A stretch of 64,000 bases of DNA. Origin: an uncultured Gammaproteobacteria bacterium. GTDB taxonomy: Bacteria; Patescibacteriota; Patescibacteriia; UBA9934. The translations under genes and the position numbers were made by a program. This document shows, piece by piece, positions 1 through 64,000 of this stretch. Within the stretch, counting starts at the first letter, position 1, and every line of letters begins with the position of its first letter. The notes under the pieces are model-generated. The model was not told the origin of the DNA. It made no database searches and saw only the letters and a list, made by a program, of their open reading frames with translations. The stretch lies in NCBI GenBank assembly GCA_964569575.1, contig CAZMTL010000004.1, positions 8,959 through 72,958 on the forward strand, given 5' to 3'.

Positions 1-88
1 GCATGTAAGAATTTCGCACAATACAACTCTATCGCACTCCCAATTCTAATCAAACACGCCTGTGGAAAACATGCTATACTGAACGGAC

Positions 89-1282
89 ATGAAAAAATTC
101 CTCTTACTTGGATTACTCCTCGGTATCGGCCTAGGCATTTACGGAATTTTCAGGCACTCAAACGTGAATGCTCGCGAAAAACAAGAAGAAAACATCGAAA
201 CCACCGAACCACAAATCCAAATCACCACAAACAGCTACACCATTCAAGACGGTGACACGTTCACAAAAGCCGCAGAACAACTTGAAATACCCTACAGCGA
301 AGCGCTAGCGATTGTAGAGGCCGCAACAGACACATTCGACTTCACTCGCGTACGAATTGGAAAAACACTTTCGATCGTATTCGAGGACGGCGTGCGAAAA
401 CGATTGGAATATGAACCAGACAACGAACGAGTGATCGTTGTCGACCTGCAAAACAACTACGCAACCACAGAAAAGCCAATCGAATACAACGTCGAACTCA
501 CAACCGCGCAGGTAACCATTCAGGAATCCATGTTTCTCTCTGGCGTAAATGCAGGGGTTCCAGAAACAGTCATTCTCGACATGGCAGAGATATTCGCTTG
601 GGAAATCGATTTCGCGACTCAGACGCAAACAGGCGATTCATTCCAAGTACTCTACGAAAAACGAACACGGAACGGCCAAGAATCCACACCCGGAAAAGTA
701 CTCGCTGCCACATTCACAAACCGTGGATCTGTTTCGAGCGCTTTCCGCTTCGAAACAGAAGAAAAAGCCGGCTATTACGACGCTGCGGGCAACAGCTTGG
801 TGCGTCCGTTCTTAAAAGCTCCCCTTTCCTACTCCCGAATCACATCCGGATTCAGCTACTCGCGATTTCACCCAGTTCTTGGCACAAACACCATGCACCG
901 CGCCATCGACTACGCTGCGCCGCTTGGAACGCCAATCATGGCCGTTGGAGACGGGACCATTACTTACCTGGGCTACAACGGTGGGTACGGAAACTATATC
1001 GACATCCGCCACAACGCCACATTCGAAACGCAATACGCGCATTTAAGTTCGTATGCGCAAGGATTACGCGCCGGAAGTCGCGTAACACAAGGACAAGTCA
1101 TCGGATATGTCGGATCAACCGGCTACTCAACTGGACCGCACCTTCACTATCAAGTTGAAGTAAACGGCGAACTAGTGAACCCACTCGAAGTAGAATTCCC
1201 AAGTGGAGACGCTATCGCGGAAGAATACAAACCTGCATTCGACCAAAAACGAAGCGAACTCGAACAACTTCTCCAAAATTAA
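89..1282 (+). CDS. M23 family metallopeptidase with N-terminal signal anchor
   Basis: 397-aa ORF; M23 motifs HRAIDYAAPLGTP and GSTGYSTGPHLHYQV; hydrophobic N-terminus MKKFLLLGLLLGIGLGIYGIF. Confidence 0.85.
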   Translation: MKKFLLLGLLLGIGLGIYGIFRHSNVNAREKQEENIETTEPQIQITTNSYTIQDGDTFTKAAEQLEIPYSEALAIVEAATDTFDFTRVRIGKTLSIVFEDGVRKRLEYEPDNERVIVVDLQNNYATTEKPIEYNVELTTAQVTIQESMFLSGVNAGVPETVILDMAEIFAWEIDFATQTQTGDSFQVLYEKRTRNGQESTPGKVLAATFTNRGSVSSAFRFETEEKAGYYDAAGNSLVRPFLKAPLSYSRITSGFSYSRFHPVLGTNTMHRAIDYAAPLGTPIMAVGDGTITYLGYNGGYGNYIDIRHNATFETQYAHLSSYAQGLRAGSRVTQGQVIGYVGSTGYSTGPHLHYQVEVNGELVNPLEVEFPSGDAIAEEYKPAFDQKRSELEQLLQN

Positions 1283-1308
1283 AAATCACCGGTTTGGTGA
1301 TTTTTAAT
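1283..1308. terminator. bidirectional intrinsic terminator
   Basis: atcacc-ggttt-ggtgat hairpin with an A-run before and a T-run after; lies between convergent genes. Confidence 0.6.
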
Positions 1309-1321
1309 TTACTTCTAAATG

Positions 1322-1636
1322 CTATTTAAACTTTACCGCTGTTCCATAAGCCAAAATCTCGGCCGCGCCCTGCATTACTTGTGAAGTTGAATAGCGCGCA
1401 CAAACAATGGCATCTGCCCCCAAATTCGTCGCTTCCTTCACCATACGTTCAGTCGCTTGATCACGAGCAGAACTAAGCATATTTGTATATTCACTAATCT
1501 CCCCACCGATAATCGACTTAAGTCCCGCCATAATATCGTTTCCAATGTGCTTCGCTTGAATTGTATTCCCCCGTACAAGCCCAAGAACCTCACCTACTTC
1601 TTTCCCTGGAATTGTTTCGATTGTAGTAATCATCAT
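1322..1636 (-). CDS. YbjQ/UPF0145 family protein
   Basis: MMITTIETIPGKEV...GGEISEYTNMLSSARDQA...YGTAVKF matches the YbjQ family pattern; start moved to the first ATG of the ATGATG pair at 1636. Confidence 0.8.
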   Translation of the reverse strand: MMITTIETIPGKEVGEVLGLVRGNTIQAKHIGNDIMAGLKSIIGGEISEYTNMLSSARDQATERMVKEATNLGADAIVCARYSTSQVMQGAAEILAYGTAVKFK

Positions 1637-1721
1637 AGATCTACACTGTAACAAATCACTCCCAGAACAGCTAGACTTGAGTTATGAAGAAAAAATGATA
1701 TGATTTTAGCAGGAGGAGACT

Positions 1722-1898
1722 TTGAAAAAACAAGGAAACAAAACTGGGGACGGAAACGATGCCCCAAGCTCACCCAACCGTGACAACCACTGGATCACCG
1801 ACGAGATGATTCGTGACGCGTGGAGACACCAACAGCAACAACCACGACCAACGTGGGACAACAGCTACGAAGAGGGTTCAGACGAATCCAAGAACTGA
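1722..1898 (+). CDS. small hypothetical protein (58 aa, TTG start), below the ORF-track cutoff
   Basis: AGGAGG at 1711-1716, five nt before TTG 1722; open frame to TGA 1896-1898; translation MKKQGNKTGDGNDAPSSPNRDNHWITDEMIRDAWRHQQQQPRPTWDNSYEEGSDESKN; no homology recognised. Confidence 0.25.
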   Translation: MKKQGNKTGDGNDAPSSPNRDNHWITDEMIRDAWRHQQQQPRPTWDNSYEEGSDESKN

Positions 1899-1936
1899 AC
1901 AACGGCCGCTCCACCCGGGGCGGCAAAACCATTTTT

Positions 1937-2434
1937 ATGAGAGTACCGACAAGAAAATCTGAACAAGATCGCCACGCCCTGCAAAGCAACGACCCGCTTT
2001 ACATCACAAAAGAAGGCATCGCAAAAATGAAACGAACAGCGGAGCGAATCAAGAAAGAACTCCCAGAACTACGCGCCGAAGTAACGCGCACGCAGGAAAT
2101 GGGAGATTTATCAGAAAACGCCGCCTACCAAGAAGCGAAACACACGTTACGCAGAAAGCAGTCACAACTAGAACGCATTGAGGAAGAATTAAAACAAGTG
2201 ATCGAAATTCAAACATCGGGCAACGAACAGGTTCAATTAGGCTCGCAGGTAACGGTATTATTCGGAAATGAAGAGAAGATCTTCGAAATGGTCGGCGAAC
2301 AAGAAGCAAACCCCTTCAAAAACCGTATCTCGCACAAATCACCCCTAGGCGCACAGCTTGTAGGCAAAAAGACAGGCGACCAATTCGAATTCGGACCAAA
2401 ATCAATCGTCGTTATCGTAAAAACAATCAAATAA
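1937..2434 (+). CDS. greA: transcription elongation factor GreA
   Basis: LYITKEGIAKMK...ELPELRAEV...GDLSENAAYQEAK coiled-coil plus C-terminal domain; first ATG is at 1937 (the track start at 1820 is GTG and overlaps the small ORF). Confidence 0.85.
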   Translation: MRVPTRKSEQDRHALQSNDPLYITKEGIAKMKRTAERIKKELPELRAEVTRTQEMGDLSENAAYQEAKHTLRRKQSQLERIEEELKQVIEIQTSGNEQVQLGSQVTVLFGNEEKIFEMVGEQEANPFKNRISHKSPLGAQLVGKKTGDQFEFGPKSIVVIVKTIK

Positions 2435-2435
2435 A

Positions 2436-2466
2436 AAATCAGGCCGTAACAGCCTGATTTTTTTAC
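2436..2466. terminator. bidirectional intrinsic terminator
   Basis: atcaggc-cgtaaca-gcctgat hairpin flanked by A-run and T-run between greA(+) and the DsbA-like gene(-). Confidence 0.6.
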
Positions 2467-2472
2467 TATACG

Positions 2473-3201
2473 TTACTTCGCCAATTCTGCATCAACCAAT
2501 GCCTTCAACTGATCGTACGGCACTGCTCCCGAAACTAACTGACCATTTACGAAGGTAGCCGGTGTTCCTGTTACGCCTGCTGCGACTCCAGACGCGTAAT
2601 CCGCGTCCACAATGTCGGCATACTTTTCAGAATCATAACAATCCTGGAACTGCGTTGTGTTCAAACCTAGATCACCTGCAAGATCGATGTAATATGCATC
2701 GTTCAACAATGCTTGATTTGCCATCAACGTATCACCGTATTCCCAGAACTTACCTTGTTCCGCCGCACATTCCGACGCAAGAGCTGCTGGTCGAGCCTGA
2801 GGGTGGAAAGAAAGTGGGAAATGTCGGTACACCCAAGCCACATCTTCGCCATACTCTTCAACTAATCGAACCATGGAAGGATGATGACGTTCGCAGAACG
2901 GACATTCAAAATCTGAATACTCTACCAATACAACCTTCGCCTTATTGATATCTCCTCGAATGTGTTCATCTTCCTGAACAGCCGCGAGCGTACCACTAGG
3001 CTGAGGCGTACCAGTATTTGTTCCTGTGTTCGTTCCAGTATTCGTCGGAACGGTTCGTCCACCATTATTCGATCCATTTGCCCCAAACGACGGAAGACTA
3101 AATCCTCCACCAAGCACTGCCGTTACCGCAATACCTGTCACCAATCCGAAAAGAAAAATCATCTTCGGGTTACCGTCAAAAAAACCTTTACTTTCTTGCA
3201 T
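2473..3201 (-). CDS. DsbA-family thiol:disulfide oxidoreductase, membrane anchored
   Basis: Thioredoxin-fold CPFC active site in VVLVEYSDFECPFCERHHP; TM anchor IFLFGLVTGIAVTAVLGG; start could be ATG 3201 or 3162. Confidence 0.8.
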   Translation of the reverse strand: MQESKGFFDGNPKMIFLFGLVTGIAVTAVLGGGFSLPSFGANGSNNGGRTVPTNTGTNTGTNTGTPQPSGTLAAVQEDEHIRGDINKAKVVLVEYSDFECPFCERHHPSMVRLVEEYGEDVAWVYRHFPLSFHPQARPAALASECAAEQGKFWEYGDTLMANQALLNDAYYIDLAGDLGLNTTQFQDCYDSEKYADIVDADYASGVAAGVTGTPATFVNGQLVSGAVPYDQLKALVDAELAK

Positions 3202-3943
3202 AATTTTTTCGTAAAAAATTAATTCCGTACACAACTCCGAACAGTACAAGAACGATACACATGTACTGCGCCGGCGTCAGTCCCCAGTATTTTACATCAG
3301 CTGCACGGTAGAAGTCTAGAAAGAAACGCACAGCCCCATACCAAATAGAAAAGATCGCAATATACGAACCAACAGGAGCGCGCTTCTTAGCCAAAAAAAG
3401 AAACACCAAACTCATCGCTAGGCCATTTAACGAAAGATATAGTCCATGATCGTGACGCACGATCCCGTCCGGATACTCAACGCCAAGAACAAAATCCGTC
3501 GCCGTACCAGGGTGATCATGAATCAAAAAACACCCTATTCTTCCAATCCACAACCCAAACGGCAACCCAAAAATCAACGAATCACTATACATCCAAGGGT
3601 CCAATTGATGTTTTCGAAAATACCAAAGCGCAATCACCAAACAAGCAATTAATCCCCCAAACAACGACATACCTCCCTGCCAAATAAACAAAATCTCGAT
3701 CGGATTCGCCAAAAAATACGCAGGCTCGTAAAACAACACGTGCCCCAGTCGACCACCAACTGCTGCTCCTAACACAAAAAGCACGGTCAAATCATACACG
3801 TGCTTTGTGTCTCCTCCTCGAAATCGAACCATCCGAGCCGCTACAAACGAACCAAGTAAAAATCCTAACGCAACAAACAGTCCCCAGACATGCAGAGTAA
3901 ATGGTCCTATCGCAATACTTGTCCATGAAAGATATGGGATCAT
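3188..3943 (-). CDS. lgt: prolipoprotein diacylglyceryl transferase
   Basis: Polytopic 251-aa protein with an Lgt-like N-terminus (IAIGPFTLHVWGLFVALGFLLG) and the GGMSLFGG motif; ATGA overlap with gatA. Confidence 0.85.
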   Translation of the reverse strand: MIPYLSWTSIAIGPFTLHVWGLFVALGFLLGSFVAARMVRFRGGDTKHVYDLTVLFVLGAAVGGRLGHVLFYEPAYFLANPIEILFIWQGGMSLFGGLIACLVIALWYFRKHQLDPWMYSDSLIFGLPFGLWIGRIGCFLIHDHPGTATDFVLGVEYPDGIVRHDHGLYLSLNGLAMSLVFLFLAKKRAPVGSYIAIFSIWYGAVRFFLDFYRAADVKYWGLTPAQYMCIVLVLFGVVYGINFLRKNYARK

Positions 3944-5373
3944 GAAGGCATGTTTGAGTGCCAGTCTGTCAACGATTGATACGCATGCGCAACCGCCAAC
4001 ACCTTCGCGTCAGCCTTGTACGCTCCAATAAACTGAACGCCTACAGGCAAATTCTGTGCAAAACCACACGGAACAGAAATCGCGGGAATCCCGGCAATAT
4101 TCGCCGTAGTAGTAAAGATGTCAGAAAGATACATCGTAACCGGATCATTGAATTTTTCATCAATCTTCCAAGCAACCGAAGGAGACGTTGGCGTCAACAG
4201 TACATCCACCTGCTTAAACACCTCAGCAAATTCCTGCGAAATAGCTGTCTTTACCGCAACCGCCTTTTTGTAATACGCGTCGTAATAACCAGCCGACAAA
4301 ATATACGTTCCAAGCATAATTCGACGCTTCACCTCTGCGCCAAATCCCGCGCCTCGTGCCTTAACATAACTATCAAGCAATCCACCTTCAGCACGCGTTC
4401 CATATCGCATCCCATCAAAACGAGCCAAATTCGAACTTGCTTCAGCCGGTTGCAAAATATAGTACGCAGGCAAAGAATATTGCGTTAGCGGCAAACTTAC
4501 CTCCACAAACTCTGCGCCAGCTGTTTTCAACACCTCAATAGCCTCTAGTACACGTGAACGAACTTCCCCGTCCATCCCATCAATAAAATATTCTTTTGGA
4601 ACACCAATTTTTAATCCAGCTACCGAAGAAGAGAGAAGCTCGGAAGGAACAACTTCAGACGGCAACGTAGTCGCATCGTGTGCATCTTCACCAGAAATAA
4701 CTTCGTACACCATCGCTGCATCTTCAACCGTACGAGTAATCGGTCCAATTTGATCAAGTGTTGAAGCAAGTGCAATCAACCCGTAACGCGAAACACGTCC
4801 ATAAGTAGGTTTAAATCCAGTCACACCACACAATGCAGCCGGCTGACGAATTGATCCACCTGTATCTGAACCAAGAGCCACAGGAACCATTCCTGCCGCT
4901 ACCGCTGCAACCGAGCCACCCGAAGAACCTCCAGGAATGCGTTCCAAATCCCAAGGATTTTTCGTCTTCTGAAAAGCCGACGTTTCGGTAGAAGACCCCA
5001 TTGCGAATTCGTCCATGTTCACGCGGCCAATCAAAATTGCACCAGCTGCAATCAAACGATCAATCACAGTCGCGTTATACGTACTTACATAATCCTCCAA
5101 CATCTTCGAGCCCGAACTCGCATGCTTTCCAACCTGACAAAGATTATCCTTCACTGCCACCGGCACACCTGCTAATCGCGGCAATTCTTCTCCGGCCGCA
5201 ATCATCGCATCAATTTCTTTTGCACGCGTTCGAGCGTCGTCTGCATACACTTCTAAAAAAGCTCCGACAGCGGAATCCTTCTCTTCGATCACCTTCAACG
5301 AAGCTTCTACCACATCAACCGCAGTAAGCGATTTGTTTCGAAGACCGTCGTAAATTTGTTTTACAGTATACAT
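3940..5373 (-). CDS. gatA: Asp/Glu-tRNA amidotransferase subunit A
   Basis: 477 aa; amidase signature [14 protein letters not shown]...[12 protein letters not shown]. Confidence 0.95.
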
Positions 5374-5375
5374 AA

Positions 5376-5663
5376 TTATTCAAATACAGCAGGAACCTGC
5401 AATGCACCACCTTTTTCATTAGGAAACGAATCAATCAAGCGCGCGCGCTCAGTCTCGTTTTGCTCAACCACATCATCTCGAAAAACATTCTGACGATCAG
5501 AAAGGTACGCCTTTGCCTCAACATTCGAAGTATCCACTTCCTGCAATTTACCAATATATTCCAAAATACGCGGCATCTGCGCCTTTAGCATTTCTTTCTC
5601 TTCCGAACTTAGCTCCAGATAAGCCAGTTTAGACAATCGTTCAATATCAAATACATCTTTCAT
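5376..5663 (-). CDS. gatC: Asp/Glu-tRNA amidotransferase subunit C
   Basis: 95 aa, immediately upstream of gatA; typical GatC size and ...LAYLELSSEEKEML... pattern. Confidence 0.85.
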   Translation of the reverse strand: MKDVFDIERLSKLAYLELSSEEKEMLKAQMPRILEYIGKLQEVDTSNVEAKAYLSDRQNVFRDDVVEQNETERARLIDSFPNEKGGALQVPAVFE

Positions 5664-5672
5664 AGGTACAAT

Positions 5673-7716
<2,044 letters not shown>

Positions 7717-7718
7717 TT

Positions 7719-7898
7719 TTACAACAATCCAGCTTCAGAAAAATGTAATCGTGAATCGGTTCCAATAACCATGTCCGTACTCTGAATCACGAGCACTTCG
7801 TCTGCCTTCTCGGCCGTTGGACGAATAATCGTGAAGAATATCCCAATAAACACGATAATAAACACGAATCCCAGCGCCGTTGATGCAAATAATTTCAT
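7719..7898 (-). CDS. small single-pass membrane protein (59 aa), below the ORF-track cutoff
   Basis: ATG at 7898; MKLFASTALGFVFIIVFIGIFFTIIRPTAEKADEVLVIQSTDMVIGTDSRLHFSEAGLL; clear TM helix and its own terminator; preferred over the overlapping 63-aa ORF 7735..7926. Confidence 0.4.
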   Translation of the reverse strand: MKLFASTALGFVFIIVFIGIFFTIIRPTAEKADEVLVIQSTDMVIGTDSRLHFSEAGLL

Positions 7899-7957
7899 AA
7901 GAAATGGCTACTGAATTAACACACAATAATAGCAGAAAAAAGGCGTTTTGTCAATGT

Positions 7958-7998
7958 AAACACGAAACCCCCGCCACACACGTGTAGTGCGGCAGGGG
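7958..7998 (-). terminator. intrinsic terminator of GC island A
   Basis: On the minus strand CCCCUGCCGCAC-uacacgu-GUGUGGCGGGGG forms a 12-bp stem with two G:U pairs, followed by UUUCGUGUUU. Confidence 0.65.
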
Positions 7999-8003
7999 TC
8001 AGG

Positions 8004-8288
8004 CTACGAGTCAAACGTCTCGGTGCGAAGCTCCAACCCGTTCCAAACAGGCTGAAAGATCGCATCGTGATCATTTGATCCCTCGCGATAAACTCCAATC
8101 CGTTGACCTTCGGGAAGGATGATCAACAGCTGGCCCTTACGCGGATCGTAGCGAAGAACTACCAGGCCCTCCACTCCTGTCGACCGAATGATCGCTTCCA
8201 CCCGATCGAGCAGGTGAATGGCGGTACACTCGACACCGGCACGGAGTATGAAGCGGATCTCCCGCTGAACAGACTCTGTCAGACGCAC
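8004..8288 (-). CDS. hypothetical protein (94 aa), GC island A, second gene
   Basis: GTG start overlapping the upstream ORF stop by 10 nt (GAGTGCGTCTGA); GC-rich; no family recognised. Confidence 0.5.
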   Translation of the reverse strand: MRLTESVQREIRFILRAGVECTAIHLLDRVEAIIRSTGVEGLVVLRYDPRKGQLLIILPEGQRIGVYREGSNDHDAIFQPVWNGLELRTETFDS

Positions 8289-8545
8289 TCGCGGAACGTC
8301 GCCTCGTGCATCTGAAGGAACGACTCCAGCGGATCGGGGCTGACGGGCCGAATGGGCCGGCGCACCTTGGATCCATCGATCTCGACAACGATCTCGAACG
8401 ACTCGTCATCGAAGAACACCTCAGCCTCCAGACCGAGCTCGTAGAGAACCCGCTGGACGACGTCCTCGTCGAGCGAATCCTGCTCGAGCAGCTTCACGAT
8501 CACCACTCCAACATCGGCAGACGAACACACGCGCCTTGCGACCAT
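8279..8545 (-). CDS. acidic hypothetical protein (88 aa), GC island A, first gene
   Basis: AGGAGAGG SD four nt before ATG 8545; hand-counted GC3 71/88 (about 81%); no family recognised. Confidence 0.65.
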   Translation of the reverse strand: MVARRVCSSADVGVVIVKLLEQDSLDEDVVQRVLYELGLEAEVFFDDESFEIVVEIDGSKVRRPIRPVSPDPLESFLQMHEATFRECV

Positions 8546-8644
8546 GACCTCTCCTGAAAAACGGCATTATCGCCTCGAAAAAGACAAATATTCTCTTCTT
8601 CAAGCCAACCAAGAATACAAATGCACTCTTGCTAATAACGAAAG

Positions 8645-8673
8645 AACATAACAAAAAAATGGCCCTCTGTCAA
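8645..8673 (-). promoter_or_regulatory. sigma70-type promoter for island A
   Basis: Minus strand TTGACA-N17-TATGTT; the -35 lies in the loop of the weak hairpin that follows the pilD stop. Confidence 0.45.
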
Positions 8674-8686
8674 CCAAAAAGCCAAA

Positions 8687-9475
8687 TTACACTCCTAAAT
8701 ACCAACCAAGAATCCATTCTCCAAAAAACATCACGAACACAATAGCGCAGGCCATAAACGTTCCGAATGGTACATGGCTCGAAAGCGCACGCTTCTTACT
8801 AAGCACCAAAAGCAATCCACCAATCCCACCAAAAATATAACTAAACAACAACGCCAACAAACCTAACTGCGGGCCAAGCAAAAACCCCATCAACAACCCC
8901 ATACGCACATCCCCATCACCAACCCACTTCCCTTGCGAAATCAGGTACTGAACGGCAAAAAACGTTCCAATCAGCAATCCTCCCAACACAAACCACACAA
9001 TAGAAGCACCAAGCGCCAAATTGAATATCAAGATAGCCAAAATCGCCGGCACCGAAAACCGATCTAAAATAACCGAAAAACGATAATCATACACAAAGAT
9101 CACCATCAAAAACGACACCACCACAACATCTCGAACAAACAGCAAAATTAATTCGGACGAATCAACGAATTCAGGAATGCCAAACCCAAGCGCCACACGC
9201 AAAAACAACAACGTGGTCAAAATTCCCATTGCAAGCTCGACCGCCGGGTACTGCCACTCAATCACCGTCGCACACGAACGACATCGTCCTCGCAACGAAA
9301 TATAACTCACCACCGGAATCGTATCCAAAAAGGCAATCGGCTCTAAACACGTGTGACAGGTTGATTTCGGTTTTAACAACGCCGCATCTGCCTTTGTGCG
9401 AAAAATAACCACATTCAACAATCCGCCGATCGCAATCCCGAGTAATGCCGAAAGAATAATGCCAAGAACAATCAT
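8687..9475 (-). CDS. pilD: prepilin peptidase (A24 family)
   Basis: Cys-rich N-terminal CHTCLEPI...RGRCRSC, polytopic membrane protein, catalytic-Asp region GDGDVRMGLLMGFLLG; ATG 9475 abuts the pilin stop. Confidence 0.85.
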   Translation of the reverse strand: MIVLGIILSALLGIAIGGLLNVVIFRTKADAALLKPKSTCHTCLEPIAFLDTIPVVSYISLRGRCRSCATVIEWQYPAVELAMGILTTLLFLRVALGFGIPEFVDSSELILLFVRDVVVVSFLMVIFVYDYRFSVILDRFSVPAILAILIFNLALGASIVWFVLGGLLIGTFFAVQYLISQGKWVGDGDVRMGLLMGFLLGPQLGLLALLFSYIFGGIGGLLLVLSKKRALSSHVPFGTFMACAIVFVMFFGEWILGWYLGV

Positions 9476-9476
9476 A

Positions 9477-9983
9477 TTAATTCGAAAGTAGAATTTGTCG
9501 ACATGCGCCCGATTCAAAACCAGTCTCGGTTGCACAATTCAATCCCTTGCTCAAACCAAGAATCGCATTGTCCTTCTCGAGCTCGAACTGAATTCGATAC
9601 GTTTCCTCGTTCGCTGCGTAACAATACGCATTCGATGCTTCGGAACACTGCGAAAGCTCTCGCAGTCCGCGCTGAGGAGGCGAAAACACAACTTCCATAT
9701 ATGTTTGTTCAGCACGCGCACAAGCACCCACAAAGCCATCAACCCCCAAGCAGCGCGTCGAAGGCCATCCAAGCGCAATGTATTCCGGAGAAACAGGAAA
9801 TTCGCTCGTATCATGATAATACAGTTCTAACGCAACCTGCGTTTGACGCACATCCGAAAGCCGAACGGCGTCCCGCATCTGCGCTCGCGCACTCGACAAC
9901 ACCAACACAGTAATCAATCCCAAGATCGCAAGCACCGAAGTAGCGATCAACAATTCAATTCTTGTAATTCCTGACTGAGTCAT
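9477..9983 (-). CDS. type IV pilin-like protein
   Basis: Class III signal MTQSG/ITRIELLIATSVLAILGLI with Glu at +5; 168 aa. Confidence 0.75.
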   Translation of the reverse strand: MTQSGITRIELLIATSVLAILGLITVLVLSSARAQMRDAVRLSDVRQTQVALELYYHDTSEFPVSPEYIALGWPSTRCLGVDGFVGACARAEQTYMEVVFSPPQRGLRELSQCSEASNAYCYAANEETYRIQFELEKDNAILGLSKGLNCATETGFESGACRQILLSN

Positions 9984-9999
9984 ATGCTTTAGTATATCA

Positions 10000-10374
10000 C
10001 TATTGAAGTAACCGCTTTATCTTTTGAACAAACTCCTGTGGAAGAAAGTGACCGAGTAACAAAAAGTGGTCCACTCCATGCCTTAATGCCTGGTCAATGA
10101 ACTTTTTCTGAGCCGAATGAGCAAGAATCACCGTCTTCAAATTCAACAAAGACGGAATGCGTTTCATCGATTCCAAAGCAGCGATCGGATCAACGGTACA
10201 TTGAGCATCCAGTATGACAACATCCGGGTGAATTTTCGCCACCTTCTTCTGCGCTTCTTCCAATGTTTCATTCACATCCACTTCGATCCCCTCCTGCTCC
10301 AGCTTACGACCATAAATACCGGCTAAAAAACTATCGCACGCAATAATCATCACAAGAGGATCTTGTTTCGACAT
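10000..10374 (-). CDS. stand-alone receiver (REC) domain protein, atypical
   Basis: 124 aa from ATG 10374; CheY-like pattern MIIACDS...VVILDAQ...VILAHS, but the conserved Lys position reads GHF rather than KPF. Confidence 0.65.
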   Translation of the reverse strand: MSKQDPLVMIIACDSFLAGIYGRKLEQEGIEVDVNETLEEAQKKVAKIHPDVVILDAQCTVDPIAALESMKRIPSLLNLKTVILAHSAQKKFIDQALRHGVDHFLLLGHFLPQEFVQKIKRLLQ

Positions 10375-10375
10375 A

Positions 10376-11506
10376 CTAGTTCTTTTCCGTCTTCTTGAGC
10401 GCAAGCCCGGCTGCGACAGAAAAACGCGGACCAACTTCGTCCAACACCGCACCCAATCCTTTCGGCACCGAAACGCGCGCCCACGGATCACCCAAATACA
10501 CATTCATATTTAATGCAGACGTCAAAATCTGATCAATGTGCGGCAAATGCGCAGAGCCACCCGTAATCACAATCTTCTCAACAGTTGAACCCTGATGAAA
10601 TTCTTGCGCAGCAAAAAGTTCGAGCGAATACTTCACCTCGTGCAAAATCGGCTGCATCGCTTCTTGCAACACCGGAGGAATCGCTGCCCCGTTCGTAAAT
10701 GCTAAATCTAATTTCGTTTGCTCAGCTTCTTCCAAAGACACCCCCATCTGCTTCGAAATCAAACGAGTAATATTTCCGCCTCCCGCCTTTACCGAACGAT
10801 GCAAGAAAGGAATACCTTCGTGCACGATCGTAATATTTGTCCGTTCAAATCCAATATCGACAAGTAGAATCTTTTCCTTCGCTTCACCTACAAGCGAACG
10901 AATCAACGCAAACGCCTCAGTCTCCAGTCCGGTTAAATTCAATTTCGACAACTTAAAAATATCAATATACTTCTGTACCAAGGTCTTCGGGGCACCCGAA
11001 ACCAACACGCGTACATGTTCCGTATCCGTTGTTCGCTGACCAGCAGCCGCCTTTGCATCTGATTTTGCCGATTCCTTTTTTGATGAAATCGGATCAAGAA
11101 TCTGTGAATCCAAAATCATGTCTTGAACCGGAATAGCAAGCAATTTTTTTACTTGGGACTCAATTAACGGCTTCAAATCATCCTTCTTTTCTTTTGGAGC
11201 GGGGATCGTAATAATCGCATGAAAAACCGAATGACTTGGAAGCGACACATTCGCCTGAAGCGATTTCATGCCAGAACGTCGGTGAAGTTCATCAATCAAA
11301 CTTGCCGCGTATTTTGGCTGATCAAGTAAAGATGTTTGTGTTTTATCGCTCTGAGATGTCCAGTCGGTATAACCATACGACAAAAGACGAGATCGTCCAG
11401 ATTCTCGCGCAATTTCGCATGCCTTTATTCCCCCTGCTCCAACATCGATTCCTACGACACCAACATCATTTGATGGCTTCTTTTTTAAGAAAGAAAATAG
11501 TCCCAT
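10376..11506 (-). CDS. pilM: type IV pilus assembly protein PilM (actin-like ATPase fold)
   Basis: 376 aa; N-terminal VVGIDVGAGGIKACE phosphate-1 motif and a later LLVDIGFERTNI motif. Confidence 0.8.
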   Translation of the reverse strand: MGLFSFLKKKPSNDVGVVGIDVGAGGIKACEIARESGRSRLLSYGYTDWTSQSDKTQTSLLDQPKYAASLIDELHRRSGMKSLQANVSLPSHSVFHAIITIPAPKEKKDDLKPLIESQVKKLLAIPVQDMILDSQILDPISSKKESAKSDAKAAAGQRTTDTEHVRVLVSGAPKTLVQKYIDIFKLSKLNLTGLETEAFALIRSLVGEAKEKILLVDIGFERTNITIVHEGIPFLHRSVKAGGGNITRLISKQMGVSLEEAEQTKLDLAFTNGAAIPPVLQEAMQPILHEVKYSLELFAAQEFHQGSTVEKIVITGGSAHLPHIDQILTSALNMNVYLGDPWARVSVPKGLGAVLDEVGPRFSVAAGLALKKTEKN

Positions 11507-11541
11507 GTAGAGATAGTTTTGCGTTCAGTATAACACATCGC

Positions 11542-11949
11542 TCACCGAGCATCTAACGCTTGATTCACATACGCGTCCGCTTCCTTGTTCAATTCACGTC
11601 GTACATGCACAAATCGCGCAACAGAAAATTGACGCGCCAGTTGAATCACCTCTTTATACAATGGCTGCAAGCCCGCATTCTTCACTCGATACTGCCCGTT
11701 GATCTGCTTCACCGCTAATTCCGAGTCCAATCGAACATCAATCTCTTCAAAACCTAATTCGAGCGCCTTACGAAGTCCAAGCACGATCGCCATATACTCC
11801 GCCTGATTATTTGTTCCAACTCCAAGGAATACACCTTCGCCAAACACACGCTCTGTTTTATTTAAATCCGTAAACAAGACGTATCCAGCAGCCGAAGGAC
11901 CTGGATTCCCTCTCGATCCTCCATCTGCAAACATGACTGTATAATTCAT
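11542..11949 (-). CDS. rnhA: ribonuclease H (type 1 fold)
   Basis: FADGGSRGNPGPSAAG...TNNQAEYMAI...DSELAVKQ...NKEAD carries the DEDD catalytic residues. Confidence 0.85.
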   Translation of the reverse strand: MNYTVMFADGGSRGNPGPSAAGYVLFTDLNKTERVFGEGVFLGVGTNNQAEYMAIVLGLRKALELGFEEIDVRLDSELAVKQINGQYRVKNAGLQPLYKEVIQLARQFSVARFVHVRRELNKEADAYVNQALDAR

Positions 11950-11951
11950 AG

Positions 11952-13652
11952 TTATTCACTCAAACGTATATCTTCTATTTTACACTGCAATTCCTTTTTC
12001 CCATTCCATTCATTCACCCCAACGTCGAACACAATATCGACCTCGGTGTCTTTTTGTAACATGCCCGCCCAGTCCCCTAAACGAAATCCGATCATCTTCA
12101 TAATATCACCCACACCGGAATGCACCGAAAGACGCAAGTGTTTACCTTCTGCACCAATCGCATCCGCCGCAATCACAAGGGCTTTCTTTACCACAAACAA
12201 CGGCCTACGATTTCCTTCACCAAAGGGTTCAAATTTTGTAAGCAGGTTATAAAAATCCCAATTGATCTCGCCAAGTGCTACTTCACACTCGACCGTAAGG
12301 GTTCGTTGAAGCTGACGATTCTGAAAGAACTCCCGAGCAAACAACGAAACACGCTCTTCGAACACCTTTAACAAATCAAGACTCGCTATACTCACGCCGC
12401 ACGCCTGAGGGTGTCCACCGGCCTTAATAAAAATATCTCCGCACGATTTCATCGCCTCAACCAAGTGCAGACCCCCAACACTTCGCCCCGAACCAACATA
12501 GTGTTCACCAACTTTCGTAAAGACAAATGCAGGTACACCAAACTCGCTCACAATTTTCCCAGCCACCAAACCAACCACTCCGTGCAGCCAATCTTCATTC
12601 CAAATCACTTGAACAAATCCATTATTCTTCTGACGAGCTATGGCGGCCGCCTGCTGAAAAACCAAATCCGAAATTTTCTGTCGCTCTCTATTTAACTGTT
12701 CGAGCTCGGCAGCTCCTACCATCGCTGCAGCTTCATCTGTCGCAGCAAGCACTTCAAATGCCTTCATAGGTGAAGCGATCCGCCCAGCTGCATTAATTCG
12801 AGGACCAAGCTGAAATCCGATCGTCTCCGTGTCAATCTGTCCCATTTCGCCTCGAGCAAAATCCATAATCTTCCGAATGCCATGCCGTCGCGTTTTATTC
12901 AACACAAGCAAACCAAATTTCTCCAACACACGATTCTCACCCTTCAAGGGAACAACATCCGTTACGGTTGCGATTGCCACCAAATCCAAAAACCACTTCT
13001 CATACCCATCCGGAAATCGAGCGCCCCGTACAGCCGCCTCACGAATAAACGCACTCGCAAACTTAAACGCCACTCCCGTTCCACACAAATGCTTATTCGG
13101 ATACACCTCCCCCGGAACCAACGGATGAATAATCAACACATCTTGCGGCAACTTCTCTCCCAATTGGTGATGATCACACACAATCACATCCATGCCTAAT
13201 TCCTTGGCACGCCCAAGCGAAACATCATTCGAAATCCCACAATCCACCGTTACAATCAATCGAATACCCTCTTCCGCAAACCGCTCAATCGTATGAACCG
13301 CCACACCGTATCCATCCCGCTCACGATCGGGTAAAAAAACCGACACACGCGAGAAATCGTAATCCAATTGATCACACACATCTCTTAAAGCCGTGTACAA
13401 CAATGTTGATCCACTAATTCCATCCGCATCATAGTCTCCGTGAATCCGAATCATTTCACCCCGCTCAAGCGCCTGAAACAACCGATCAACTGCCGAACGC
13501 ATCTGCGTAAACAAAAAAGGATCATGTGTGCCATGCTCCCAATTTGGATTCAAAAATGCCTCTACTTCATCAACCAAAATCCCTCGGTTTCGTAATAGTA
13601 CGTCCGCAACAGATTCTTCTTTTCGCTCGCCAATATTCCACAAAAACGACAT
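11952..13652 (-). CDS. recJ: single-stranded-DNA-specific exonuclease RecJ
   Basis: DHH motifs HGDYDADGISG, VTVDCG, VCDHH and a DHHA1 GGHPQACG-like motif. Confidence 0.9.
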   Translation of the reverse strand: MSFLWNIGERKEESVADVLLRNRGILVDEVEAFLNPNWEHGTHDPFLFTQMRSAVDRLFQALERGEMIRIHGDYDADGISGSTLLYTALRDVCDQLDYDFSRVSVFLPDRERDGYGVAVHTIERFAEEGIRLIVTVDCGISNDVSLGRAKELGMDVIVCDHHQLGEKLPQDVLIIHPLVPGEVYPNKHLCGTGVAFKFASAFIREAAVRGARFPDGYEKWFLDLVAIATVTDVVPLKGENRVLEKFGLLVLNKTRRHGIRKIMDFARGEMGQIDTETIGFQLGPRINAAGRIASPMKAFEVLAATDEAAAMVGAAELEQLNRERQKISDLVFQQAAAIARQKNNGFVQVIWNEDWLHGVVGLVAGKIVSEFGVPAFVFTKVGEHYVGSGRSVGGLHLVEAMKSCGDIFIKAGGHPQACGVSIASLDLLKVFEERVSLFAREFFQNRQLQRTLTVECEVALGEINWDFYNLLTKFEPFGEGNRRPLFVVKKALVIAADAIGAEGKHLRLSVHSGVGDIMKMIGFRLGDWAGMLQKDTEVDIVFDVGVNEWNGKKELQCKIEDIRLSE

Positions 13653-13696
13653 GACATGATCTTAACATGCCCACGCCCGATCCTTAAGTGGATAAA

Positions 13697-15499
13697 CTAA
13701 CGCTTCAATACCTTCATGTACGCCTCGCTCGGAATCTTTACTTTTCCAACACCCATTTCCATCATTTTCTTCTTTCCTTTCTTCTGTTTGTCGAGCAATT
13801 TTCGTTTTCGTGTCACATCTCCTCCGTACAATTTTGCTGTCACATCTTTTCGAAGAGCCGAAATACGTTCTCCTGCAACAACCTTTCCACCAATCGTTGC
13901 CTGAAGTTTGATGACGAACTGCTGTTTTGGAATCGTTTCTTGAAGCGACTTCAAAATCTTTCGCCCAGTCTTTTCAGCCTCTTCGCGATACACAAACGTC
14001 GAAAGCGCTTCTACCATATCGTCGGCTACCATAATATCGAGCCGCACAACATCCGCCTCCCGATAATCTGTCACTTCATAGTTCATCGACGCGTACCCGC
14101 TCGTTACACTCTTCAACTTATCGTAAAAATCCACAATCACGCTTGCGAGTGGAATTTCGTAACGCAAAATCGCACGATCTTTGGAAAGAAATTCAGTCGT
14201 TGTATAAATCCCGGATCGCTCCTGAACAAACGTCATAATGGACCCAATATGTTCTGGCGGGCTAATAATATCAATTTTACACCAAGGTTCTTCGATATGA
14301 TCAACCAAAGACATGTCCGGCAAATCCAACGCTGTTCGAATCACCTCAGGCTCTGTCTTCCCATTTCGAAACACCTTGTACGCAACCGACGGAACCGTCA
14401 CAACAAGCTGAATATCAAATTCCCGCTCTAGTCGTTCTTTCAAAATCTCTAAATGCAGCATTCCTAAAAATCCTACTCGGAATCCGTACCCAAGCGCCGG
14501 TGAATGCTCAGGTTCAAACACAAGTGCTGCATCATTCAACTTCAAACGATCCATCGCATCTCGCAAGTTCGAATATTGATCCCCTTCCGCAGGAAAAATA
14601 CCAGCAAACACCATCGGCACCACTTCACGATACCCCGGCAAAGACTTCGCTTCGGTCGCTCCCGCCAAGGTCATTGTGTCACCCACGCGACAAGCAGAAA
14701 TATCTTTAAATCCTGTCACAACATACCCGATCTGACCCGTTTCTAATTCATCGAGCTCAAAAAACTTCGGTGCCAACGAACCAACTTCCAAAATTTCACT
14801 CTGCGCCTTTGAAGCAATCATCCGCAAAAGGTCACGCTTTTTCAACCGCCCGTCGAACACACGAACATACGCAACAACACCTTTATAGTCGTCGTAATAG
14901 GAATCAAACACCATCGCGCGCGGCGAAGTCACATCCGTCCCCTTTGGACACGAAATACGATCAATCACCGCATCAAGCAACGCAGGAACGCCATCGCCCG
15001 TCTTTCCAGAAACTGCCAATACTTCTTCCGGCTTACATCCAAGCAATGTCACCAATTCTTCCTTTCGAGCCGGAATATCTGCTGCAGGCAAATCAATTTT
15101 GTTCAATACAGGAATGATTTCCAAATCTTGATCAACCGCCAAATACAAATTAGCAATCGTCTGCGCCTGCACACCCTGAGTCGCATCCACCAAAAGAATA
15201 GCCCCTTCCACCGCAGCGAGCGAGCGCGAAACTTCGTAATTAAAATCGACGTGACCAGGAGTATCGATCAAGTTCAAGGTAAATTCCTTCCCGTCCTTCA
15301 CATGCTTCATGCGAACAGGAGCAAGCTTGATGGTAATTCCACGCTCTCGTTCGATATCCATCGAATCAAGCATCTGAGCCTTCATTTTGCGAGAATCAAC
15401 TGTCTTGGTTACTTCCAACAAACGATCTGCTAACGTTGATTTTCCATGATCAATGTGCGCGATAATACAAAAATTTCGAATCCGATCTTGAGGCGTCAT
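13697..15499 (-). CDS. lepA: translation elongation factor 4
   Basis: IRNFCIIAHIDHGKSTLADRLL, DTPGHVDF, NKIDL GTPase motifs plus the LepA C-terminal domain. Confidence 0.97.
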   Translation of the reverse strand: MTPQDRIRNFCIIAHIDHGKSTLADRLLEVTKTVDSRKMKAQMLDSMDIERERGITIKLAPVRMKHVKDGKEFTLNLIDTPGHVDFNYEVSRSLAAVEGAILLVDATQGVQAQTIANLYLAVDQDLEIIPVLNKIDLPAADIPARKEELVTLLGCKPEEVLAVSGKTGDGVPALLDAVIDRISCPKGTDVTSPRAMVFDSYYDDYKGVVAYVRVFDGRLKKRDLLRMIASKAQSEILEVGSLAPKFFELDELETGQIGYVVTGFKDISACRVGDTMTLAGATEAKSLPGYREVVPMVFAGIFPAEGDQYSNLRDAMDRLKLNDAALVFEPEHSPALGYGFRVGFLGMLHLEILKERLEREFDIQLVVTVPSVAYKVFRNGKTEPEVIRTALDLPDMSLVDHIEEPWCKIDIISPPEHIGSIMTFVQERSGIYTTTEFLSKDRAILRYEIPLASVIVDFYDKLKSVTSGYASMNYEVTDYREADVVRLDIMVADDMVEALSTFVYREEAEKTGRKILKSLQETIPKQQFVIKLQATIGGKVVAGERISALRKDVTAKLYGGDVTRKRKLLDKQKKGKKKMMEMGVGKVKIPSEAYMKVLKR

Positions 15500-15541
15500 A
15501 ATGCAAAGAATATAGCTGAAAACAGAAAAACTGTCGAATAC

Positions 15542-16618
15542 CTAAACACTGATAACTCCGCTACCAATCAGCTCATCACCAACATAAAACACCACGAATT
15601 GCCCAGGAGCAACAGCTCGCTGCGGTGCAGTAAAACTCACACGCAACCGATCTCCATCACGAACAAAACGACATTCTTGCAAAGGCTGTCTATACCGAAT
15701 ACGTGCAAAGATTGTCTCGCCTTCATAACGAGCAAAATGCCCTTCAACCGTTTCGGACAACTCTTCAGCAACTAAATCAGCTTTAAATAACGCCGGATCA
15801 TCTTCGCCTACAGCCACCACAATCTCGTTTGTCTCCGGCCGTCGTTCAACAATAAAATACGGAATTCCGCCACCAATTCCCAAACCAGTTCGTTGACCAA
15901 TCGTATAATACGCATGCCCCTTATGCTTCCCCAAAACTTCACCAGAAGTAGTAACAATATTGCCTTCCTGTTCACTAATCTTTTCCTTCAAAAACTCGCG
16001 CATCTGCACCTTGCCAACAAAACAAATACCCTGACTATCTTTTTTGTTCGCCACTTCCAGCCCGTGCATTTTCGCAATCTCACGAACCTTATTTTTCTCC
16101 AAATCACCGATAGGAAACAATACGCGGCTTAACTGAACTTGGCTTAACTGACACAAAAAATACGACTGATCTTTATTTGCATCTACTCCAGAAAGCAAAT
16201 GAGAAATAGCGTGTTCATCAACCGTTTTCCGAGCATAGTGCCCTGTCGCTACAAAATCACAATTCAAACGATCCGCTTCCTTCATCAAATACCCAAACTT
16301 CATATACTTATTACAAAGTACATCCGGATTAGGTGTTCGACCCGCTCGATATTCACGAATCATGTAATCGTACACCTCCGCCCGATACTGGTCTTCAAAA
16401 TCAAACGTATAAAACTCAATCCCCAACCGAGCCGCCACGCGTTGCGCATCGCGACGTTCAACCCGCCAAGAACACTCCTCGCCCTCATTTCCATCACTCC
16501 AATTCTTCATAAACGCCCCAATCACCTCGTATCCCTGCTCCAAAAGCAAAACCGCCGCAACGCTCGAATCAACGCCACCGCTCATACCAAGTAATACTTT
16601 TTGCTTCTTCATTTCCAT
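15542..16618 (-). CDS. mnmA: tRNA 2-thiouridine(34) synthase
   Basis: PP-loop VLLGMSGGVDSSVAA; full-length match to the MnmA pattern. Confidence 0.95.
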   Translation of the reverse strand: MEMKKQKVLLGMSGGVDSSVAAVLLLEQGYEVIGAFMKNWSDGNEGEECSWRVERRDAQRVAARLGIEFYTFDFEDQYRAEVYDYMIREYRAGRTPNPDVLCNKYMKFGYLMKEADRLNCDFVATGHYARKTVDEHAISHLLSGVDANKDQSYFLCQLSQVQLSRVLFPIGDLEKNKVREIAKMHGLEVANKKDSQGICFVGKVQMREFLKEKISEQEGNIVTTSGEVLGKHKGHAYYTIGQRTGLGIGGGIPYFIVERRPETNEIVVAVGEDDPALFKADLVAEELSETVEGHFARYEGETIFARIRYRQPLQECRFVRDGDRLRVSFTAPQRAVAPGQFVVFYVGDELIGSGVISV

Positions 16619-16684
16619 AACGCTTCATACTACCAAATAAACCCAATAAATCAAGAAACGAGCCTTTCGACTCGTTTCATTCGA

Positions 16685-17755
16685 CTAGCCACCAAATTTA
16701 CCAGACCCAGCTTTTGCAATCCTCTTCGCATTTGCCTGCGCCCGTTCACGAGCACTAGCAGGCTTACCACTACGAGCCGAAGGCTCTTCAGGTAACGTAT
16801 CAGCGTTCATATCAAAATGTAATTCAACCTGATTTACCAAACCTTCTAGCTGCGAAGCCCTCTTCTCCAATAGTGATAGCTGTAATTGAGCACTGTTTAA
16901 TTCACGACCAGGAAAAACACGTTTCCACATGCGTTTCATCATGCCTCCTCGTAAATCATCCATTTGCGCACGCAAGTTATCCGCATCCGCTTCTAAAAGA
17001 GGGAGCTTACGAACTGCATCGGCATAAGCTTCGTACGAAATCCCAGTAGCGGCCTCTATGCCCTGCGAAATAAACTGATCTTCATACACATCTACTTCAT
17101 CAACAGTTAATTTACTTTCATCTTCAACTTCATCCAAAGCTCCTGCCTCTACACCAGCAAAATCTCCTGCCCCGAATTCGGGATCCATCTCAACCTTTTT
17201 TGCCTTCACGCCTTCAAGTTCTTCTGATTCAATATTGTTAAAATCATCTTTCTCAAAACCTTGAACTACCTCTTCCTCAGCCAAATCATCATCCTCCTCT
17301 TCATCATCATCTTCCTCTTCCTTATCAGAATCAAAATCATCTTCTTGATCAACGTCATCCAGATCATCTTCATCAAAAAGCGGACCCTCGGTACCAGCAT
17401 CTTCTCCTAATCTCTTTGAGCTCAATTCACCCAAAGCATAAATTGCTAATTCGTGCAGGTCAGCTTCGTCAGGATCTTCCGAATCCGCTAAGTCTTTTTC
17501 AAAATCTGACAACAAACGTCCCGCCAAAGCCGAATCCTCATCATCAAGTGCACTCACATTAAAATCGCGTTGCAAAAGCTCGACGATTCTAACAAGAACT
17601 TCCTGATCCAAATGCTCATCTTCTTCCAAACCATCCGTCAGCGACAAATCGCCCTTCTCTAATGATTTTATAATTTTCTTAAAATCAGAATCTTCCCACG
17701 TCACCTGTTTAACAGCTTCCGCCTCAGGATTAAAACCTCGTACTTCCTTCACCAT
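16685..17755 (-). CDS. hyper-acidic hypothetical protein with basic C-terminal tail
   Basis: 356 aa, long D/E tracts (DKEEEDDDEEEDDDLAEEE), C-terminal coiled-coil-like region and a KPASARERAQANAKRIAKAG tail. Confidence 0.6.
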   Translation of the reverse strand: MVKEVRGFNPEAEAVKQVTWEDSDFKKIIKSLEKGDLSLTDGLEEDEHLDQEVLVRIVELLQRDFNVSALDDEDSALAGRLLSDFEKDLADSEDPDEADLHELAIYALGELSSKRLGEDAGTEGPLFDEDDLDDVDQEDDFDSDKEEEDDDEEEDDDLAEEEVVQGFEKDDFNNIESEELEGVKAKKVEMDPEFGAGDFAGVEAGALDEVEDESKLTVDEVDVYEDQFISQGIEAATGISYEAYADAVRKLPLLEADADNLRAQMDDLRGGMMKRMWKRVFPGRELNSAQLQLSLLEKRASQLEGLVNQVELHFDMNADTLPEEPSARSGKPASARERAQANAKRIAKAGSGKFGG

Positions 17756-17850
17756 AACAAAGTAGATTATGAACTTATTATTACACCCATTTTACTACGT
17801 TCGAAGAGAAATGACCCTGTGAATAAAGTTTTGCGAAATACACAGCTCGC

Positions 17851-17879
17851 TTGACAGGGGTACAAAATCATGATATAGT
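17851..17879 (+). promoter_or_regulatory. sigma70-type promoter of the RRM protein gene
   Basis: TTGACA-N17-TATAGT, with TG two nt upstream of the -10. Confidence 0.5.
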
Positions 17880-17934
17880 ACTGACGTTTCTCTTGTTCAT
17901 GTAATAAGAGGAAAGTTAATTTATATTCTCTGAT

Positions 17935-18192
17935 ATGCAGAACAAGTTATTTGTTGGTAACTTGCCATGGGCTGTAGATAGCGAAAAACTTCGCGACATC
18001 TTCACAGCTTACGGTGAGATCACTGACGCAGTTGTTCTTTCAGACAAATTCACTGGGCGAAGCCGAGGATTTGGATTCGTAGAATTCAAAACTGACGCTG
18101 AAGCAGCAGCAGCTGTAGACGCACTAGATGGAAGCAACCTTGAAGGTCGCGACATCGTAGTAAACGTCGCTCGTGAAAAGACTGAAAGATAA
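17935..18192 (+). CDS. RRM-type RNA-binding protein
   Basis: RNP2 LFVGNL and RNP1 RGFGFVEF motifs; 85 aa. Confidence 0.9.
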   Translation: MQNKLFVGNLPWAVDSEKLRDIFTAYGEITDAVVLSDKFTGRSRGFGFVEFKTDAEAAAAVDALDGSNLEGRDIVVNVAREKTER

Positions 18193-18198
18193 GTAAAA

Positions 18199-18224
18199 AG
18201 CCGCCTCCGGGCGGCTTTTTGTTT
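18199..18224 (+). terminator. intrinsic terminator
   Basis: GCCGCC-tccg-GGCGGC hairpin followed by TTTTTGTTTT. Confidence 0.7.
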
Positions 18225-18247
18225 TACACAATACACAGGCACCAAAA

Positions 18248-18276
18248 TTGACGACGCAAAAAAAATCACGTATATT
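18248..18276 (+). promoter_or_regulatory. sigma70-type promoter of tRNA-Gln(CUG)
   Basis: TTGACG-N17-TATATT, 12 nt upstream of the tRNA 5' end. Confidence 0.5.
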
Positions 18277-18288
18277 CTTGGCACCCAT

Positions 18289-18362
18289 TCCCGGATCGTC
18301 TAAAGGCAGGACTCCAGTTTCTGGCACTGGCAATCGGGGTTCGAATCCCTGTCCGGGAACCA
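18289..18362 (+). tRNA. tRNA-Gln (anticodon CUG), CCA encoded
   Basis: Hand-folded cloverleaf: acceptor TCCCGGA/TCCGGGA, D stem GTCT/GGAC, anticodon stem CCAGT/ACTGG with loop TTCTGGC, T arm CGGGG-TTCGAAT-CCCTG, then ACCA. Confidence 0.9.
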
Positions 18363-18428
18363 GAAAAACTTCACCATTAGGTGGAGTTTTTCTTATATTC
18401 AACAAATTCAAACTTGATCCTGTCAAAC

Positions 18429-20039
18429 CTACTCCATCACCTTTCCACCAAACGCCTCCACAAGTGTTCCGAGCGTCCTTTCTTGTTCCTCATGCATAAA
18501 CACGGGCTTGATCGTAATAGCACTCTGCATCACTTCGTTGATCGCCTCGTTCACAATCGTCATGTTCTTATGTTCCGAAAGTGCATCAAAATGAAGTCGG
18601 AACGACAAGCCGATTTTCAATACGCCGTCAGCGCATTCAATCAATTCAGCCTGTTGCAAAGCGAGCGGAATAGCGATACTTCGCTTTTTTACCAAATCAC
18701 AACAACGCTTCCATTTCGAACGTATCTCCTGAACATCAAACGAAGTCCGACGCTCGACAACAACAGGATCAACAGCTGCCACAGGCGTAGCAACATCAAC
18801 AACGGACTCAGGAACAACATCTGGTACAACCGCTTCAACAACAGGCGGCGCAACACTCTCAGGCGCTGTCGATCGATGCTCTACTGGTGTATACGAATCG
18901 TGTTCAATCTTTTTTTTTGAGTCATGCTGATCAACAGGCAGAACAGGTTCTGCTGATTTTTGCAAAATAAACTTCGTTAACACAATCTCCAAACCAAGTT
19001 GCGGAAGCGCTTCAGGAATAGACTTTTTTCGCATATCTACCAACATATCCAACAATTCCGCCACACGCCGTGAAGACAACTTCGTTGCCCATGCACTAAA
19101 TGAATCAACGAACAACGGATCAACTTGCGCCGTTGAAAAATCCAACGAAAATAGCAGCAACGAACGCAGAACGTCCAACAATTCATCACTTAAATGTTTT
19201 ACCGAACCACCTTGATCAATAAATGTGTTCAGCAAACGAACCGCTCTCGACAAATCATCTTGAAAGGTAGCAATCAATAAATCCTTCACCACAAGCGAAT
19301 TTGTAGCAGGTAATACAAGCGAGGCTGTTTTTGCGCTCACATGACCCTCCCCTAATGCAAGCACCTGTCCAAGCAAACTCTCTCCATCACGCAAACACCC
19401 TTCCGAAAGTCGAGCAATCTGAGACAGCACCTCCGCATCGACAACAACATTTTCTTGCTTCGCAATACCTAGTAATCGATCCACCATTTCCGCCGGTGGA
19501 ATACGGTGAAAATCAAAACGCTGACAACGAGAGATAATCGTCGCTGGAATCTTATGCAATTCGGTTGTAGCCAGTACAAACACCACGTGCGCTGGCGGTT
19601 CTTCGATCGTCTTTAACAGCGCGTTAAATGAAGATGTAGAAAGCATGTGCACTTCATCGATAACAAACACCTTATACTTCCCTTTCGACGGCGAAAATCG
19701 TCCTGCCTCGATAATATTCTCGCGTACATTATCCACACCCGTCTGCGAAGCAGCATCAATTTCGATCACATCAAGTGCCCTGCCCTTATTCATCTCTGTA
19801 CAGTTATCACAGGCGTTACAAGGCTCCGAACCCTCCGCCAAGGGCTGAACGCAGTTCAACGTCTTCGCGAGCAATCGAGCAATGGTCGTCTTTCCTACTC
19901 CACGAGGACCCGAAAACAGGTACGCATGAGCCGTAGAACTCGACTTCAACTGATTCTGAATGGTCTGCTTTACATGCCCCTGTTCGGTCACGTCCGCAAA
20001 GGTCATTGGTCGATATTTTCGATAGAGTGCTTCTGCCAT
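18429..20039 (-). CDS. dnaX: DNA polymerase III subunit gamma/tau
   Basis: AAA+ clamp-loader motifs GPRGVGKTT, VFVIDEVHMLS, SRCQRF and the Zn module CxxCxxC. Confidence 0.9.
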   Translation of the reverse strand: MAEALYRKYRPMTFADVTEQGHVKQTIQNQLKSSSTAHAYLFSGPRGVGKTTIARLLAKTLNCVQPLAEGSEPCNACDNCTEMNKGRALDVIEIDAASQTGVDNVRENIIEAGRFSPSKGKYKVFVIDEVHMLSTSSFNALLKTIEEPPAHVVFVLATTELHKIPATIISRCQRFDFHRIPPAEMVDRLLGIAKQENVVVDAEVLSQIARLSEGCLRDGESLLGQVLALGEGHVSAKTASLVLPATNSLVVKDLLIATFQDDLSRAVRLLNTFIDQGGSVKHLSDELLDVLRSLLLFSLDFSTAQVDPLFVDSFSAWATKLSSRRVAELLDMLVDMRKKSIPEALPQLGLEIVLTKFILQKSAEPVLPVDQHDSKKKIEHDSYTPVEHRSTAPESVAPPVVEAVVPDVVPESVVDVATPVAAVDPVVVERRTSFDVQEIRSKWKRCCDLVKKRSIAIPLALQQAELIECADGVLKIGLSFRLHFDALSEHKNMTIVNEAINEVMQSAITIKPVFMHEEQERTLGTLVEAFGGKVME

Positions 20040-20081
20040 AGTGCTCCGATTTTAGCAGGAAATAGGGAGGAAGAAAAGCAT

Positions 20082-20104
20082 CGCAAAAAGCACCCGAAGG
20101 TGCT
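20082..20104 (-). terminator. intrinsic terminator
   Basis: Minus strand AGCACC-uucg-GGUGCU followed by UUUUGCG, directly after the stop at 20105. Confidence 0.6.
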
Positions 20105-22645
20105 TTAAAGCGTTCGCGGATCCGGCTGTTGAGCTACCGGTTTTTTCAATCCAATTCCCGCTCGTAACATAATATCTTTTTCCACAATCGCCTTCGGTCG
20201 GCCATATTCAAGGCGCGAAATCTCTTTCAACGCATCCGCCAGCTGCGGATTTGGCTTCTCGGGCGATTCTGCCTTAAGCGTAAACGGCTTCGCCTGCGCA
20301 TTATCGATAATCATCTTGGCATTCCAAGTAAACTTATCAGTATTCTGCAAATCGTAGCCAGTAAACGTCGGCTCGAACACCTTCGAAAGAATATCGGTGT
20401 CTTCCGGTCCAACGCGCGCCACGAACATATTTCCAACGTTTCCTAACACTGCGTCTCTAATCTCGGTCTTTCCACCATCTTGAACCAATTGCCCCATGTA
20501 CTGGTGAGCTAATACAAGATTTAACTTATACTTTCGAGCTTCGGAAAGGATCGTTGCAATAGAAGGAGTAATAAAGTTTTGGAACTCGTCGATATACAAG
20601 TAAAAATCTTTTCGCTGATCTTCCGGAATATCCGCTCGAGTAAATGCTGCCATCTGCAATTTTGACACAAGAATCAATCCCAGCAAATTCGCGTTCACAT
20701 CTCCAGTTTTTCCTTTTGCCAGGTTCACCAACAAAATCTTGCCTTCATCCATAATTTTACGAAAATCGAACGAAGAACGCTGCTGTCCGATAATATTTCG
20801 CATCATTTCGTTTTCAACGAATCGCCCCACTTTCGAAGTAAGATACCCCATCATTTCCGACTTGTGATAATCGCTGGTGTTATCCATTTCATCTTCCCAG
20901 AACGATCGCACGACAGGATCTTTAATCTTCGCTCGCCATCGTTGCTGAAAATCCTTATCCGCAACCATACGCGGAATCTCCACAATCGTTCCCGGGTCAC
21001 TTAAATCCGACATCAACGTCAACATGTAGTTTCGCATTTGATGTTCAAACATCGGCCCAATCATTTCGGGCGGGAACAACATGTAAAAAATCGAAATCAT
21101 TTCCTGCACCGCAAAATCGCGCATGTTTTCGTTTGGCGCATCCAACATATTTAACCCCATCGGACGATCCATATCCGAAGGATTAAAGTAAATAACATCA
21201 TCAATTCGGTGTTTTGGAATCGTTCCCAAAATGTCATCAACCAAATCTCCATGCGGATCAATAACCGCAATTCCCTTTCCATTCTGAATATCCTGATTCG
21301 CCATGTAGCGCAAAAAGTATGATTTTCCAGAACCAGTTTTACCGATAATATAGCTATGCCGTCGGCGATCCGCGTCCGTCATAAAAATGTCGGTTCGACG
21401 TCCACGGTACATATTGTACCCAACGTGCAAACCAGACGTAGGCACGCCTGTAGGTGCTGGAGCCGTTCGAGCCTCCATCCATCGAATATTCGGAGTCTCG
21501 GTCGTCGCAAGCGGCAAATGCCACAAGCTCGCCATTTCTTCCGTATTCAAAATCATTTTATACTTTGAATCAAACTGACGGAAAATAAACGCATTAATCA
21601 AACGCGTCTTACGTGGAAGTTCCTTCGAAAATGAATTTCCAAACTCATAAATATTAAATTGTCCGTACGCCTGCAAAATATTGTTCAAATTCGCCTGTGC
21701 TGTCTGAGCAGTAATCCCCGAACACACAATACGCACATTCACCTCCATCGCCGCCTTACTTAACTTCCCTTCAATTCCCTGCAACATCTTGTCCTCGGCC
21801 TGGGACAATCGTTTTTCGGCCTGTTGAGCCTTCAACTTGTCCTGCGAATCCTTCGACGTCACCATTTTGGTCCATCCATCTCCACCCTTCTTCGCTTCTT
21901 CAAACGAAAGACCTTTCTGCATATTCTTCACCACTCGGCGACCCATCGCGCGCCAACCATTACTCACCGGACGAATCATATACTGAATCGCCGCCCCTTC
22001 GCCTGCAGGCACCTTCGAAATAGCGTTCGTGATTCCGTTCAATGGATCCGAATCAAGCTCCTTATACGTCTTAATCGGCAAAAAATTCTCGCGTTTCAAC
22101 TTCAAATACGCCCCAACAATCACCCCTTTTGGTGAAAACATGTTGTAATCCTCGATATGCTCAAACGCGGCATTTGGATACTGAGCATGCATCTGCTGCT
22201 CCATAAATTCCCTCATATACGAAGGAACCGTCATGTAAAACGTAATCAAATGATTGTGCGCAACAATTTCGAGCGCTAACTGATCTTGCCGCCCACGCCA
22301 CCAAGCACCAAACCCACCCTGCGGCTTCTGTCCGCCAATAGCAGAATAAAATGTCTCCGCAATCGCGATCGTCTCCTGTGTATCTGCCAAACGCTCAACG
22401 CCCTTCACGTCATCTTCTGTCTGAAATTTCGGCACCGTTACCATCAATGTAATCGGTTTGTACGCCCCTTCTCCAAGAATATTTTTCTTCTGCGCGTTCG
22501 AACGAAGCAAAAAGACAATAAATACCGTCAATAAAATGAAGCCCAGAACAAACAACGCCAACATAATCACATCGCTCTGCAATGAAGCCTGCGGCAATGT
22601 GCCATTACTTACCAATAGTGACGTCTGCAATAATCCTCCTAACAT
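20105..22645 (-). CDS. membrane-anchored TraD/VirD4/TraG-type (type IV coupling protein-like) ATPase
   Basis: 846 aa; N-terminal TM segment; Walker A IIGKTGSGKSYF; Walker B-like FYLYIDEFQNF; overall coupling-protein/HerA-like layout. Confidence 0.7.
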   Translation of the reverse strand: MLGGLLQTSLLVSNGTLPQASLQSDVIMLALFVLGFILLTVFIVFLLRSNAQKKNILGEGAYKPITLMVTVPKFQTEDDVKGVERLADTQETIAIAETFYSAIGGQKPQGGFGAWWRGRQDQLALEIVAHNHLITFYMTVPSYMREFMEQQMHAQYPNAAFEHIEDYNMFSPKGVIVGAYLKLKRENFLPIKTYKELDSDPLNGITNAISKVPAGEGAAIQYMIRPVSNGWRAMGRRVVKNMQKGLSFEEAKKGGDGWTKMVTSKDSQDKLKAQQAEKRLSQAEDKMLQGIEGKLSKAAMEVNVRIVCSGITAQTAQANLNNILQAYGQFNIYEFGNSFSKELPRKTRLINAFIFRQFDSKYKMILNTEEMASLWHLPLATTETPNIRWMEARTAPAPTGVPTSGLHVGYNMYRGRRTDIFMTDADRRRHSYIIGKTGSGKSYFLRYMANQDIQNGKGIAVIDPHGDLVDDILGTIPKHRIDDVIYFNPSDMDRPMGLNMLDAPNENMRDFAVQEMISIFYMLFPPEMIGPMFEHQMRNYMLTLMSDLSDPGTIVEIPRMVADKDFQQRWRAKIKDPVVRSFWEDEMDNTSDYHKSEMMGYLTSKVGRFVENEMMRNIIGQQRSSFDFRKIMDEGKILLVNLAKGKTGDVNANLLGLILVSKLQMAAFTRADIPEDQRKDFYLYIDEFQNFITPSIATILSEARKYKLNLVLAHQYMGQLVQDGGKTEIRDAVLGNVGNMFVARVGPEDTDILSKVFEPTFTGYDLQNTDKFTWNAKMIIDNAQAKPFTLKAESPEKPNPQLADALKEISRLEYGRPKAIVEKDIMLRAGIGLKKPVAQQPDPRTL

Positions 22646-22648
22646 ACA

Positions 22649-23170
22649 TTACAAATCAGTTTGAACTTCCGAAACCTTAGATTCTGCGTAATCAGCCAAC
22701 TTATCAGCCTTAATCTTCGCCTCTTGTTCCAAGAAAAACTTATTCACTCCCGGAATCAAACGAAGCCACGCGCGAATCAACTGCAATATTTTTGGAACAG
22801 AGATCTTTCCACTTGCAATCATGTCCCGCACCACCATCGCAATCTCTTCACCCTTCGCGCGAAAAACCGGTTTTTTCGATTCTGGTAATTCTCGATAAAT
22901 ATCTGCTAACCCATCCGAAAGCGCAGTCTCTAAATCGAGCAAAACCGGATCCTTCGGAACGACAAACGCCGCATGCTCTTCCTGAGCAAGCGATTCAGCA
23001 AGCTTCAAAGCCTCGGCTTCGTCACGCTGCTCTTCTTCGGTCAACATCTCCTGCTCAACTGGCTCTTGTTCCACTGCAACTTCTTTCGAAACTTCGGGCG
23101 AAGCCTGCATCTGATCGAGAAAATCCACCGATCGCGGTTGTTCAATTTTTGGTTCGGTTCCCATGCGCAC
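22649..23170 (-). CDS. acidic hypothetical protein, probably translationally coupled to the ATPase
   Basis: 173 aa; its stop lies 3 nt before the ATPase start; no family recognised. Confidence 0.5.
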   Translation of the reverse strand: MRMGTEPKIEQPRSVDFLDQMQASPEVSKEVAVEQEPVEQEMLTEEEQRDEAEALKLAESLAQEEHAAFVVPKDPVLLDLETALSDGLADIYRELPESKKPVFRAKGEEIAMVVRDMIASGKISVPKILQLIRAWLRLIPGVNKFFLEQEAKIKADKLADYAESKVSEVQTDL

Positions 23171-23193
23171 AGTATACCATGAACCAAAAATGA

Positions 23194-24576
23194 CTAACCC
23201 CCAATCGCACGTACTTTTACACCGTCCGCACCATCTTCCAAGACAAATCCCGCAGCTTCGATTTCATTACGCAACCGATCCGACTCCGACCACTCTTTTT
23301 TCGCTCGAGCCTTCTCGCGATCTTCGATCATTTTCTGCACCATTAACGGAACTTCCACCTGCTGACCAACATAACGCTCCAAATCTAATCCGAGCACACG
23401 ATCACACTGCAAAAGCGTTGCTGCTTTCGATTCCGAAGAAAGATGCTCGTCTTTCAAAATAGCCCACACCTGTGCCAACGCGCCCGGCATGTCTAAATCA
23501 TCATTCACGCGCTGCAAAAAAACCGCAAAACTCTCTTCATCTACCGCGCCTGGCATATCCAAATCTCGAGCCATATTACGCAAATGCACCAATGCATTCT
23601 GAGCCGCCTGAATCGATTCCCAAGTAAAATTCAACGCAGAACGATAATGCGCCGTAAACGTAAAATATCGATACGCCAACGGATCAATCCCTTTTTCCAT
23701 TAAATTGTCCACCGTATACGCATTTCCAAGAGATTTCGACATCTTACCGCCATCGATCAACAAAAACGCTCCGTGCAACCAATAATGCGCCAAATCATTT
23801 TCATAAGCTGCGCTCGTTTGAGCGATTTCGTTCTCGTGATGCACTGGCGCTAAATCGATTCCGCCGGTATGCACATCAAACGGCGCATCCAAGTACTGTT
23901 CCGACATCGCAGAACACTCAATATGCCAACCAGGAAACCCAACACCCCACGGCGAAGGCCATTCCATATCGCGCTTTTCATCTTTAGGCGAAAATTTCCA
24001 CAACGCAAAATCCGAAGCCTGCTTTTTCTGTGAATTGACTGCGACACGTGCTCCTGCCTCCTTTTCTTCTAGCTTTTGACCACCCAACTTTCCATAATCA
24101 GCTAAGCGAGATGTATCAAAATACACACCGTCGTCGATCGTGTACGTAAACCCCTTCTTTTCCAGCAATTGAATAAACTCAATTTGCTCCGCAATATGAT
24201 CGGTCGCACGCGGTAACTGAGCCGGTTGCAAAATATTCAACAAATGCAAGTCCTTCAAAAAAATATCGGTGTAGTACTGCGCAATTTCCCAAGCCGTCTT
24301 TCCTTCGCGCTTCATCGCCACAATCATCTTGTCCTCGCCTTCATCGACATCTCCCGTCAAATGACCAACATCCGTCACATTCATTACATGCTTCACTTCG
24401 TAACCATTTAACTGAAACATGCGCCGCAGCACGTCGGTAAAAATAAACGTACGAAAATTCCCAATCGTCGCCACGCTATAAACCGTAGGACCACATGCGT
24501 ACAAACCCACTTTTCCTTCGTGAATCGGCTTGAATACTTCTTTTTCTTTTGTAAGTGAATTTGTCAGATAAATCAT
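23194..24576 (-). CDS. cysS: cysteine--tRNA ligase
   Basis: HIGH-type motif region CGPTVYSVATIGNFRTF and KMSKS; the first ATG at 24576 gives MIYLTNSLTKEKEVF. Confidence 0.95.
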   Translation of the reverse strand: MIYLTNSLTKEKEVFKPIHEGKVGLYACGPTVYSVATIGNFRTFIFTDVLRRMFQLNGYEVKHVMNVTDVGHLTGDVDEGEDKMIVAMKREGKTAWEIAQYYTDIFLKDLHLLNILQPAQLPRATDHIAEQIEFIQLLEKKGFTYTIDDGVYFDTSRLADYGKLGGQKLEEKEAGARVAVNSQKKQASDFALWKFSPKDEKRDMEWPSPWGVGFPGWHIECSAMSEQYLDAPFDVHTGGIDLAPVHHENEIAQTSAAYENDLAHYWLHGAFLLIDGGKMSKSLGNAYTVDNLMEKGIDPLAYRYFTFTAHYRSALNFTWESIQAAQNALVHLRNMARDLDMPGAVDEESFAVFLQRVNDDLDMPGALAQVWAILKDEHLSSESKAATLLQCDRVLGLDLERYVGQQVEVPLMVQKMIEDREKARAKKEWSESDRLRNEIEAAGFVLEDGADGVKVRAIGG

Positions 24577-24615
24577 ATGCACCAAGAGTAACGGAACAAA
24601 AGGGAAAAAGAAAGT

Positions 24616-25113
24616 TTAATCATCCCCACGAATCAACAACCAAAATCCAATCGGCGCAACAACCCAGAAAATCGATCCTGGTTGAGAAATGAACAGTAAA
24701 TTTGTCAGTTCGGACAAATCAGCCTGGAACACGCCTCCAGAGAGCCGCGCTAAAATAACCACAAACAACCCGGCAGCTAATGTAGCAAACACGCCCGTTT
24801 CCCAAAGCGCAGGCACCATTGGTGATTCAAAAAAACCATTTCGAGTAAGAATAAAAAACGTGATCAAAAAGAACACCAAGAAATAACCACCCTCTAAAAA
24901 CCCCGACTCAACTCCAAACGTCGGCAATAACGAAAAGAGATCAGAAAAAAAGAAGATCGGAAAAGCTGAGATATAAATCGCTTTAATCGCCGTCACCACA
25001 TCTTCCTTGCCAAGCGTACAGAAATACAAAATAAACAAGATAAAAACCCCAAGAATCACCAGCAAATCAATCGAAAGTGTAAGGGAAGAGAAAAAAGAAA
25101 GAATAACTTGCAT
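24616..25113 (-). CDS. polytopic membrane protein, function unknown
   Basis: 165 aa with about five hydrophobic helices; 3-nt gap to the upstream gene. Confidence 0.55.
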   Translation of the reverse strand: MQVILSFFSSLTLSIDLLVILGVFILFILYFCTLGKEDVVTAIKAIYISAFPIFFFSDLFSLLPTFGVESGFLEGGYFLVFFLITFFILTRNGFFESPMVPALWETGVFATLAAGLFVVILARLSGGVFQADLSELTNLLFISQPGSIFWVVAPIGFWLLIRGDD

Positions 25114-25116
25114 AGC

Positions 25117-26628
25117 TTAGGAACAATAATTTTGTACTTGATACGTATCGATCACCCGAGCACCGCGCACATCCATGCCCCAAACGGTCAATTCCGAGAT
25201 CAATTCATCACCAGAATACACCTCTGCTCCTACCATCATATCATCAAAACCAGACCAGGTAACCACATCCACTTTTACCGCCCTGCAATCACGCACATCC
25301 AGCAAAAACACCGCTTCATCAAAATCAGCATCCATATCATCTAACTCGAACGAAAGTTTAAATTGACGATCTCCAAGCACCTCCGCACGCACATATTCTG
25401 AAATCGTATGTCGACGCTGGCCCTGCGAATCTTCGATAAACAAATAAAAGGCGCTATTCTCGCATGTACGCGCACATGCCTGAGTTGAATCAAACACTTG
25501 CTCATCTGCTCGAACAGCATCTTGATCAGATAAAACATGAGTAACAAGCTCCGAACTTCCACCAGAACGATCAGGCGATTCGCTAGAAATCGATTCGGCC
25601 ATCTCGGGAACTTCGAAAGCAGCAACGCGATACACCAACGGAACAGCCGCTTCAACCGGCGCAATACCTAACTTCACCGTAGTGCCCCGCAACACCTCTT
25701 CACCATCATCAGAATAACGCAAAATACTGGTGATATGATCTGTCTGCGAAACAAATCCACGAGCGAACTTCACCCGCACATCGAGCAAAGCTTCTTCGCC
25801 TGGAGCAATCGAACCAATCATCCACTCACCAGTCGTATAATCATACTGACCAGCACTCGCCCGTCCGCCTAAATAATCCATTTTCGTCGAAATAGGCATT
25901 TGAACCGCAATCGAATCAACAGAAACAACCCCCGTATTTCGAACGGTCATTTTTAGCAAAAACTCTTCCTCGAGCGCGAATGCGTCGGCATCGATCAAAA
26001 GCTCGTGCTCCAATTTTGGCACTCCCGGCTCTACCCAAATATCATACACATTCAAAGAAGCACTGTCCGCAAACTGGTACCCCATTTCATCAGGATCGCC
26101 CTGAACACGTTGAATGACTCGAACGCACAAAGAAGAAATCTCCGAAGCCTCCACAGGAACACTCAACGTAAGTCGACCTTCTTGTTCAGAAAAAACGCCC
26201 ATATCAACCCACGCCCTACTTCCAGCATCCGAACACATAACATTGCCGGAAGCAGAATACTGAACAACAAACGAATCATCACCATTTACACCTTCGAAAA
26301 AACTCCCTATAAACGACAACGCATACAAATCCAAGTCGCTCTCCAAATCCGCAAAGTCATAAAAATAAGCAGCCGTCGCAGACTCACTCCCCGCAAAATA
26401 CATCTTCGCAAACGTCTTCTCGTCTCGAGGGCGATCAAAATCAAAAGCGGCTTCCGCACTATTCTCGCCTGTGGGAGGATGAACAACATTTGTATTCAAA
26501 CGTGTTTCGGTGGGTTTTGAATACTCACCGGCCGCACCAACCATGGTCATGCGCACAAGTAAAAACAAGCTCGTCAGTGCAAAAATCACGAACAAAACAA
26601 CAAGATGTGACGTTTGCACGGCTCGCAT
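25117..26628 (-). CDS. N-terminally anchored extracellular hypothetical protein
   Basis: 503 aa; N-terminal TM LVVLFVIFALTSLFLLV; beta-rich middle region resembling DUF11-type repeat folds (weak). Confidence 0.5.
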   Translation of the reverse strand: MRAVQTSHLVVLFVIFALTSLFLLVRMTMVGAAGEYSKPTETRLNTNVVHPPTGENSAEAAFDFDRPRDEKTFAKMYFAGSESATAAYFYDFADLESDLDLYALSFIGSFFEGVNGDDSFVVQYSASGNVMCSDAGSRAWVDMGVFSEQEGRLTLSVPVEASEISSLCVRVIQRVQGDPDEMGYQFADSASLNVYDIWVEPGVPKLEHELLIDADAFALEEEFLLKMTVRNTGVVSVDSIAVQMPISTKMDYLGGRASAGQYDYTTGEWMIGSIAPGEEALLDVRVKFARGFVSQTDHITSILRYSDDGEEVLRGTTVKLGIAPVEAAVPLVYRVAAFEVPEMAESISSESPDRSGGSSELVTHVLSDQDAVRADEQVFDSTQACARTCENSAFYLFIEDSQGQRRHTISEYVRAEVLGDRQFKLSFELDDMDADFDEAVFLLDVRDCRAVKVDVVTWSGFDDMMVGAEVYSGDELISELTVWGMDVRGARVIDTYQVQNYCS

Positions 26629-26629
26629 A

Positions 26630-27211
26630 TCAAAACCCCATGGTTAAATTGAATCCACCTGCCACCTCCTTCTCCTTCGGTTTAAAATCGATATTCACCA
26701 TTCGACGTTCACCCATTCGGTCATCGAACAAGATGTACCCTTTCTCCACCCCAAATTCAAACACATCCTTCGTTACCTTCACGTCCTGCATACAGTAATC
26801 AATCACATCCTGCACCTTCCCTTCCTTCCACCACTGCACCGCAAGCAAACCATGAGCACTCTTCTTCACCCCAATCGTTGCCGCCGCTACATCGTCCAAC
26901 TTAATACGGTACCCCAAATTTTTATAAATCTCGGCCAACATGTCGCACTGAGGCAATTTCAATAAATTTCCAGCGTAATACCGATTCATTACCGGCAAAT
27001 CGAAGCCAATTGTGTTATACCCAATGATACGATCACACGCTTCCAAGCGCTTACAAAGCGCCGGAACATCGGGCTCCAAAAAAGATTCCCACGTATCCGT
27101 TTCGTAAAAATAGGCACAGACAACCGAAACATTCAGCTTATCCGGAAAATACCCTCCAACATCGTCGAATGTGTTCGACGTTTCAATATCGAGAATGACA
27201 TCTTTATTCAT
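26630..27211 (-). CDS. RNase H-like / DEDD-type exonuclease-like protein
   Basis: DIETSN (Exo I-like), GYNTIGFDLPV (Exo II-like), HGLL...YCMQDV (Exo III-like). Confidence 0.55.
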   Translation of the reverse strand: MNKDVILDIETSNTFDDVGGYFPDKLNVSVVCAYFYETDTWESFLEPDVPALCKRLEACDRIIGYNTIGFDLPVMNRYYAGNLLKLPQCDMLAEIYKNLGYRIKLDDVAAATIGVKKSAHGLLAVQWWKEGKVQDVIDYCMQDVKVTKDVFEFGVEKGYILFDDRMGERRMVNIDFKPKEKEVAGGFNLTMGF

Positions 27212-27232
27212 ACGCTCACAGTATACCAAATA

Positions 27233-27775
27233 TTAAGAATCAAATTTATACAAAAACGCCTTCCGACCGTCATCGTCCCACGTTTCTACCGGTTGAAGCT
27301 GTGGAAAAGGAAATCCTCTGGAAATACAGTGAGCTCCACGCAATTCAGCGACCAACTTCTTCTCTAGCCGAGCCATCATCGGCGGAAGTAAATACACGGC
27401 AATGACATCGCAAGCGACAAGCGGTTGATGAAAGATATTCGCTGTCTTCACCTCGATACAATGACTCAACCCAAGGATTCGTACCCGCAACCTGGAATAG
27501 ATCACAAGAATTGGATTGATTTCATATCCAACAGCCCGTTTCGCTCCAAATCGAACCGCCTCAATTAAAAACGTCCCCGTTCCCGAACCAATATCCACAA
27601 ACACATCCCCCCGCTTCAATCTGGATCGTTCGAGCAATAACGTTGCAAGTTCACTTGATGTTCCAACAAAAGGCGACCCAAACACAGCCGTCGCCCCAAA
27701 ACTCGCCAAGACAACCGCCGCAAAAAAACAAACAATCAACAAAGACGAAAGCACAACAAGTAAAAAAACCGACAT
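27233..27775 (-). CDS. class I SAM-dependent methyltransferase with N-terminal TM segment
   Basis: Motif I VFVDIGSGTGTFLIEA; ATG 27775 abuts the upstream stop at 27777. Confidence 0.7.
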   Translation of the reverse strand: MSVFLLVVLSSLLIVCFFAAVVLASFGATAVFGSPFVGTSSELATLLLERSRLKRGDVFVDIGSGTGTFLIEAVRFGAKRAVGYEINPILVIYSRLRVRILGLSHCIEVKTANIFHQPLVACDVIAVYLLPPMMARLEKKLVAELRGAHCISRGFPFPQLQPVETWDDDGRKAFLYKFDS

Positions 27776-27776
27776 A

Positions 27777-28778
27777 TTACTCCGCCTGAAGCAATTCACG
27801 CGCCGTGTCCCACAACTGAGGACGATCGTTCTGCTTCAAAAAATACCACCACTCAATTCCCCACACATATACCTCATCAATACCTGTCGCCTGGGCAAAT
27901 CTAACATTTCGAGCGAACTCTTTTTCTGTAAACAATTGATACTTCGCTTCAAGCGTAAGCAACTCAGATGCTGGAGGAAACCATGGCTCTAATTGCAACT
28001 CAGAAATAATCGGCCGAGCTCCAAACTGATTCGCAAGCGCACCCTGAACCGCATACCAAAACGGTGGAATCGGAAACGTTGTATGGCCTAAAACAGGAAC
28101 ATACACTGTTCGATACAAACTTGCACCAATCACATCCAAAGGCTTCACACGTCCGGCCCAAATTGATTGCTCACCACTAACCGTTCCTTGAATCGGATGA
28201 GAAGAATCAAGTCCTCGAACCAACTCAATTTCGCGATAGTAACGCTCTGCATTTGGAGGCGGACATTCACCGAATGGAAAAAACGGTTCATTCTCGACCT
28301 GCCATCGCTCAAGAGCAGGATGTGCCTTATACCGCTCAACCGCCGTCTGCATGTACCCAAACAAGGCAGCCTCGCGCTCTTCCGGCGACAATTCCTCTGC
28401 CCATTCAGGAATAAAACACTCCGGCCAACGTGGCACCTTCAATCCAACCACTAGTGTTACACGCGCGTCATATTCAGCAGCACGATCCATCATCCAATCA
28501 ATCTCGCTAAAATCATACACTCCTCGCTCAGATTCAATTGAAGACCAATATAACGGAATGCGATAGTTTTGCTGATTCAAATCGGCGAGCGAAGCTTCAA
28601 ACGCTTCTTGCCAGTCGATTCCTAACTCCTTCGCATAAACCGTTGAAAACGTCACTCCATACGCTGGTTTCGGAAACGTCTTAAAGGAAAAAATAAACGA
28701 AGCCAAATAAAACAACACCAAAATCACGCAAACAATGCTGAGCAAACCCAAAATAATCTGTACAAACATGCGTTTCAT
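27777..28778 (-). CDS. clan GH-A glycoside hydrolase-like protein, membrane anchored
   Basis: WQVENEP acid/base motif and a later ISELQLEPW candidate nucleophile; start at MKRMFVQIILGLL (28778) directly after the upstream stop. Confidence 0.6.
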   Translation of the reverse strand: MKRMFVQIILGLLSIVCVILVLFYLASFIFSFKTFPKPAYGVTFSTVYAKELGIDWQEAFEASLADLNQQNYRIPLYWSSIESERGVYDFSEIDWMMDRAAEYDARVTLVVGLKVPRWPECFIPEWAEELSPEEREAALFGYMQTAVERYKAHPALERWQVENEPFFPFGECPPPNAERYYREIELVRGLDSSHPIQGTVSGEQSIWAGRVKPLDVIGASLYRTVYVPVLGHTTFPIPPFWYAVQGALANQFGARPIISELQLEPWFPPASELLTLEAKYQLFTEKEFARNVRFAQATGIDEVYVWGIEWWYFLKQNDRPQLWDTARELLQAE

Positions 28779-28779
28779 G

Positions 28780-30369
28780 TTAGATCTCTTCTTTCTTTTC
28801 ACGAATATACCCAACCCACCCTTCAATAAACCGCACAACAACTTTGTACGGAGATTCGATAATGAAATCGAAGAAATAAATAAAGATATTGATTTTCGAA
28901 ACTCGCAACGACAACCAACGACCCGCATGGACAATTGGAAGCATGAAAGCATCAAAAATCGAACCAATCACACCTGCACGCGCTCCAGAAAGCACAACAT
29001 CTTTCGTCGAACTGCGGATACGAATACCGAAAAAGGTCACGAGCGAAAGGAAGAATAAGAATAAACTAATCGAAAGTACACTAAAATGCAGTTTTACAAG
29101 AAACAGAGCGATTGCACTGTACGTAAGTAAAAACATCATCGCATACGCAAAAGCAAAAAACTTTCCAAACGCACCGTAACCATCTCGCTTCAAACGAACA
29201 TTAATCAATTCATGATCTGTACCAACTCGCAAGGCGCGAACAGCCACCATATAATCTTCTTCATTGCGCTTTTCAGGAATCGTCGCAGTCGCGGCAATAA
29301 ACGCCAAGAAAATCGGATGGAAACAAATATTTACCAGCAACGGAAAGAAGTTCGTTTTATGTTCGCCATCTGTAAGCGCCGGGATAATCAGCAAATCATA
29401 CGGAACTTCTAGCAACAACGCTAAAAACATCTTGGTAATAAACAAGAATAGCACCGAACGCACAATGGTGCGCTGCAAACGCGTGCGGAATAATTTTGTA
29501 CGACGTTTTACCGCCTTCGCCACTTCACGATCGAGCAACTCGGGATCATTCAACGTTTTCACAAAATCATCACCAGTTTCAACAATCACATCACGAATAG
29601 CCCAAAACACACCCGAACGACGACGAAGTGCTAAACTTAACCGCTCCGTAACCGGACTCATGATCGCTTCATCAATCGCCTCCATCACCATACCCAAATG
29701 ACTCGATACTTCCTTGATACGCTCTGGCGAAGAACCACCTGGCCAATCAGGGTAATACAATGTAAGCACCCGGAAACGCAAAGTAGCCGTGTTCGATTTC
29801 AGCAATGTCTTGTGAATCGCAATATACAACTTTAAATCCTTCTCCTCTTCGGTCATCTCAATTTTAGGATCCCAAAAAATACGATCTCGCATTTCTTCGT
29901 ACATGAAGCTGACCAGTGCCTCTTCCTGATACGGCGGCGTAATCGCATATTCAACTTCAGTCGAAAGCACTTCCAAAACCCAATTAAAGGCCGCATCCTT
30001 GCGCACCTCGTGTTCATCAATCCAACGCAACAATGGTTCGTACTTCAAAAAAATAGGAAGCAGTTCCTTTGCAAAAGCAGCCGGAACCTCGCGATTCGGC
30101 AAATATTTCGCCCAAATCAATTCTCGCAGCAAGTTCTTGGACAATTCATCAATCGGAATATCAGAACCCAAGTACCGTTTCAAAATACGCAAAATAGCAT
30201 TTCGTCGAAGCAAATGCTCTTCCTGGTAATCCACCGCTGTACGAACTTTTTCGTAAAAACTAGCAGCCGTAGATGCCGGCGCCGTCACCTCGATCGTTTC
30301 CTGACCATTCGCGCCTCCCCTCGCAGGACGCAACAACGAACTCGCTAATTGTAAAATGCGTTCAGACAT
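28780..30369 (-). CDS. large hypothetical protein with a C-terminal polytopic membrane domain
   Basis: 529 aa; soluble N-terminal half and about six C-terminal TM helices; no family recognised. Confidence 0.55.
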   Translation of the reverse strand: MSERILQLASSLLRPARGGANGQETIEVTAPASTAASFYEKVRTAVDYQEEHLLRRNAILRILKRYLGSDIPIDELSKNLLRELIWAKYLPNREVPAAFAKELLPIFLKYEPLLRWIDEHEVRKDAAFNWVLEVLSTEVEYAITPPYQEEALVSFMYEEMRDRIFWDPKIEMTEEEKDLKLYIAIHKTLLKSNTATLRFRVLTLYYPDWPGGSSPERIKEVSSHLGMVMEAIDEAIMSPVTERLSLALRRRSGVFWAIRDVIVETGDDFVKTLNDPELLDREVAKAVKRRTKLFRTRLQRTIVRSVLFLFITKMFLALLLEVPYDLLIIPALTDGEHKTNFFPLLVNICFHPIFLAFIAATATIPEKRNEEDYMVAVRALRVGTDHELINVRLKRDGYGAFGKFFAFAYAMMFLLTYSAIALFLVKLHFSVLSISLFLFFLSLVTFFGIRIRSSTKDVVLSGARAGVIGSIFDAFMLPIVHAGRWLSLRVSKINIFIYFFDFIIESPYKVVVRFIEGWVGYIREKKEEI

Positions 30370-30372
30370 AGA

Positions 30373-31119
30373 TTAAAAAAACGTTCGTTCTTCGGTATGC
30401 CGAATAATTTCGTAAGCCTCTTCAGCTGTATCAACAATCTTGTACAGCTCCAAATCGTTGCGAGAAATCGTATCAAACTCAGCAAACATCACTTCTCGAA
30501 TAAATCCATCCAACGGCTCCCAGAAGGATTTTCCAACCAAAACCACAGGAATTGTTTCGGACTTCTCGGTTTGAATTAACGTCAAAATCTCAAACAACTC
30601 ATCCAATGTCCCGAACCCTCCCGGAAAATACACATATGCCTGCGCCGATGCAGCCAAAATAACCTTACGCGTGAAAAAATAATAAAACGCCTTCGAATCC
30701 TTCACATAAGGATTAATACGCTGCTCCATTGGTAATTGAATATTGAGCCCAACCGACTTCCCTCCCGCTTCATACGCTCCTTTATTTGCCGCTTCCATAA
30801 TTCCAGGACCACCACCTGTTACAACGGTAAATCCTCCACCGGCAAGCAATGCACCAAACTTCTCCGCTTCACGATACCATTTATTTGTTCCTGGAGTACG
30901 AGCCGAACCGAACACAGTTACTTCTCGTTTGATATTCGAAAGAAACTGAAATCCTTCCACAAATTCCGCCATAATGCGGAAAATACGCCAAGTCACGTCC
31001 GACATCCGAGGAGCCTCACCCGCTTTTGTAAGCGCCGCTTTTTCATCCGCACCAAGCGGAATACGACACGCAAGCGATTCATCTTGAGTAGGATTTTTTT
31101 TCGTTCCAAATATGTCCAT
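30373..31119 (-). CDS. LOG family (TIGR00730) protein
   Basis: VTVFGSAR...TGGGPGIMEAANKGA...PGGFGTLDELFE motifs. Confidence 0.85.
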   Translation of the reverse strand: MDIFGTKKNPTQDESLACRIPLGADEKAALTKAGEAPRMSDVTWRIFRIMAEFVEGFQFLSNIKREVTVFGSARTPGTNKWYREAEKFGALLAGGGFTVVTGGGPGIMEAANKGAYEAGGKSVGLNIQLPMEQRINPYVKDSKAFYYFFTRKVILAASAQAYVYFPGGFGTLDELFEILTLIQTEKSETIPVVLVGKSFWEPLDGFIREVMFAEFDTISRNDLELYKIVDTAEEAYEIIRHTEERTFF

Positions 31120-31157
31120 AGTACACAAAGTATACCACGAATAAATTTCACTCACGA

Positions 31158-32879
31158 CTACCAACTTCCCCCTCCGCCACCACCGCCTCCGCCACCCGAA
31201 AATCCACCTCCACCCGAACCGCCGTTCGCCTGACTAAACGTAGACATGTTTTGAATAGACGTATTAACCGTAGAAAGATGATGCGTAATCGACAGGGCAT
31301 CAATATAACGATACTTCGCATTCAGCCATTCCGGCTTTTGCAGATCCATTCCATCAAACGTACGCGCCCAACGCTTTACTTGATTAAACGCAATCGCATA
31401 CGGAAGATACTTTTCGAAAATATATTGATCTTCTTGCCATTGCGATCGATAACGCTCCGCAGTGTGCATAAATAATTTGAATCCCCGAATATGTCGAGCA
31501 ATCTCGGCACCCTCTGACGTATAGCGCTTCATAAGTACCCCAAAAACAGCGCTGTAAATCGCCGCAACGACGTACAAAATACCAACTAATACAGCGCCAT
31601 TGCCCAAAAAGTAAAACGCAAAGAATCCGAAGATGAATGAACATCCACCAACTAAGATCACGCCATCAAACGAACCCTTAGTGAACCAACCCGATTCAAC
31701 AGCATGTTCTTGAATCGCCTTACTTATCTTGTACCCACGTGTATTCGAAGACATCGAAGTCTGAACCTCCTTCATTGTGCGTCGATCTTTCTTGCCAGGA
31801 AACAGCCCTTGCATCAATTCCCGATACGACTTTTCGAGCCCCGCCTCGGACTTCAATCGCGTAAACGCAATCGCAGGAATCGTCTTTCCAAATTTGGTCT
31901 TTTCAACCTTCTCTTCATCAATATCAATCTTCAAATATCCCTTCACTGCCAAATCCACAATCATTGCCCCAATAAAACGGCGTCTAAATCCACCAGTCAG
32001 TAAAAACCCAGCACTTACCGGACTCACATCCGCAGGTGGAGCAAATTCCGCCACCACCGTCTTTGTCTTTGGATCCTTTCCGAACACATACCAAGCCAAG
32101 AAGATGATCGGCATCGCGACAATCGGAATCAAACCAGCAACATTATCTCGCACAACATAAAACACCTTTTTCACAATAGACGGTTCTGTCACAACCCCTT
32201 TCGAAAAACCAACCGCAACCGTCAAATAATCATTCGCCGCAAACGCCAAGTCTCCATCCATCTCAACAATTTCACAATTCTGTTGAGTCGAACCGTACGA
32301 ACCCGTGTAGCAAGCGGTCTCGAAAATCTGAACACCGTCTGGCAACGTCACACGAGCCGTAGAAAGCGCGATCGGCACCTCCCAATCATTCCCTGTAATA
32401 TCCCAATAAAATTCATCCCTCTCATCAAAAAACAACACACCTCGCTCTACCCTGTAACGAATCACATATTCAACAGGGCCCGACACAAACAAGTCCGCAT
32501 CCCCAATTCGGTACCGTCTAAATCCACCTTCACGAGATTTTTTATACTCAGCCGGAACACCGTTTTGCAAAATCTCCTCCACCTGCACATTCATGCGCAT
32601 TTTAGAACCATACGAACCCCCGTAGACAATAGGAATATCGCGATAAATTCCATGCTTGTTAAAGCTAGAATTAAAATTGGTCAAAATACGTTCCGTGATC
32701 AAAATCTCTCCCGTTTCCAAGACTTCTATTTCCGAATCAAACGAATCAATCTGCCAACCATACAAATTATAAGAAGGAGCAAATTCCTCTAACTGCGCAT
32801 GTGCAGGCAAGCTAAAAAACAAACACAGAATACCGATAAGCGCTGCCCCCAACCAACGCAGATTAACGAAGGTAAGCAT
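31158..32879 (-). CDS. DUF2207-type membrane protein with poly-Gly C-terminal tail
   Basis: Signal peptide ...CLFFSLPAHAQ, extracellular domain, three TM helices, C-terminal GGSGGGGFSGGGGGGGGGGSW; start uncertain (32879/32894/32936). Confidence 0.65.
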   Translation of the reverse strand: MLTFVNLRWLGAALIGILCLFFSLPAHAQLEEFAPSYNLYGWQIDSFDSEIEVLETGEILITERILTNFNSSFNKHGIYRDIPIVYGGSYGSKMRMNVQVEEILQNGVPAEYKKSREGGFRRYRIGDADLFVSGPVEYVIRYRVERGVLFFDERDEFYWDITGNDWEVPIALSTARVTLPDGVQIFETACYTGSYGSTQQNCEIVEMDGDLAFAANDYLTVAVGFSKGVVTEPSIVKKVFYVVRDNVAGLIPIVAMPIIFLAWYVFGKDPKTKTVVAEFAPPADVSPVSAGFLLTGGFRRRFIGAMIVDLAVKGYLKIDIDEEKVEKTKFGKTIPAIAFTRLKSEAGLEKSYRELMQGLFPGKKDRRTMKEVQTSMSSNTRGYKISKAIQEHAVESGWFTKGSFDGVILVGGCSFIFGFFAFYFLGNGAVLVGILYVVAAIYSAVFGVLMKRYTSEGAEIARHIRGFKLFMHTAERYRSQWQEDQYIFEKYLPYAIAFNQVKRWARTFDGMDLQKPEWLNAKYRYIDALSITHHLSTVNTSIQNMSTFSQANGGSGGGGFSGGGGGGGGGGSW

Positions 32880-33900
32880 TTTTGTTCGCAACATGTTGAT
32901 CGTGTGTAACACCATAATAAACGGTTCCGACAGCATCGGTTAAGAAATAAAAGTAATCAGTCTCTTCGGCCATTGCGAGCGAATTCAATGCTTGCGAACC
33001 AGGATTACTAATCGGCCCTGGAGGCAACCCTGCGTACATATACGTATTGTACGGTGAATCAATTTCGGTATCTGCAAGGCTAATTCCAGGCGTCTTTTTA
33101 CCTGTGACATAATTCACCGTCGAATCCATCTGCAACGCCATACCAATCTCTAAACGATTGTAGAAAATGCCAGAAACAATCTTCATGTCACGCTCACCCC
33201 GAACTTCCCGCTCCAAAATCGAAGCGAGAGTCAAATATTCATGCAAAGTCGTTGGACCATTTTCATAGACCGATAGTCGCACATTCGCCGCTTCCACATT
33301 TTCCTGCATTTCTAACAACATGCGACCAACAATGTCTTCCGCCGTCGAATCTTCAAAAAACCGATACGTATCTGGGAACAAGTACCCTTCCAACGAAAGT
33401 GCGGCAGGCTTTCGAGCCGCGACAACAAAAGGATGATCTTCAAACGGTCCACCGGCAGCCACAACACGATCCCATTCTTCTTCCGAAATATCGAACGAAC
33501 CACGAACCACTTCTCCAATCTGCTCTATCGTATACCCTTCCGGAATCGTAATACTCACTTCATCTGTCGTACCTTGTAACAAGGTATTACCGATCGATTT
33601 GTAGTTCATACCTTCCTGCAGTGTAAATTCACCCGCCTGCAATACCCGCGCATTTCCAGATAATTTCGCATACACTTTAAACCAAAATGCATTCGCAATA
33701 AATCCTTCCTCTTTGAGCGAATCCGCCACACGCGACAATCCAGATCCTGCCACAACTTCAAATGTACGTTCTTCGGCCTGCTTCGACGGCGTCTGAACAT
33801 AAAATCGATACCCCTGCCAAAGCAGAACGACACCAAAAAGACAGAAAATAATAATAAGTGAAGTAAAGCAGGCAAGAATTTTTCTAAATAATTTCATCAT
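32863..33900 (-). CDS. mltG: endolytic murein transglycosylase MltG/YceG
   Basis: N-terminal TM and YceG-like domain ending ...NTYMYAGLPPGPISNPG...YFYFL. Confidence 0.9.
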   Translation of the reverse strand: MMKLFRKILACFTSLIIIFCLFGVVLLWQGYRFYVQTPSKQAEERTFEVVAGSGLSRVADSLKEEGFIANAFWFKVYAKLSGNARVLQAGEFTLQEGMNYKSIGNTLLQGTTDEVSITIPEGYTIEQIGEVVRGSFDISEEEWDRVVAAGGPFEDHPFVVAARKPAALSLEGYLFPDTYRFFEDSTAEDIVGRMLLEMQENVEAANVRLSVYENGPTTLHEYLTLASILEREVRGERDMKIVSGIFYNRLEIGMALQMDSTVNYVTGKKTPGISLADTEIDSPYNTYMYAGLPPGPISNPGSQALNSLAMAEETDYFYFLTDAVGTVYYGVTHDQHVANKNAYLR

Positions 33901-34409
33901 AAAGGTAAGTATTGAAACAGGATACCAGAAACAAGCATCCCTAAGAAGGCACCGACAATCACATCAGAAAAATAATGAACCCCAACAGCAATGCGAGAAA
34001 GTGAGATGCAAAAAGCAACCGCAAAAAAAATGGCAATATACACAAAATCAAACGCAACTTGGGCACGTAAAAACAGTAAGGTTAACGAGGTAGCGAACGA
34101 AAAACTCATCGAGGCATGCCCAGAAGGAAAAGAAGAAGTACCATCCCACAAGTGATACACCGGCCCCTTGGTCAGCGGACGCTTTCGACCAACCAACCCT
34201 TTTATAAACAAGGTGAGCAGCAACGAGAGCGCAACCAACACGAACAAATAAAAAACATGATGCTTGTGCGTCATTAAATACCCCAAAGCCACCATAATCG
34301 CGGCATAAAAATACAACCCAAACCGAGAAACCAGGCTCCAAAACGTAAAAGCCGAAGCAAACATGTTGCGCAACCAGTACGTAATGCGTGCATCAAAGTG
34401 CTCTTTCAT
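33897..34409 (-). CDS. PAP2 family phosphatase
   Basis: PAP2 motifs KGLVGRKRP, PSGHA, SRIAVGVHYFSDV; ATG at 34409. Confidence 0.75.
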   Translation of the reverse strand: MKEHFDARITYWLRNMFASAFTFWSLVSRFGLYFYAAIMVALGYLMTHKHHVFYLFVLVALSLLLTLFIKGLVGRKRPLTKGPVYHLWDGTSSFPSGHASMSFSFATSLTLLFLRAQVAFDFVYIAIFFAVAFCISLSRIAVGVHYFSDVIVGAFLGMLVSGILFQYLPL

Positions 34410-34413
34410 AGCG

Positions 34414-35145
34414 CTAGTATATCTCATCCGAAACCGCTCGTCGAAGACGCTGCAACTCCGCCTCACGACGCTCAACATCCGCCAAGATCGCTTCTGCATT
34501 CTTAGGCGCAATCAAGTTTTTCTTCGGAAAAGCACACACATCCACCAACGGACACGCCCAACATCGCGGAGCGGAAATACAAAGATAACGCCCGTGCTTC
34601 ACAAACACTTCATTCACCCGTTTCATTTGTTCTAGCGGAATAATTTTCAACAATTTCTTTTCCGTTGCCGCAGGTGTAGCCGCCTTCACCCACCCAAGTC
34701 GATTCGTAACTCGATGCACATGAGTATCCACGGCAATAGCAGGAACGCCATAAATATAAGGCAAAATCACACTAGCCGTTTTACGCCCAACTCCAGCGAG
34801 TGACGTTAATTCCTCCATGGTACCCGGGATCTTGCCATCAAAAACTTCCACCACTCGCAAAGCCATCTTCTTCAAATTTTTTGCCTTCTGCCGATACATG
34901 CCGATCGTATTGATCTTTGAACAAATAAATTGTTCGTCTGCCTTCGAAAGCGTTTCCACATCCGGAAATGCACGAAAAAACCCAGGAAGTAACTTCAACA
35001 CCTGCTCATCCCGCGTTCGAGCCGAAAGCGCCACAGCCACAACCGCATGATACGCCCCACCAATCTCCATCGCGCCAGGTTCTGGAAAGATTTTTTTCAA
35101 CGCCGTAAGAACGAAATCAATATCATCTTGCAACAATCTCTTCAT
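34414..35145 (-). CDS. nth: endonuclease III
   Basis: HhH-GPD LAGVGRKTASV...VDTHV and a C-terminal 4Fe-4S Cys cluster CxxxxxxCxxCxxxxxC. Confidence 0.9.
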   Translation of the reverse strand: MKRLLQDDIDFVLTALKKIFPEPGAMEIGGAYHAVVAVALSARTRDEQVLKLLPGFFRAFPDVETLSKADEQFICSKINTIGMYRQKAKNLKKMALRVVEVFDGKIPGTMEELTSLAGVGRKTASVILPYIYGVPAIAVDTHVHRVTNRLGWVKAATPAATEKKLLKIIPLEQMKRVNEVFVKHGRYLCISAPRCWACPLVDVCAFPKKNLIAPKNAEAILADVERREAELQRLRRAVSDEIY

Positions 35146-35147
35146 AT

Positions 35148-36749
35148 TTACAGCAAACTCGTCCCCGTCATATCAGGTGGCTGCGCGATGCCTAGGACCT
35201 GAAGTAATGTCGGAGCAACATCCGCCAATACACCCACCGGCGGCAAAAGCGAAAGATCACCATTCGGCACATCTCCCGATGGACCGGTCACTCCCTCGAA
35301 CTGATTTCCAATAACGAAAAATGGAACCGGATTCGTACTATGCTCCTTGTCGATCTCGTTCGTCTGCAAATTCAACACCTCCTCCACATTCCCGTGATCC
35401 GCCGTGATAAATACAACCCCGTCCTTCGCAAGCGTAGCTTCGACAATTCGCCGAACACAATCATCAATCACCTCATTTGCCTTAATCGAGGCAGGAAGAT
35501 TTCCAGTATGCGAAACCATGTCAGGATTCGCAAAATTCGCAATAATCACATCATAATTATCAACTCCAACTTCTTTCACGATACGGTCCGTAATTTGATA
35601 GGCGGACATTTCAGGCTGTTCATCGTACGAAGAAATGGAAGGCGATGGAATAATCACGCGATCTTCGTGTGGAAATGCATCTTCTTTCGCGCCGTTAAAG
35701 AAAAACGTAACGTGCGCATATTTCTCTGTCTCGGCAATATGAAGCTGAACAAGTCCATTGTTCGCCAATACTTCGGCGAGAGAATTTTGAAGAGGAATAG
35801 AAGGAAAGGCTATATCAACTGGCAAACCAACTTCATACTGCATCATGGTCACGAACTCAACGCCAGGAATATACGTACGTGCAAACTTATCAAAATCCGG
35901 CAGCACAAACGCCTTCGTAATCTCGCGAGCGCGATCTGGCCGGAAATTGAAAAAGATTACCGCATCACCCGTCTTCACCGTAGCAAGTGGTTCTTTCTTT
36001 TTCGTAAACACCGTTGGCACAAATTCTTCATCGTACACCTCTGCTGCATACGAAGCCTTCAACGCCTCAATAGGGTCATCCGACAAAACTTCCGATACAC
36101 CAAGCGCAATCGCGTTGTAAGCCTTCTCGATACGATCCCAACGATTATCACGATCCATCGCGAAATACCGCCCAGACATCGAAGCAATATACCCAACACG
36201 CAATTCATCCATCTTCTGCTGAAGCTCGGTGACAAATTCTAACCCTGAATTATACAAAGTATCTCGACCATCCAAAATCACATGCACAGCAACATCTTTT
36301 ACCTTGTGCTTTTTTGCCAATTCTAAAAGCGCATAACAATGCGCGTTATATCCGTGCACTTTACCCGAAGACATAATACCCAATAAATGCAGCGTTCCTC
36401 CAGACGACTTCACCTGTTCAATCGACTTCAAAAAATACTCATTCTCGAAAAAAGAACCATCCTGAATTGCGCGCTCAATACGCGGCAACGCTTGATAATA
36501 CACACGACCCGTTCCAATAGTAAGGTGACCTACCTCCGAATTTCCCATTTCACCCCACATTAATCCAACAGTTTCGCCCGAAGCACGCAAAGTCATCGAT
36601 GGATAACGCTGAATAATTTCTTTAAAAAACGGCATCTGCGCTCGGGTAACCGCATTACCATCCGAATCAGGTGCAACACCAAAACCGTCTAAAATCAATA
36701 AAACCGCTGGTCGCGGACGTTGAAAATTTGGTTGTTGAATATCTGCCAT
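35148..36749 (-). CDS. gpmI: 2,3-bisphosphoglycerate-independent phosphoglycerate mutase
   Basis: 533 aa; LLILDGFG, MGNSEVGHLTIG, ADHGN motifs. Confidence 0.95.
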   Translation of the reverse strand: MADIQQPNFQRPRPAVLLILDGFGVAPDSDGNAVTRAQMPFFKEIIQRYPSMTLRASGETVGLMWGEMGNSEVGHLTIGTGRVYYQALPRIERAIQDGSFFENEYFLKSIEQVKSSGGTLHLLGIMSSGKVHGYNAHCYALLELAKKHKVKDVAVHVILDGRDTLYNSGLEFVTELQQKMDELRVGYIASMSGRYFAMDRDNRWDRIEKAYNAIALGVSEVLSDDPIEALKASYAAEVYDEEFVPTVFTKKKEPLATVKTGDAVIFFNFRPDRAREITKAFVLPDFDKFARTYIPGVEFVTMMQYEVGLPVDIAFPSIPLQNSLAEVLANNGLVQLHIAETEKYAHVTFFFNGAKEDAFPHEDRVIIPSPSISSYDEQPEMSAYQITDRIVKEVGVDNYDVIIANFANPDMVSHTGNLPASIKANEVIDDCVRRIVEATLAKDGVVFITADHGNVEEVLNLQTNEIDKEHSTNPVPFFVIGNQFEGVTGPSGDVPNGDLSLLPPVGVLADVAPTLLQVLGIAQPPDMTGTSLL

Positions 36750-36799
36750 ACAAAAAAGAGTATAGCAAAATTCGGGAAAAAATTCGAGCTTAAATCACA

Positions 36800-37117
36800 C
36801 TAACGAATCGCAACAGCATCAATTCCAGGACTAACATATTCAACTCGTTCAACCGGCGTAAGACCAAGTAGTTTTATACGACTAGACACACTTTGAACCG
36901 ATTGCAACTCGGCAATTTCCATCGCAAGACGAGCATTTTCGCGCTCCAATTCTTCGATCTGATCCTCTACTTCTCGCATAGCAAATCCCTTCGTTGCCGC
37001 AACATTCACCTGCCAAATAAAGAGACAAAACAACACAAACGATCCGACAACAAAAGCAATCGTCAAAAACCGGACATTGCTAATTTTAGTAAAAATTGTG
37101 TTCGTTTTTGCTGTCAT
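36800..37117 (-). CDS. ftsL: FtsL-like cell-division protein
   Basis: 105 aa, single TM then a coiled coil (EDQIEELERENARLAMEIAELQ); located after rsmH in the dcw order. Confidence 0.6.
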   Translation of the reverse strand: MTAKTNTIFTKISNVRFLTIAFVVGSFVLFCLFIWQVNVAATKGFAMREVEDQIEELERENARLAMEIAELQSVQSVSSRIKLLGLTPVERVEYVSPGIDAVAIR

Positions 37118-37145
37118 ACCTCCTTACCCTCCTACCAAGTTAATA

Positions 37146-38000
37146 TTAGATTTTCTCGGCTATTCTTAGCTTCGCACTACGAGATCGAGGATTCGATTTC
37201 TTTTCTGCAAAACTAGGTTGAATAGCTTTTTTGTTCACCTGAACTAAATCTGTTCTTGACTTTATCCACTGTTTCACCAAACGATCTTCCAACGAATGAA
37301 ACGTAATAACCACCAATCGACCACCAGTTTCGAGCAAGTCTACCGCTGCTGGTAACCCTTTTTCGATCTGACCAAATTCATCATTTACCACCAATCGAAG
37401 TGCCTGAAAAACACGAGTAGCCGGATGCGACTTACCGCTTCTTCGCACAACTCCAGCGACAATATCTGCCAGCTGCAAGGTTGTTTCGATTTTCTGTTTT
37501 TTTCGAGCTTCCAAAATCGCTTTCGCAATTTGCGGAGCCCAACTCTCTTCCCCGTAGACCCGGAACAATTTCATCAAGTCGTCCACCGACCATCCGTTTA
37601 CCACTTCGTAAGCAGTAAGCAATTGCCGTTGATCAAACCGCATATCGAGTGGACCGTCTTTTTGAAAAGAGAATCCTCGTTCCGCTTCGTCGACATGAGG
37701 AGAAGAAATTCCTAAGTCAAACAACGCTCCATGAATACGTGGCAATGCATGTTCGGCCAAATTCGCGAACGAATCATGAACAAACCGCACCCTGTCTTTG
37801 GCAAAGGAAAGACGATCTTTTGCAAATGCGAGATTTCGAGCATCGCGTTCGACGGCAATCAATTCACCGTTTGGCGCCGTGGCTCGCAAAATCGCTTCCG
37901 CATGACCACCCAACCCTAATGTTGCATCGAGTACTCGAACACCAGGCGATAACTTTAATCCCTCCAACGCCTCCTGCATGAATACCGGCACATGTTCCAT
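37146..38000 (-). CDS. rsmH: 16S rRNA (cytosine1402-N4)-methyltransferase
   Basis: HVPVFMQEALEGL...DATLGLGGH...DLGISSPHVD motifs. Confidence 0.92.
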   Translation of the reverse strand: MEHVPVFMQEALEGLKLSPGVRVLDATLGLGGHAEAILRATAPNGELIAVERDARNLAFAKDRLSFAKDRVRFVHDSFANLAEHALPRIHGALFDLGISSPHVDEAERGFSFQKDGPLDMRFDQRQLLTAYEVVNGWSVDDLMKLFRVYGEESWAPQIAKAILEARKKQKIETTLQLADIVAGVVRRSGKSHPATRVFQALRLVVNDEFGQIEKGLPAAVDLLETGGRLVVITFHSLEDRLVKQWIKSRTDLVQVNKKAIQPSFAEKKSNPRSRSAKLRIAEKI

Positions 38001-38025
38001 ACGATCTGTCTTACAGTTCAGGGAT

Positions 38026-38457
38026 TTAAATCCCCAAGTCCCCCAATTGTTCAGCAATGTCCGAAGCATCCGCTTCCGTCTGCTTACGGTACTGATCCCA
38101 CGCCTCCGCGTCCCATAATTCGAGCCGCGTACTAACCCCTACAATCACCACATTCTTCTTAATACCTGCATATTCACGCAAGTATTCCGGCACGACGAAC
38201 CTTCCCTGCTTATCCAAATTCACATCCATCGCACCCGCAAGCATGAGCCGAGCGAACGCACGAGAATTTGACTTCCCCAGGGGCAAATTAGAGAGCTTTT
38301 CAGCTAACTTACCCCACTCCTCCAAAGGGAGCAGGAACAGTGAAGAATCTAGACCTCGCGTAACAACCGCGCCCTTCGCAAGGTCGGAACGAAACTTCAC
38401 TGGGGTCGCTAGGCGCCCCTTGTCGTCGATATTGTGATGATATTCGCCAATAAACAT
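38026..38457 (-). CDS. mraZ: transcriptional regulator MraZ
   Basis: MFIGEYHHNIDDKGRLATP plus a second DKQGRFVVP SpoVT-AbrB repeat. Confidence 0.92.
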   Translation of the reverse strand: MFIGEYHHNIDDKGRLATPVKFRSDLAKGAVVTRGLDSSLFLLPLEEWGKLAEKLSNLPLGKSNSRAFARLMLAGAMDVNLDKQGRFVVPEYLREYAGIKKNVVIVGVSTRLELWDAEAWDQYRKQTEADASDIAEQLGDLGI

Positions 38458-38756
38458 AGATGCTTGTAGAAAGTAGACCTCCCTACTCGCTAAAGATGAC
38501 TTTCGTCACCAACTAGTTAAAAAGAACAAGCGGTTGTTTCCCGTCAGAAAATCTGACAGCTGCCACAAATAATCGCACTACTCAGAGGCTTCTCCGAACA
38601 TCCGTCTTGCGACGGAAACTCTCGGAGAAGTCTCTCTCCAGCGATGACTCATGACAGGGGAAATTTCCCAAAACCACTTGTAAAAAAATACGACGAAAAA
38701 TACATTTCGTCTCAAGGGGCGTGACAGAAGCTAAATTTCCAAACAATCTGGAAATT

Positions 38757-38816
38757 CCCCACTTTCTGCCTCGCTGCTTCCACTTTACCCCACTTCCGCC
38801 CCACCAGCAACCACCC
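38757..38816 (-). promoter_or_regulatory. candidate MraZ operator: five phased (A)AAGTGG boxes
   Basis: CCAC on the plus strand at 38759, 38780, 38790, 38801 and 38811 (spacings 21, 10, 11, 10); minus-strand boxes read AAAGTGGGG, AAAGTGGAA, GAAGTGGGG, TGGTGGGG, GGGTGGTT. Confidence 0.5.
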
Positions 38817-38837
38817 TTCACCTAAACCTGTGGATAA

Positions 38838-38866
38838 TTGACCAAACAAGTTAAAAACGCTACATT
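38838..38866 (+). promoter_or_regulatory. sigma70-type promoter of the GC-rich Nudix-like gene
   Basis: TTGACC-N17-TACATT, about 20 nt upstream of the AAGGAGG SD. Confidence 0.45.
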
Positions 38867-38886
38867 TCGAACGCAAAGGAGGCGTG

Positions 38887-39444
38887 ATGCCTGACGACAT
38901 GGGACGACCAACCGCAGAGGAGATCCTGACGGATGGCGCGTACCTGAACGTGGACGCGGTACGTATGTACGAACTTCTCCAAAGGTGCATCGAGGAAACG
39001 GGAATGCTGCCTCAGTGGTACTTCGAGCACATGCCTCGAGTATTCCCTCAGGCCTGCATCGAACTGGCGGTCATGACCGTCCGATCCGGCAAGCGGCACA
39101 TCTTCCTGCTTCAACGACCAGACAACGATACGCACTGGCCGCGTCAGTGGCACATGCCCGGTACGACACTGTACCCAAAGGACAGCGAAGAAACGATGTG
39201 GAAACGGCTACTGGCATCCGAGCTCGGACAACTCCTCCGGCAAGAGATGTTCCGTCTCGCCTTCAACCACATCAGCACACGAGAAGAACGGGAACGCGGC
39301 GAGTGCATGCACGCCGTCTACACGGGACGCATCGGCACCGCATCGAAGAAGCTGGAACGCTTCGGAACCTTCTTTCCGGTCGATCAACTCCCGGAAGAAG
39401 TCATCCAACACCATCGAACCATACTCACCAGGCTCACCCACTAA
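38887..39444 (+). CDS. Nudix-fold-like protein with degenerate Nudix box, GC-rich copy (island B)
   Basis: AAGGAGG SD then ATG 38887; WHMPGTTLYPKDSEETMWKRLLASELG resembles a degenerate Nudix box; about 40% identity (hand alignment) to the adjacent 39510..40013 product. Confidence 0.7.
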   Translation: MPDDMGRPTAEEILTDGAYLNVDAVRMYELLQRCIEETGMLPQWYFEHMPRVFPQACIELAVMTVRSGKRHIFLLQRPDNDTHWPRQWHMPGTTLYPKDSEETMWKRLLASELGQLLRQEMFRLAFNHISTREERERGECMHAVYTGRIGTASKKLERFGTFFPVDQLPEEVIQHHRTILTRLTH

Positions 39445-39462
39445 GACCTGCGAGCTCCTCTC

Positions 39463-39490
39463 GGAACGCCACCTGGCGTTCCTTTCGTTT
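39463..39490 (+). terminator. intrinsic terminator
   Basis: GGAACGCC-acct-GGCGTTCC followed by TTTCGTTT. Confidence 0.65.
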
Positions 39491-39509
39491 ACAGAATAAA
39501 ATACTCAAT

Positions 39510-40013
39510 ATGAAATCTATTGATCTATCAAACATCATTCTCTCGCTCGAAAAGTACAGCTCAGAAAACAACGGCCAAATCCCACGTGATTGGTTCGAAA
39601 AAATGCCCATCTACTTCCCTCAAGCGGCTATCGAGCTAGGGATCATTAAAGAGATCAATAACTCTCATCACATCTTCCTCGCTCAAAGGCCAGCAGACGA
39701 TCCATATTGGCCCAGCGAATGGCACCTTCCGGGCACAGTCCTCCGCCACACAGACACAGAAAAAACAATTTGGAAAAGACTACTTTCTGATGAAGTGGAT
39801 GGGATAATACAACCTTCCGAAGCAAAACTGATCGATACACACATTTCGAGCAAACAAGATCGCGAACGCGGCGCGTGCGTTCACTCAATCTATCTCGCAA
39901 AAACAAATAAAGACATCAAAAGTGGTAAATTCTTCCCGATCATCGATTTACCGAAAAATACAATCAAGCACCACCTGCCACTCATCGAAAAAATTAAAAA
40001 ATCCCTAAAATAA
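39510..40013 (+). CDS. Nudix-fold-like protein with degenerate Nudix box, AT-rich copy
   Basis: ATG 39510 lies inside track ORF 38985..40013; MKSIDLSN...WHLPGTVLRHTDTEKTIWKRLLSDEVDG; paralog of 38887..39444. Confidence 0.7.
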   Translation: MKSIDLSNIILSLEKYSSENNGQIPRDWFEKMPIYFPQAAIELGIIKEINNSHHIFLAQRPADDPYWPSEWHLPGTVLRHTDTEKTIWKRLLSDEVDGIIQPSEAKLIDTHISSKQDRERGACVHSIYLAKTNKDIKSGKFFPIIDLPKNTIKHHLPLIEKIKKSLK

Positions 40014-40047
40014 CAACGAGGCCCCCGAAAGGACCTCAGCGTCTACT

Positions 40048-40425
40048 CTAGTGGTAGAACTCACGATGCTCGTGCACTGGTAGATCGAACACGAACGGAT
40101 CGTTCACGAACGACACTTCGATCTGACTTCGCAGATCACGAAGAGAACGTTCGAAGACTTCGATTCCACCAATCTGCTCAAGTAGCTCTTGAACATCTGG
40201 CAGTTGCCAACCCGGGAAATCTTCAGTCCAGTCGTCATTCGCTACGGCTGCGTAAAAGCACCACACCGATTCACGCGTACCGAACAGATGATACTCCCTA
40301 CCCTCCAACTCCCCCGTAGCCACGCTCTCGAGACTGAAATACACCAGTTCGAGCAGGTCGAGCATGCTCTTCTCGTGTTCATTCAGCAGCTCCACGAAAT
40401 GCAGAACAATGTGAACCAGGATCAC
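40048..40425 (-). CDS. hypothetical protein (about 125 aa), GC island C
   Basis: GGAGG five nt before GTG 40425 (the track start at 40437 is TTG); acidic, GC-rich; terminator-like hairpin GAGGUCC/GGGGCCUC downstream on the minus strand. Confidence 0.5.
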   Translation of the reverse strand: MILVHIVLHFVELLNEHEKSMLDLLELVYFSLESVATGELEGREYHLFGTRESVWCFYAAVANDDWTEDFPGWQLPDVQELLEQIGGIEVFERSLRDLRSQIEVSFVNDPFVFDLPVHEHREFYH

Positions 40426-40448
40426 GCATTCCTCCAAGCGACAAAAGA

Positions 40449-40477
40449 ACTCTATAAAATTTAAGGTGAATCGTCAA
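40449..40477 (-). promoter_or_regulatory. candidate promoter for island C
   Basis: Minus strand TTGACG-N17-TAGAGT (or N15-TATAGA), starting 3 nt after the uvrC stop. Confidence 0.35.
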
Positions 40478-40479
40478 AA

Positions 40480-41814
40480 TCACCGCTTCTTTCGCTTAAT
40501 CCCACTCGACTTCGCTCGCACCTGCTTGTGGTACACCTGCGAAAAACGGTGGGCTTCGTCACGAACTTTTTGAAAAATCACCTTCCCCATCGCGCTTGCT
40601 TTTGCCAAATCTAAATTGGTTCGATCAAAAATCAACCGATCCTGCTTGCGATCAAATCCTTTTGCAATCCCAATAATCGGCACCTGTATTCCCAGTTCAT
40701 CCAAAACTGCCTGCACGCGATTCACTTGCGGCTTTCCGCCATCTATCACCATCACCTGCGGCAACTCCCAAGCATCCGGAAACTGCTGAGCCTTTCGCAA
40801 GCGTCGACGCAGTACCTCTTCCATCATCCCAACATCATTCGCACCAACCACAGTGCGAATTTTAAATTTACGATACTTCTCTTTCGCCGGTTGCCCGTCC
40901 ACAAATACCGTCATCACACCAACAGCGGACGTTCCAGAAATATTCGAGATGTCGTACGCCTCAATTCTACCGTCCAAATCAATCGCTGTTCGTTCCTTCT
41001 GCTTACTAAACGGCAATTCAATATCATCCTTGGTAATCAAAGCAACGTCTTTAATGTGCTCCAACGCAAAAATGGTATTCCGAAACTGAGCCGCGTCTTC
41101 ATAACGCCGTTCAACCGATGCTTGAGTCATTTTTTTATTCATCTCTCGAATCAACTGAGATTTCTTCCCTTCAAAAAATAAAATCAACTGATGAATAATC
41201 TGTTTATACTCTTTTGGTGAAATTTCACCCGTACACACGCCCGGGCAACGACGCAGATGCCGATTAAAACAGGGGCGCTTCCGACCAGTCACCGAAGGCG
41301 GTTCACAATCCGACCAAGGAATAATCTTTCGCAAAAAATCCAACGACTTTTTTAACGAATATCCACTGGTATAAGGACCAAATACACGCAAAAACTTCTT
41401 TTTTGCCTTTGCAGACAACGTTGCGTCAAAAGGGTTAATCTCCAAATTCTCTAAATCCAACCCCCTCAGCAATTTCGGCTTTGGGTATTCTTCATTGGTA
41501 ATAACAAGATACAAAAAACTCTTATCATCCCGCTGAAGAATATTATATTTCGGCTTCAACGCTTTGATTTTATTCGCTTCTAACACCAGCGCCTCAATAA
41601 CAGTAGGTGTCTCGATATAATCAATGCGCGCAATTTGCGACACCATTTCACCGATCCGATTATCGTGCGCCTTAGTAAAGTACGACCCAACACGACGCTT
41701 CAACGACGTCGCCTTGCCTACATACAACAAATTTCCCGCCAAATCATAATAAAAATACACCCCAGGTACATCGGGTAATTCATTATTTTTGATTGTAATT
41801 TCTGGCGAGATCAT
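40480..41814 (-). CDS. uvrC: excinuclease ABC subunit C (short form, no C-terminal HhH pair)
   Basis: GIY-YIG GVYFYYD...LLYVGKA, a UVR domain, and RNase H-like endonuclease region RIEAYDISN...; 444 aa. Confidence 0.9.
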   Translation of the reverse strand: MISPEITIKNNELPDVPGVYFYYDLAGNLLYVGKATSLKRRVGSYFTKAHDNRIGEMVSQIARIDYIETPTVIEALVLEANKIKALKPKYNILQRDDKSFLYLVITNEEYPKPKLLRGLDLENLEINPFDATLSAKAKKKFLRVFGPYTSGYSLKKSLDFLRKIIPWSDCEPPSVTGRKRPCFNRHLRRCPGVCTGEISPKEYKQIIHQLILFFEGKKSQLIREMNKKMTQASVERRYEDAAQFRNTIFALEHIKDVALITKDDIELPFSKQKERTAIDLDGRIEAYDISNISGTSAVGVMTVFVDGQPAKEKYRKFKIRTVVGANDVGMMEEVLRRRLRKAQQFPDAWELPQVMVIDGGKPQVNRVQAVLDELGIQVPIIGIAKGFDRKQDRLIFDRTNLDLAKASAMGKVIFQKVRDEAHRFSQVYHKQVRAKSSGIKRKKR

Positions 41815-41944
41815 GAAGTAAGTATAGCAAAATTATAACACCGAAAAGAACGGCTCCTAGATACACGATAAAGTCTCCATCCCTATTCCCTATCTTCCTA
41901 CCCCCTTCATCAAGGACAATCCAAAGTAAGCTACAGAATGCAAC

Positions 41945-44473
41945 CTACTTCACATTCTTCTTCCTCAAATAAGGCTTCAAATACTGTCCCGTATAACTCT
42001 TAGCCGAACGAGCAATATCCTCCGGAGTCCCTTCTGCAACAACCATTCCTCCACCAACTCCACCCTCTGGACCCATGTCGATTAACCAGTCAGCCGTTTT
42101 GATCACATCCAAATTGTGTTCAATGATCAAAACCGTATTTCCTTTCTCGACCAAACGATGCAACACCTCAAGTAATGTCTTAATATCTTCGAAGTGAAGT
42201 CCTGTCGTCGGCTCGTCGAGTAAATAAAGTGTTCGGCCCGTATTTCGCTTCGCAAGTTCAGAAGCCAACTTCACACGCTGAGCCTCACCACCCGAAAGCG
42301 TATTTGCAGACTGACCTAGCTTCAAATAACCAAGCCCAACGCTCACGAGTGTTACCAACTTATCGTGAACAGAAGGAATGTCCTTAAAAAACTCCGTTGC
42401 TTCCTCGATCGTCATCTCCAAAACTTGAAAAATATTCTTTTCTTTAAATTCAACCTCCAACGTTTCACGATTAAATCGTCGCCCTTTACACACATCACAC
42501 TGCACATACACCGTTGGCAAGAAATGCATTTCGATCGCAATTTCCCCATGCCCCTCACAATGATCACAACGTCCACCCGCCACGTTAAAGCTAAAACGAC
42601 CAGTTTTATATCCACGGAACTTCGCTTCATCCGTCGTAGCAAACAAATCACGAATCGGCGTCCAAGCTCCGGTATAAGTAGCTGGGTTAGATCTAGACGT
42701 TCGTCCAATCGGAGATTGATCCATCAAAATTGCCTTATCGATGTACTCAATGCCCAAAACAGATTTATGAGCACCAGGCTTCCCTTTGCTGCCGTACAAC
42801 TTTTTCGCAATCGCTTTGTAAGTCACTTCCAACATCAAGGTCGACTTCCCGCTTCCAGAAACACCTGTAATACAAACCATGCGTCGAAGCGGAATATCAA
42901 CATCTACATTCTTCAAATTGTTCTCGGTAGCTCCCCGAACCTTAATCGCATCCTTCCCAACCTTTCTGCGCTCGGTAGGAACCGGAATAACGCGATCACC
43001 CCGCAGATACGCCGCGGTCAGCGATTTCTTATCTTCAAAAATCTCGGGCGTTGGTCCGGCAGCAACAATCTCCCCTCCGTGCACACCAGCACTCGGTCCA
43101 ACCTCGACCATGTAATCCGATCGCCGAATGGTATCTTCGTCATGCTCTACAACCAACACGGTATTCCCCAAATCTCGCAACGATTCAAGCGTATTAATCA
43201 ACTGATCGTTATCACGTTGATGCAGACCAATCGTTGGTTCATCAAGTACATACAAAGCACCAACCAAACGCGAACCAATTTGCGAAGCTAAACGAATACG
43301 TTGCGCTTCACCCCCAGAAAGCGTCCCGGCCTTACGATCGAGCGTTAAATAATGCAACCCAACATCCAACATAAACGTCAATCGGCTTTCGATCTCTTTC
43401 AATACGGTTCCAGCAATTTCCAACCCACGCTCGTCTAACGCGATATGTAGAATGAAATCTGCGGCTTCCGAAATCGTTTTCGCTGTGTACTGAACAATAT
43501 TTTCACCACCAATAAGCACACTCAACGCCTCCTTGCGCAATCGCTTCCCATCACACGCGGGACAAATTTCTTCAGAGAAAAGCTCGAGCGTTCCTAACCC
43601 AGTACACGCTTCACAAGCTCCATAGGGACTATTGAACGAAAAAAGTCGTGGCTCGATTTCTGGAAACGAAAATCCACAATTTACACAACTAAATTTAGTA
43701 GAAAACAACCGCTCTTCCCCTGACGCGTACACCACATTCACCAAATCCTGTCCGCGATCAACCGCATTTTCGAGCGCTTCATTCAAGCGTTGACGCGTGT
43801 CCTTGTCCGGATCCTTTAGGCTAACCTGTGGAATAACATCGATAACCACTTCGATCGTATGCTGCTTATAGCGAGAAAGCTTAATTTCTTCACTCAAACG
43901 ATGCATCTTGCCATCTACCCGCACCTTTGCGAATCCTGAATTATACAAATCATACAATAACTGATAATAATTCCCCTTTCGACCACGAACAACCGGAGCC
44001 AAAATTTGAATTTCGCCAGAAGGAATCGCCTTTTCCTTTGCATTTTGCTTCATCAACAAATCAGAAATTTCATCAATCGTTAAACGCTCAATTCTCGATT
44101 TACAATCAGGACAATGCGCCTCACCAACACGCGCGTAAAGAACACGAAGGTAATCGTAAATTTCCGTCACCGTCGCCACAGTTGAACGCGGGTTTCGAGA
44201 ATGTGCTTTTTGATCAATCGAAATAGCTGGTGACAACCCTTCGATTTCGTCTACATCCGGCTTTTGCATCTGACCCAAAAATTGCCGTGCATAAGCAGAA
44301 AGCGATTCGATATAACGACGCTGCCCTTCCGCAAAAATCGTATCAAAAGCGAGGGAAGATTTTCCGCTTCCCGACACGCCAGTAAAACAAATAAGTTGAT
44401 TTCGAGGCAATTCGAGTGAAACATTTTTTAAGTTATGCTCACGCGCACCCTTGATTGTAATTTTTTCTTTCAT
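41945..44473 (-). CDS. uvrA: excinuclease ABC subunit A (842 aa)
   Basis: Starts [17 protein letters not shown]; two ABC ATPase modules ([18 protein letters not shown]) and LSGGEAQR signatures; the 142 upstream codons of the track ORF are read-through of GC-rich DNA. Confidence 0.95.
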
Positions 44474-44480
44474 ATATAAT
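44451..44480 (+). promoter_or_regulatory. candidate sigma70 promoter facing into GC island D (antisense to the uvrA start)
   Basis: TTGATT-N18-TATAAT on the plus strand; it overlaps the uvrA start codon region, so could be fortuitous AT-rich sequence. Confidence 0.4.
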
Positions 44481-45191
44481 TGTTGAGATGTTGATAGCGT
44501 TCTCGTGGTGAGATCGGCGTCGCATCGGCGAAAGGAGGCCCCCATGTCTCGTGGAGCAGTGAACGCTGGACGAACGCGTCCAGCCGAGACCACGCGTCGC
44601 CCGGCAATGCAGGTGCATTGCCGGGACCGATCGGGCGCACGACGCGCTTCGAACGGAGGTGAGCAGTCTCGATCCGTCGTGCCCGGCGTGACCACCTCCG
44701 GAAACGGAGACGGTCGAAGCCCGCGAGCGCGCGAACAGCGCTGCGGTGGTGGTGGGCTCGCGCCCATCCGAGGAGCTTCACCCGACGAAGAGTCCAGGTG
44801 CCCGGGGGCGTCGGAACGGGCGAACCCGGGCACGCCAACGCAGACACGAAGGCCAGCGTCCGGCCGAGGAGGTGAGGAGTCTCGATCCATCACGCCCAAC
44901 TACGCGAGCGATTCCGCAACCGGAAACGCTCGCGAACAGCTGTACTGTGGCAACGGGGGACTTTCCTCCACACCAGGATCTGGACACGACTACCGTGCAC
45001 CGGGCTTCGGAGGCAAGAAGCACATCAAGGACCCTCGAGGAAAGAAGCGCGGCGACAACCCGCGAGGAATTCCGCATCTCCCTCGACGAATTCGACTGCC
45101 CACGCACCCGGGCATGCAATGGACTCCGGCCAAGAAGCCTTAGCCGAACACAATTGACGTACAGACGAAACCCGCCAGGCGATCGTCATCT
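44481..45191. other. GC island D: hairpin-dense GC-rich element, coding status and strand unresolved
   Basis: 43/60 G+C in line 44581-44640; many perfect stems (see findings); all six frames are open over long stretches; no protein-like translation. Confidence 0.6.
44544..45143 (+). CDS. candidate R/G/S/P-rich basic repeat protein (199 aa), island D
   Basis: AAAGGAGG-N5-ATG, open to TAG 45141, terminator 50 nt downstream. Against it: low-complexity translation, and codon-position GC of about 72/73/58% in the first 60 codons. Confidence 0.3.
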
Positions 45192-45221
45192 GCCCTGCAA
45201 AAGCAGGGCCTTTCATTTTTT
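45192..45221 (+). terminator. intrinsic terminator (plus-strand sense), overlapping the uvrB stop
   Basis: GCCCTGC-aaaa-GCAGGGC followed by CTTTCATTTTTT; on the minus strand the same hairpin has no U-run. Confidence 0.55.
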
Positions 45222-47270
45222 AGAAGAACGTTTTTTCATCTTTTTTAACTCGGACTGCAATTCAATAATCTCATCTCGCAATATCCCTGCCGTTTCAAAC
45301 TGCAAATTAGCCGCTGCCAACTCCATCTCCTCTGTCTTCTCACGAATCACCTCTTCGATTTCGTGCGGCTCTGCAGCCAGTTCGATCTTCAAGATATTTT
45401 TCGTATCTTTCTTTTCACCCGGCTCTGCAACCCCCATGATTTCGCTGACATTTTGGATGGACTTAGTAATCGTAATCGGAGTAATTCCATGCTTTTCGTT
45501 GTGTGCCAGCTGAATCGTACGACGGCGATTGGTTTCATCGAGCGCTCGAGTGAGCGAACCGGTCATGCGATCCGCGTACAAGATCACTTCTCCATGGATA
45601 TTTCGTGCCGCTCGTCCAATGGTTTGAATCAACGACATTTCCGACCGCAGAAACCCTTCCTTGTCCGCGTCCAAAATAGCCACCAATGACACCTCCGGCA
45701 AATCCAGCCCTTCACGTAACAAGTTCACCCCAATAATAACGTCGTAAATCCCCTTGCGTAGATCGGTCAATATTTCGATACGCTCGATCGTTTTGATATC
45801 AGAATGGATATATTGAACCTTGATTCCCAGCTCTTTCAAATGCTCGGTCAAATCTTCAGCCATCTTTTTTGTAAGCGTTGTCACCAAACTTCGCTCACCT
45901 TTCGCTGTTCTATCTTGAATACGCGGAATCAAATCATCTACCTGACCTCGATGATCATCTGTTTCGGTCACCGGAAGTACAGTCACAATCGGGTCGACCA
46001 ATCCGGTCGGTCGTACGATCTGTTCAACAATTCGATCTGATGAATCATATTCTTGTTCACCGGGCGTTGCAGAGACATAAATCGTCTGCCCTACTCGTTC
46101 TTCGAATTCTTTTGATGTCAAAGGTCGATTGTCGCGAGCTGACGGCAGTCGGAACCCATGTTCTACCAAATTATCTTTCCGCGCCTTATCGCCAGCAAAC
46201 ATTCCACGAATCTGAGGAATAGTCACATGAGATTCGTCGATAACCGTCAGAAAATCCTTGGGAAAATAGGCAAGCAATGTATCCGGTGGTTCACCAGCAT
46301 TTCTGCCATCAAAATGCCGAGAGTAGTTTTCGATCCCATTACAGTAGCCAATACTCTTCATCATTTCGATATCGTACTTGGTTCGTCGCTGCAAACGTTC
46401 GTATTCAAGCAACTTTTCCTCCTGCTTAAATTCCGCTAACCGCATTGCAAGTTCATCTTCGATTTGCCGAACCGCCCTTTCCGTATGTTCCGCGCCAACA
46501 ACATAATGTTTCGCGGGAAACAGCCAAAAATCCTGCACGCGATCTTTCACTCGCCGAGTAACGGGATCGAGAATAAAAATCTCGCGCAAAACACCATCTT
46601 CAATCACCAACCGATACAACGAAGTCTTCTCGTTCGCATCCCCGCTTCCAGAACGCCCAGACATCGGCATAATCTCGATCACGTCCCCCATCGCTCTAAA
46701 CTGTCCACGCTCTACATCCGCATTCGTTCGCTCAAAATACATTTCGATCAATCGTCTAATCAGTTCCGAACGATCCGCAACCTGTCCCGCCTTCAAGTTC
46801 ATCACCGTTTTAGAATATTCCTTCGGCGAACCTAATCCATAAATGCACGAAACCGAAGCAACGATAATCACATCCTGCCGGCTCAATAACGCCTGAGTCG
46901 CCGCATGTCGCAAACGATCGATCTCTTCATTAATCTGAGCTTCTTTTTCGATATACGTATCGGAACGGGCAATGTAAGCCTCTGGCTGATAATAATCGTA
47001 ATAACTCACAAAGTACTCAACCGCATTTTCGGGGAAAAACTGTCTAAATTCATTACAAAGCTGAGCTGCCAACGTTTTATTATGAGCAATCACAAGCGTT
47101 GGTCGCTGGACCTGCTGAATCACATTCGCAATCGTAAACGTCTTTCCAGAACCAGTAACACCAAGCAACGTCTGGCGATCCAGTCCAGTTTGAAGACCAT
47201 CAACCAACCCCGCAATTGCCTTGGGTTGATCGCCAGCCGGTTTGTATTTTGATTGTAGGTTAAATTTCAT
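45213..47270 (-). CDS. uvrB: excinuclease ABC subunit B
   Basis: LLGVTGSGKTF Walker A, DESH box, helicase motifs, C-terminal UVR domain (LAAANLQFETAGILRDEI); ends in TGA. Confidence 0.97.
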   Translation of the reverse strand: MKFNLQSKYKPAGDQPKAIAGLVDGLQTGLDRQTLLGVTGSGKTFTIANVIQQVQRPTLVIAHNKTLAAQLCNEFRQFFPENAVEYFVSYYDYYQPEAYIARSDTYIEKEAQINEEIDRLRHAATQALLSRQDVIIVASVSCIYGLGSPKEYSKTVMNLKAGQVADRSELIRRLIEMYFERTNADVERGQFRAMGDVIEIMPMSGRSGSGDANEKTSLYRLVIEDGVLREIFILDPVTRRVKDRVQDFWLFPAKHYVVGAEHTERAVRQIEDELAMRLAEFKQEEKLLEYERLQRRTKYDIEMMKSIGYCNGIENYSRHFDGRNAGEPPDTLLAYFPKDFLTVIDESHVTIPQIRGMFAGDKARKDNLVEHGFRLPSARDNRPLTSKEFEERVGQTIYVSATPGEQEYDSSDRIVEQIVRPTGLVDPIVTVLPVTETDDHRGQVDDLIPRIQDRTAKGERSLVTTLTKKMAEDLTEHLKELGIKVQYIHSDIKTIERIEILTDLRKGIYDVIIGVNLLREGLDLPEVSLVAILDADKEGFLRSEMSLIQTIGRAARNIHGEVILYADRMTGSLTRALDETNRRRTIQLAHNEKHGITPITITKSIQNVSEIMGVAEPGEKKDTKNILKIELAAEPHEIEEVIREKTEEMELAAANLQFETAGILRDEIIELQSELKKMKKRSSKK

Positions 47271-47435
47271 AACAAAATTGCCCGACTCCACGCTCTACTA
47301 CAAAGTAGATGACGCTTTTGGGATCGGGATCGTTCGTAAATTGTAAAACCAGCATAGCACACTTAAAGAAGAAAACAAAAACGCGCCCCTTCTTGCAAAG
47401 TGAGCGCGCAGCATGCAGTGAAGCATGAATTCCTC

Positions 47436-47645
47436 CTATTCGTCTTCGGTAGTGTGGCGACGATTACCACGAGTGGTGCGGACGTATCCGCGTTTAGAGT
47501 GATACCCGCCGCCATTACGACGGCGAAGTGCCACCAGATCGGTACGCCGACCCTGCGGAAGCACGACAACGATCCGAAGATCATCCTCGCGCTTCTGTTC
47601 CTTGGTCCTACCAACAGGCTTCGAAGCCTTCCGCTTCTTCGCCAT
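47436..47645 (-). CDS. hyper-basic small protein (69 aa), GC island E, second gene
   Basis: AGGAGGTGAGAG directly before ATG 47645; MAKKRKASKPVGRTKEQKRE...RRRNGGGYHSKRGYVRTTRGNRRH; GC-rich stem plus U-run downstream. Confidence 0.6.
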   Translation of the reverse strand: MAKKRKASKPVGRTKEQKREDDLRIVVVLPQGRRTDLVALRRRNGGGYHSKRGYVRTTRGNRRHTTEDE

Positions 47646-47662
47646 CTCTCACCTCCTGGTGC

Positions 47663-47872
47663 TCACAACCACGTGAGCACGTACATCTTCACGCGATGAA
47701 ATGCGCTCGAGCGCACCACCGAGTGGACCACCTCCGGAAGCTGAGGCTCCCAGTACAGGGAGTTGAGCTTGCCAGTGAGCTCGACCGTCCCTTCCAGGAA
47801 CGACCGAACCCGACCGGGCTTGAGATCGAACTTCTCGAGAATGAATCCCGAGATCAAACCCCATAGAATCAT
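47663..47872 (-). CDS. small protein with hydrophobic N-terminus (69 aa), GC island E, first gene
   Basis: GGAGGG four nt before ATG 47872; MILWGLISGFILEKF...; its stop is 15 nt before the next gene's SD. Confidence 0.55.
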   Translation of the reverse strand: MILWGLISGFILEKFDLKPGRVRSFLEGTVELTGKLNSLYWEPQLPEVVHSVVRSSAFHRVKMYVLTWL

Positions 47873-47895
47873 GATCCCTCCAATCAAGACACACC

Positions 47896-47924
47896 ACAGT
47901 ATACCAAAAAAGAGGCTTTGTCAA
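47896..47924 (-). promoter_or_regulatory. sigma70-type promoter for island E
   Basis: Minus strand TTGACA-N15-TATACT with TGG upstream (extended -10), or N17-TACTGT; the -35 sits inside terminator hairpin AGAGG..CCTCT of the upstream gene. Confidence 0.45.
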
Positions 47925-47951
47925 CCTCTTTTCTTCTCTACCACCTACACT

Positions 47952-48428
47952 CTATTCCCTTTTTCCATTCACCTTCTTCTCAATCACATCCATCGCACCA
48001 GCCGGCACCTTGGATCGCCAACCTCCACTTCCTGATTCAATCATTTCCTTAATCTCTTCGGTTACATGACCCGGAACTTCCGAAATCTTCTTGGTCGGCA
48101 CACCTTGAGCTTCAAATAACTCTCGCACTTCATCCTTTCCACTCCAAACAACAATATCATCACCTCCCGCAACTTCTAGCACCTTATCAACCCACTCAGC
48201 GTCATCATCACAATCGGCAACCGACGCAATGGTGACATCCATCATATTTTCCTCTAGCAAAGCTGCACTGATCATTTCCCGAACATCATCTGTTGAAAAA
48301 AGAGCATCTGAATCAGGTTCACAAATAACCACAACGGCTGTACCGCCAGCGTTCACCATCCCTTCGATCACCATAAAATGACCGGTGTGAAAAGGTTGAA
48401 ACGAGCCAGGAAAAACAAATGTTGCCAT
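47952..48428 (-). CDS. cytidylyltransferase-like nucleotidyltransferase (NMN adenylyltransferase-like)
   Basis: N-terminal FPGSFQPFHTGH (HxGH motif); 158 aa. Confidence 0.7.
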   Translation of the reverse strand: MATFVFPGSFQPFHTGHFMVIEGMVNAGGTAVVVICEPDSDALFSTDDVREMISAALLEENMMDVTIASVADCDDDAEWVDKVLEVAGGDDIVVWSGKDEVRELFEAQGVPTKKISEVPGHVTEEIKEMIESGSGGWRSKVPAGAMDVIEKKVNGKRE

Positions 48429-48457
48429 ACTTTTTTTCTTAGTATATCAAACGTTAT

Positions 48458-49402
48458 TTAAGCTTCGGTAGATTTATCAACACTCGCTTTCCATGCCGTA
48501 ATCTTCTCCAAAAAACCTAACGGAGTGCGAAAAACTCGTGTGCATTCCGAAAGCAGCATAGGAGGAACATCGATTCGAGCCAAATCCGTCACCCCAAGCT
48601 CGTCCTGCGAACCTAGCGACAAATACCCAATATCACCCGGATCGATCCCGATCAACGTTGCGGCAACCGAATCCACAGCAAACGCATCGGTCCCAGCAAG
48701 TGCAAGATGCATGGAAACGACATCGCCCTCGACCGGACCACATCCTTCCATAGCAGAAAACCCATCAATCACCGCCAAATCAAAACCAAATTGTTTCTGC
48801 ATAGCCGCAATCATCCTATGATGCGTAGACGACCCCTCCCCATCCGTCCAAGGCCATCGTGCCCAAACGCGTCCCGAAGCGCTAATGCGCGACGGAACAA
48901 GCCAGGTTCCAATCGTCCAATTTGTAATCGAAAGCGCCGCCCCAAGCGAATCATGAATTTTCAAAGGTGTAAGTGAGATTTTATAATCTGCCTCAATCGC
49001 CATACGAGCCCGCCGAATCTTCACTTCACTCCCATCTTCACGTACAACAGTCTGCTCCACAAAATCGTCATCATTCAAATCCACCAAACGCACCGACTCG
49101 TATTCATGCTCCAGATGTTCGTACCCCAACTGCCGAAATGCAAACGGTGTACCAACATACGAAGCATCACCAATAAACACAGGTGCCTGCGTGTGATACC
49201 GAATCGCATCCAATACCCCACGAACCGCATCAACATGCGTAGAAGCAAGCGCCCGTTCCGCATCAACCAAATTAACTTTCAAAAAAATAGACTTCGCTTC
49301 CTTCAACCGCGAAGAAAACGAATCATCCAAGCCATCCAAAACACGCCGAATCAACTCGCGCCTCTCCTCCCCCGTTTCCAACTGTACGTTTGTGGTAATC
49401 AT
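48458..49402 (-). CDS. DUF362-like protein
   Basis: 314 aa; IFLKVNLVDA...HVDAVRGV pattern resembles DUF362; moderate certainty. Confidence 0.55.
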   Translation of the reverse strand: MITTNVQLETGEERRELIRRVLDGLDDSFSSRLKEAKSIFLKVNLVDAERALASTHVDAVRGVLDAIRYHTQAPVFIGDASYVGTPFAFRQLGYEHLEHEYESVRLVDLNDDDFVEQTVVREDGSEVKIRRARMAIEADYKISLTPLKIHDSLGAALSITNWTIGTWLVPSRISASGRVWARWPWTDGEGSSTHHRMIAAMQKQFGFDLAVIDGFSAMEGCGPVEGDVVSMHLALAGTDAFAVDSVAATLIGIDPGDIGYLSLGSQDELGVTDLARIDVPPMLLSECTRVFRTPLGFLEKITAWKASVDKSTEA

Positions 49403-49505
49403 GCAAAAAGTGTATCACAGAAAAAAATAGGAGCAACAGACAAAAACAAATAATCAAAAATCTCCCCAAAAACAAACCCACCAAGCAGCAGCTTGGTGGG
49501 TTTGT

Positions 49506-49579
49506 TGGTTCCCAGACAGGGATTCGAACCCCGATTCTCAGGACCAAAACCTGATGTCCTGCCCTTAGACGATCTGGGA
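49506..49579 (-). tRNA. tRNA-Gln (anticodon UUG), CCA encoded
   Basis: Hand-folded: acceptor TCCCAGA/TCTGGGA, anticodon stem TCAGG/CCTGA with loop TTTTGGT, T arm CGGGG-TTCGAAT-CCCTG, ACCA; followed by a CCCACCAAGC..GCTTGGTGGG terminator hairpin. Confidence 0.9.
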
Positions 49580-49592
49580 ATACTGTGCCCAG

Positions 49593-49621
49593 ATCATATA
49601 GGCTTTTTAAACAACTGTCAA
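49593..49621 (-). promoter_or_regulatory. sigma70-type promoter of tRNA-Gln(UUG)
   Basis: Minus strand TTGACA-N17-TATGAT, 13 nt upstream of the tRNA 5' end. Confidence 0.5.
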
Positions 49622-49626
49622 AGTCA

Positions 49627-50343
49627 TTATGCCCCCATCATTGGATCTTTCGGAGCACTTTCCTGTGACTCTGAACCCGACAAATCCTTTTTCAAACCAT
49701 CCAATACCTTCGCGGCATGCTCTCGCCCGCCAAGTCCAAACGCCAATCCTCCCGCAAGCGCGATCATGGCAACGAATCCAGTAAACAACACCTGAATCAA
49801 TGATTCAGCAATTCCTAACTGAACAAGAGCCGCCATGAAGCTGAACACAATAATTGACCACTTCGCGACGCCTGCCAAAAATCCAGCACTTCTCATGTTT
49901 GCCGACAAAATAGCCGCACGAACAACGCTATGAACAAATCCAGCCAAAACCGTTCCAACAAGCAAGATGATGACCGCAATCAATACGTTTGGAAGATACG
50001 CGACAACTTCGTTCAAAAACACCGTAATCTGATCCCAATCAAGCACATCTGCCGCAGCAATAAGCGCGAAGATAATAACGAACCACTTCACCAACCAACC
50101 CAAGAACAGCCCAACATCCAGCGTCATGCCTGTACGAGCAAAAAGTGGCGCTACTTCCAACCTGTGCAACGCATCGTCAATTTTCAACGCCTTCACAACG
50201 CGTTCTACCGTCGCTTTTAATACCTGAGCGATAAGTAATCCAACCAAAAACACCACTACAGCCAAAAGCAATTTTGGCAAAAATAAAATGGCCGAAGCCC
50301 ACACATCAATAAACGCCATTCTCAACACATCAACGTATTCCAT
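49627..50343 (-). CDS. polytopic membrane protein with TM-helix repeats (mechanosensitive-channel N-terminus-like)
   Basis: 238 aa; repeated helix pattern LPKLLLAVVVFLVGLLIAQVL / LPNVLIAVIILLVGTVLAGFV. Confidence 0.5.
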   Translation of the reverse strand: MEYVDVLRMAFIDVWASAILFLPKLLLAVVVFLVGLLIAQVLKATVERVVKALKIDDALHRLEVAPLFARTGMTLDVGLFLGWLVKWFVIIFALIAAADVLDWDQITVFLNEVVAYLPNVLIAVIILLVGTVLAGFVHSVVRAAILSANMRSAGFLAGVAKWSIIVFSFMAALVQLGIAESLIQVLFTGFVAMIALAGGLAFGLGGREHAAKVLDGLKKDLSGSESQESAPKDPMMGA

Positions 50344-50402
50344 ACAAAAAAGTTATGGTGAATAACTACATTTAGTATCACACACATCTCCTTCAATAAC
50401 AA

Positions 50403-50822
50403 CTACTTTTTCTTTCTTTTCAACGAATCCTTGTTCGAAGAAGTAATGCGTGCCTGATGTTGATAGACCGGCACAACCTGCGATCCTGTAAAAATCTGCT
50501 CCTCATTTGCCCTTAAGCGCCCAAGCAAAAACTCATCTTTTTCGTCCATTTCTTTCTTCACGCCACACAGCGGAATACCCAAAGCCCAAGCGAGCGCCTG
50601 AGTAATACTAAAAATAGATCGAAGAGAAGTAGCAGAACCAGGACCTTGAACAAGCACAATTTGCTCAAGATCTTCTTTATGAATCCCTCGCGATTGCAAA
50701 AACTGATCAATCGAAAACAAAAATTGTTCAGGAGAAACCAAGTAGCGCACTGGCGACTCGGAATCATCCAAATCTGCTAAAACTAATACACGGATGTCCT
50801 GTCCATTGACGTACAACTTCAT
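50403..50822 (-). CDS. tsaB: TsaB-like protein, short form
   Basis: VQGPGSATSLRSIFSITQALAWALGIPLCGV matches the TsaB GPGSFTGLRIG...P..GV core; only 139 aa. Confidence 0.55.
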   Translation of the reverse strand: MKLYVNGQDIRVLVLADLDDSESPVRYLVSPEQFLFSIDQFLQSRGIHKEDLEQIVLVQGPGSATSLRSIFSITQALAWALGIPLCGVKKEMDEKDEFLLGRLRANEEQIFTGSQVVPVYQHQARITSSNKDSLKRKKK

Positions 50823-51529
50823 AATTCCTCACGCAATTCATCGACAAGAATAATCTTCTCCGAATTCATAATCGAAGCAAGAAAGCGATCTTTCACTTCA
50901 CGGCGATACAAAAACTCATCCCGAGGCATGTACGTATAGTTGATTTCCCATCCAATCATCTTTTCGAATTCATCAATCGTCTCCTGCAAAACCGGGGCAT
51001 CCACCTGTCCAACAATCAACAAATCAGAAGGCACCGCATCGTCATCAACAAATTTTCCGGTCATGAACAACAAATCTATTCGACCCTTCTGCACCAACCC
51101 ACGAACAACAGATTTATGCGAAAGCACAGACGCCTTCTTCATAATTGAACGCAGTTCATCAAAAAAGATAAAATCTGTGTTCGCCTGATAAAACTTCTTC
51201 TTATCATTTGAAGCCTTCTTTCGTTTCTTCACATCCGCCGTATCCCCCTCTTCTTCATCGTCGACTTCCTGCTCCAAAATCTTCCCTTCAACTTCGAGTA
51301 AAATACCCATCTCGATCAAGTTAGAAAGCTCGCGGCGTACCGAATTTAACTGAGCATCAATCCGTCGAGTTAGTTCGCGAACGTAATACGCTCGTTCTGG
51401 ATTTTCTAAAAACAATCCAATCAATCGAACGCGGGTTTTTGATCCAAAAAGCTGTTCGATATGAAAATCATCTTCCATCCCAACCGACGATTCTGTTGAT
51501 TGAATACCATCTTGCATTACTTGTGCCAT
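50819..51529 (-). CDS. winged-helix (ArsR-like) transcriptional regulator with C-terminal domain
   Basis: FGSKTRVRLIGLFLENPERAYYVRELTRRIDAQLNSVRRELSNLIEMGIL. Confidence 0.55.
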   Translation of the reverse strand: MAQVMQDGIQSTESSVGMEDDFHIEQLFGSKTRVRLIGLFLENPERAYYVRELTRRIDAQLNSVRRELSNLIEMGILLEVEGKILEQEVDDEEEGDTADVKKRKKASNDKKKFYQANTDFIFFDELRSIMKKASVLSHKSVVRGLVQKGRIDLLFMTGKFVDDDAVPSDLLIVGQVDAPVLQETIDEFEKMIGWEINYTYMPRDEFLYRREVKDRFLASIMNSEKIILVDELREEL

Positions 51530-51655
51530 ATTCTTCTAAAAAATGTGTTCACGTAAAGGATAACTGTTCTATCGCTTCTTTACAACTTATAGTAAAATGG
51601 AACAAAGGATTCGTAAAGGCAAAATCGCCACATCACTTCTCCAATATTGGGATAT

Positions 51656-53839
51656 ATGCAAGAATTACAGATCAAATCAGCAAAACTTGCTTCACAGGCT
51701 GAACGCAAAGAACAAGTACTCGAATCGATCCTCCTTCCATTCGAGCATCTGCCAGGATCTGTCTTCGGCGTACTCTTTATCGAAGGTCAATTAAATGAGC
51801 ATCGGGCAGAAATGGCGGCGATCATTTTTGAACAACTACAACTACTTCAAGCAATAGAAGCAAGCGCAAACGTACCACGTCGCTTTGAACAGCTTCTTCA
51901 ACAAATCAATCAAGAATTGCAAGTACTTCAGCAAAAAAATCCAAAAGTACAAATCGAACAACTGCACGCCATTTTGGGAACTCGTGTAAAAAATCAACTA
52001 TTTCTAAGTGGAACAGGATTTTTGCACGCGCTGTTCATGCACCGAACAGCACAACAACGCTATTCGATTTACCAACTAGACAAGCAATTACAAGAAGGCG
52101 AATTTAATCCAGAAAAACCATTCATCACCGTACTAGACGGCGAACTACACCCAGGCGATGTCTTCTACCTTTCAACCCCCTTGGATCCAAAAGAAATTTC
52201 GATCGGCGAACTACAAGACATTCTAGTCACACTTCCCCCGTCAGGTGCCCTAAAACGGATAGAACAACATGTTCATCGCGACAAAGGCTATGCAGCTGTT
52301 GCTTTTCAAATTCAAGAACCCGAAACACAAACGACTCACAAAAAAATCAACCCGCTCTCGTCCATCACCGAACTCACCCAAACACAAGAAAAAACAACCG
52401 CACTCTTAAGCGAACAAGGAACTGACGTAGTAGGTCGCCTACAAAAAATGGCACAACCACTAATGAAAAAACTCGCCTCTCCAGGGAAGAACGATACTAA
52501 GTCCGTGCTAAAACGCATCGCGAAAATGTTGGTAAAAGCCCTTCTCTTTGTGACTTCAGTTACCGTCAGCATAGTGAAAACAATCCTAACCGCAATCAAA
52601 AAAGCAATCGAACTCACAAAAGAAAAACGAAGCAAATCTGCCGTATCAAACGATTCAGACGCAACGCTTCCGCAAACCGACGAAGCATCAGACTCAACGA
52701 AGCGTTCGGTGTTCCAAAAAATAGCAGCACTTTCAACGCTACAAAAATACGCCATCGGTGGAGTCATTTTATTAATCATCAGTATCGTAATCGTGCTTCT
52801 ATTTGCCTTTTCTGGAAACAAACAAAAAAATCCCGAAATTGATATAAACGAAACAGCACGACAAATCGAAGAACAAATCAACGCAGCTGAAGCAAGCTTG
52901 ATTTACGGCGACCAAGAACAGGCTCAAAGCTTCCTTACTCAAGCTCGAGCACTTCTAGACAGCATCGAGAAAAAAGAGAAAAACCAAGAAGCAATCGCAC
53001 AGCTAGAACAATCAATCGAAACCATCGAAGCAAAAGCTCGTGGAATCACCATGCCAGAACTAACAGAATTGCAAGGACTAAGCGCAACTCTTGGCAACGC
53101 TCCAGCATCGAACATCATTTATCACAACAACACCGTATTTGTAACAAGCGAAACAAATACCGTAGCGTCGTTTAGCGAATTAAACAATTCGTGGATCAAC
53201 GAAAACGTCACCATCGGAAGTATCGCGGCTTCCAAACGTCTACAAACAGAGGGAGCAAATATTCTCGTGCTAGATGACCAAAACCGCCTCGGACGAGCAA
53301 ACATTACCGCAAAAACGCTCAACCCCCTGGTTTCAGGAACACAAAGCCTGACCGACGTACAAGATATCTTCGTCTACAATTCTTCTGTGTACGCGCTCAC
53401 AAACACAACGAAACAAGTCATTCGCATGCGAGCACAAGGCGAAAACTACGAAGCGGGAACATCGTGGATTACAGCAACGACTGAAGAATTGGGTGAATTA
53501 CGATCACTCGCCATTGATGGATCCGTCTACATTCTAGGACCGGACAAGGTGTACGAATTCCTAAGCGGAAGTCAGCAAGCATTCGCGATCACAAATCTAG
53601 AACCCGCACTAGCAAATGCAACAAAAATCTGGACAAACGAAGCGAGTAATCACCTCTACATCCTAGAAGCCGAACAAAAACGAATCGTCGTACTAGACAA
53701 ATCTGGCGTCGTTGTAAGCCAGTATCAGCACAACGAGCTACAAAACGCCCTAGACTTTACCGTAAACGAGGCAGGAAACACCATTTACTTCACAACCGAA
53801 AACAACGCGTACGCATTTACAGCCGAACACCTTCTTTAA
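51656..53839 (+). CDS. large bitopic hypothetical protein (cytoplasmic N-domain, one TM, beta-rich repeat ectodomain)
   Basis: 727 aa from the first ATG (the track start at 51647 is TTG); TM GGVILLIISIVIVLLFAF; C-terminal repeats of type VYALTN.., VYILGP.., LYILEA.., IYFTTE.. Confidence 0.6.
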   Translation: MQELQIKSAKLASQAERKEQVLESILLPFEHLPGSVFGVLFIEGQLNEHRAEMAAIIFEQLQLLQAIEASANVPRRFEQLLQQINQELQVLQQKNPKVQIEQLHAILGTRVKNQLFLSGTGFLHALFMHRTAQQRYSIYQLDKQLQEGEFNPEKPFITVLDGELHPGDVFYLSTPLDPKEISIGELQDILVTLPPSGALKRIEQHVHRDKGYAAVAFQIQEPETQTTHKKINPLSSITELTQTQEKTTALLSEQGTDVVGRLQKMAQPLMKKLASPGKNDTKSVLKRIAKMLVKALLFVTSVTVSIVKTILTAIKKAIELTKEKRSKSAVSNDSDATLPQTDEASDSTKRSVFQKIAALSTLQKYAIGGVILLIISIVIVLLFAFSGNKQKNPEIDINETARQIEEQINAAEASLIYGDQEQAQSFLTQARALLDSIEKKEKNQEAIAQLEQSIETIEAKARGITMPELTELQGLSATLGNAPASNIIYHNNTVFVTSETNTVASFSELNNSWINENVTIGSIAASKRLQTEGANILVLDDQNRLGRANITAKTLNPLVSGTQSLTDVQDIFVYNSSVYALTNTTKQVIRMRAQGENYEAGTSWITATTEELGELRSLAIDGSVYILGPDKVYEFLSGSQQAFAITNLEPALANATKIWTNEASNHLYILEAEQKRIVVLDKSGVVVSQYQHNELQNALDFTVNEAGNTIYFTTENNAYAFTAEHLL

Positions 53840-53870
53840 AAACAAAGACCCCGTACACGTGTACGAGGTC
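53838..53870 (-). terminator. intrinsic terminator of GC island F
   Basis: Minus strand GACCUCGUAC..GUACGGGGUC stem with one G:U pair, followed by UUUGUUUUU. Confidence 0.55.
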
Positions 53871-53895
53871 CGAGTGACGCCTCAGGTTGAAGCGA

Positions 53896-54681
53896 TCACG
53901 AGTCCGGGCTAGAGGTTCGCGGAAGTCCTGCTGACAGACGGGTCATTACCTCGGGAGGAAACGAAGCTGGCTGATCGAGCCTCATACCTCCTCCGCCGGC
54001 GGTGATACGAAGCCTACCAAGCCGCAACAGACGCAACTCCCGTCGAGCGAGCGCCACCAGACGAACACCGTCTTCCAGATACCCTTCGTAGCGACGAATG
54101 GTGCCTTCGAGCGAAATTCCTTGACGAAGGCACTCAACCACCCATTCTGCGCAGATTGACGGAGGCAGCCGAGGAACACGCGTGAAGAATTCTACGACCT
54201 TCGACCAGTCCATCAGATGTTCCTGGAAGTGCTGCTGCACATGTTCCGGAACCTCCAACAAGGCCGATCGACGAGCGCAGACAGCTGAGACGATGGACCG
54301 GTTGAGCAGATCTTTATCAGCGGTATTCTGACCTGCTCGACACAGCGCATCGATGATCTTCTTCACATACCCAGGCAATTCGCCAGGGTACTTCTTGTGC
54401 ACCCCTGATTCCGCAAGCGCACTCAGAACTGCATAACGCGTCTCCTGACACGGAAGCAGCTTCTCCCACCTACGTACCGCCGAAAGCACCGCACGTCGTG
54501 GAAGCATCGGCAAGTCACACTGTACTGCTCGGGCATGCGCGACAATCACGTCGATGACGTCCACTTCTTCACGCGTCAAAAACCACTTGGTCGACACATA
54601 ACGACGCGCCGAGCGCGCATATTGATCGAGAGCCTCCTTGGCCAGTTGTTCAAGGTTGATCGAAACATCAATCCACTGCAT
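53896..54681 (-). CDS. hypothetical alpha-helical protein (261 aa), GC island F
   Basis: GAGGAG SD nine nt before ATG 54681; GC-rich; no family recognised. Confidence 0.55.
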   Translation of the reverse strand: MQWIDVSINLEQLAKEALDQYARSARRYVSTKWFLTREEVDVIDVIVAHARAVQCDLPMLPRRAVLSAVRRWEKLLPCQETRYAVLSALAESGVHKKYPGELPGYVKKIIDALCRAGQNTADKDLLNRSIVSAVCARRSALLEVPEHVQQHFQEHLMDWSKVVEFFTRVPRLPPSICAEWVVECLRQGISLEGTIRRYEGYLEDGVRLVALARRELRLLRLGRLRITAGGGGMRLDQPASFPPEVMTRLSAGLPRTSSPDS

Positions 54682-54708
54682 GTGGAAAATCTCCTCACGG
54701 ACCGCAGG

Positions 54709-54737
54709 ATGCTACAGGAAAAAGAAAACTTGGTCAA
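54709..54737 (-). promoter_or_regulatory. sigma70-type promoter for island F
   Basis: Minus strand TTGACC-N17-TAGCAT; the -35 lies within terminator hairpin CTTGGT..ACCAAG of the upstream MGMT-like gene. Confidence 0.45.
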
Positions 54738-54748
54738 TAAACCAAGCT

Positions 54749-55006
54749 TTAATCAATAGCCCCTTCTTCTTTTAAAATCTCTATCTTTCGCTCCTCCCCT
54801 CGATTATATCCACCCATTCGTCCATCCGATCGCACCACTCGATGACACGGAATGCTTGGATCATAATTTGTATTCAACACACTTCCGACAGCTCGATACG
54901 CTTTTGGCCTACCGGCAGCTTCCGCCACCTGCTTATACGTCAAAACCTTCCCTTTCGGAATAGCCTTCACTACGGCAAAAACAGCTTGTGCAAATTCTGT
55001 ATTCAT
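54749..55006 (-). CDS. methylated-DNA--protein-cysteine methyltransferase DNA-binding domain protein
   Basis: 85 aa carrying the active-site motif IPCHRVV. Confidence 0.85.
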   Translation of the reverse strand: MNTEFAQAVFAVVKAIPKGKVLTYKQVAEAAGRPKAYRAVGSVLNTNYDPSIPCHRVVRSDGRMGGYNRGEERKIEILKEEGAID

Positions 55007-55034
55007 AAAACAAGTATAACAACAAATCTAGTTC

Positions 55035-55060
55035 AAACAAAAAACAGGGCCGAAGCCCCG
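55035..55060 (-). terminator. intrinsic terminator after rplL
   Basis: Minus strand CGGGGC-uucg-GCCCUG followed by a U-run. Confidence 0.65.
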
Positions 55061-55081
55061 TTTTTTTTTGTCGAAACAACC

Positions 55082-55480
55082 TTACTTGATAGTAACAGTT
55101 GCTCCAGCTGCTTCCAACTTCTTTTTCATGTCTTCAGCTTCTTCCTTTGATGCCTTTTCCTTGATTACCTTTGGTGCACCATCAACCATTTCCTTTGCTT
55201 CCTTCAAACCAAGACCAGTGATTTCTCGAACAGCCTTGATTACGTTGATTTTGCTATCTCCAGCTCCAGACAATTCAACATCAAACGCGCTCTTTTCTTC
55301 AGCTGCCGCCGCTCCTCCAGGAGCTGCCATCATCATAGCTGGCGCCGCTGCAGAAACTCCGAACTTATCTTCCAATACCTTTACAAGTTCTGAAAGATCG
55401 ATTACAGACATCTGTTCGATTTCTTCAACAAGTTTCTTGAACTTTTCAGGAACTTCTACGTTCTTTACTTCTTCTGACAT
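55082..55480 (-). CDS. rplL: 50S ribosomal protein L7/L12
   Basis: Ala-rich hinge [20 protein letters not shown] and C-terminal domain [27 protein letters not shown]. Confidence 0.95.
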
Positions 55481-55505
55481 AAATATACCGTTACAAATAA
55501 TTAAT

Positions 55506-56027
55506 TTAACCTTTCTTCTCACTAATTGCTCCAAGAACCGTTACGAGACCTCGCAAATTACCTGCAAGAACGTTGACGAATCCAGAAACAGGGGCGTTGA
55601 TTGAACCAACCAACTTCGCATAGAGCTCTTCTCGGCTAGGAAGAAGTGCCAACTGATTCACTTCTTGTGAACCAATCTGACGACCTTCTAAAAATCCCGA
55701 TACCAACGAAACGGCTTCGTTTTCTTTGGTAAGCTCTTTCAAAAGCTTCGCTGCACCAACATCATCTCCAAACGCCACGGCAGTAAGGATTGATCCCTTC
55801 AACGCTGAAGTGTCTAGATCAAATCCCGCTTCCTTCGCGGCAATTTTGAGAAGTGTCTTTTTTGCAACGAATACCTTGATGTCCTTTTCTTCTGCCTTCG
55901 TACGCAGCGCATCTGCCTGCGCCATACCGAATCCAGAGATTGAAGAGAACGCGGCAGACTTCATGTTTTTGAAGTCCTGAGCAATTCGCTCAACGATCAC
56001 TTCTTTTTGTGGACGAGTTTTCGCCAT
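55506..56027 (-). CDS. rplJ: 50S ribosomal protein L10
   Basis: [15 protein letters not shown]..., immediately upstream of rplL. Confidence 0.93.
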
Positions 56028-56201
56028 ACTACATTGAATTAACATGCAGATGAAAGAGGAAGGCATCTCCACTTCCAGTCCGCTGAATAAAAAACAACGG
56101 CTGAAAAGCCGTAGAAAATGAAGCGAAATCGCTAGAAATATGCCTCGATGAGATTTATGCGTTCGCTACTCACTTTCTACGGCTCTTCTGTTGTTGGACA
56201 T
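56028..56201 (-). promoter_or_regulatory. rplJ leader with mutually exclusive antiterminator/terminator helices
   Basis: On the minus strand, AGCCGUAGAAA (56184-56174) can pair with UUUCUACGGCU (56117-56107). Alternatively CGGCU (56111-56107) pairs with AGCCG (56102-56098), followed by UUGUUUUUUAUU. Confidence 0.45.
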
Positions 56202-56230
56202 ACACTATCAAAAAAGAAAAACGACGTCAA
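56202..56230 (-). promoter_or_regulatory. sigma70-type promoter of rplJL
   Basis: Minus strand TTGACG-N17-TAGTGT. Confidence 0.5.
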
Positions 56231-56232
56231 CC

Positions 56233-57390
56233 TTAGGAAAGCACCGAAAAAGCCTGCAAAACAGTCAAAACAGCCCCTGCAGCAAAAACGAATCCAACAG
56301 CTACCAATATACTGTCAGGGATCGTTAAGCAGCGCTTAGGCGTGCACACATCGCGTTTTGCACGCACATACAAATACAACACAATTAAGCCGATTAAACT
56401 TCCAAGAAAACCACCCGTAAATCCAATAACATCAATAAAATCACGAGCGCCCAGCAAAAAAGCAACAAACGGAACCGAACACGCAAGCGCCCAAGCGCGC
56501 AAATAGCGCCACTTAAAATCGTAAACAAGAGTATCCATAACGCTAATGCCCAAGATCAAAAAGCTGGTAAATACAGAAAAAAGTCCAATAACCGCTCCTA
56601 CGACCAAAACCCATTCACCTACAATGCTTCCAAGACCAGTGATAGCATCTTGTGTTGTAAGGGGTCCGGTAACACCAACGACCACGGCACTAAACGCGAC
56701 ATAGACCAAAAACACGATCGCCATCGAAGCAAGAATAACCGGTCGCAGCAAACGATCTCGTTGTTTCGCTAAAATATGAGCCGCTTCTGGTACGGCGGCC
56801 AAACCACCAAATGCAAACAACACAACACCAAATGGCAAAAACCACGACGATTCGCGAGCGGCGTTCAAAAAAGAAAGCTCGACATGCGGAACAGAACCAG
56901 CGACCACCACCGTAAGCATAATCAACAACGCCAGCACAAACACAACCTCCAGGTGGGCAATAAAACTAAGCCCACCAATCAACAAAAGACTCGACACAGC
57001 AAAAAAGACCAGCTGGTAGACCATCAATTCACCTCCTAACACGGGCTCCAGTAACGCAAAAAGAAAATCCCCGCCCAAAATAATATAAGCAATCATGGCG
57101 CCCCAAGTCGACGTAAATAAAAAGAGTGTCGCCACCCAACTAGCTTCGCGACCCACATACCGATCAACCAATCCCGCCATTCGGGAAACGCCCGGAGTGT
57201 TACGAATGACGTCCGCATAAAGAACGAGCAAGAGCGTATTTACCACCACAACAACAATCATGTGCACCATTCCAACCCAAAAACCAGCCTGAGCAAATAC
57301 AAACGGCAGCCCAAAAATACCAACCCCAATAACCGAACCAATAATCGGCTGCATTCCCTGAAAAAATAATCCATGTACCCCCTTTTTCAT
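56233..57390 (-). CDS. amino acid permease-type transporter
   Basis: 385 aa with about 11 TM helices; N-terminal GSVIGVGIFGLPFVFAQAG resembles aromatic/amino-acid permease families. Confidence 0.65.
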   Translation of the reverse strand: MKKGVHGLFFQGMQPIIGSVIGVGIFGLPFVFAQAGFWVGMVHMIVVVVVNTLLLVLYADVIRNTPGVSRMAGLVDRYVGREASWVATLFLFTSTWGAMIAYIILGGDFLFALLEPVLGGELMVYQLVFFAVSSLLLIGGLSFIAHLEVVFVLALLIMLTVVVAGSVPHVELSFLNAARESSWFLPFGVVLFAFGGLAAVPEAAHILAKQRDRLLRPVILASMAIVFLVYVAFSAVVVGVTGPLTTQDAITGLGSIVGEWVLVVGAVIGLFSVFTSFLILGISVMDTLVYDFKWRYLRAWALACSVPFVAFLLGARDFIDVIGFTGGFLGSLIGLIVLYLYVRAKRDVCTPKRCLTIPDSILVAVGFVFAAGAVLTVLQAFSVLS

Positions 57391-57529
57391 ACGCAAATTA
57401 TACCACAGCAACCACTCATCATCACCAGACCAGGCAAAACACTCAACGAAGCAAGAAAAGTGAAATATTTATGCACCAACCATCCCCAATTTGGGTTGCA
57501 GAAAGCCATAATTACATTAAGATACAGGC

Positions 57530-58996
57530 ATGAATAACGAAATGCGCCACATCCCGCCACATAACCTGGAAGCTGAAGAATCACTTCTTGGGGCGATTTT
57601 AATTGAACCGGAAGCTTTGCTAAAAGTGGTCGATATTCTTCAACCAGAAGACTTCTACAAAGATGCTTACAAAACCATCTTCGAAGGAATGCTGGAACTT
57701 TCCGAAAAACACGAACCAGTCGATCTTTTAACTCTCGGAAACAAATTAGAAGAACGTGACGTCCTAAAACGCATCGGCGGACGATCGGCGCTCGTTGAGC
57801 TCACAAACCGCGTAACCACATCGGCCCACATTCAAAACTACGCGAACATTATTAGTAAAAAAGCCACTTTACGACGACTAATTCGTGCAGCAGGCGAAAT
57901 TACCGAACTCGGATTCGACGAAAACGAAGATGTAGATCTACTGATCGACGAAGCAGAGCGCAAACTGTTCAACGTTTCGCAAAAAAATAACAACAATAAC
58001 TTCGTACCGATGCGTTCAATTTTGGCAAATGCCTTCGAACGCATCGACGAACTTCACCAAAGCCAAGGAAAACTAAAAGGCGTCCCATCTGGCTTCACCG
58101 GTGTCGACAATCTACTCGGAGGCCTGCAGCGTACGGATTTAATTATTCTTGCCGCCCGACCTTCGGTTGGAAAGACTTCTTTTTCCCTCGACATCATTCG
58201 CTCGGTAGCGGTAAAGCACAAACAGCCTGTTGGATACTTCTCGCTGGAAATGGCAAAAGAACAAATTGTCGACCGCATGCTTTGTGCCGAAGCAAACGTC
58301 GACCTTTGGAAATTACGAACCGGACGTCTTTCCGACAAAGACGACGACTTCCCGCGAATCGGTGAAGCTCTCGGACGCCTTTCGGAAGCTCCAATTTTTA
58401 TCGATGACTCCTCTTCGGCAAACATCATGACGATTCGTTCAAAGGCACGGCGATTAAAAGCAGAACACGGCCTTTCCTTAATCGTAATCGACTACTTGCA
58501 GCTAATGGATGCTCGCAAACACAGCGACAACCGTGTACAAGAAGTGGCCGAAATCAGTCGTGGATTAAAGCAAATCGCAAAAGAATTAGACGTACCAGTC
58601 CTTGCGCTTGCACAGCTCTCGCGTGCCGTTGAACAAACCAAACCAGCCATTCCAAAACTCTCCCACCTTCGTGACTCGGGTTCCATCGAGCAAGACGCCG
58701 ATATCGTGATGTTCCTCTATCGAAAAGGCGCCGACCGAAACTACATGCCCGAAGAATTAACACCCGAAGAACAAAACTCAGGCGAAGTTCACATCGCAAA
58801 ACACCGTAACGGACCAACGGGAATGGTAAAACTCTACTGGGACAAACCTCGAGCCAGCTTCAAAAATCTGGAACAGCACCGCGCACCAGCGATGCCAAGT
58901 CAAAACTCGGGACCACAAACATCAGGCCCTCACAACATCGGCCTTCCCCCTGGAGTCCCTCCAAAACAACCAGCAACAGCCAGTGAACACGGTTGA
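57530..58996 (+). CDS. dnaB: replicative DNA helicase
   Basis: IPPHNLEAEESLLGAIL N-terminal domain; Walker A ARPSVGKTSF; IVIDYLQLM. Confidence 0.95.
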   Translation: MNNEMRHIPPHNLEAEESLLGAILIEPEALLKVVDILQPEDFYKDAYKTIFEGMLELSEKHEPVDLLTLGNKLEERDVLKRIGGRSALVELTNRVTTSAHIQNYANIISKKATLRRLIRAAGEITELGFDENEDVDLLIDEAERKLFNVSQKNNNNNFVPMRSILANAFERIDELHQSQGKLKGVPSGFTGVDNLLGGLQRTDLIILAARPSVGKTSFSLDIIRSVAVKHKQPVGYFSLEMAKEQIVDRMLCAEANVDLWKLRTGRLSDKDDDFPRIGEALGRLSEAPIFIDDSSSANIMTIRSKARRLKAEHGLSLIVIDYLQLMDARKHSDNRVQEVAEISRGLKQIAKELDVPVLALAQLSRAVEQTKPAIPKLSHLRDSGSIEQDADIVMFLYRKGADRNYMPEELTPEEQNSGEVHIAKHRNGPTGMVKLYWDKPRASFKNLEQHRAPAMPSQNSGPQTSGPHNIGLPPGVPPKQPATASEHG

Positions 58997-59047
58997 TAAA
59001 AACCACAAAAGCAAGTATTTTATCTACATTAATCTTTACAAAATTGT

Positions 59048-59344
59048 ATGTTCAACAAACTGAAACAAATTAAAGACATCCGAAATCAAGCAAAAGAAAT
59101 GCAAAGCATGCTTGCTGACGTAATGGTGGTTGGTCAATCATCTGGATCGAAAGTGATGATTACACTCGACGGAAACCAGAAAGTACAGGGTGTAAAAATT
59201 GAAGGCGAACACGACAACGCAACGCTTGAATCAGCTATCAAAGACGCCTTCAACGATGCAACAAAAAAGCTTCAAAAAGAAATGGCAATGAAAATGAAAG
59301 ACATGGGAGGACTAGAAGCACTTAAAGACATGTTGGGTGGCTAA
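59048..59344 (+). CDS. ybaB: nucleoid-associated protein YbaB/EbfC
   Basis: 98 aa, located upstream of recR as in many bacteria; typical ...VKIEGEHD...LESAIKDAFNDA pattern. Confidence 0.9.
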   Translation: MFNKLKQIKDIRNQAKEMQSMLADVMVVGQSSGSKVMITLDGNQKVQGVKIEGEHDNATLESAIKDAFNDATKKLQKEMAMKMKDMGGLEALKDMLGG

Positions 59345-59353
59345 AACCCGCGC

Positions 59354-59953
59354 ATGCGAAAATTTCCAGCTCCAATCCATAACGCTGTCGCAGCACTTTC
59401 GAAACTACCGGGAGTCGGTCCAAAAACCGCTCTCCGGTATGTTTTTACATTGCTACGATTTAGTCCAAACGATCTAGAAACAATCGCTCGCGCCATCGCA
59501 GCCCTTCGCTATATCCAAGTCTGCAACATCTGTCTCACCTATTCCGAACAACAAATCTGCGGCATTTGTAGTGACGAAAAACGTCAAAACACCATTCTGT
59601 GCATCGTATCCGAAGCACGAGACATTTCAACCATCGAAGCAACAGATGCATTCAAAGGGAAATACTTCGTACTCGGTGGCGTACTCAATCCCGTAGAAGG
59701 AAAGACGCCAGAACAGCTGAACATAAAAAAGCTCATCGAGCGACTAGAAATCCAACCCGATATCCAAGAACTGATCTTCGCCTTCTCACCAGACATCCAC
59801 GGCGAAACGACCATCATGTTCCTTTCTCGGCGACTAAAATATCTACAAAAGAAAATGACCCGTCTTGCCCGCGGCCTTCCAATGGGCGCAGACATCGAGT
59901 ACGCAGACGAAGTAACCCTAGGCGACGCCCTACTCGGCAGACGCGAGATGTAA
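59354..59953 (+). CDS. recR: recombination protein RecR
   Basis: HhH LPGVGPKTA, Zn finger CNICLTYSEQQICGIC, Toprim domain. Confidence 0.93.
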   Translation: MRKFPAPIHNAVAALSKLPGVGPKTALRYVFTLLRFSPNDLETIARAIAALRYIQVCNICLTYSEQQICGICSDEKRQNTILCIVSEARDISTIEATDAFKGKYFVLGGVLNPVEGKTPEQLNIKKLIERLEIQPDIQELIFAFSPDIHGETTIMFLSRRLKYLQKKMTRLARGLPMGADIEYADEVTLGDALLGRREM

Positions 59954-59983
59954 AAAAATAAGCGCCCGATCACTCGAGCGCAG
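59954..59983 (-). terminator. intrinsic terminator of GC island G
   Basis: Minus strand GCGCUCGA-guga-UCGGGCGC (one G:U pair) followed by UUAUUUUUU; on the plus strand the same position is a C:A mismatch. Confidence 0.55.
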
Positions 59984-60394
59984 CTACGCAGACCATCGAA
60001 GTACCTCCCCACCTCGAAATACTTTCAGGTCCACAGAATGCCGATGCCGGTCTACCAATCGCAGAGCAAAGCTTCGACCTTTTGGGAAGAAACGAAGTCT
60101 ACTGAGGTACACGGCTGTAAACACGATCTCGAAGTGAGAGCGGTTCACAGCAACCGGAGTCGCACTCCAGCCTTCTTCGTCAGAATCCCGAAACGAACGC
60201 AAATGCTGCGAGTATGCCGCAACAAATCGCCGAAACTGTTCCTGTGAAGAAAGCACCGCAGCGTATTCCCACCTGTCCCCCGGGACAAGTACCGAGATCG
60301 GCAACCGAAGCAGCGCACGCCTCGTAGTCGCCAAGATCATCTTCACATCACCTGAACGCAAGCATCCTCCAACACAATGGTCTACCTCTAGCAT
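59984..60394 (-). CDS. hypothetical protein (118-136 aa), GC island G
   Basis: ATG 60394, or AGGTGA-N6-ATG at 60340; GC-rich; no family recognised. Confidence 0.5.
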   Translation of the reverse strand: MLEVDHCVGGCLRSGDVKMILATTRRALLRLPISVLVPGDRWEYAAVLSSQEQFRRFVAAYSQHLRSFRDSDEEGWSATPVAVNRSHFEIVFTAVYLSRLRFFPKGRSFALRLVDRHRHSVDLKVFRGGEVLRWSA

Positions 60395-60424
60395 GCGAAA
60401 TATATTTCAACTCGTCAAATCATA

Positions 60425-60450
60425 ACAAACAAAAAAGAGCCATACGGCTC
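60425..60450 (-). terminator. intrinsic terminator after rplU
   Basis: Minus strand GAGCC-guau-GGCUC followed by UUUUUUGUUUG. Confidence 0.65.
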
Positions 60451-60458
60451 GTTTTTGT

Positions 60459-60773
60459 TTATACGGTGATCTTTTCGATCTTAATCTTCGTAAACGGTTG
60501 TCGGTGACCAACGTTTCGTCGGTATCGAGACTTTGGCTTGTACTTAATAACAGAAACCTTATCTCCCTTACCAGTTTCTACCACCGTCGCACTTACCTTT
60601 GCTCCAGAAACAAGCGGAGCGCCTACTTTAATATCTGAATCAGCTTCGCTTCCAACAAGAAGAGCTTCGAATTCAATTCCTTTTCCATCTTCAAGCTCGA
60701 GCTTTTCGACTTCAAGAATTTGACCTTCTTGAACCACGTATTGCTTTCCGCCTGTCTTAATTACTGCAAACAT
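60459..60773 (-). CDS. rplU: 50S ribosomal protein L21
   Basis: MFAVIKTGGKQYVVQEGQIL...HRQPFTKIKI. Confidence 0.93.
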   Translation of the reverse strand: MFAVIKTGGKQYVVQEGQILEVEKLELEDGKGIEFEALLVGSEADSDIKVGAPLVSGAKVSATVVETGKGDKVSVIKYKPKSRYRRNVGHRQPFTKIKIEKITV

Positions 60774-60845
60774 ACTTTATTTTTGGCTGCTTCAGGCTCG
60801 CTTGCGCGATTAGGCCTTGATCATGCCTTTAAGAATAACGGCAAA

Positions 60846-60874
60846 AATATACCAGTTTTAGAAAAAAATGTCAA
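60846..60874 (-). promoter_or_regulatory. sigma70-type promoter of rplU
   Basis: Minus strand TTGACA-N17-TATATT. Confidence 0.5.
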
Positions 60875-60899
60875 TTTAAGGCGTAAATGGCACTTTTTG

Positions 60900-61358
60900 C
60901 TAAATTCCTTCGAATTGAAGCGAACTTCCTTCAAGCAAACCTAGACGATCGGCCGAACCGGCAGGCAATTCAAGCACCATATCAACCTCGAATGGCCTTG
61001 AATGCATTCGAGGAACATCCTCACCAGAAAACCCAACAGGGACGTTCTTCGAAATCTTCATAATCTTCCCATCTCGCAACCAAATAACATCCAATGGATA
61101 ATGCATGCCCTTCATCCAAAATGACCGTTCTTCGTAGTCAGAAAAAACAAACAACATCCCATCAGCTCCCAAAGTATCCAAATGAGTACCAGAAAGGCCT
61201 CGAGTACGCTCAATAGCGGTGTCCGCGACTAATACATCTAAAGTACCTGAATCATGCGTGACAACAGCACGATCTTTACCTTGAGAGAAAACAAGGAAAA
61301 TGAATAAAGCAACAACGGCAAGTAATGCCAGCCCAATCGAGATGATCATTTTTTTCAT
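60900..61358 (-). CDS. DUF192 domain protein with signal anchor
   Basis: GLSGT...GMLFVF...FWMKGMHYPLDVIWL pattern. Confidence 0.75.
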   Translation of the reverse strand: MKKMIISIGLALLAVVALFIFLVFSQGKDRAVVTHDSGTLDVLVADTAIERTRGLSGTHLDTLGADGMLFVFSDYEERSFWMKGMHYPLDVIWLRDGKIMKISKNVPVGFSGEDVPRMHSRPFEVDMVLELPAGSADRLGLLEGSSLQFEGI

Positions 61359-62383
61359 ACTTTTCGTGTAGAGAGTGAATAAAGAAAAAGAAAGACAACG
61401 AAGAAAAGGATCAACAAAGCAATTACCTTCTGCCAGCTTTCAAAAATCAACGTCGTAATTCCAAAAATAAACGAAAACGCAAAATACAACAAGACAACCT
61501 GCCTCTGCGACAGTCCGGCCGCAAGCAAACGATGATGCAAATGACGCGTATCCGCCGTCGTCACATTATTGACTCCGCCTCGCGCGCGAGAATAAATAAC
61601 AAACAACACATCGAGCGCCGGAATACCAATAATCAACAACGCCGTCATAATCTTACTACCCGAAATGACCGCTAAAACCCCAAGCAAATACCCTAAAAAC
61701 GTACTCCCGCCCTCCCCAAGAAAAATCGAAGCCGGGTGCCAGTTCCACACAAAGAACCCACCAATCGCCGCGACAGCAATCAGTGAAAGCAACGCAACGT
61801 CTGGCTGATAAAATGCGGTCGAAAGCGCCAACGCCGCAATCACCAGTCCGCCAATTCCAACCACACCACTCGCCAAGCCATCGACACCATCGAGCAATTT
61901 GGTCGTATAAATCATCCCCATCAACCAAACAAAGGTAAGTACAGCCGAAACAGCCTGCCCAATCTCGAAAAATCCTCCAAGTGGATTTGTTAATTTAGAA
62001 ACTCCAATACCCGAAGCAACGGCAACCGCAACGGCGAGCAAAGGAAACAAAATAGAATGCCGCGGGCGCAAGTCATACAAATCATCCAAAACACCGCCAA
62101 CAATCAACACCGCTCCCCCAAGTAAAAATCCAAAAATCTGCTTCGCCTCAATTGCCCCCGCAACAAAGTGATTTGTAGCAAAAAAGACAATTAAGGTAAT
62201 CAAAGCAAATGCACCGTACACGCCAATCCCTCCGCCAAGCGGCATTAATCCTTGGTGCAGCTTCCGAACCCCTCCCCCAACATCGACAAGTCCAAATTGC
62301 GGAGCGAGGCGTCGAACCATAGCGACAAAAAACAGCGAAACAACAAACGCGCCGGCAACGGGAATAATCCACCAAAGAGACAT
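61355..62383 (-). CDS. glycosyltransferase family 4 (MraY/WecA-type polyprenyl-phosphate sugar-phosphate transferase)
   Basis: Polytopic, 342 aa; KLLDGVDGLASG motif. Confidence 0.8.
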   Translation of the reverse strand: MSLWWIIPVAGAFVVSLFFVAMVRRLAPQFGLVDVGGGVRKLHQGLMPLGGGIGVYGAFALITLIVFFATNHFVAGAIEAKQIFGFLLGGAVLIVGGVLDDLYDLRPRHSILFPLLAVAVAVASGIGVSKLTNPLGGFFEIGQAVSAVLTFVWLMGMIYTTKLLDGVDGLASGVVGIGGLVIAALALSTAFYQPDVALLSLIAVAAIGGFFVWNWHPASIFLGEGGSTFLGYLLGVLAVISGSKIMTALLIIGIPALDVLFVIYSRARGGVNNVTTADTRHLHHRLLAAGLSQRQVVLLYFAFSFIFGITTLIFESWQKVIALLILFFVVFLFLYSLSTRKV

Positions 62384-62384
62384 A

Positions 62385-63146
62385 CTAAGTTTTTAACTTA
62401 TACCCGGTCGAAAAAATCCAACTTGCAAGTACAAAATTAAACAAGAAAATACTACTCACCACCAAAATCGACAGCCAAATAGGCGCATCTCCTGTGCCGA
62501 TAAATCCGTATCTAAACCCATCCACCAAGTACAAAAATGGATTAAATCGACCAACCGTCTGAACAACTCCAGGCATCGCCGAAAGCGAGAAGAACACTCC
62601 GCCCAAATACATCATCGGCGTCAACACAAATGTTTGCACCATCGACGCTTTGTCGAAACTAGGCATCAACACTCCGATCACAATTCCGAATGCCGAAAAT
62701 GTTCCAGAAAGAAGAAGAGCAAACAAAATAATCAAAAACGGATGCGCGAACGGCACCGGCGCAAAAAACAATCCAACAAGTAACGTGACGATTCCAACTA
62801 GCAACCCCCGCCACATACCTGCCAATACATACGCAAACGTAATTTCGAATCCCTTCAAAGGAATACGAAGTAAATCGCTAATAATATTTGTATACTTACT
62901 AATAATCAATGACGACATCGGATTCTGGTACGCGTTCATCATCAAAGACATCGCTACCAATCCTGGGATCAATACCTGCAAATAACTATACCCATCAAAA
63001 AACGAAACACGTGTCGAAAGCGCAAAACCAAAAATAGTCATGTACAGCACATTTGTGATCACCGGAGCAATCACCGTCTGCGTCCACACTTCACGAAACC
63101 GACCAACTTCTTTTCTAAGCAATGTAAAAGTTCCTAGCACGTTCAT
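62385..63146 (-). CDS. ABC-2 type transporter permease
   Basis: 253 aa with six TM helices; 4-nt overlap with the upstream ATPase gene. Confidence 0.8.
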   Translation of the reverse strand: MNVLGTFTLLRKEVGRFREVWTQTVIAPVITNVLYMTIFGFALSTRVSFFDGYSYLQVLIPGLVAMSLMMNAYQNPMSSLIISKYTNIISDLLRIPLKGFEITFAYVLAGMWRGLLVGIVTLLVGLFFAPVPFAHPFLIILFALLLSGTFSAFGIVIGVLMPSFDKASMVQTFVLTPMMYLGGVFFSLSAMPGVVQTVGRFNPFLYLVDGFRYGFIGTGDAPIWLSILVVSSIFLFNFVLASWIFSTGYKLKT

Positions 63147-64000
63147 ACAGTTTTAGTCATTTGCAAAAACACGTCTTCAAGCGAAGGTTCGATAACTCGA
63201 AAATTCATCATCGGTAAATCAGCATTCGCAACAGCCGAAAGTACACGCTTATAATCAGATTCTTCAAAGGTGAGCGTTAATTGCATGCCATTTATTTCAG
63301 GAGAAAAAACAGCAAGCTGCGGAGGAACGGTCGAAATCGACTTCGCTAATGCAATCACAAATTTACGTGTCGATTGAAAACGATCCTTTAATGCCTTTTT
63401 GGTATCGAGCGCAACCAATTCACCTTTATTAATGATCGCGATACGTTCACACAGCAATTCCACTTCTTCCAAATAATGTGAAGTAAGTACAATAGTCGTT
63501 CCTTGTTTATTCAATTCGCGCACCAAATCATACAAATCATGCCGCAATTCCACATCCACTCCCGCAGTAGGCTCGTCGAGCACAATCACTTTTGGACGAT
63601 GAATAAGCGCACGAGCAATCATGACACGACGCTTCATTCCTCCCGATAGTTCTCGAAGTTTTGAATGTAGCTTATCAGTCAAACTTAATCGATCAAGCAA
63701 ATCAGCTAAATATGCTTCATCAACTTTCTGATTATAGTAGCCGAACTGATACCGTAGCACCTTGTTCACATCAAAAAACGAATCAAACGCCAATTCCTGA
63801 GGAACAATGCCGACAGAATTTTTCACAAACGAAGGATCTTCATCGATATCCTTTCCGAATACCATAGCCTTCCCAGAATTCTTCTGCGTAATGCCCGCCA
63901 AAATATTAATAAGCGTCGATTTACCTGCGCCATTTGGCCCAAGTAAGCCAAAAAACTCACCTTCCTCGACAGCTAAATCAAGGTTTTTCAAAGCGTGAAC
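63143..64000 (-). CDS. ABC transporter ATP-binding protein (5' end beyond the window)
   Basis: Walker A GPNGAGKST, signature LSGGMKRR, Walker B VIVLDEP; the frame stays open to position 64000. Confidence 0.9.
   Translation of the reverse strand, partial: VHALKNLDLAVEEGEFFGLLGPNGAGKSTLINILAGITQKNSGKAMVFGKDIDEDPSFVKNSVGIVPQELAFDSFFDVNKVLRYQFGYYNQKVDEAYLADLLDRLSLTDKLHSKLRELSGGMKRRVMIARALIHRPKVIVLDEPTAGVDVELRHDLYDLVRELNKQGTTIVLTSHYLEEVELLCERIAIINKGELVALDTKKALKDRFQSTRKFVIALAKSISTVPPQLAVFSPEINGMQLTLTFEESDYKRVLSAVANADLPMMNFRVIEPSLEDVFLQMTKTV

Follow-up and report, generated by a model that had tools for sequence, protein, structure and literature searches.

Composition of the islands

The stretch of DNA analyzed here, referred to as the window, comprises 64,000 nucleotides and contains seven GC-rich islands, A to G (Table 1). 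Its mean GC content is 46.0%, or 45.3% for the backbone that remains after removing the islands. The backbone ORFs are uniform at 41–51% GC each, and the islands are outliers with 55.0% (A), 56.7% (B), 50.6% (C), 61.6% (D), 55.7% (E), 55.6% (F) and 53.5% (G), 5–16 points above the host genome. The contrast described in an earlier reading of the sequence alone is thus real (50.6–61.6% versus 45.3%), although it is weak for C and G; the hand counts given there (43/60, 35/60 and 24/60 G+C in single lines, 71/88 for GC3 in A1) are exact.

The difference extends beyond GC content. As evidenced by the GC-normalized dinucleotide distance, islands and backbone are separated by a delta* of 154, against 35±12 for the null (z=9.7). 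Island-to-island distances are 53–105 and island-to-backbone distances 110–216, and every island is nearer to the other islands. In L163, the nearest relative, the islands are at a distance of 64 from those of the window, but of 113 from their own backbone. Note that high GC3 in coding DNA may account for part of this shared signature. The GC skew of the islands is also atypical, and the avoidance of GGCC present in the backbone is absent in the islands, a weak effect (p about 0.05).

Table 1. Features of the seven islands and of the paralogue adjoining island B.
Feature	Position	Strand	Description
Island A terminator-like hairpin	7966..8000	-	14 pairs
A2	8004..8288	-	94-aa orphan ORF; 10-nt overlap with A1 stop
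A1	8279..8545	-	88-aa acidic orphan ORF; SD AGGAGAGG-N3-ATG
Island A promoter-like site	8645..8673	-	TTGACA-17-TATGTT with TG; -35 box in loop of upstream terminator hairpin 8660-8684
Island B promoter-like site	38838..38866	+	TTGACC-17-TACATT; divergent from mraZ
B	38884..39444	+	Divergent Nudix-fold protein, 186 aa; ATG 38887 after AAAGGAGG
Island B terminator hairpin	39463..39482	+	
Low-GC B paralogue	39511..40013	+	43% GC, GC3 0.47, Lys-rich; backbone-like composition; adjoins B
Island C terminator hairpin	40017..40038	-	
C	40048..40437	-	129-aa acidic orphan ORF, start uncertain; GC 52%
Island C promoter-like site	40449..40477	-	TTGACG-17-TAGAGT
Island D promoter-like site	44451..44480	+	TTGATT-18-TATAAT; overlaps uvrA start codon (44471-44473, - strand)
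D	44531..45143	+	AAAGGAGG-N5-ATG (44544), then 200-codon open frame
Island D hairpin	45192..45209	+	Directly behind uvrB stop; T-run on + strand only
Island E weak terminator	47372..47409	-	CGCGC/GCGCG stem, then T-run
E1	47436..47645	-	69-aa ORF, very basic; SD AGGAGGTGA
E2b	47663..47872	-	69-aa ORF, hydrophobic N-terminus; SD GGAGGG; GC3 0.77
Island E promoter	47899..47927	-	TTGACA-N15-(TG)GTATACT; -35 box in loop of upstream terminator hairpin
Island F terminator hairpin	53846..53871	-	
F	53896..54681	-	261-aa strict orphan
Island F promoter-like site	54709..54737	-	TTGACC-17-TAGCAT
Island G terminator hairpin	59962..59981	-	
G	59984..60394	-	136-aa Arg-rich orphan ORF; coding signal weak; GC contrast weak (54%)
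Island G promoter-like site	60399..60428	-	TTGTTA-18-TATATT

Expression signals

Each island had been credited with a strong SD and a terminator of its own, and with a promoter of 17-nt spacing wherever one could be discerned. Promoter-like and terminator-like sites are present at the borders of A, B, C, D, F and G, with 17-nt spacers in A, B, C and F but 18 nt in D and G, and the spacer of the E promoter is N15. Our promoter scan covered spacers of 16–18 nt, and the E promoter was read directly from the sequence. The promoters are of host type and the island borders coincide with host terminators. Consensus sites of this sort are no commoner in the island regions than in shuffled sequence, and those at the borders are therefore only suggestive. 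With ATG 60394 as its start codon, the mRNA of G would be leaderless.

A1, B, D, E2b, E1 and F carry a strong SD at their probable start codon; C, G and A2 do not. This amounts to six of nine island ORFs versus at most 5 of 55 backbone genes (p=4e-4), and the contrast recurs in L163 and L165. Because GC-rich 5' regions fold, the island genes may depend on strong SD sites, whereas backbone genes would start without them. We infer that the island units are expressed.

Coding status of the islands

Six islands look protein-coding: B, C, F and G with one ORF each, A and E with two. A leave-one-out codon model chose the right frame for A1, A2, C, E2b, E1 and F. Periodicity is very strong in A1 (codon-position GC 0.71/0.32/0.81), which is also a called gene on Logan contig L162; the corresponding values in C are 0.67/0.27/0.60. 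The open frames of F (P=0.004) and B are significantly longer than in shuffled sequence. When codons are shuffled as the null, folding in the coding islands is no stronger than in backbone genes, which lends no direct support to selection for RNA structure, and they gave no Rfam hit. B is the only product with a recognizable family, as the sequence-only reading had it, and the others match none in Pfam, NCBIfam, PADLOC or PHROGs. The AF2 model of F is all-alpha (pLDDT 49), that of A2 alpha-alpha-beta3 (pLDDT 58), the latter with no fold match in the PDB at E<1.

The two ORFs proposed for island E were confirmed, but the first spans 47663-47887, with a probable ATG at 47872, rather than 47649-47924; the gap between E2b and E1 is 17 nt. 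With their pairs of small, apparently co-transcribed ORFs (88+94 and 69+69 aa), each pair with its own promoter and terminator and with overlapping ORFs in A, islands A and E resemble type II toxin-antitoxin systems. Retention as addiction modules, as had been suggested, nevertheless found no backing: none of the islands hit a toxin or antitoxin family in Pfam, NCBIfam, PADLOC or PHROGs, and the fold search with A2 gave no such match.

Island D in the uvrB-uvrA operon

Island D differs from the other six. It had been read as a protein-coding unit, and a + strand promoter, an SD-ATG and a terminator of its own are present, but D is not coding-like. Its frame shows codon-position GC of 0.67/0.67/0.63, with a product rich in Arg, Gly, Ser and Pro, and fails every coding test: there is no periodicity, the codon-model score is negative in all six frames and the open frame does not exceed in length those of shuffled sequence (P=0.2). 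The folding energy of D is well below that of composition-matched shuffles, with MFE z of -4.0 on the - strand and -4.8 on the + strand. Internally, D contains two diverged tandem units of about 175 nt (44569-44749 and 44784-44950), and by inspection one hairpin carries two compensatory changes between them. Since the T-run of the hairpin behind uvrB lies on the + strand only, this element should stop the D transcript and let read-through from uvrB to uvrA pass.

Structured RNAs are known to be overrepresented in long intergenic regions of high GC content (PMC6429828, PMC8723152). D resembles such GC-IGR/DIMPL regions in its length of 740 nt, its 62% GC in a 45% GC genome, its non-coding appearance and its excess of predicted folding. 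It departs from them in its SD-ATG with a long open frame and in that no Rfam family or homologue was found for it, and the other six islands differ in being coding.

Island B and its family

B (gene GC 58%, GC3 0.70) matches Pfam NUDIX with 25.9 bits at a gathering score of 21.1. Unlike in Nudix hydrolases proper, the box GX5EX7REUXEEXGU is degenerate (G93-TTLYPKDS-E102-ETMWK-R108-LLASE113-LG), with RLLxxE in place of the REUxEE core, which is absent in all four aligned members of the family, and the family occurs in a single small CPR clade only. The adjoining low-GC paralogue is 37% identical to B; it is no island and provides a natural control.

Among 5.8 billion clusters only two homologues of B were found, P0003 and P0004, both in the slot between mraZ and uvrC. 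Orthologues occupy this slot in L163/L164, in L165-167 and in a 617-kb JGI contig. GC content in the family is 66.5, 58 (B) and 52%, in backbones of about 50, 45 and 42%, and GC3 is 0.94 (P0003), 0.70 (B) and 0.58, in backbones of about 0.53, 0.45 and 0.33. Every orthologue thus lies 10–16 GC points above its own backbone. At 4-fold degenerate sites of uvrA the third base is identical between these genomes in a fraction of 0.29, with 0.26 expected at saturation. As these sites are saturated, the GC excess of B has been maintained and is no unameliorated relic, an argument that concerns one family with three orthologues.

A neighbor-joining tree of five taxa, drawn without support values, gives (L002,(low-GC paralogue,(P0004,(B,P0003)))). 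The paralogue is sister to the GC-rich B clade, and like the L002 homologue it has backbone composition. The order within the family is the species order, B stays in one slot, and identity between genomes (44–51%) is below that of the flanking genes. B is the vertically inherited GC-rich copy, and its history may by extension apply to A, C, D, E, F and G. The sequence-only reading had itself named orthologous GC-rich ORFs in the same slot as an observation that would speak against acquisition, and for B this is what was found.

The same slots in related genomes

UvrB of the nearest genome is only 77% identical to that of the window. In L163 the sequence filling slots C, D and E is likewise GC-rich, but it cannot be aligned to the islands of the window and shows no similarity to them. 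The + strand architecture of slot D is identical in the two genomes. L165 and the JGI contig have empty slots C and D, and in L001 and L002 slot D is empty too; gains or losses therefore do happen. Absence from the same site in relatives, a mark of genomic islands, accordingly gives a mixed picture, and does not hold for B, the only island that can be traced. The orphan status of A, C, E, F and G, which have no known orthologue, may reflect poor sampling.

Donor, mobility and assembly

A search of 1.84 billion representative proteins gave no relative for F. No island protein had a hit in phage or plasmid collections or a PDB sequence match, the search of A1, A2, G and E covering these three collections, and F and C have no match in IMG/VR. 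No homologue in a donor lineage was found for any island protein in the collections searched. As the earlier reading had noted, mobility signatures are lacking: the islands are flanked by neither direct nor inverted repeats, no tRNA lies at the island borders, the window ORF map contains no integrase, and no transposase was found. The islands share no sequence or border motifs with each other, and integron-type gene cassettes, with a shared attC recombination site at their ends and an integrase nearby, were rejected on these grounds.

The sequence stems from a metagenome-assembled genome and its composition steps are sharp, as would be expected from chimeric insertion of foreign reads during assembly or binning. 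However, Logan contigs from SRR15237806, assembled independently, cross the borders of A, D/uvrA and F at 100% identity, the borders lie at gene ends and at promoters of host type, and the same syndrome appears in other assemblies from other samples. We therefore consider an artefact extremely improbable.

Origin and maintenance of the islands

The islands are discrete, compositionally distinct units, apparently each with its own expression signals, as had been described. We tentatively favor, at somewhat less than even confidence, that they are resident, lineage-restricted and fast-evolving accessory mini-genes led by an SD, with maintained GC-richness. The host would be an Uhrbacteria/Magasanikbacteria-like CPR bacterium, with six protein-coding units and D, which lacks a coding signature, in recurrent intergenic slots between conserved genes. 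GC-richness would then be a long-standing trait of the gene class that affects all three codon positions, including a shift from Lys to Arg, and a nucleotide-level force, possibly selection on RNA or a GC-biased fixation process, would hold island GC against the AT-leaning backbone.

Acquired islands of atypical composition are said to ameliorate over time, in the model of Lawrence and Ochman. The sequence-only reading had proposed repeated piecemeal acquisition from a high-GC donor, for example the host of an episymbiont. Atypical GC, signature and skew and the empty slot D in L001, L002 and the JGI contig would fit a recent, unameliorated acquisition, and the weak lack of GGCC avoidance would fit foreign DNA. 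The proposal is contradicted for B, which three related genomes carry as GC-rich orthologues in a single slot, past synonymous saturation, so that recent import alone does not account for the islands. Neither a donor nor mobility genes, tRNA sites or repeats were found, P0003 with its GC3 of 0.94 has no homologue outside this clade, F has none at all, the promoters are of host type and the borders fall at host terminators. Recent acquisition is thus distinctly unlikely. That the islands are mainly structured non-coding RNAs, their ORFs being accidents of stop-poor GC-rich sequence, is unlikely as well. The coding tests, the folding and the compensatory changes of D, and the known enrichment of such regions in RNAs argue for it, but the frames chosen by the codon model, the periodicity of A1, the Nudix fold of B, the long frames of F and B, the unremarkable folding of the coding islands and the lack of an Rfam hit speak against it, and it fits D only, and perhaps G.

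A further explanation is turnover of cassettes, whereby GC-rich, SD-led mini-genes of a clade-specific pool, carried by plasmids, phages or further mobile DNA yet to be sampled, would drop repeatedly into permissive slots, for instance by DNA uptake and recombination in conserved flanks. Being drawn repeatedly from this pool, the islands would carry its composition and not that of the host. The signature common to islands and genomes, the unrelated sequence in the same slots of L163, the slots that are empty elsewhere, an SD usage foreign to the backbone and, weakly, the missing GGCC avoidance are all in line with this, and the undescribed class of mini-cassettes that had been suggested earlier gains some weight from a signature and SD syndrome common to several genomes. 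In contrast, the B family tracks the species order in a single slot, its identity between genomes is below and not above that of the flanking genes, no copy of an island gene was found elsewhere in the collections searched, and repeats, recombinase genes and shared border motifs are missing. We regard cassette turnover as plausible in outline, but rather doubtful.

The GC content of a bacterial orphan is normally that of its genome, or lower if the orphan derives from a phage (PMC11293555). The islands resemble such ORFans and small genomic islets in being short, without homologues, located between conserved genes and variable among relatives. They differ in their GC excess, their shared signature and their SD where the backbone mostly has none, and at least one family, B, kept its offset past synonymous saturation. 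An atypical composition is commonly taken as a sign of recent horizontal transfer; the B family, with its strongly raised GC content in one slot of three genomes and a paralogue of backbone composition next door, runs counter to this.

The resident mini-genes favored above could be more general. It is possible, though we would not presume it, that CPR (Patescibacteria) genomes hold a second compositional class of small, fast-evolving, SD-led mini-genes or proto-genes in fixed slots, with GC actively held 10–16 points up beyond synonymous saturation. This would imply either a GC-favoring force specific to a gene class, such as RNA selection or biased conversion, or an undescribed private mobile gene pool. 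If it holds for CPR at large, island detectors that rely on composition would mistake resident genes for foreign ones, an unrecognized force would shape part of these reduced genomes, and the expressed-looking orphans and the non-coding unit in the uvrB-uvrA operon would be candidates for symbiosis-related or regulatory functions. GC-rich orphan ORFs were found at 13 of 396 CPR loci versus 2 of 680 non-CPR loci, about 10 times more commonly (p=9e-5).

Composition and borders of the islands

The window has a GC content of 46.0% overall and of 45.3% with the islands excluded, and no backbone ORF falls outside 41-51%, with codon-position GC of about 0.56/0.37/0.44. The sequence-only reading had singled out seven GC-rich intergenic islands, and its hand counts of G+C proved exact on recount. 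Computed values are 55.0% for A, 56.7% for B, 50.6% for C, 61.6% for D, 55.7% for E, 55.6% for F and 53.5% for G, so that five islands (A, B, D, E and F) contrast clearly with the backbone, and C and G only weakly. The promoter- and terminator-like sites described at the island borders are present (that of the island E promoter being taken by direct reading of the sequence), but they are suggestive only, because a scan finds no excess of such sites over shuffled sequence. A search for flanking repeats found none, and the two tRNA-Gln genes adjoin none of the islands, which bears out the view that there is no tRNA-attachment logic. Logan contigs (SRR15237806) run with 100% identity through the borders of A, D/uvrA and F, and this argues against a chimeric assembly. 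Comparison of the islands with each other by blastn and tblastx revealed no common sequence. Note that at two places a promoter has its -35 box (TTGACA) in the loop of the upstream gene's terminator hairpin, a compact terminator-promoter module.

Relatives and the slot of island B

The window comes from a CPR/Patescibacteria genome of a poorly sampled lineage, since its best UvrB matches, in MAGs with Uhrbacteria, Magasanikbacteria or other Parcubacteria labels, share just 59-67% identity. UvrB scans of genome and metagenome collections gave nothing above 67%, and the JGI metagenomes held no UvrB closer than 66%. Relatives at 77% (UvrB) were reached solely via homologues of the island-B protein. 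The loci L163/L164 match the window at 85% identity in UvrA and 77% in UvrB and have a backbone of about 50% GC; loci L165-167 and a 617-kb JGI contig match it at 74% in UvrC, with a backbone of about 42% GC. The minus strand carries the majority of window genes. The uvrC-uvrA gap measures 130 bp in the window, and in L163 it holds three additional genes that the window does not have.

Only two proteins are homologous to B, P0003 at 51% identity and P0004 at 44%. The sequence-only reading had proposed piecemeal import from a high-GC donor and had named orthologues in the same slots of related genomes as grounds against it. For B this import is contradicted, as both homologues occupy the same slot, in the common order mraZ / B homologue (+) / uvrC-uvrA-uvrB, in L163/L164 and in L165-167 and the JGI contig. 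Each orthologue lies well above its own backbone in GC: P0003 has 66.5% GC and a GC3 of 0.94 (backbone GC3 about 0.53), B 58% and 0.70 (about 0.45), and P0004 52% and 0.58 (about 0.33). At 4-fold sites of uvrA, window and L163 share the same base at a frequency of 0.29, with 0.26 expected at saturation; an ancestral compositional signal should therefore be erased unless it is maintained. The low-GC neighbour of B is a paralogue that in a tree is sister to the GC-rich trio, with an L002 homologue of backbone composition outside. As these adjacent paralogues on the same strand differ in long-term composition, a regional mutational cause is excluded.

Coding status and products

As evidenced by codon-position GC, periodicity is very strong in A1 (0.71/0.32/0.81), and in A2, B, C, F and G the pattern is the usual one at higher values. 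The ORF originally called in island E at 47649-47924 is in the wrong frame, and the coding frames are E2b and E1 (see the table). A codon model, trained on the remaining islands before choosing a frame for each ORF, chose correctly for A1, A2, C, E2b, E1 and F and weakly so for G; it failed for B. Open frames are longer than in dinucleotide shuffles for F (P=0.004), B (P=0.012) and C (P=0.046).

B alone belongs to a recognisable family, as had been noted, with a NUDIX match that is weak but above threshold and a degenerate Nudix box; Pfam, PHROGs, PADLOC and NCBIfam gave nothing else for the island products. Neither a search of 5.8 billion clusters nor a full phmmer search of 1.84 billion representatives returned anything for F other than itself. 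A1, A2, C, G, E2b, E1 and F had no match in phage records, plasmid records or the PDB, and F and C none in IMG/VR. The smaller ORFs (A1, A2, C, G, E1, E2b) are thus probable orphans as far as phage, plasmid and PDB searches, and IMG/VR for C, have partly tested this. Single-sequence AF2 models of F (pLDDT 49) and A2 (pLDDT 58) were too weak for a fold assignment, that of A2 giving no fold match. Rfam yielded no match in any island at gathering or lax thresholds.

Unit D and the slots C, D and E

Unit D fails every coding test. Periodicity is absent in every 120-nt window, and codon-model scores are negative in five of six frames and about zero in the sixth, with -0.196 for the plus-strand open frame. 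All six frames are open over 93-217 codons, the longest being unremarkable (P=0.2), and in the best-conserved block of its two tandem units 4/4 differences fall at codon positions 1 and 2. On the plus strand a promoter-like site over the uvrA start is followed by AAAGGAGG-N5-ATG, and the hairpin behind the uvrB stop has a T-run on this strand only. The predicted folding of D exceeds that of shuffled sequence on either strand (z of -4.0 and -4.8), and neither G-U counts nor local folding decides between the two strands. There was no match for D and its repeat units in 168 loci with nhmmer, nor for the D motif in IMG/VR. RNase P RNA was considered because of a 12-nt identity to its CR-I motif (GGAGGAAAGUCC) and rejected, as no RNase P model matches, lax filters included. 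The most apt description of D is a unit, non-coding or proto-genic, that was inserted between uvrB and uvrA. Because these genes abut in relatives, we infer that expression of uvrA requires transcription across D on the minus strand, unless a new promoter has appeared.

In L165 and the JGI contig both slot C and slot D are empty; L001 and L002 likewise have an empty slot D. In L163 the contents of slots C, D and E bear no similarity to C, D and E of the window, and Smith-Waterman alignment with shuffling of the window's island proteins against the L163 slot ORFs gave z<3. The architecture of slot D is alike in both genomes: a -10 box on the plus strand at the side of uvrA, an SD-ATG, an open frame of flat GC (in L163 54 aa, 0.60/0.61/0.72) and, behind uvrB, a terminator on the plus strand only.

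Coordinates of features in the window and in other loci
Feature	Position (strand)	Remarks
Terminator of 59-aa ORF	7693-7722	
59-aa ORF	7719-7898 (-)	between island A and ligA; small, hydrophobic, low-GC
Promoter of 59-aa ORF	7926-7954	TTGACA-17-TATTAT, near-perfect
Terminator-promoter module	8660-8684 (-)	
tRNA-Gln	18289-18362 (+)	anticodon CTG
mraZ-B spacer	38458-38883	430 bp, divergent genes; no convincing ORF
Low-GC neighbour of B	39511-40013	paralogue, 37% identity
CR-I-like motif in D	~44965-44980 (-)	rejected
E1	47436-47645 (-)	coding frame
E2b	47663-47887 (-)	probable ATG 47872; GC3 0.77
Terminator-promoter module	~47905-47935 (-)	
tRNA-Gln	49506-49579 (-)	anticodon TTG
rplJ	55506-56072	
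L10-leader-like match	56079-56200 (-)	31.9 bits (gathering score 44)
L163 mraZ-B spacer counterpart	9321-10000	called 58-aa ORF
L163 spacer, B orthologue/slot-C ORF	10535-10852	two copies of AAAACCGTTTTCAGGC(T/C)AG
L163 slot C		103-aa ORF, 60.6% GC, perfect SD
L163 extra genes, uvrC-uvrA gap	12663-14970	110-aa ORF at 56% GC; 271-aa double NUDIX protein; Peptidase_M23 protein
L163 slot D		425-bp stretch, 56.9% GC
L163 slot E		GC-rich ORF, 61%
L165 mraZ-B spacer counterpart	1888-2205	
GC-rich orphan ORF, L009	9449-9721	
GC-rich orphan ORF, L102	12132-12959	
GC-rich orphan ORF, L091	12264-12896	
GC-rich orphan ORF, L141	12057-12461	
GC-rich orphan ORF, L161	8716-9833	

Shared signature and origin of the islands

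The island units are real and form one coherent class. GC-normalised and pooled, they differ from the backbone by a delta* of 154 (35±12 for random backbone sets), and every island is closer in dinucleotide distance to its fellow islands than to the backbone. The L163 islands lie at 64 from the window islands and at 113 from the L163 backbone, the two backbones being 53 apart; this signature may stem partly from high GC3. A strong SD stands at the likely start of 6/9 island ORFs vs at most 5/55 backbone genes (p=4e-4), a generous backbone count that allows any start within the first 40 codons. In the relatives an SD precedes P0003, P0004 and the slot-C ORF of L163 but not their neighbours.

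In the uvrB neighbourhoods analysed, a GC content exceeding the backbone by 8 points or more was seen for 13/396 ORFs of CPR loci and 2/680 of non-CPR loci (p=9e-5). These ORFs lack homologues in any other locus, and AT-rich outliers show the opposite trend. No Rfam RNA family was found for the GC-rich outliers in the eight loci checked. GC-rich orphans are unusual, because in surveys bacterial orphans match genome GC and phage-related ones are lower (PMC11293555). A global test of orphans as GC-rich across all loci showed no effect; the label 'orphan' in that data set stands largely for a position beyond the shared uvr neighbourhood, and only the GC-rich-outlier analysis is informative. GC-rich orphan ORFs near uvrB recur in many CPR contigs (loci L001-L161).

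For B, the one traceable island, the evidence contradicts a recent import from a high-GC donor, and for the others such an import is unsupported. We tentatively favour a reading, at somewhat less than even odds, in which the islands would be resident accessory mini-genes, SD-led and fast to evolve, with a GC-richness that would be maintained at the nucleotide level. Its main rival, which we consider rather unlikely, is that the islands are continually replaced from a GC-rich gene pool that is specific to the clade and has not been sampled. The pattern at slots C, D and E fits either unrecognisably diverged orthologues or repeated slot filling, and B identity is already 51% where UvrC is at 76%. 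Selection on RNA folding was also considered for the coding islands, as their folding reaches z of -6.9 with dinucleotide shuffles, but the excess is lost under a codon-shuffle null or equalled in the backbone (recR and mraZ are examples), and it was rejected as an island hallmark.

The 59-aa ORF beside island A is a called gene on the Logan contig L162. Upstream of rplJ, where a ribosomal protein L10 leader is expected, lies a match to this leader that stays below threshold. Window backbone genes are mostly without Shine-Dalgarno sequences and several look leaderless; in ligA, for example, the ATG at 7661 is preceded by a TATAAT that ends 9 nt upstream of it. GGCC occurs 70 times in the backbone with 119 expected (O/E 0.59) and 14 times in the islands with 14 expected (a small count, p ~0.05), a deficit that could reflect restriction-site avoidance in which the islands do not share.

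Follow-up and report, generated by a model that had tools for sequence, protein, structure and literature searches.

An orphan two-gene cassette of foreign composition in the hypervariable pilD-ligA slot of an Uhrbacteria-like Patescibacterium

A survey of Patescibacteria reported hundreds of genomic islands alongside individually transferred genes, and noted that classical defence systems, including toxin-antitoxin modules, are believed to be rare in genomes so reduced (PMC12455944). Among the described regions, the small orphan-gene islets found in recombination hot spots (PMC12455944) come closest to the cassette examined here, which is likewise a compositional outlier, is absent from the syntenic position in relatives and encodes hypothetical proteins between conserved housekeeping blocks. 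The cassette differs from those islets in its size of 0.6 kb, in having no mobility gene, tRNA, flanking repeat pair or found donor, and in combining an apparently foreign coding part with a host-type promoter. A second comparison is with type II toxin-antitoxin modules of the RelBE/ParDE-type layout. The cassette is similar to these in its two co-oriented genes of about 90 codons, the upstream one acidic, joined by a start/stop overlap, and in having its own promoter and terminator within a variable, horizontally exchanged region; it is unlike them in that neither protein matches a toxin or antitoxin in sequence or fold, ORF2 is acidic, ORF1 carries no recognisable DNA-binding domain, and both are singletons. 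On balance, the locus is probably a strain-specific operon of two genes, acquired horizontally by an Uhrbacteria-like Patescibacterium. It measures about 0.6 kb from Shine-Dalgarno to terminator and occupies the gap between pilD and ligA, a hypervariable slot for cargo.

Architecture and coding content of the cassette

The window is the whole 64,000-nucleotide stretch of DNA that was analysed. Reading the region in both orientations places the ORF1 and ORF2 cassette on the minus strand, as a segment of about 60% GC in a genome of 46% GC. The features of the cassette and its immediate surroundings are the following.

8676..8716, minus strand: degenerate direct repeat, copy a, over the 3' end of pilD and the first part of the pilD terminator
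8684..8660, minus strand: intrinsic terminator hairpin of pilD, 10-bp stem and T7 run (dG -13.1 kcal/mol, z -3.4)
8673..8645, minus strand: predicted promoter P1, TTGACA-N17-TATGTT, 10/12 consensus positions
8546..8638, minus strand: 5' leader of about 93 nt, AT-rich, holding repeat copy b and a terminator-like element
8578-8619, minus strand: degenerate direct repeat, copy b, in the cassette leader
8557-8574, minus strand: leader element GGC(8574-8572)-gataat-GCC(8565-8563) followed by T5, terminator-like and apparently decayed
8555..8548, minus strand: Shine-Dalgarno of ORF1, AGGAGAGG, read from the sequence, 2 nt ahead of the ATG
8545..8279, minus strand: ORF1, ATG start, orphan protein of 88 aa
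8288..8004, minus strand: ORF2, GTG start, orphan protein of 94 aa
8000..7966, minus strand: GC-rich terminator-like hairpin at the 3' end of the cassette, 14 pairs, 9 of them G-C (dG -29.5 kcal/mol, z -4.35)
7954..7926, minus strand: predicted promoter P2 of the 59-aa gene, TTGACA-N17-TATTAT, 11/12 consensus positions
7898..7719, minus strand: orphan gene of 59 aa with an N-terminal hydrophobic segment, native composition (GC 0.42)
7722..7693, minus strand: predicted terminator of the 59-aa gene (z -5.5)

Much of this architecture had been proposed in an earlier description made from the letters of the window (the sequence-only reading) and is borne out here. Its acidic 88-aa first ORF with a strong third-position GC bias has a pI of 4.3, a GC3 of 0.80 and the Shine-Dalgarno given above; the GTG of its 94-aa second ORF does overlap the first stop codon (TGA, 8281..8279) by 10 nt, at 8288..8279 (junction GTGCGTCTGA); the promoter, described with no strand, is present on the minus strand; and the AT-rich leader with its GGC-gataat-GCC motif and T-run is found as described, the run being a T5. 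The terminator stem it described holds up as a hairpin, with 14 pairs where 12 bp had been named, except that the U-tract 3' of it is broken up (TTTCGTGTTT). This hairpin is GC-rich and donor-like in composition, whereas native terminators are AT-rich. Integron attC sites are judged by their size and their GTTRRRY core; inspection of the sequence led us to reject an integron cassette with the 3' hairpin as its attC site, the hairpin being too short at 35 nt and lacking such a core.

Promoter P1 is a consensus match, and a scan of the 1.2-kb region found 2 such sites against 1.4 expected. It is AT-rich and host-like, a TG precedes the -10, and its -35 hexamer sits within the loop of the pilD terminator hairpin. 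There are six TTGACA-N16-18-TAnnnT sites in the window, P1 among them, and the one at 47924 has the same design, with its -35 embedded in a terminator. A duplication relating P1 to P2 was considered and set aside, the likeness being marginal (P 0.027) and restricted to the promoter consensus. In the leader, the GGC-gataat-GCC hairpin has only 3 bp and is negligible by itself; the segment 8540-8640, start codon included, has a folding energy of -33.4 kcal/mol (z -4.7). As an observation made by eye, GGC-gataat-GCC-T5 aligns to the pilD terminator within an extended 98-nt unit, outside the 42-column repeat that is statistically supported (see below). ORF2 lacks a well-placed Shine-Dalgarno: its one candidate is a GAGG that lies 13 nt ahead of the start codon, and the start codon itself precedes the ORF1 stop by 7 nt. 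The ORF2 frame offers no other start on the way up from the GTG at 8288 to the in-frame stop near 8408; downstream, the next one is a GTG at codon 30.

ORF1 and ORF2 are genuine coding frames, and neither non-coding RNA nor chance ORFs. We judge them to be coding because the phase of codon periodicity flips at their junction and because G exceeds C at the first codon position on the minus strand only. Specifically, GC by codon position is 0.71/0.32/0.80 in ORF1 (chi-square p 2e-9) and 0.67/0.39/0.60 in ORF2 (chi-square p 0.002), the first position of ORF1 has G1 0.46 versus C1 0.25, and, followed along the sequence in sliding windows, the codon position with low GC changes from the frame of ORF1 to that of ORF2 at about 8290-8320, which is the ORF junction. 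Dinucleotide shuffles yield a tandem same-strand pair of ORFs, each 88 aa or longer, in 0.7% of cases; the longest ORF measures 94 aa or more in 56% of shuffles, so that ORF length alone is unremarkable. Exactly these two ORFs are carried by both the NCBI record and the Logan assembly. In the Logan assembly of run SRR15237806, a 920-bp contig is identical to positions 8594..7675 of the window, crosses both composition junctions and gives the same three gene calls. The ends of this contig were considered as a sign of population polymorphism at the slot borders; this was rejected, since the whole assembly is fragmented into contigs of about 1 kb.

Two other ways of reading the open frames were rejected. 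The mirror ORFs on the plus strand (8103-8315 and 8306-8557) show C1>G1 and a C-rich third position, an antisense signature, and have neither a Shine-Dalgarno nor a promoter. A single frameshifted gene is contradicted by the ORF2 frame, which closes upstream at about 8408, and no homologue, whatever its length, was found. GC-rich islands within AT-rich genomes are frequently structured RNAs, and the whole 681-nt transcript folds at z -6.8 relative to 20 shuffles, so a structured GC-rich non-coding RNA, or else an assembly chimera, was weighed as the source of the signal. The z score is, however, an inflated artefact, because shuffling homogenises the AT-rich leader with the GC-rich body: under codon and dinucleotide shuffles, ORF1 alone gives z -0.2 to -0.4 and ORF2 alone z -2.1 to -2.7. 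Rfam, searched at E<=5, returned four matches, the best at E 0.45 and all far under gathering thresholds, hence none credible. Together with the strong codon periodicity, whose phase changes with the frame, and the identity of both junctions in the independent Logan assembly, this makes a non-coding or chimeric origin extremely improbable.

The pilD-ligA slot and the origin of its contents

In LigA searches, the nearest genomes are Candidatus Uhrbacteria and other Patescibacteria metagenome-assembled genomes, at 54-61% identity, and by this sequence similarity the host is an Uhrbacteria-like Patescibacterium. These LigA scans, which covered genome and metagenome collections in search of closer relatives, reached 61% identity at best, and exact look-ups of PilD and LigA matched no record. 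The tblastn alignments with relatives leave out the beginning of the listed ligA ORF and set in at its residue 14-19, which places the true ligA start at the ATG at 7661 and gives the pilD-ligA gap a whole length of about 1,025 bp. The position of the cassette between the pilus operon and ligA, as given in the sequence-only reading, is thus confirmed with one correction: the 59-aa gene, with its separate promoter and terminator, lies between ORF2 and ligA as a second occupant of the slot.

The gap was compared across 28 loci, 24 of them distinct. The gene order recJ-rnh-pilM-response regulator-pilin-pilD-[gap]-ligA-gatC-gatA is kept in the 24 distinct relatives, and the gap itself ranges from 51 bp to 3,042 bp. 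The cargo includes sigma-70 region 4/HTH proteins at two loci (L004 and L018), an M16 peptidase at another (L007) and a GC3-rich family of about 200 aa common to two more (L013 and L025; 34% identity, E 2e-26), the rest being orphan ORFs with no Pfam match; nothing resembling toxin-antitoxin or defence genes was found among the gap cargo of relatives. Several cargos exceed the GC content of the locus in which they lie (0.62 versus 0.52 in L010; 0.61 versus 0.53 in L013).

ORF1, ORF2 and the 59-aa protein have no relative at any compared locus (tblastn, E<=30), and the gene pair, which the sequence-only reading had suggested looking for in other genomes, was found neither in the 24 distinct relatives nor in the database collections. 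The cassette is thus missing from the syntenic site in all 24 distinct relatives, an absence that applies at the family level only, because these relatives share just 54-61% LigA identity. The opposite case, a universally present, syntenic pair of native composition, had been named as incompatible with an island; the pair is instead missing from the relatives' site and its composition is non-native. As to whether related genomes have an empty pilD-ligA region, about one-third of the gaps are AT-rich and measure at most 205 bp, but none is a true empty-site allele, because the nearest relatives stand at only 56-61% LigA identity.

The deviation in composition is pronounced. In 300-nt windows, GC peaks at 0.61 (0.615 in 200-nt windows) against a 300-nt mean of 0.46 (sd 0.042), and only five GC islands of such height occur within the 64-kb window. 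High GC sets in at about 8555, shortly before the ATG, and lasts until the hairpin ends at about 7960. Donor-like codon usage, claimed in the sequence-only reading for the cassette as a whole, applies in part: GC3 exceeds the native value (0.46 +/- 0.06 for the genes of the window) in both ORFs, but ORF2 attains only 0.60, significantly below ORF1 (Fisher p 0.006), GC3 falling from 0.76-0.90 in ORF1 to 0.55 toward the 3' end of ORF2. The lysine fraction K/(K+R) is 0.22 in ORF1 and 0.08 in ORF2, compared with 0.45 +/- 0.14 in native genes, and this arginine-for-lysine bias, a property read from the translated sequence, indicates that the proteins evolved in a GC-rich genome and not locally. No donor lineage could be identified in any collection searched, and the marks of mobility that were looked for (an integrase, a tRNA gene nearby, a flanking repeat pair) were not found; because there is neither a donor nor a homologue, horizontal acquisition is inferred from composition alone.

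Acquisition need not imply function. The two genes might be neutral passengers: a GC-rich donor would have supplied the fragment recently, and its genes, though intact, would have no function and be under no selection in this host. Such an origin would suit the unameliorated composition, the occurrence of the cassette in one genome and one sample only and the drop in GC3 from ORF1 to the 3' end of ORF2, which could be patchy decay, and many horizontally acquired regions have been reported for Patescibacteria (PMC12455944). It sits less easily with a GC-rich segment trimmed nearly exactly from Shine-Dalgarno to terminator and joined to a host-type promoter, or with two intact ORFs that fill the whole insert, which is rare for a random fragment. 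We therefore regard passenger DNA as rather doubtful.

Possible traces of sequence rearrangement are also present. Copies a and b of the degenerate direct repeat align over 42 columns at about 76% identity (P 0.0002 against 5000 dinucleotide shuffles, local alignment), and a 14-mer, GGG(T/A)TTCGTGTTTA, occurs both at the 3' end of the island and within the 59-aa gene (P 0.004). The pilD 3'-end repeat and the 14-mer may be rearrangement scars at a recombination hot spot.

Protein identity, predicted structure and the toxin-antitoxin layout

ORF1 has a net charge of -10 and ORF2, mildly acidic with a pI of 5.6, one of -2. The sequence-only reading had recognised no family for either protein, and our profile and sequence searches, which gave no relative, agree. 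No significant match was obtained for ORF1 or ORF2 in Pfam (up to E<=10), NCBIfam, PADLOC or PHROGs. The sole profile match of ORF2 is to DUF4911 (PF16256), a family itself with no known function, in which residues 38-63 align to positions 17-43 of the 57-position model; at E 0.11 and 13 bits versus a gathering score of 29.3 it is not significant. ORF1 retrieved one PHROG entry at E 0.1. Neither protein has a meaningful match among PDB sequences, or any match in plasmid and phage records (tblastn, E<=1) or in viral and metagenome contigs. A word-indexed search of 5.8 billion clusters returned each protein matching itself only; ORF1, ORF2 and the 59-aa protein form singleton clusters, and in a collection of about 15 billion proteins ORF1 and ORF2 each stand alone. 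When ORF2 was compared exhaustively by phmmer with 1.84 billion representatives, the protein itself and one repeat-inflated match came back, and no credible relative. That match (P0003, 498 aa, E 2e-4) consists of near-identical tandem repeats, FG-GAP-like as judged by eye, and its E value is not credible because the score adds up matches to repeated units; the best single unit reaches 28 bits with 14/39 identical residues, far from significant at that database size.

Possible kinship with small ORFs in other pilD-ligA gaps was also rejected. BLASTP gave nothing between ORF1 and a 74-aa acidic ORF of one gap (L024), for which a z of 3.2-3.7 ranks tenth among 2762 background ORFs, and nothing between ORF2 and an 87-aa ORF of another (L004).

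Structure prediction, named in the sequence-only reading as a way of checking the pair, yielded single-sequence AlphaFold2 models with the topology H-H-E-E-E-H for ORF1 (pLDDT 58.7) and H-H-E-E-E for ORF2 (pLDDT 58.3). Statements about the folds are weak because model confidence is low (pLDDT about 58). The shared H-H-E-E-E order raised the idea that the two are tandem paralogues, which was rejected, Smith-Waterman similarity being at shuffle level (P 0.31).

Around a dozen pilins or pseudopilins appear in the best 60 matches of the low-confidence ORF1 model, and the cassette lies directly downstream of the pilin and pilD genes; on these grounds ORF1, or the pair, might be an accessory of the adjacent type IV pilus system, with a pilin-like or pseudopilin-like ORF1. 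The sequence of ORF1 argues against this. Its N-terminus, MVARRVCSSADVGVVIVKLLEQ, has no class III signal peptide motif (Gly-1, Glu+5), whereas the genuine pilin at 9983..9477 carries one (GITRIELLIA) and has the hydrophobic helix as well. The features that define type IV pilins and type II secretion pseudopilins (a prepilin leader, the Gly(-1)/Glu(+5) motif and a hydrophobic alpha1-N) are missing from ORF1, as read from its sequence, and its low-confidence model is no closer to these proteins than to generic alpha+beta folds. Moreover, the slot is empty or holds unrelated cargo in relatives, so that the adjacency is not conserved, and the foreign composition speaks against a core pilus role. 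A pilus accessory is accordingly very unlikely.

The layout had been called that of a classic type II toxin-antitoxin module. The overlapping pair with its acidic first gene stands; the toxin-antitoxin identity does not, there being no family, an acidic ORF2 and singleton proteins. In its full form, this reading makes ORF1 a labile antitoxin and ORF2 a toxin of a new type II toxin-antitoxin or abortive-infection family, with coupling that would keep the antitoxin in excess. It draws on the two small, adjacent, co-oriented genes with a 10-nt overlap and the acidic one first, predicted to be co-transcribed from a dedicated single promoter to a single terminator (a feature of low specificity), on the location of the cassette in a variable, horizontally exchanged slot and on the ORF2 model, whose two N-terminal helices followed by three strands we take to resemble RelE/ParE in order.

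The remaining evidence points the other way. Known toxin superfamilies or folds (RelE/ParE, MazF/CcdB, PIN, HicA, Doc, HipA, GNAT, zeta and others) were looked for and not found, and no toxin, antitoxin or defence family was matched in Pfam (even at E<=10), NCBIfam, PADLOC or PHROG, nor any PDB sequence. ORF1 shows no antitoxin DNA-binding domain (RHH, HTH, AbrB/SpoVT or Phd/YefM), which in such antitoxins goes with a toxin-binding tail. In place of an acidic antitoxin with a basic toxin, both proteins are acidic (pI 4.3 and 5.6). Toxin-antitoxin families are typically widespread, scattered over many genomes and mobile elements, whereas no such distribution emerged from the cluster, viral, metagenome, plasmid and phage collections, and the slot cargo of relatives contains no toxin-antitoxin or defence genes. 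The overlap itself has little diagnostic value because genes of this genome routinely overlap or touch their neighbours: among the housekeeping genes of the window, some pairs overlap by 4, 7 or 23 nt and others are spaced 1-3 nt apart. Toxin-antitoxin identity, for which the layout read from the sequence is the sole basis, is not supported, and we consider a new-family module of this kind unlikely.

Proposed expression of the pair and its significance

For the preferred reading, a horizontally acquired two-gene operon, the sequence suggests the following course of expression. A host-type sigma-70 promoter with its -35 in the loop of the pilD terminator would drive transcription from a start near 8638, through a 93-nt leader that appears to have arisen as a duplicate of the pilD 3' end with its terminator and to have decayed since. 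The acidic 88-aa ORF1 would be translated off its strong Shine-Dalgarno. ORF2 would most likely be made by termination-reinitiation, with its output tied to that of ORF1, because it has no well-placed Shine-Dalgarno and starts 7 nt before the ORF1 stop. The imported GC-rich hairpin would end transcription, perhaps leakily, and the interrupted U-tract may permit read-through into the 59-aa gene. Such coupling of ORF2 output to ORF1 would suit joint action of the products. Both are small, cytoplasmic alpha/beta proteins and probably act as a stoichiometric pair with an accessory function; a neutraliser-effector relationship between them is conceivable. A bolder version makes ORF1 and ORF2 the founders of a neutraliser-effector family not seen before, of toxin-antitoxin or anti-phage type and so far limited to one uncultured Uhrbacterium, and the pilD-ligA gap a slot in which this lineage recurrently captures GC-rich foreign cassettes; this seems to us distinctly unlikely.

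The cassette belongs to an ordinary category, the small islets of orphan genes that occupy recombination hot spots. Its layout carries a warning: where overlap is the default, a small acidic gene overlapped by a second one is no predictor of a toxin-antitoxin module. Should ORF2 nevertheless be toxic and ORF1 protective, the pair would constitute a new toxin-antitoxin family, and one from a phylum in which few such systems are thought to exist. The comparison also documents, across Uhrbacteria-like genomes, a conserved hypervariable slot that extends from the type IV pilus genes to ligA. This slot has repeatedly held unrelated, often GC-enriched cargo and could aid the study of gene flow into streamlined episymbionts.

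The slot between pilD and ligA in related genomes

Across Uhrbacteria-like genomes, the gap between the type IV pilus gene pilD and ligA is a hypervariable slot, ranging in size from 51 bp to 3 kb. Our survey covered loci L002-L028 and L083-L097 of these relatives, upstream of ligA, at approximately 2900-6000 in locus coordinates. The slots of L013 and L025 hold a common GC3-rich family of about 200 aa (34% identity, E 2e-26), that of L018 holds two sigma-70-like genes, and that of L007 an M16 peptidase.

The cassette leader and the neighbouring small gene

In the genome under study, the slot holds the cassette of two overlapping orphan ORFs and a second, separate gene:

7719-7898, minus strand: orphan ORF of 59 aa, native in composition, hydrophobic segment at the N-terminus

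Three hairpins are predicted in the fold of the AT-rich cassette leader (8540-8640, minus strand; dG -33.4 kcal/mol, z -4.7); the final one extends over part of the Shine-Dalgarno site and start codon. This fold may be regulatory, or it may be a mere by-product of the duplicated terminator sequence. The 59-aa orphan, likewise found in this genome alone, has a promoter matching the consensus at 11/12 positions and a strong terminator, and it carries TCGTGTTTATT twice as an internal tandem. It probably encodes a genuine small membrane protein.

Other GC-rich islets in the window

Elevated GC content also marks the following features elsewhere in the window:

38884-39444, plus strand: gene for a NUDIX-domain protein, GC3 0.70
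44440-45215: spacer of 776 bp from uvrB to the actual start of uvrA, GC up to 0.70 (genome 0.46)
47400-47924, minus strand: islet transcribed from a predicted promoter, TTGACA-N17-TATACT, at 47924
47887..47663, minus strand: ORF of 74 aa in this islet, GC3 0.76, Shine-Dalgarno GGAGGGA
53896-54681, minus strand: ORF of 261 aa, GC per codon position 0.66/0.45/0.57

The terminator that lies upstream of the 47924 promoter carries the promoter's -35 hexamer in its loop, an arrangement shared with the cassette promoter at 8673. Neither the 74-aa nor the 261-aa ORF has a match in Pfam; the latter, a singleton cluster, is a further compositional islet.

The uvrB-uvrA spacer looks non-coding, because GC is flat over the codon positions of its longest ORF (0.67/0.67/0.63). 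It has no match in Rfam, even at E<=1, and each strand has a minimum free energy z-score near -3.5 (20 shuffles only). The spacer could be either a structured RNA that has yet to be described or inserted non-coding DNA of foreign origin.

Directly downstream of the GC-rich NUDIX gene lies a paralogue of native composition (approximately 39470-40013, plus strand) with a clearly similar sequence. The GC-rich gene looks like a foreign copy placed beside a resident one. A search of 5.8 billion clusters returned only two homologues.

What the first reader, a model, noticed from the sequence alone, without database searches (positions are those of the whole stretch)
38887..40013. Tandem paralogs of a degenerate-Nudix-box protein with opposite nucleotide composition
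Two adjacent plus-strand genes encode clearly homologous proteins, about 58 identities over about 145 aligned residues by hand. Shared blocks are FPQA-IEL, HIFL-QRP, WP--WH-PGT-L, WKRLL, HIS, RERG-C-H-Y, FFP, LP and I-HH. The first copy is GC-rich, with its own AAGGAGG SD, promoter and terminator. The second is AT-rich like the backbone. Both replace the canonical Nudix box REUxEE with RLL(A/S)(S/D)E, so they may bind rather than hydrolyse a nucleotide-linked ligand. A GC-rich xenolog landing exactly beside its AT-rich homolog suggests one of two things: homology-guided insertion or replacement in progress, or a snapshot of amelioration.
Basis: partly seen in the sequence, partly recalled or inferred. 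Interest (0 to 1): 0.62.

Follow-up and report, generated by a model that had tools for sequence, protein, structure and literature searches.

The report
Tandem variant-Nudix paralogs, contrasting GC content
Two neighbouring genes in a small candidate-phyla-radiation (CPR) type bacterial genome encode old, intact copies of an uncharacterised Nudix-fold protein; the GC-rich copy is probably the long-standing resident of this spot rather than a recent foreign arrival, and its high GC is shared by most of the relatives whose genes I could examine.

Summary

- They are not recent duplicates. A, B and the single-copy ortholog of a related genome (P0002) are about equally distant from one another (41-44%).
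- A, not B, sits in the conserved mraZ|uvrC slot. Its promoter and Shine-Dalgarno (SD) layout is shared with P0002, which is itself GC-elevated.
- High GC3 was seen in seven of the ten genes that had a background for comparison, and it persists between two orthologs whose flanks are synonymously saturated. It is therefore not a timestamp of arrival.
- B matches the strand-specific third-position composition of the host (p 0.46), whereas A does not (p 1e-12).

The "degenerate" box is conserved in 82-83 of 84 family representatives. It has the same pattern as the variant box of GDP-mannose mannosyl hydrolase (GDPMH), an active enzyme, so loss of catalysis does not follow.

Verdict: a new subfamily of a known fold. 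Interest is modest, and the family-wide GC3 excess is unexplained.

The parts
38753..38813 (.). Conserved block of the mraZ / gene A intergenic region. It holds CCCCACTT-type repeats, which read GTGGGG on the mraZ strand and are possibly MraZ operator boxes.
   Evidence: 75-81% identical to the equivalent regions of L001 and L010; alignment. The operator role is an inference from my own knowledge of MraZ boxes.
38838..38866 (+). Sigma-70-like promoter of gene A (TTGACC, 17 nt, TACATT).
   Evidence: Consensus scan. The same arrangement, with a shared AAGTTAA spacer motif, lies upstream of P0002 in L001.
38876..38882 (+). Shine-Dalgarno AAGGAGG, 4 nt before the ATG of A.
   Evidence: Read. SD-like 4-mers precede only 6 of 52 ORFs of the window (rough, because starts are not curated). 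P0002 has AAGGTGG at the same place.
38887..39444 (+). Gene A: 185-aa variant-box Nudix-fold protein, GC-rich (GC 0.575, GC3 0.694). It is the positional ortholog of P0002.
39463..39482 (+). GC-rich hairpin GGAACGCCACCTGGCGTTCC followed by TTTCGTTT. It is terminator-like and probably leaky, because B follows 27 nt later with no promoter-like site of its own.
   Evidence: Read-through is an inference.
39510..40013 (+). Gene B: 167-aa paralog with the same fold. It lacks the first ~18 residues of A, has no SD, and its composition equals that of the other + strand genes.
40017..40038 (-). Hairpin between the convergent genes B and ORF129. It is terminator-like for the - strand.
40048..40437 (-). 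Orphan ORF of up to 129 aa downstream of uvrC, acidic, GC3 0.61. It is absent from the syntenic loci. Whether it belongs with A and B is unknown.

Best explanation
A and B are two old, intact paralogs of an uncharacterised Nudix subfamily. I found it mainly in Candidate Phyla Radiation genomes. The family Nudix box is a conserved variant, G-x5-[D/E]-x7-R-[L/I/V]-x3-E-[L/I/V]-G.

Evolution:
- The slot between the divergent mraZ promoter region and the 3' end of uvrC is the ancestral home of one such gene in this lineage.
- A is that resident gene. It keeps the ancestral promoter and SD.
- A's GC3 excess is shared by most subfamily members whose genes I could examine, and it is kept up by a force I could not identify.
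- B is an extra copy. It arose either by a duplication about as old as the split from the L001 lineage, or by an old acquisition from a relative.
- B has fully equilibrated to the strand-specific mutational composition of the host. It is probably expressed by read-through of the hairpin after A.

Biochemistry (inferred, not shown): both proteins bind a nucleoside-diphosphate-linked substrate and hydrolyse it with a single-metal site of the GDP-mannose mannosyl hydrolase type, not the canonical MutT-type site. They may act as a dimer.
For: Homology and age:
- A-B 41%, A-P0002 44%, B-P0002 41%.
- There is no A+B clade. A+P0002 has 46-71% bootstrap and B+P0005 39-63%.
- Shared 4-fold sites between A and B are saturated (30% same base).
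- The only DNA repeats between them are 32-37 nt at the most conserved motifs.

Synteny:
- The order iPGM-ftsL-rsmH-mraZ-[gene]-uvrC-uvrA-uvrB holds one copy in the 617-kb contig/L001 and in L010-L012.
- Flanking proteins are 45-80% identical to those of the window.
- Each of the other loci, which represent about ten different genes, has only one copy within +/-6 kb.

Shared promoter and SD with P0002.

Composition:
- B is indistinguishable from same-strand genes (p 0.46) and A is not (p 1e-12).
- Family members are GC3-rich in seven of the ten genes that had a background for comparison.
- P0152 and P0006 keep 0.91/0.84 GC at shared 4-fold sites. The flanking pump gene is synonymously saturated at 0.49/0.52, and the two loci are colinear.

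Fold and site:
- pLDDT 93.8 (A) and 96.7 (B).
- Profile against PDB gives Nudix hits only.
- In the profile alignment to GDPMH (1rya), family E59, R77, D99, R107 and E112 pair with D22, R37, E57, R65 and E70. The N-terminal LPxxxFxxxxRxxP segment pairs with residues 3-17.
- Conservation in 84 representatives: R107 83/84, hydrophobic residue at the REU-Glu position 82/84, E112 82/84, R77 84/84.
- Both A and B keep every invariant residue.

Dimer idea: natural fusions of two family domains (P0031, P0065, P0150), and of a family domain with a canonical Nudix domain in either order (P0028, P0033).
Against: - The tree is poorly resolved. A+P0002 never exceeds 71% bootstrap, and only NJ on corrected p-distances was possible.
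- A GC3 of 0.69 in a 46% GC genome is what a recent import would look like. No mechanism that would hold GC3 high is known to me.
- Ribosomal protein L7/L12 has GC3 0.35, so this is not expression-linked codon bias.
- The window holds other GC-rich islands absent from relatives, so GC-rich DNA does enter this genome.
- The promoter similarity covers about 60 nt and could also be kept if only the coding part had been replaced by recombination.
- The GDPMH general base His124 and Tyr103 lie outside the aligned stretch, and I could not show equivalents. No substrate is indicated by a consistent gene neighbourhood.
Confidence: 0.5

Rival explanations
1. A is a recently imported GC-rich xenolog, brought in with its own expression signals, and it inserted next to (or is in the course of replacing) the resident AT-rich homolog B.
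For: - A's GC3 is z = +4.6. It has excess G3 and C3 against same-strand genes (p 1e-12).
- A has a perfect SD in a genome where few ORFs have one.
- B is at compositional equilibrium, as a long-term resident would be.
- Other GC-rich islands in the window are absent from the relative's syntenic region.
Against: - A's promoter and SD layout and the upstream intergenic blocks are shared with the single-copy locus L001.
- A's nearest relative is that syntenic gene P0002.
- P0002 and most subfamily members are GC3-rich in their own hosts.
- GC3 excess persists between colinear orthologs with saturated flanks.
- No candidate donor lies closer than 44% among about 15 billion proteins.
- No mobile-element genes or flanking direct repeats are present.
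Confidence: 0.2
2. Function-level rival. A and B are non-catalytic Nudix domains that only bind a nucleotide-linked ligand. They would act as sensors or regulatory subunits, like the Nudix domains of NrtR and AraR, the C-terminal domain of MutY, or CFIm25.
For: - Two of the three box glutamates are missing.
- The best Foldseek hits are AraR, NrtR and MUTYH.
- The profile hits 2fml and AraR first.
- Fusions to a canonical Nudix domain (P0028, P0033) could be a regulatory plus catalytic pair.
- An RRM protein gene lies beside the family gene in L013, L014 and L015.
Against: - There is no DNA-binding domain. The protein ends with the last helix of the Nudix fold.
- The retained residues (R77, D/E99, R107, E112, E59) are those that pair with GDPMH phosphate- and metal-binding residues, and they are nearly invariant.
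- GDPMH shows that this box pattern is compatible with catalysis.
Confidence: 0.25
3. B is a decaying or silent duplicate with no function of its own: no promoter, no SD, a shortened N-terminus.
For: - No promoter-like site or SD lies before B, and a terminator-like hairpin sits between A and B.
- B is 18 residues shorter at the N-terminus.
- B is not present in the protein collection.
Against: - The reading frame is intact after a divergence deep enough to saturate synonymous sites.
- Every family-invariant residue is kept.
- The model has pLDDT 96.7.
- Other family members are equally short, for example P0005 at 172 aa.
- Most ORFs of the window lack an SD.
- MraZ and UvrC of this genome are also missing from the collection, so B's absence there is uninformative.
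Confidence: 0.07

Closest known systems
GDP-mannose mannosyl hydrolase (Gmm/NudD/WcaH; PDB 1RYA, 2GT2, 2I8T)
   Same: - Same variant box: R-L-x-x-x-E-L-G, against RLTMAELG in Gmm.
- Colinear, gap-free spacing from the P-G of the loop to the box.
- Family E59, R77, D99, R107 and E112 pair with D22, R37, E57, R65 and E70.
- A shared N-terminal segment before strand 1.
- GDP-sugar glycosyl hydrolases are a recognised case of loss of box residues with retained, mechanistically different catalysis (PMC5389931).
   Different: - Profile E-value is only 2.7e-5.
- The alignment stops at Gmm residue 97, so Tyr103 and His124 have no demonstrated equivalents.
- The family has its own invariant residues (D81, W84, H89, R137-G138, P169, H175/H176) and an extra N-terminal helical extension.
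- No colanic-acid or GDP-sugar gene context.
- No NCBIfam or Pfam assignment to Gmm.
NrtR / AraR Nudix-related transcription regulators (PDB 3GZ5, 3GZ8, 5BS6)
   Same: - Best Foldseek matches, and among the best profile matches.
- Their Nudix domains have incomplete boxes and serve as ligand sensors.
   Different: Those proteins carry a C-terminal winged-helix DNA-binding domain. A and B have none.
MutT-type canonical Nudix hydrolases (PF00293; NCBIfam MutT models)
   Same: - Fold.
- Weak Pfam match (A at 25.9 bits; 44 of 84 family members at E <= 0.01).
   Different: - Box glutamates at the REU and first EE positions are replaced.
- NCBIfam MutT scores are 17-24 bits against cut-offs of 98-148.
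Streptococcus pneumoniae UDP-X diphosphatase SP_1669 (PDB 4HFQ)
   Same: - A Nudix gene placed among cell-division / cell-wall genes (abstract of PMC3655063). Here the gene is divergent from mraZ, which in the window precedes rsmH and an ftsL-like gene.
   Different: - Canonical diphosphatase chemistry.
- Low structural rank.
- The link to the division cluster here holds in only three of the loci examined.

Membership tests
Nudix superfamily (fold level) | Alpha/beta/alpha Nudix fold with the loop-helix-loop box region. | tested here: met
   [not shown]
Nudix superfamily (sequence level, PF00293) | Score above the Pfam gathering threshold (21.1 bits). | tested here: met
   A scores 25.9 bits. 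B alone gives no Pfam hit, but it is 41% identical to A and matches the NCBIfam MutT model weakly (E 3e-5). 44 of 84 family representatives match PF00293 at E <= 0.01.
Canonical Nudix pyrophosphohydrolases | Nudix box GX5EX7REUXEEXGU with the three helix glutamates. | tested here: not met
   A has RLLASELG and B has RLLSDEVD. Across the family, the REU-Glu position is L/I/V in 82/84 and the first Glu of EE is variable.
GDP-sugar glycosyl hydrolases (GDPMH) | Variant box R-L-x-x-x-E-L-G, plus equivalents of D22, R37, R65 and E70. | tested here: met
   HMMER profile alignment to 1rya residues 3-97; column counts. E59 stands in place of D22, a conservative change.
GDP-sugar glycosyl hydrolases (GDPMH) | General base His124 and Tyr103 in the C-terminal half (roles taken from my own knowledge of the GDPMH literature). 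| tested here: inconclusive
   The sequence alignment ends before these residues. No His occupies the loop before the G160-x-F-F strand in A or B.
GDP-sugar glycosyl hydrolases (GDPMH) | Hydrolysis of GDP-mannose or GDP-glucose to GDP plus sugar. | not testable with these tools
   Needs an enzyme assay.
NrtR/AraR regulators | Nudix domain fused to a C-terminal winged-helix DNA-binding domain. | tested here: not met
   A and B end with the last Nudix helix (H174-184 in A, H153-166 in B).
MutT 8-oxo-dGTPase (NCBIfam equivalogs) | Score above the curated cut-off. | tested here: not met
   17-24 bits against cut-offs of 97.9-148.
Recently transferred gene (xenolog), applied to A | Compositional anomaly relative to the host. 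| tested here: met
   GC3 z = +4.6; chi2 58.5 against same-strand genes.
Recently transferred gene (xenolog), applied to A | Insertion relative to syntenic relatives, and phylogenetic incongruence or an identifiable donor. | tested here: not met
   A occupies the ancestral slot, with a promoter and SD shared with P0002. Its nearest relative is the syntenic gene. No donor is closer than 44%. The tree is weakly resolved, so incongruence cannot be excluded.

The most novel reading that the evidence does not exclude
The family carries a persistent, gene-specific GC3 excess in hosts whose other genes have mean GC3 of about 0.37-0.62. It survives complete synonymous turnover between orthologs. That would point to an unrecognised nucleotide-level constraint, or to continual allele replacement from a GC-rich pool at one housekeeping-flanked locus. 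The A/B pair would then show the two states side by side: A held GC-rich, B released and relaxed to host composition. A and B might additionally work as a heterodimeric GDPMH-like enzyme.
Probability: 0.25. Interest if true: 0.6.

Novelty: new variant of a known kind. Interest (0 to 1): 0.36.

Why it matters
For biochemistry, this is a large family: 839 clusters at 50% identity match at E <= 0.001. It is found mostly in CPR genomes and is unannotated. Its conserved GDPMH-like variant box suggests non-canonical Nudix chemistry in organisms with minimal metabolism.

For genome evolution, the case is a caution. A strong GC3 outlier lying next to an equilibrated homolog looks like a textbook fresh transfer. 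Synteny, the promoter and the family-wide comparisons instead indicate that the outlier is the resident gene. If the persistent GC3 excess is real and not due to repeated replacement, it needs a mechanism that standard amelioration models do not supply.

Tried and rejected
- Word-index homolog search with B found nothing. An exact look-up showed that MraZ and UvrC of this genome are also missing from the collection, so this says nothing about B.
- The metagenome scan returned only P0002 contigs.
- The viral-contig scans for the family and for ORF129 found nothing, so there is no sign of a phage origin.
- PADLOC and PHROGs gave only marginal hits, the best at E 0.0065.
- Codon-usage distance did not single out A. 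All + strand genes are outliers because of strong strand asymmetry. I replaced it with a same-strand third-position test.
- I first read L013 vs L014 (Nudix-like proteins 60% identical, RRM protein 95%) as evidence for allele replacement. I withdrew that: the loci are only 74% identical in DNA and colinear through the gene.
- The halves of the double-domain fusion proteins do not correspond to A-type and B-type copies, so the A/B split is not an ancient conserved pair.
- The first Biopython bootstrap timed out and was redone with numpy distances.
- The afdb50 fold library was unavailable.
- ORF129 has no Pfam, NCBIfam, PDB or locus homologs.
- Rfam found nothing in the GC-rich patch at 44451-45200.
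- A paper search for the GDPMH residue roles found no citable passage, so those roles are marked as my own knowledge.

Full report
**What is there**

The window is 46% GC and most genes lie on the - strand. Around the finding the order is iPGM, an ftsL-like gene, rsmH and mraZ (all -), then gene A (38887-39444, +), gene B (39510-40013, +), an orphan ORF of up to 129 aa (40048-40437, -), then uvrC, uvrA and uvrB (all -). The gene content, together with the relatives found, points to a Parcubacteria/Uhrbacteria-like member of the Candidate Phyla Radiation.

**Checking the observation**

- A (185 aa) and B (167 aa) align with 60/148 identities, E 2e-47.
- A has GC 0.575 and GC3 0.694. B has GC 0.427 and GC3 0.470. 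The other 51 ORFs of the window have GC3 0.45 +/- 0.05.
- Third positions show strong strand asymmetry: + strand genes A .39, C .32, G .13, T .16; - strand genes A .20, C .11, G .33, T .35. I therefore compared A and B only with the five other + strand genes. A differs (chi2 58.5, p 1e-12), mainly through excess G3. B does not differ (p 0.46).
- The AAGGAGG motif, the promoter-like site and the hairpin after A are present. The last two are consensus matches only.
- Both proteins have R-L-L-x-x-E where the Nudix box has R-E-U-x-E-E.

**Fold and family**

- Pfam NUDIX matches A just above threshold (25.9 vs 21.1 bits) and does not match B.
- An exhaustive profile search found 839 representative clusters at E <= 0.001 and 291 at E <= 1e-10.
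- Genome hits come from Peribacteria, Daviesbacteria, Saccharibacteria and Uhrbacteria.
- With an 84-sequence alignment, AlphaFold2 gives pLDDT 93.8 for A and 96.7 for B, with the same topology.
- The family box is not decayed. It is a conserved variant: R107 in 83/84, a hydrophobic residue at the REU-Glu position in 82/84, E112 in 82/84.
- Family-specific near-invariant residues are E59, R77 (84/84), D81, W84, H89, P91-G92, D/E99, R137-G138, G160 and P169. A and B keep all of them.

**What the box resembles**

The profile alignment to GDP-mannose mannosyl hydrolase (GDPMH, 1RYA) is colinear from residue 3 to 97.
- The family segment LPxxxFxxxxRxxP...IEL pairs with FLRQEDFATVVRSTPLVSLDF.
- R77 pairs with R37, D99 with E57, R107 with R65, E112 with E70 and E59 with D22.
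- The Gmm box reads RLTMAELG.

GDP-sugar glycosyl hydrolases are a documented case in which key box residues were lost while catalysis was retained through a different mechanism (PMC5389931, section read). The specific roles of D22, R37, R65, E70 and His124 are from my own knowledge of the GDPMH literature, because I could not find a citable passage. Equivalents of Tyr103 and His124 were not demonstrable. So A and B plausibly work like GDPMH, but I do not file them as members of that family.

The non-catalytic reading (NrtR, AraR, MutY C-terminal domain, CFIm25) remains a live rival. Those proteins are the top Foldseek hits, but A and B have no DNA-binding domain.

**Which copy is the resident**

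- In a 617-kb contig of a related genome (short version L001) and in Uhrbacteria contigs (L010-L012), the same mraZ|uvrC slot holds a single family gene, P0002 and P0003 respectively.
- The three genomes are roughly equidistant. Against L001 and L010 the window's proteins are: MraZ 79-80%, UvrC 67-74%, RsmH 55-56%, FtsL-like 44-45%. The 35-44% identity of the family gene is therefore in the range of a weakly constrained protein and does not require replacement.
- The mraZ-A intergenic region shares several blocks with L001 and L010.
- Just upstream of A and of P0002 the arrangement is the same: TTGAC(C/A), a spacer containing AAGTTAA, TACA(T/A)T and CAAAGG(A/T)GG before the ATG.
- At the DNA level A matches the P0002 gene at 70% over 225 nt. 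B gives only two hits of about 40 nt.
- In a four-taxon bootstrap, A+P0002 gets 71% and A+B 26%. In larger sets A+P0002 gets 32-46% (19% in the 35-taxon run), and B tends to pair with P0005 (39-63%).

None of this is strong on its own. All of it points the same way: A is the positional ortholog and B is the extra copy. Each of the other loci, which represent about ten different genes, carries a single copy, so the tandem pair is particular to this genome.

**What the GC contrast means**

GC3 of family genes against the other ORFs of their loci:

| Gene | Gene GC3 | Background GC3 |
|---|---|---|
| P0002 | .58 | .37 |
| P0005 | .69 | about .48 |
| P0152 | .87 | about .52 for most neighbours |
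| P0006 | .88 | about .52 for most neighbours |
| Peribacteria copy (L005) | .67 | .49 |
| P0009 | .82 | .57 (one neighbour) |
| P0004 | .88 | none available |
| P0007 | .72 | none available |
| B | .47 | .45 |
| P0003 | .31 | .40 |
| Daviesbacteria copy (L006) | .27 | .35 |
| Saccharibacteria copy (L007) | .46 | .41 |

- Counting A (.69 vs .45), seven of the ten genes with a background are GC3-rich by 0.18 or more. The bottom four rows of the table are the exceptions or near-exceptions. For P0152 and P0006 the excess is about 0.35 over most neighbours, and 0.25-0.29 over the locus mean, which includes other GC-rich genes.
- L013 and L014 are colinear through the gene.
- In their flanking RND pump genes, shared 4-fold sites are saturated (38% same base, GC .49/.52). 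P0152 and P0006 keep GC .91/.84 at shared 4-fold sites and differ mostly by G<->C changes (19 of 30).
- The excess has therefore outlasted synonymous turnover. It is either actively maintained or renewed by repeated replacement from a GC-rich pool.
- It is not expression-linked codon bias. Ribosomal protein L7/L12 in the window has GC3 0.35.

Hence A's GC-richness cannot be read as a recent arrival date. The copy that departs from the family habit is B. The cause of the excess is unexplained.

**Why the xenolog reading is not dead**

The window has five further GC-rich islands: 8101-8550, 44451-45200, 47401-47900, 53801-54650 and 59851-60350. At least the 44451-45200 island is absent from the syntenic relative. 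The two that coincide with ORFs encode proteins with no Pfam match. GC-rich DNA of unknown origin thus does occur in this genome. A replacement confined to the coding region would leave the promoter intact. I give this reading 0.2.

**Likely operation**

- Shown: two intact Nudix-fold genes in tandem on the + strand; a promoter-like site and an SD only before A; a hairpin between them; no promoter-like site before B.
- Inferred: A and B are co-transcribed, with B at a lower level through a leaky terminator.
- Inferred: both bind an NDP-linked substrate through R77, R107 and E112 plus one metal.
- Inferred: they may dimerise. The family contains natural fusions of two family domains and of a family domain with a canonical Nudix domain.
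- No substrate can be named. Neighbourhoods vary: the dcw/uvr slot in three genomes, an FdtA-like sugar isomerase next to P0003, and an RRM protein nearby in three other loci.

**Verdict**

The evolutionary story is probably the reverse of the one proposed, and the "binding only" inference is not warranted. The locus is a new subfamily variant of a well-known fold. Interest is modest. The one odd feature is the persistent GC3 excess across the family.

Noticed in passing
window 44451-45200: A ~750-nt patch of 60-71% GC lies between uvrA and uvrB. No frame holds a plausible protein ORF, and there is no Rfam match even at E <= 1. In the syntenic 617-kb relative uvrA and uvrB abut, so this is an insertion. 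It could be a structured RNA or a remnant of foreign DNA.
   Followed up: partly
window 8101-8550, 47401-47900, 53801-54650, 59851-60350: Four further GC-rich islands (0.57-0.62 GC in a 0.46 window). Two are apparently non-coding. Two coincide with ORFs of 261 and 136 aa that have no Pfam match. The islands share no sequence similarity with one another or with gene A.
   Followed up: partly
whole window: Third codon positions are very strongly strand-asymmetric: + strand genes A .39 / C .32 / G .13 / T .16 against - strand genes A .20 / C .11 / G .33 / T .35. Nearly all genes lie on the - strand. Any codon-usage outlier test must be made per strand.
   Followed up: yes
window 38458-38886 (mraZ / gene A intergenic region): Blocks are conserved with two relatives. 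One is CGACTCATGACAGGGGAAATTTCCCAAAACCACTTG. Another is a run of CCCCACTT/CCACTT repeats, which read GTGGGG on the mraZ strand and may be MraZ operator boxes upstream of mraZ, rsmH and the ftsL-like gene.
   Followed up: partly
window 40048-40437 (- strand): An orphan acidic ORF of up to 129 aa lies just downstream of uvrC, with GC3 0.61. A promoter-like site lies at 40477-40449. It has no homolog in Pfam, NCBIfam, PADLOC, PHROGs, PDB, the fetched loci or viral contigs, and it is absent from the syntenic relatives.
   Followed up: partly
window, all ORFs: SD-like 4-mers precede only about 6 of 52 ORFs (uncurated starts). Gene A has a full AAGGAGG, and most GC-rich family members in other genomes also have GGAGG-type motifs upstream.
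   Followed up: partly
L013 6843-7289 and 7459-7713; L014 6750-7193 and 7340-7594; L015 3511-3765: In three loci the family gene lies near an 84-aa RRM RNA-binding protein gene. In L013 and L014 a fast-evolving, GC-rich 147-148-aa gene (39% identity between the two) sits in between. This could hint at an RNA-related role.
   Followed up: no
proteins P0028, P0033, P0048, P0031, P0065, P0150: Several domain fusions occur in the family: a family domain plus a canonical Nudix domain in either order; a low-molecular-weight phosphatase domain plus a family domain; and two family domains in one chain.
   Followed up: partly
L014 7705-8748; L015 531-1178; L013 10788-11246: Other genes with very high GC3 (0.82-0.89) sit in CPR loci of about 50% GC, including a GAPDH and a GGDEF protein. 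Mosaic GC3 seems common in these genomes.
   Followed up: no
window 20105-22645 and 8687-9475: The window also encodes a TraG/VirD4-like coupling ATPase and a type IV prepilin peptidase.
   Followed up: no

What the first reader, a model, noticed from the sequence alone, without database searches (positions are those of the whole stretch)
44451..45221. 0.73-kb GC-rich, hairpin-dense insert between uvrB and uvrA: antisense gene for a basic repeat protein, or a large structured RNA
The plus strand (antisense to both uvr genes) carries a complete set of expression signals. These are TTGATT-N18-TATAAT (44451-44480), AAAGGAGG-N5-ATG (44531-44546), a 199-codon ORF to TAG 45141-45143, and GCCCTGC-aaaa-GCAGGGC plus a T-run (45192-45221). 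The translation, however, is R/G/S/P/T-rich and low complexity. Codon-position GC in the first 60 codons is about 72/73/58%, so it lacks the high GC3 seen in island A. The region is also packed with perfect helices. Examples: GTCTCG(44545)...CGAGAC(44590) enclosing GCTGGAC-gaacgc-GTCCAGC; CGCGTCG(44592)...CGACGCG(44646) enclosing the palindrome CCCGGCAATGCA-gg-TGCATTGCCGGG (12 bp per arm); and CGGAGGTG(44654)...CACCTCCG(44700). Others are CTCCG-GAAA-CGGAG, GTGCCCGGG(44798)...CCCGGGCAC(44833) and CGCGAGCG-a-TTCCG-caac-CGGAA-a-CGCTCGCG (44903-44936). There is also a long-range complement, GGAGGCCCCC (44534-44543) versus GGGGG..CCTCC (44955-44969). uvrA has no convincing promoter of its own, and the hairpin after uvrB lacks a U-run on the minus strand. 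The minus-strand version may therefore be an internal spacer of a uvrB-uvrA transcript.
Basis: partly seen in the sequence, partly recalled or inferred. Interest (0 to 1): 0.78.

Follow-up and report, generated by a model that had tools for sequence, protein, structure and literature searches.

The report
Antisense small-protein gene between uvrB and uvrA
The GC-rich stretch between the DNA-repair genes uvrB and uvrA is most likely a small, clade-restricted protein gene on the opposite strand; in this genome internal duplication has enlarged it and it is unusually rich in hairpins, and no evidence was found for a conserved large RNA.

Summary
A 739-nt spacer (44474-45212) has 64-70% GC in a 45% GC Patescibacteria (Uhrbacteria-like) genome. 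Its + strand carries a promoter-like site, a Shine-Dalgarno sequence (SD), a 199-codon ORF and a terminator. It also holds far more hairpins than expected.

Comparison decides the coding question. Eleven related genomes (UvrA 73-85% identical) have a small ORF of 51-162 aa at the same place, antisense to uvr. Each has an SD and a start codon, and most have a hairpin plus T-rich tail. They share the motifs G-x-G-G-L-(S/A)-P and D-W-G-W plus a basic tail, and these motifs vary in a codon-degenerate way. So this is a protein family, almost unannotated and without a Pfam or Rfam match.

The window ORF is an expanded member. An in-frame 213-nt tandem duplication gives two copies of the CGxGGL motif that differ only at third codon positions. 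The DWGW motif is degenerate.

The 5' part is more structured than synonymous-codon reshuffles of the same protein (z about -5). That structured sequence has no homologue anywhere I searched.

Verdict: a clade-restricted small-protein gene nested antisense in the uvrB-uvrA pair. No conserved large RNA was found. Function is unknown, and RNA-level regulation remains possible.

The parts
41945..44473 (-). uvrA (842 aa), transcribed divergently from the small gene
   Evidence: Translation gives a full UvrA. Its homologues are named excinuclease ABC subunit A by their sources.
44451..44480 (+). Promoter-like site TTGATT-N18-TATAAT. The -35 element lies inside the first uvrA codons (antisense) and the -10 element abuts the uvrA start codon.
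   Evidence: Consensus scan. A -10-like box at the equivalent place on the same strand is seen in most relatives. Function is inferred, not shown.
44531..44546 (+). SD AAAGGAGG, a 5-nt spacer, then the ATG start codon
   Evidence: Read directly from the sequence. A GGAG/GAGG-type SD lies 4-6 nt before the start codon in 10 of 11 relatives.
44544..45143 (+). 199-codon ORF encoding a Gly/Arg/Pro/Ser-rich basic protein. It is an expanded member of the clade-restricted G-x-G-G-L / D-W-G-W small-protein family.
   Evidence: AlphaFold2 predicts no secondary structure, with mean pLDDT 49.5.
44655..44867 (+). Repeat unit U2 (213 nt, 71 codons). It begins with the SD-like GGAGGTGAG and contains CGGGGLAP at 44742-44765.
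   Evidence: the repeat finder family D1, spacing 213. DNA and protein self-alignment.
44868..45012 (+). Repeat unit U3, paralogous to U2. It contains CGNGGLSS at 44946-44969 and continues into the C-terminal part shared with the relatives.
   Evidence: hhalign of the ORF against the family profile built without the window aligns residues 131-144.
45066..45128 (+). C-terminal segment [26 protein letters not shown] places GIPHLPRRI and MQWTP opposite GIPIIPQRI and DIGYHP of the long form P0123. It is the degenerate counterpart of the DWGW motif.
   Evidence: Alignment A4. BLASTP against P0123 gives E = 0.026 and reaches GIPHLPRRI but not MQWTP.
44546..44936 (.). Hairpin-dense segment made of perfect helices: 44546-44590, 44593-44646 (enclosing the 12-bp palindrome 44600-44625), 44654-44700 (GGAGGTG paired with CACCTCC), 44696-44709, 44798-44833 and 44903-44936.
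   Evidence: Excess over dinucleotide shuffles, codon permutations and synonymous reshuffles.
45192..45221 (+). Intrinsic-terminator-like hairpin GCCCTGC-aaaa-GCAGGGC plus a T-run. The T-run is the antisense of the Lys codons at the end of uvrB.
   Evidence: Equivalent hairpins with T-rich tails follow the small ORF in 9 of 10 relatives.
45213..47270 (-). uvrB (685 aa counted from the Met at 47270), convergent with the small gene
   Evidence: Translation. Homologous loci.

Best explanation
The insert is a protein-coding gene on the + strand (44544-45143). It belongs to a small-protein family restricted to one Uhrbacteria clade. The family sits between uvrB and uvrA on the opposite strand, head-to-head with uvrA and tail-to-tail with uvrB.

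Shown:
- The family exists. It is conserved in position and orientation. It has its own SD and start codon, and usually a terminator. It evolves under amino-acid-level constraint at two motifs, G-x-G-G-L-(S/A)-P near the N-terminus and D-W-G-W before a basic tail.
- The window copy carries the first motif twice, inside an in-frame 213-nt tandem duplication.

Inferred:
- The gene is transcribed from the AT-rich divergent region it shares with uvrA, and translated from ATG 44544.
- The product is a disordered, basic 199-aa protein whose repeated N-terminal modules arose by duplication of the gene's 5' end, including a relic SD (GGAGGTGAG, now read as Gly-Gly-Glu).
- The dense GC-rich hairpins are a property of the mRNA. 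One of them pairs an SD-like GGAGGTG with CACCTCC. They probably affect translation or transcript stability rather than forming a separate RNA gene.
- Relatives that lack the gene have uvrB and uvrA 1-132 nt apart. The gene therefore sits inside what is otherwise an operon. Read-through from uvrB would be antisense to it, so it could act like the opposite-strand gene of a noncontiguous operon.

The biochemical role of the protein is unknown. A link to nucleotide excision repair is suggested only by the conserved position.
For: Synteny:
- Antisense small ORFs lie in the uvrB-uvrA spacer of L082, L083, L084, L086, L087/L092, L089, L090, L168, L169, L170 and L171.

Expression signals:
- SD plus ATG or GTG in the relatives.
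- A -10-like box next to the uvrA start codon.
- A terminator-like hairpin in 9 of 10 relatives.

Coding signature:
- Gly codons vary only at the third position.
- Leu is encoded by both CTN and TTG.
- Ser is encoded by both TCN and AGY.
- DWGW is written GAC/GAT TGG GGC/GGT/GGA TGG.

Family alignments.

Window membership:
- CG.GGL[SA][SP] occurs twice in the ORF frame, and never in 5000 shuffles across six frames.
- hhalign against a profile built without the window gives E = 1e-3.
- BLASTP against P0123 gives E = 0.026 over 59 aa.

Translation of the extension:
- The duplication is 213 nt, 71 codons.
- The two copies of C-G-x-G-G-L differ at five third positions and at no first or second position of the conserved residues.
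- No in-frame start codon lies between the U2 GTG codons (44679, 44685) and the conserved C-terminal part.

No RNA family matches.
Against: - Sequence similarity of the window ORF to the family is weak outside the motif. hhalign aligns only 14 columns, with probability 22%.
- The most conserved family motif, DWGW, is degenerate here (MQWTP).
- U2 and U3 differ equally at the three codon positions overall, 30/29/30. Most of the extension therefore shows no purifying selection.
- The ORF length is not unusual for this composition (P = 0.14).
- GC3 is 0.62, well above the genome value, and the hairpin excess persists when protein and codon usage are held fixed (z = -5.0). Coding alone does not explain the sequence.
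- There are no transcription or translation data.
- A profile search of 5.8 billion proteins found only the three members that gene callers had already called. A search of 1.84 billion representative proteins added only one more.
Confidence: 0.68

Rival explanations
1. Decaying or neutrally expanding remnant. The ancestral small gene has lost its own start codon and its DWGW motif in this lineage. The 199-codon frame stays open only because GC-rich, T-poor sequence rarely contains stop codons. The palindromes are by-products of slippage or template-switch duplication and have no function.
For: - The stop-free run is not significant (P = 0.14).
- U2 and U3 differ 30/29/30 by codon position.
- DWGW is replaced by MQWTP.
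- The gene has been lost outright in some relatives: L085, L088 and the contig carrying P0006.
- The predicted protein is fully disordered.
Against: - A strong SD (AAAGGAGG-N5-ATG) sits exactly at the head of the open frame.
- Both motif copies are kept, with third-position differences only.
- The duplication is in frame.
- The terminator is intact.
- Perfect 8-13-bp helices would not persist under neutral decay, given that U2 and U3 have already diverged by about 30%.
Confidence: 0.17
2. A large structured non-coding RNA, or a dual-function RNA. On this reading the GC-rich hairpin array is the functional unit. It could act on the + strand as a 5' domain of the small-gene transcript, or on the - strand as a structured spacer in a uvrB-uvrA read-through transcript.
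For: - MFE z-score of -4.6 to -5.2 on the + strand and -3.7 on the - strand, against a background of -0.54 +/- 1.41.
- z = -5.0 against synonymous reshuffles of the same protein.
- The relatives' spacers are also GC-richer than their genomes and mostly have negative z-scores, for example -7.6 for L089 and -9.1 for L083 on the uvr strand.
- One inner stem is kept between U2 and U3 through a double change: CTCCG/CGGAG against TTCCG/CGGAA (read).
Against: - No Rfam match, even at E = 10.
- The structured 5' part has no homologue in the 170 related loci, in viral contigs or JGI metagenome contigs (where only its 21-nt repeat motif was scanned), or in phage and plasmid records. No covariation test is therefore possible.
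- What is conserved across genomes is a reading frame, not helices.
- The helices are all perfect Watson-Crick pairs without G-U pairs, so they carry no strand information.
- The outer stems of U2 and U3 are not in the same register.
Confidence: 0.1
3. A mobile palindromic element, of the MITE or Rickettsia-palindromic-element type, inserted in frame into the 5' end of the small gene.
For: - The segment is GC-rich, palindrome-dense and foreign in composition to the genome.
- The uvrB-uvrA junction accepts insertions in other lineages: a DUF218-like gene in L005 and a GIY-YIG gene plus repeats in L091.
Against: - There is only one copy in 64 kb.
- The 21-nt repeat motif is absent from viral and JGI metagenome contigs.
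- There is no blastn match in phages, plasmids or any fetched locus.
- The repeat finder reported no inverted repeat spanning the ends of the segment. Target-site duplications were not searched for.
- The repeats contain the family's own coding motif, so they derive from the gene itself.
Confidence: 0.04

Closest known systems
Unnamed hypothetical-protein family represented by P0121 (69 aa, Logan), P0122 (96 aa, NCBI 'hypothetical protein ABIA47_04710') and P0123 (162 aa, 'hypothetical protein COY25_00350', Candidatus Uhrbacteria)
   Same: - Same locus, between uvrB and uvrA.
- Same strand, antisense to uvr.
- SD, start codon and terminator present.
- The N-terminal G-x-G-G-L-(S/A)-P motif.
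- A proline-rich, basic middle part.

   Different: - The window protein is 199 aa because its N-terminal module is duplicated in tandem.
- Its DWGW motif is degenerate.
- It lacks the helical C-terminal domain of the 159-162-aa long forms.
- It has much higher GC and hairpin content than any relative.
Noncontiguous operons (Staphylococcus aureus menE-menC/MW1733-ytkD type; PMC11034616)
   Same: A gene transcribed in the opposite direction sits between two functionally linked genes. In relatives without it, uvrB and uvrA are adjacent, 1-132 nt apart. The hairpin after uvrB has no T-run on the uvr strand, so read-through is conceivable.
   Different: Co-transcription of uvrB and uvrA across the gene, and mutual repression of the overlapping transcripts, define the class. 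PMC11034616 states that they cannot be predicted computationally. Neither was tested here.
Rickettsia palindromic elements inserted in frame in protein genes (from my own knowledge: Ogata et al. 2000, Science)
   Same: Hairpin-forming sequence lying inside an open reading frame and read as protein.
   Different: RPEs are dispersed multi-copy elements. Here there is a single locus, no other copy anywhere searched, and the repeats carry the host gene's own motif.
Large ornate bacterial RNAs in Rfam (OLE, GOLLD, ROOL, HEARO; named from my own knowledge)
   Same: Several hundred nucleotides long, intergenic, richer in GC than the genome, with many helices.
   Different: No match to any of the 4227 Rfam models, even at E = 10. 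The conserved feature across genomes is a reading frame.

Membership tests
Uhrbacteria G-x-G-G-L / D-W-G-W small-protein family (P0121/P0122/P0123/P0124) | Located between uvrB and uvrA on the opposite strand, head-to-head with uvrA | tested here: met
   Window ORF 44544-45143 (+) lies between uvrA (start 44473, -) and uvrB (stop 45213, -). Eleven related loci have the same arrangement.
Uhrbacteria G-x-G-G-L / D-W-G-W small-protein family (P0121/P0122/P0123/P0124) | N-terminal motif (C/F/L)-G-x-G-G-L-(S/A)-(P/S) | tested here: met
   CGGGGLAP at 44742-44765 and CGNGGLSS at 44946-44969. The motif never occurs in 5000 shuffles.
Uhrbacteria G-x-G-G-L / D-W-G-W small-protein family (P0121/P0122/P0123/P0124) | D-W-G-W (or W-W) motif followed by a basic tail | tested here: inconclusive
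   The window has only MQWTPAKKP at the aligned place. The long forms are also degenerate there (DIGYHP in P0123, QYHPDW in P0124).
Uhrbacteria G-x-G-G-L / D-W-G-W small-protein family (P0121/P0122/P0123/P0124) | Significant sequence similarity to a family profile built without the query | tested here: inconclusive
   hhalign gives E = 1e-3 and probability 22% over 14 columns. BLASTP against P0123 gives E = 0.026. phmmer-type search with the ORF alone found nothing.
Uhrbacteria G-x-G-G-L / D-W-G-W small-protein family (P0121/P0122/P0123/P0124) | Own SD plus start codon, and a hairpin with T-rich tail after the stop codon | tested here: met
   AAAGGAGG-N5-ATG, and the terminator-like site at 45192-45221. 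Relatives.
Any Rfam RNA family (release 15) | Covariance-model score at or above the gathering threshold | tested here: not met
   Nothing in 44300-45400 on either strand. The best score was 20.5 bits against a threshold of 40. No matches in ten relatives' loci.
Noncontiguous operon | An opposite-strand gene flanked by genes of one functional unit | tested here: met
   uvrB, then the small gene on the other strand, then uvrA. The two uvr genes are adjacent where the small gene is absent.
Noncontiguous operon | One transcript spanning the flanking genes across the antisense gene, with mutual repression of the overlapping transcripts | not testable with these tools
   This needs a strand-specific or direct-RNA transcriptome. 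PMC11034616 says such operons cannot be predicted computationally.
MITE / palindromic mobile element | Several dispersed copies, with terminal inverted repeats and a target-site duplication | tested here: not met
   One copy in the window. The repeat motif is absent from viral and JGI metagenome contigs. The repeat finder reported no inverted repeat spanning the ends of the segment. Target-site duplications were not searched for. The rest of the genome is not available.

The most novel reading that the evidence does not exclude
The locus may be a dual-function element. On this reading it encodes a clade-specific disordered protein tied to nucleotide excision repair. In addition, its GC-rich hairpin array would act at the RNA level: as an antisense partner or roadblock controlling uvrB-to-uvrA read-through (a noncontiguous operon in a candidate-phyla-radiation bacterium), or as a translational switch built from SD / anti-SD helices. 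GC enrichment and structure would then be maintained by selection across the clade.
Probability: 0.15. Interest if true: 0.6.

Novelty: new variant of a known kind. Interest (0 to 1): 0.36.

Why it matters
It adds a conserved but almost entirely unannotated small-protein family to Patescibacteria, a group in which much of the gene content is unexplained. Gene callers had called only 4 of the 12 copies found here.

The family sits at a fixed place inside the uvrB-uvrA pair. That gives a concrete candidate for an accessory or regulator of nucleotide excision repair in these reduced genomes.

It also shows that a long open frame in a GC-rich island is not evidence for a gene by itself, while synteny combined with codon-degenerate motif conservation is.

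The hairpin load of the window allele exceeds what the protein sequence requires. It is a small, well-defined case for studying how tandem duplication of a gene's 5' end, SD included, builds a repeat protein and a highly structured mRNA at the same time.

Tried and rejected
- **Rfam.** The whole window at gathering thresholds, the insert at E <= 10, and ten relatives' loci gave nothing relevant.
- **Protein search with the 212-aa ORF.** Run against 5.8 billion proteins; no hit at E <= 0.01.
- **Exact scan for the internal repeat motif GGAGGTGAGNAGTCTCGATCC.** No match in viral contigs or JGI metagenome contigs.
- **blastn and nhmmer of the insert.** No match in 170 fetched loci apart from the identical Logan contig, and none in phage or plasmid records.
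- **Species representatives fetched through UvrB (GTDB genomes).** UvrB is at most 63% identical. Those checked with a long uvrB-uvrA gap carry other content: L005 a DUF218-like gene, L091 a GIY-YIG gene.
- **DNA alignment of the spacers.** Too divergent to use, 36% mean column identity. No RNAalifold or covariation test was attempted for that reason.
- **Pfam and PHROGs on family members.** No Pfam match; the only PHROGs match was a weak one for P0123 (phrog_28118, unknown function, E = 0.018).
- **AlphaFold2 of the window protein and of the long form P0123.** Mean pLDDT was 49.5 and 47.9, too low for a fold search, so none was run.
- **Horizontal transfer from a high-GC donor.** Considered and rejected as the main explanation. 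The relatives' copies are also GC-enriched despite long vertical descent, and the repeats carry the family's own motif.
- **An N-terminally extended UvrA (ORF 41945-44899).** Considered and rejected. The window UvrA aligns from residue 1 with the start of the homologues' UvrA.
Full report
**1. The observation**

The stretch lies between the start of uvrA and the stop of uvrB. The uvrA ATG is at 44473 on the minus strand and gives an 842-aa product. The uvrB TGA is at 45215-45213. The spacer is 739 nt. Its GC content is 0.64-0.70, against about 0.45 for the rest of the 64-kb window. No other part of the window resembles it.

Two helix start coordinates are off by one base. The identical uvrA-insert junction occurs in a public Logan contig (L001). 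Whether that contig is independent of the window's source is unknown.

The hairpin density is well above chance:
- The MFE z-score for 44481-44940 is -4.6 to -5.2 on the + strand and -3.7 on the - strand.
- 78 other 460-nt windows of this sequence average -0.54 +/- 1.41.
- There are 19 perfect 7-nt inverted repeats within 40 nt, against 1.8 +/- 1.7 after codon permutation.
- The 3' part, 44941-45212, is not unusual (z = -1.8 and -0.6).

The length of the open frame is not above chance. The longest stop-free run is 218 aa, against 172 +/- 37 in dinucleotide shuffles (P = 0.14).

**2. Known RNA and protein families**

No Rfam family matches the insert at gathering thresholds or at E <= 10 on either strand. 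The ORF product has no match in Pfam or PHROGs. It also has no detectable homologue in a word-indexed search of 5.8 billion proteins.

**3. The organism and its relatives**

UvrB and UvrA place the window in Patescibacteria, close to Candidatus Uhrbacteria and Magasanikbacteria. The nearest UvrA in public data is 85% identical. No close strain is available.

I fetched the uvrB-uvrA junction of the closest relatives. Three lineages have uvrB and uvrA almost touching: 1 nt apart on the contig of P0006, about 43 nt in L088 and 132 nt in L085. Eleven loci, with UvrA 73-85% identical, have a spacer of 350-600 nt that is GC-richer than its surroundings. Examples are 0.59 against 0.44 in L169 and 0.63 against 0.51 in L084.

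**4. What the relatives' spacers contain**

Each spacer holds a small ORF on the strand opposite to uvr, starting near uvrA and ending near uvrB. Most are 51-96 aa. Two lineages, L087 and L171, have 159-162 aa.

Ten of the eleven have a GGAG/GAGG-type SD 4-6 nt before an ATG or GTG. Most have a -10-like box next to the uvrA start codon on the ORF's strand. Nine of ten have a 9-11-bp GC-rich hairpin with a T-rich tail after the stop codon. In the window the T-rich tail is the antisense of the Lys codons at the end of uvrB.

The products align into M-x(3-16)-(C/F/L)-G-x-G-G-L-(S/A)-P ... P-x3-P ... (K/S)-D-W-G-W-(P), followed by a basic tail.

The conservation is at the amino-acid level:
- The three Gly codons of the first motif are GGN, with all four bases at the third position.
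- Leu is written both CTN and TTG.
- Ser is written both TCN and AGY.
- D-W-G-W is written GAC/GAT TGG GGC/GGT/GGA TGG.

This pattern is what selection on a protein produces, not selection on an RNA helix or a DNA site.

Gene callers had recorded only four of these ORFs: P0121, P0122, P0123 and P0124, all unnamed or 'hypothetical protein'. Profile searches of 5.8 billion proteins and of 1.84 billion representative proteins found no further members. The family is therefore real, confined to this clade and almost unannotated.

**5. The window ORF as a member**

The ORF 44544-45143 has the same position, orientation, SD and terminator as the family. Its last 72 residues align with the family: [18 protein letters not shown]..., then [21 protein letters not shown] opposite GIPIIPQRIWREPKSDIGYHP of P0123.

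Against a family profile built without the window sequence, hhalign aligns only residues 131-144, with E = 1e-3 and probability 22%. Sequence alone is therefore weak evidence.

The full motif CG.GGL[SA][SP] occurs twice in the ORF frame and never in 5000 dinucleotide shuffles read in all six frames. With the synteny, I take membership as likely. The DWGW motif is degenerate (MQWTP), and I score that feature as inconclusive.

**6. What is special here**

The window allele is three to four times longer than the short forms, because its 5' end is repeated. Unit U2 (44655-44867) and unit U3 (44868 to about 45012) are paralogous over about 160 nt at roughly 70% identity. The start-to-start spacing is 213 nt, exactly 71 codons.

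Each unit begins with GGAGGTGAG-(C/G)AG-TCTCGATCC. This looks like a former SD and is now read as Gly-Gly-Glu. Each unit also contains (R)EQ-x-(Y)-C-G-x-G-G-L.

The head of the ORF, GGAGGCCCCCATGTCTCG, resembles the same unit start. A third, more eroded unit is possible, but the match is not statistically supported.

Over the 60 codons that align, U2 and U3 differ equally at the three codon positions, 30/29/30. Most of the extension is therefore evolving without visible constraint. The motif is the exception. TGC GGT (GGT) GGT GGG CTC in U2 stands against TGT GGC (AAC) GGG GGA CTT in U3. That is five third-position differences and no change at a first or second position of the five conserved residues.

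This is the best evidence that U2 is translated. In addition, no in-frame start codon lies between the U2 GTG codons at 44679 and 44685 and the conserved C-terminal part. Translation of the conserved part therefore has to begin upstream of U3, most simply at ATG 44544.

AlphaFold2 predicts no secondary structure for the product (mean pLDDT 49.5). That fits a disordered, basic, Gly/Arg/Pro/Ser-rich protein.

**7. The hairpins**

Coding does not explain the structure. I reshuffled synonymous codons among identical residues, which keeps the protein and the codon usage. The native 5' part still folds 35 kcal/mol better than the mean (z = -5.0). GC3 is 0.62, well above the genome value.

All helices are perfect Watson-Crick pairs, so they say nothing about which strand matters.

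One helix pairs the SD-like CGGAGGTG (44654-44661) with CACCTCCG (44693-44700). It overlaps the alternative hairpin CTCCG-GAAA-CGGAG (44696-44709). The leaders of several relatives also appear, by eye, to pair their SD with an upstream CCTCC-type segment (sequences). I did not quantify that.

Between U2 and U3 the inner 5-bp stem is kept through a double change: CTCCG/CGGAG against TTCCG/CGGAA. The outer stems are not in the same register.

The relatives' spacers also tend to be structured. Their z-scores run from -1.1 to -7.6 on the ORF strand, and reach -9.1 for L083 on the uvr strand. These values include their terminators, and the sequences are not alignable (36% mean column identity).

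I conclude that the excess structure is real and probably selected or actively generated. It belongs to the mRNA of a protein gene. No conserved RNA architecture can be demonstrated.

**8. How it most likely works**

Shown: a conserved, independently signalled small-protein gene sits antisense between uvrB and uvrA, and the window carries an expanded allele of it.

Inferred:
- Transcription starts from the promoter-like site at 44451-44480. Its -35 element lies inside the first uvrA codons and its -10 element abuts the uvrA ATG.
- Translation starts at 44544.
- Transcription ends at the hairpin 45192-45209, which overlaps the last uvrB codons.

uvrB and uvrA are adjacent where the gene is absent. 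The hairpin after uvrB has no T-run on the uvr strand. No sigma-70-like site was found on the minus strand in 44000-45700, although relatives such as L087 and L086 do have -10-like boxes close to the uvrA ATG.

Read-through from uvrB into uvrA is therefore conceivable. It would be fully antisense to the small gene's mRNA. That is the architecture of a noncontiguous operon, in which the overlapping transcripts repress each other (PMC11034616). This step is speculation until a transcriptome exists.

The protein's role is unknown. Its fixed association with uvrA and uvrB across the clade is the only functional hint.

**9. Rivals**

- A decaying remnant (confidence 0.17). This fits the non-significant ORF length, the 30/29/30 pattern and the eroded DWGW motif. 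It does not fit the strong SD at the head of the frame, the motif copies that differ only at third positions, the intact terminator, or perfect helices in units that are already about 30% diverged.
- A large non-coding or dual-function RNA (0.10). This fits the structure statistics. It has no comparative support, and cross-genome conservation is in a reading frame.
- A mobile palindromic element (0.04). This is contradicted by the single copy, the absence of matches elsewhere, and the fact that the repeats carry the host gene's own motif.

**10. Novelty and score**

The kind of thing is known: a taxonomically restricted small protein gene, enlarged by tandem duplication, possibly nested in an operon. 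The family is undescribed. The combination of in-frame duplication of a gene's 5' end with an extreme hairpin load beyond coding needs is unusual.

I rate it a new variant of a known kind, with interest 0.36. The most novel reading not excluded is a dual-function RNA-and-protein regulator of the uvrB-uvrA unit in a candidate-phyla-radiation bacterium. I give it a probability of about 0.15, and interest of about 0.6 if true.

Noticed in passing
window 38401-38860 (+ strand scan): This was the most extreme MFE z-score in the background scan: -8.3 at GC 0.46. It covers the 254-nt gap 38458-38711 between two minus-strand ORFs. There is no Rfam match, even at E <= 1. It could be an undescribed structured RNA or leader.
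   Followed up: partly
window 47292-47950: A second GC-enriched stretch (0.58-0.60) lies immediately upstream of uvrB and has no convincing gene. It contains only short overlapping ORFs on both strands. It shows no similarity to the 178-aa gene that occupies this position in relative L082.
   Followed up: partly
L091 2258-3040; L005 6055-6699: The uvrB-uvrA junction takes up other cargo in other Patescibacteria. L091 has a GIY-YIG-type ORF flanked by tandem repeats. L005 has a 214-aa gene that I judge DUF218/SanA-like by eye; no family scan was run. The junction looks like an insertion hot spot.
   Followed up: no
L083 2347-2560 (uvr strand): The part of this relative's spacer next to uvrB folds far better than shuffles on the uvr strand: z = -9.1, against -3.9 on the other strand. 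The strand asymmetry suggests G-U-containing helices in a uvrB 3' extension.
   Followed up: no
window 44474-44500 and the relatives' equivalents: uvrA has no SD in the window or, by eye, in the closest relatives. In several relatives a TATAAT-like box lies 10-15 nt before the ATG (L086, L087). This suggests a very short leader or a leaderless uvrA mRNA in this clade.
   Followed up: no
L087 2444-2932; L171 2454-2933: Two lineages carry a 159-162-aa long form of the family. It has a predicted helical C-terminal domain (low-confidence model) and normal composition. The short forms may be truncated derivatives of it, or the domain may be a later addition.
   Followed up: partly
window 56001-56460: Third most negative MFE z-score in the background scan: -3.5 at GC 0.42. 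Not examined.
   Followed up: no
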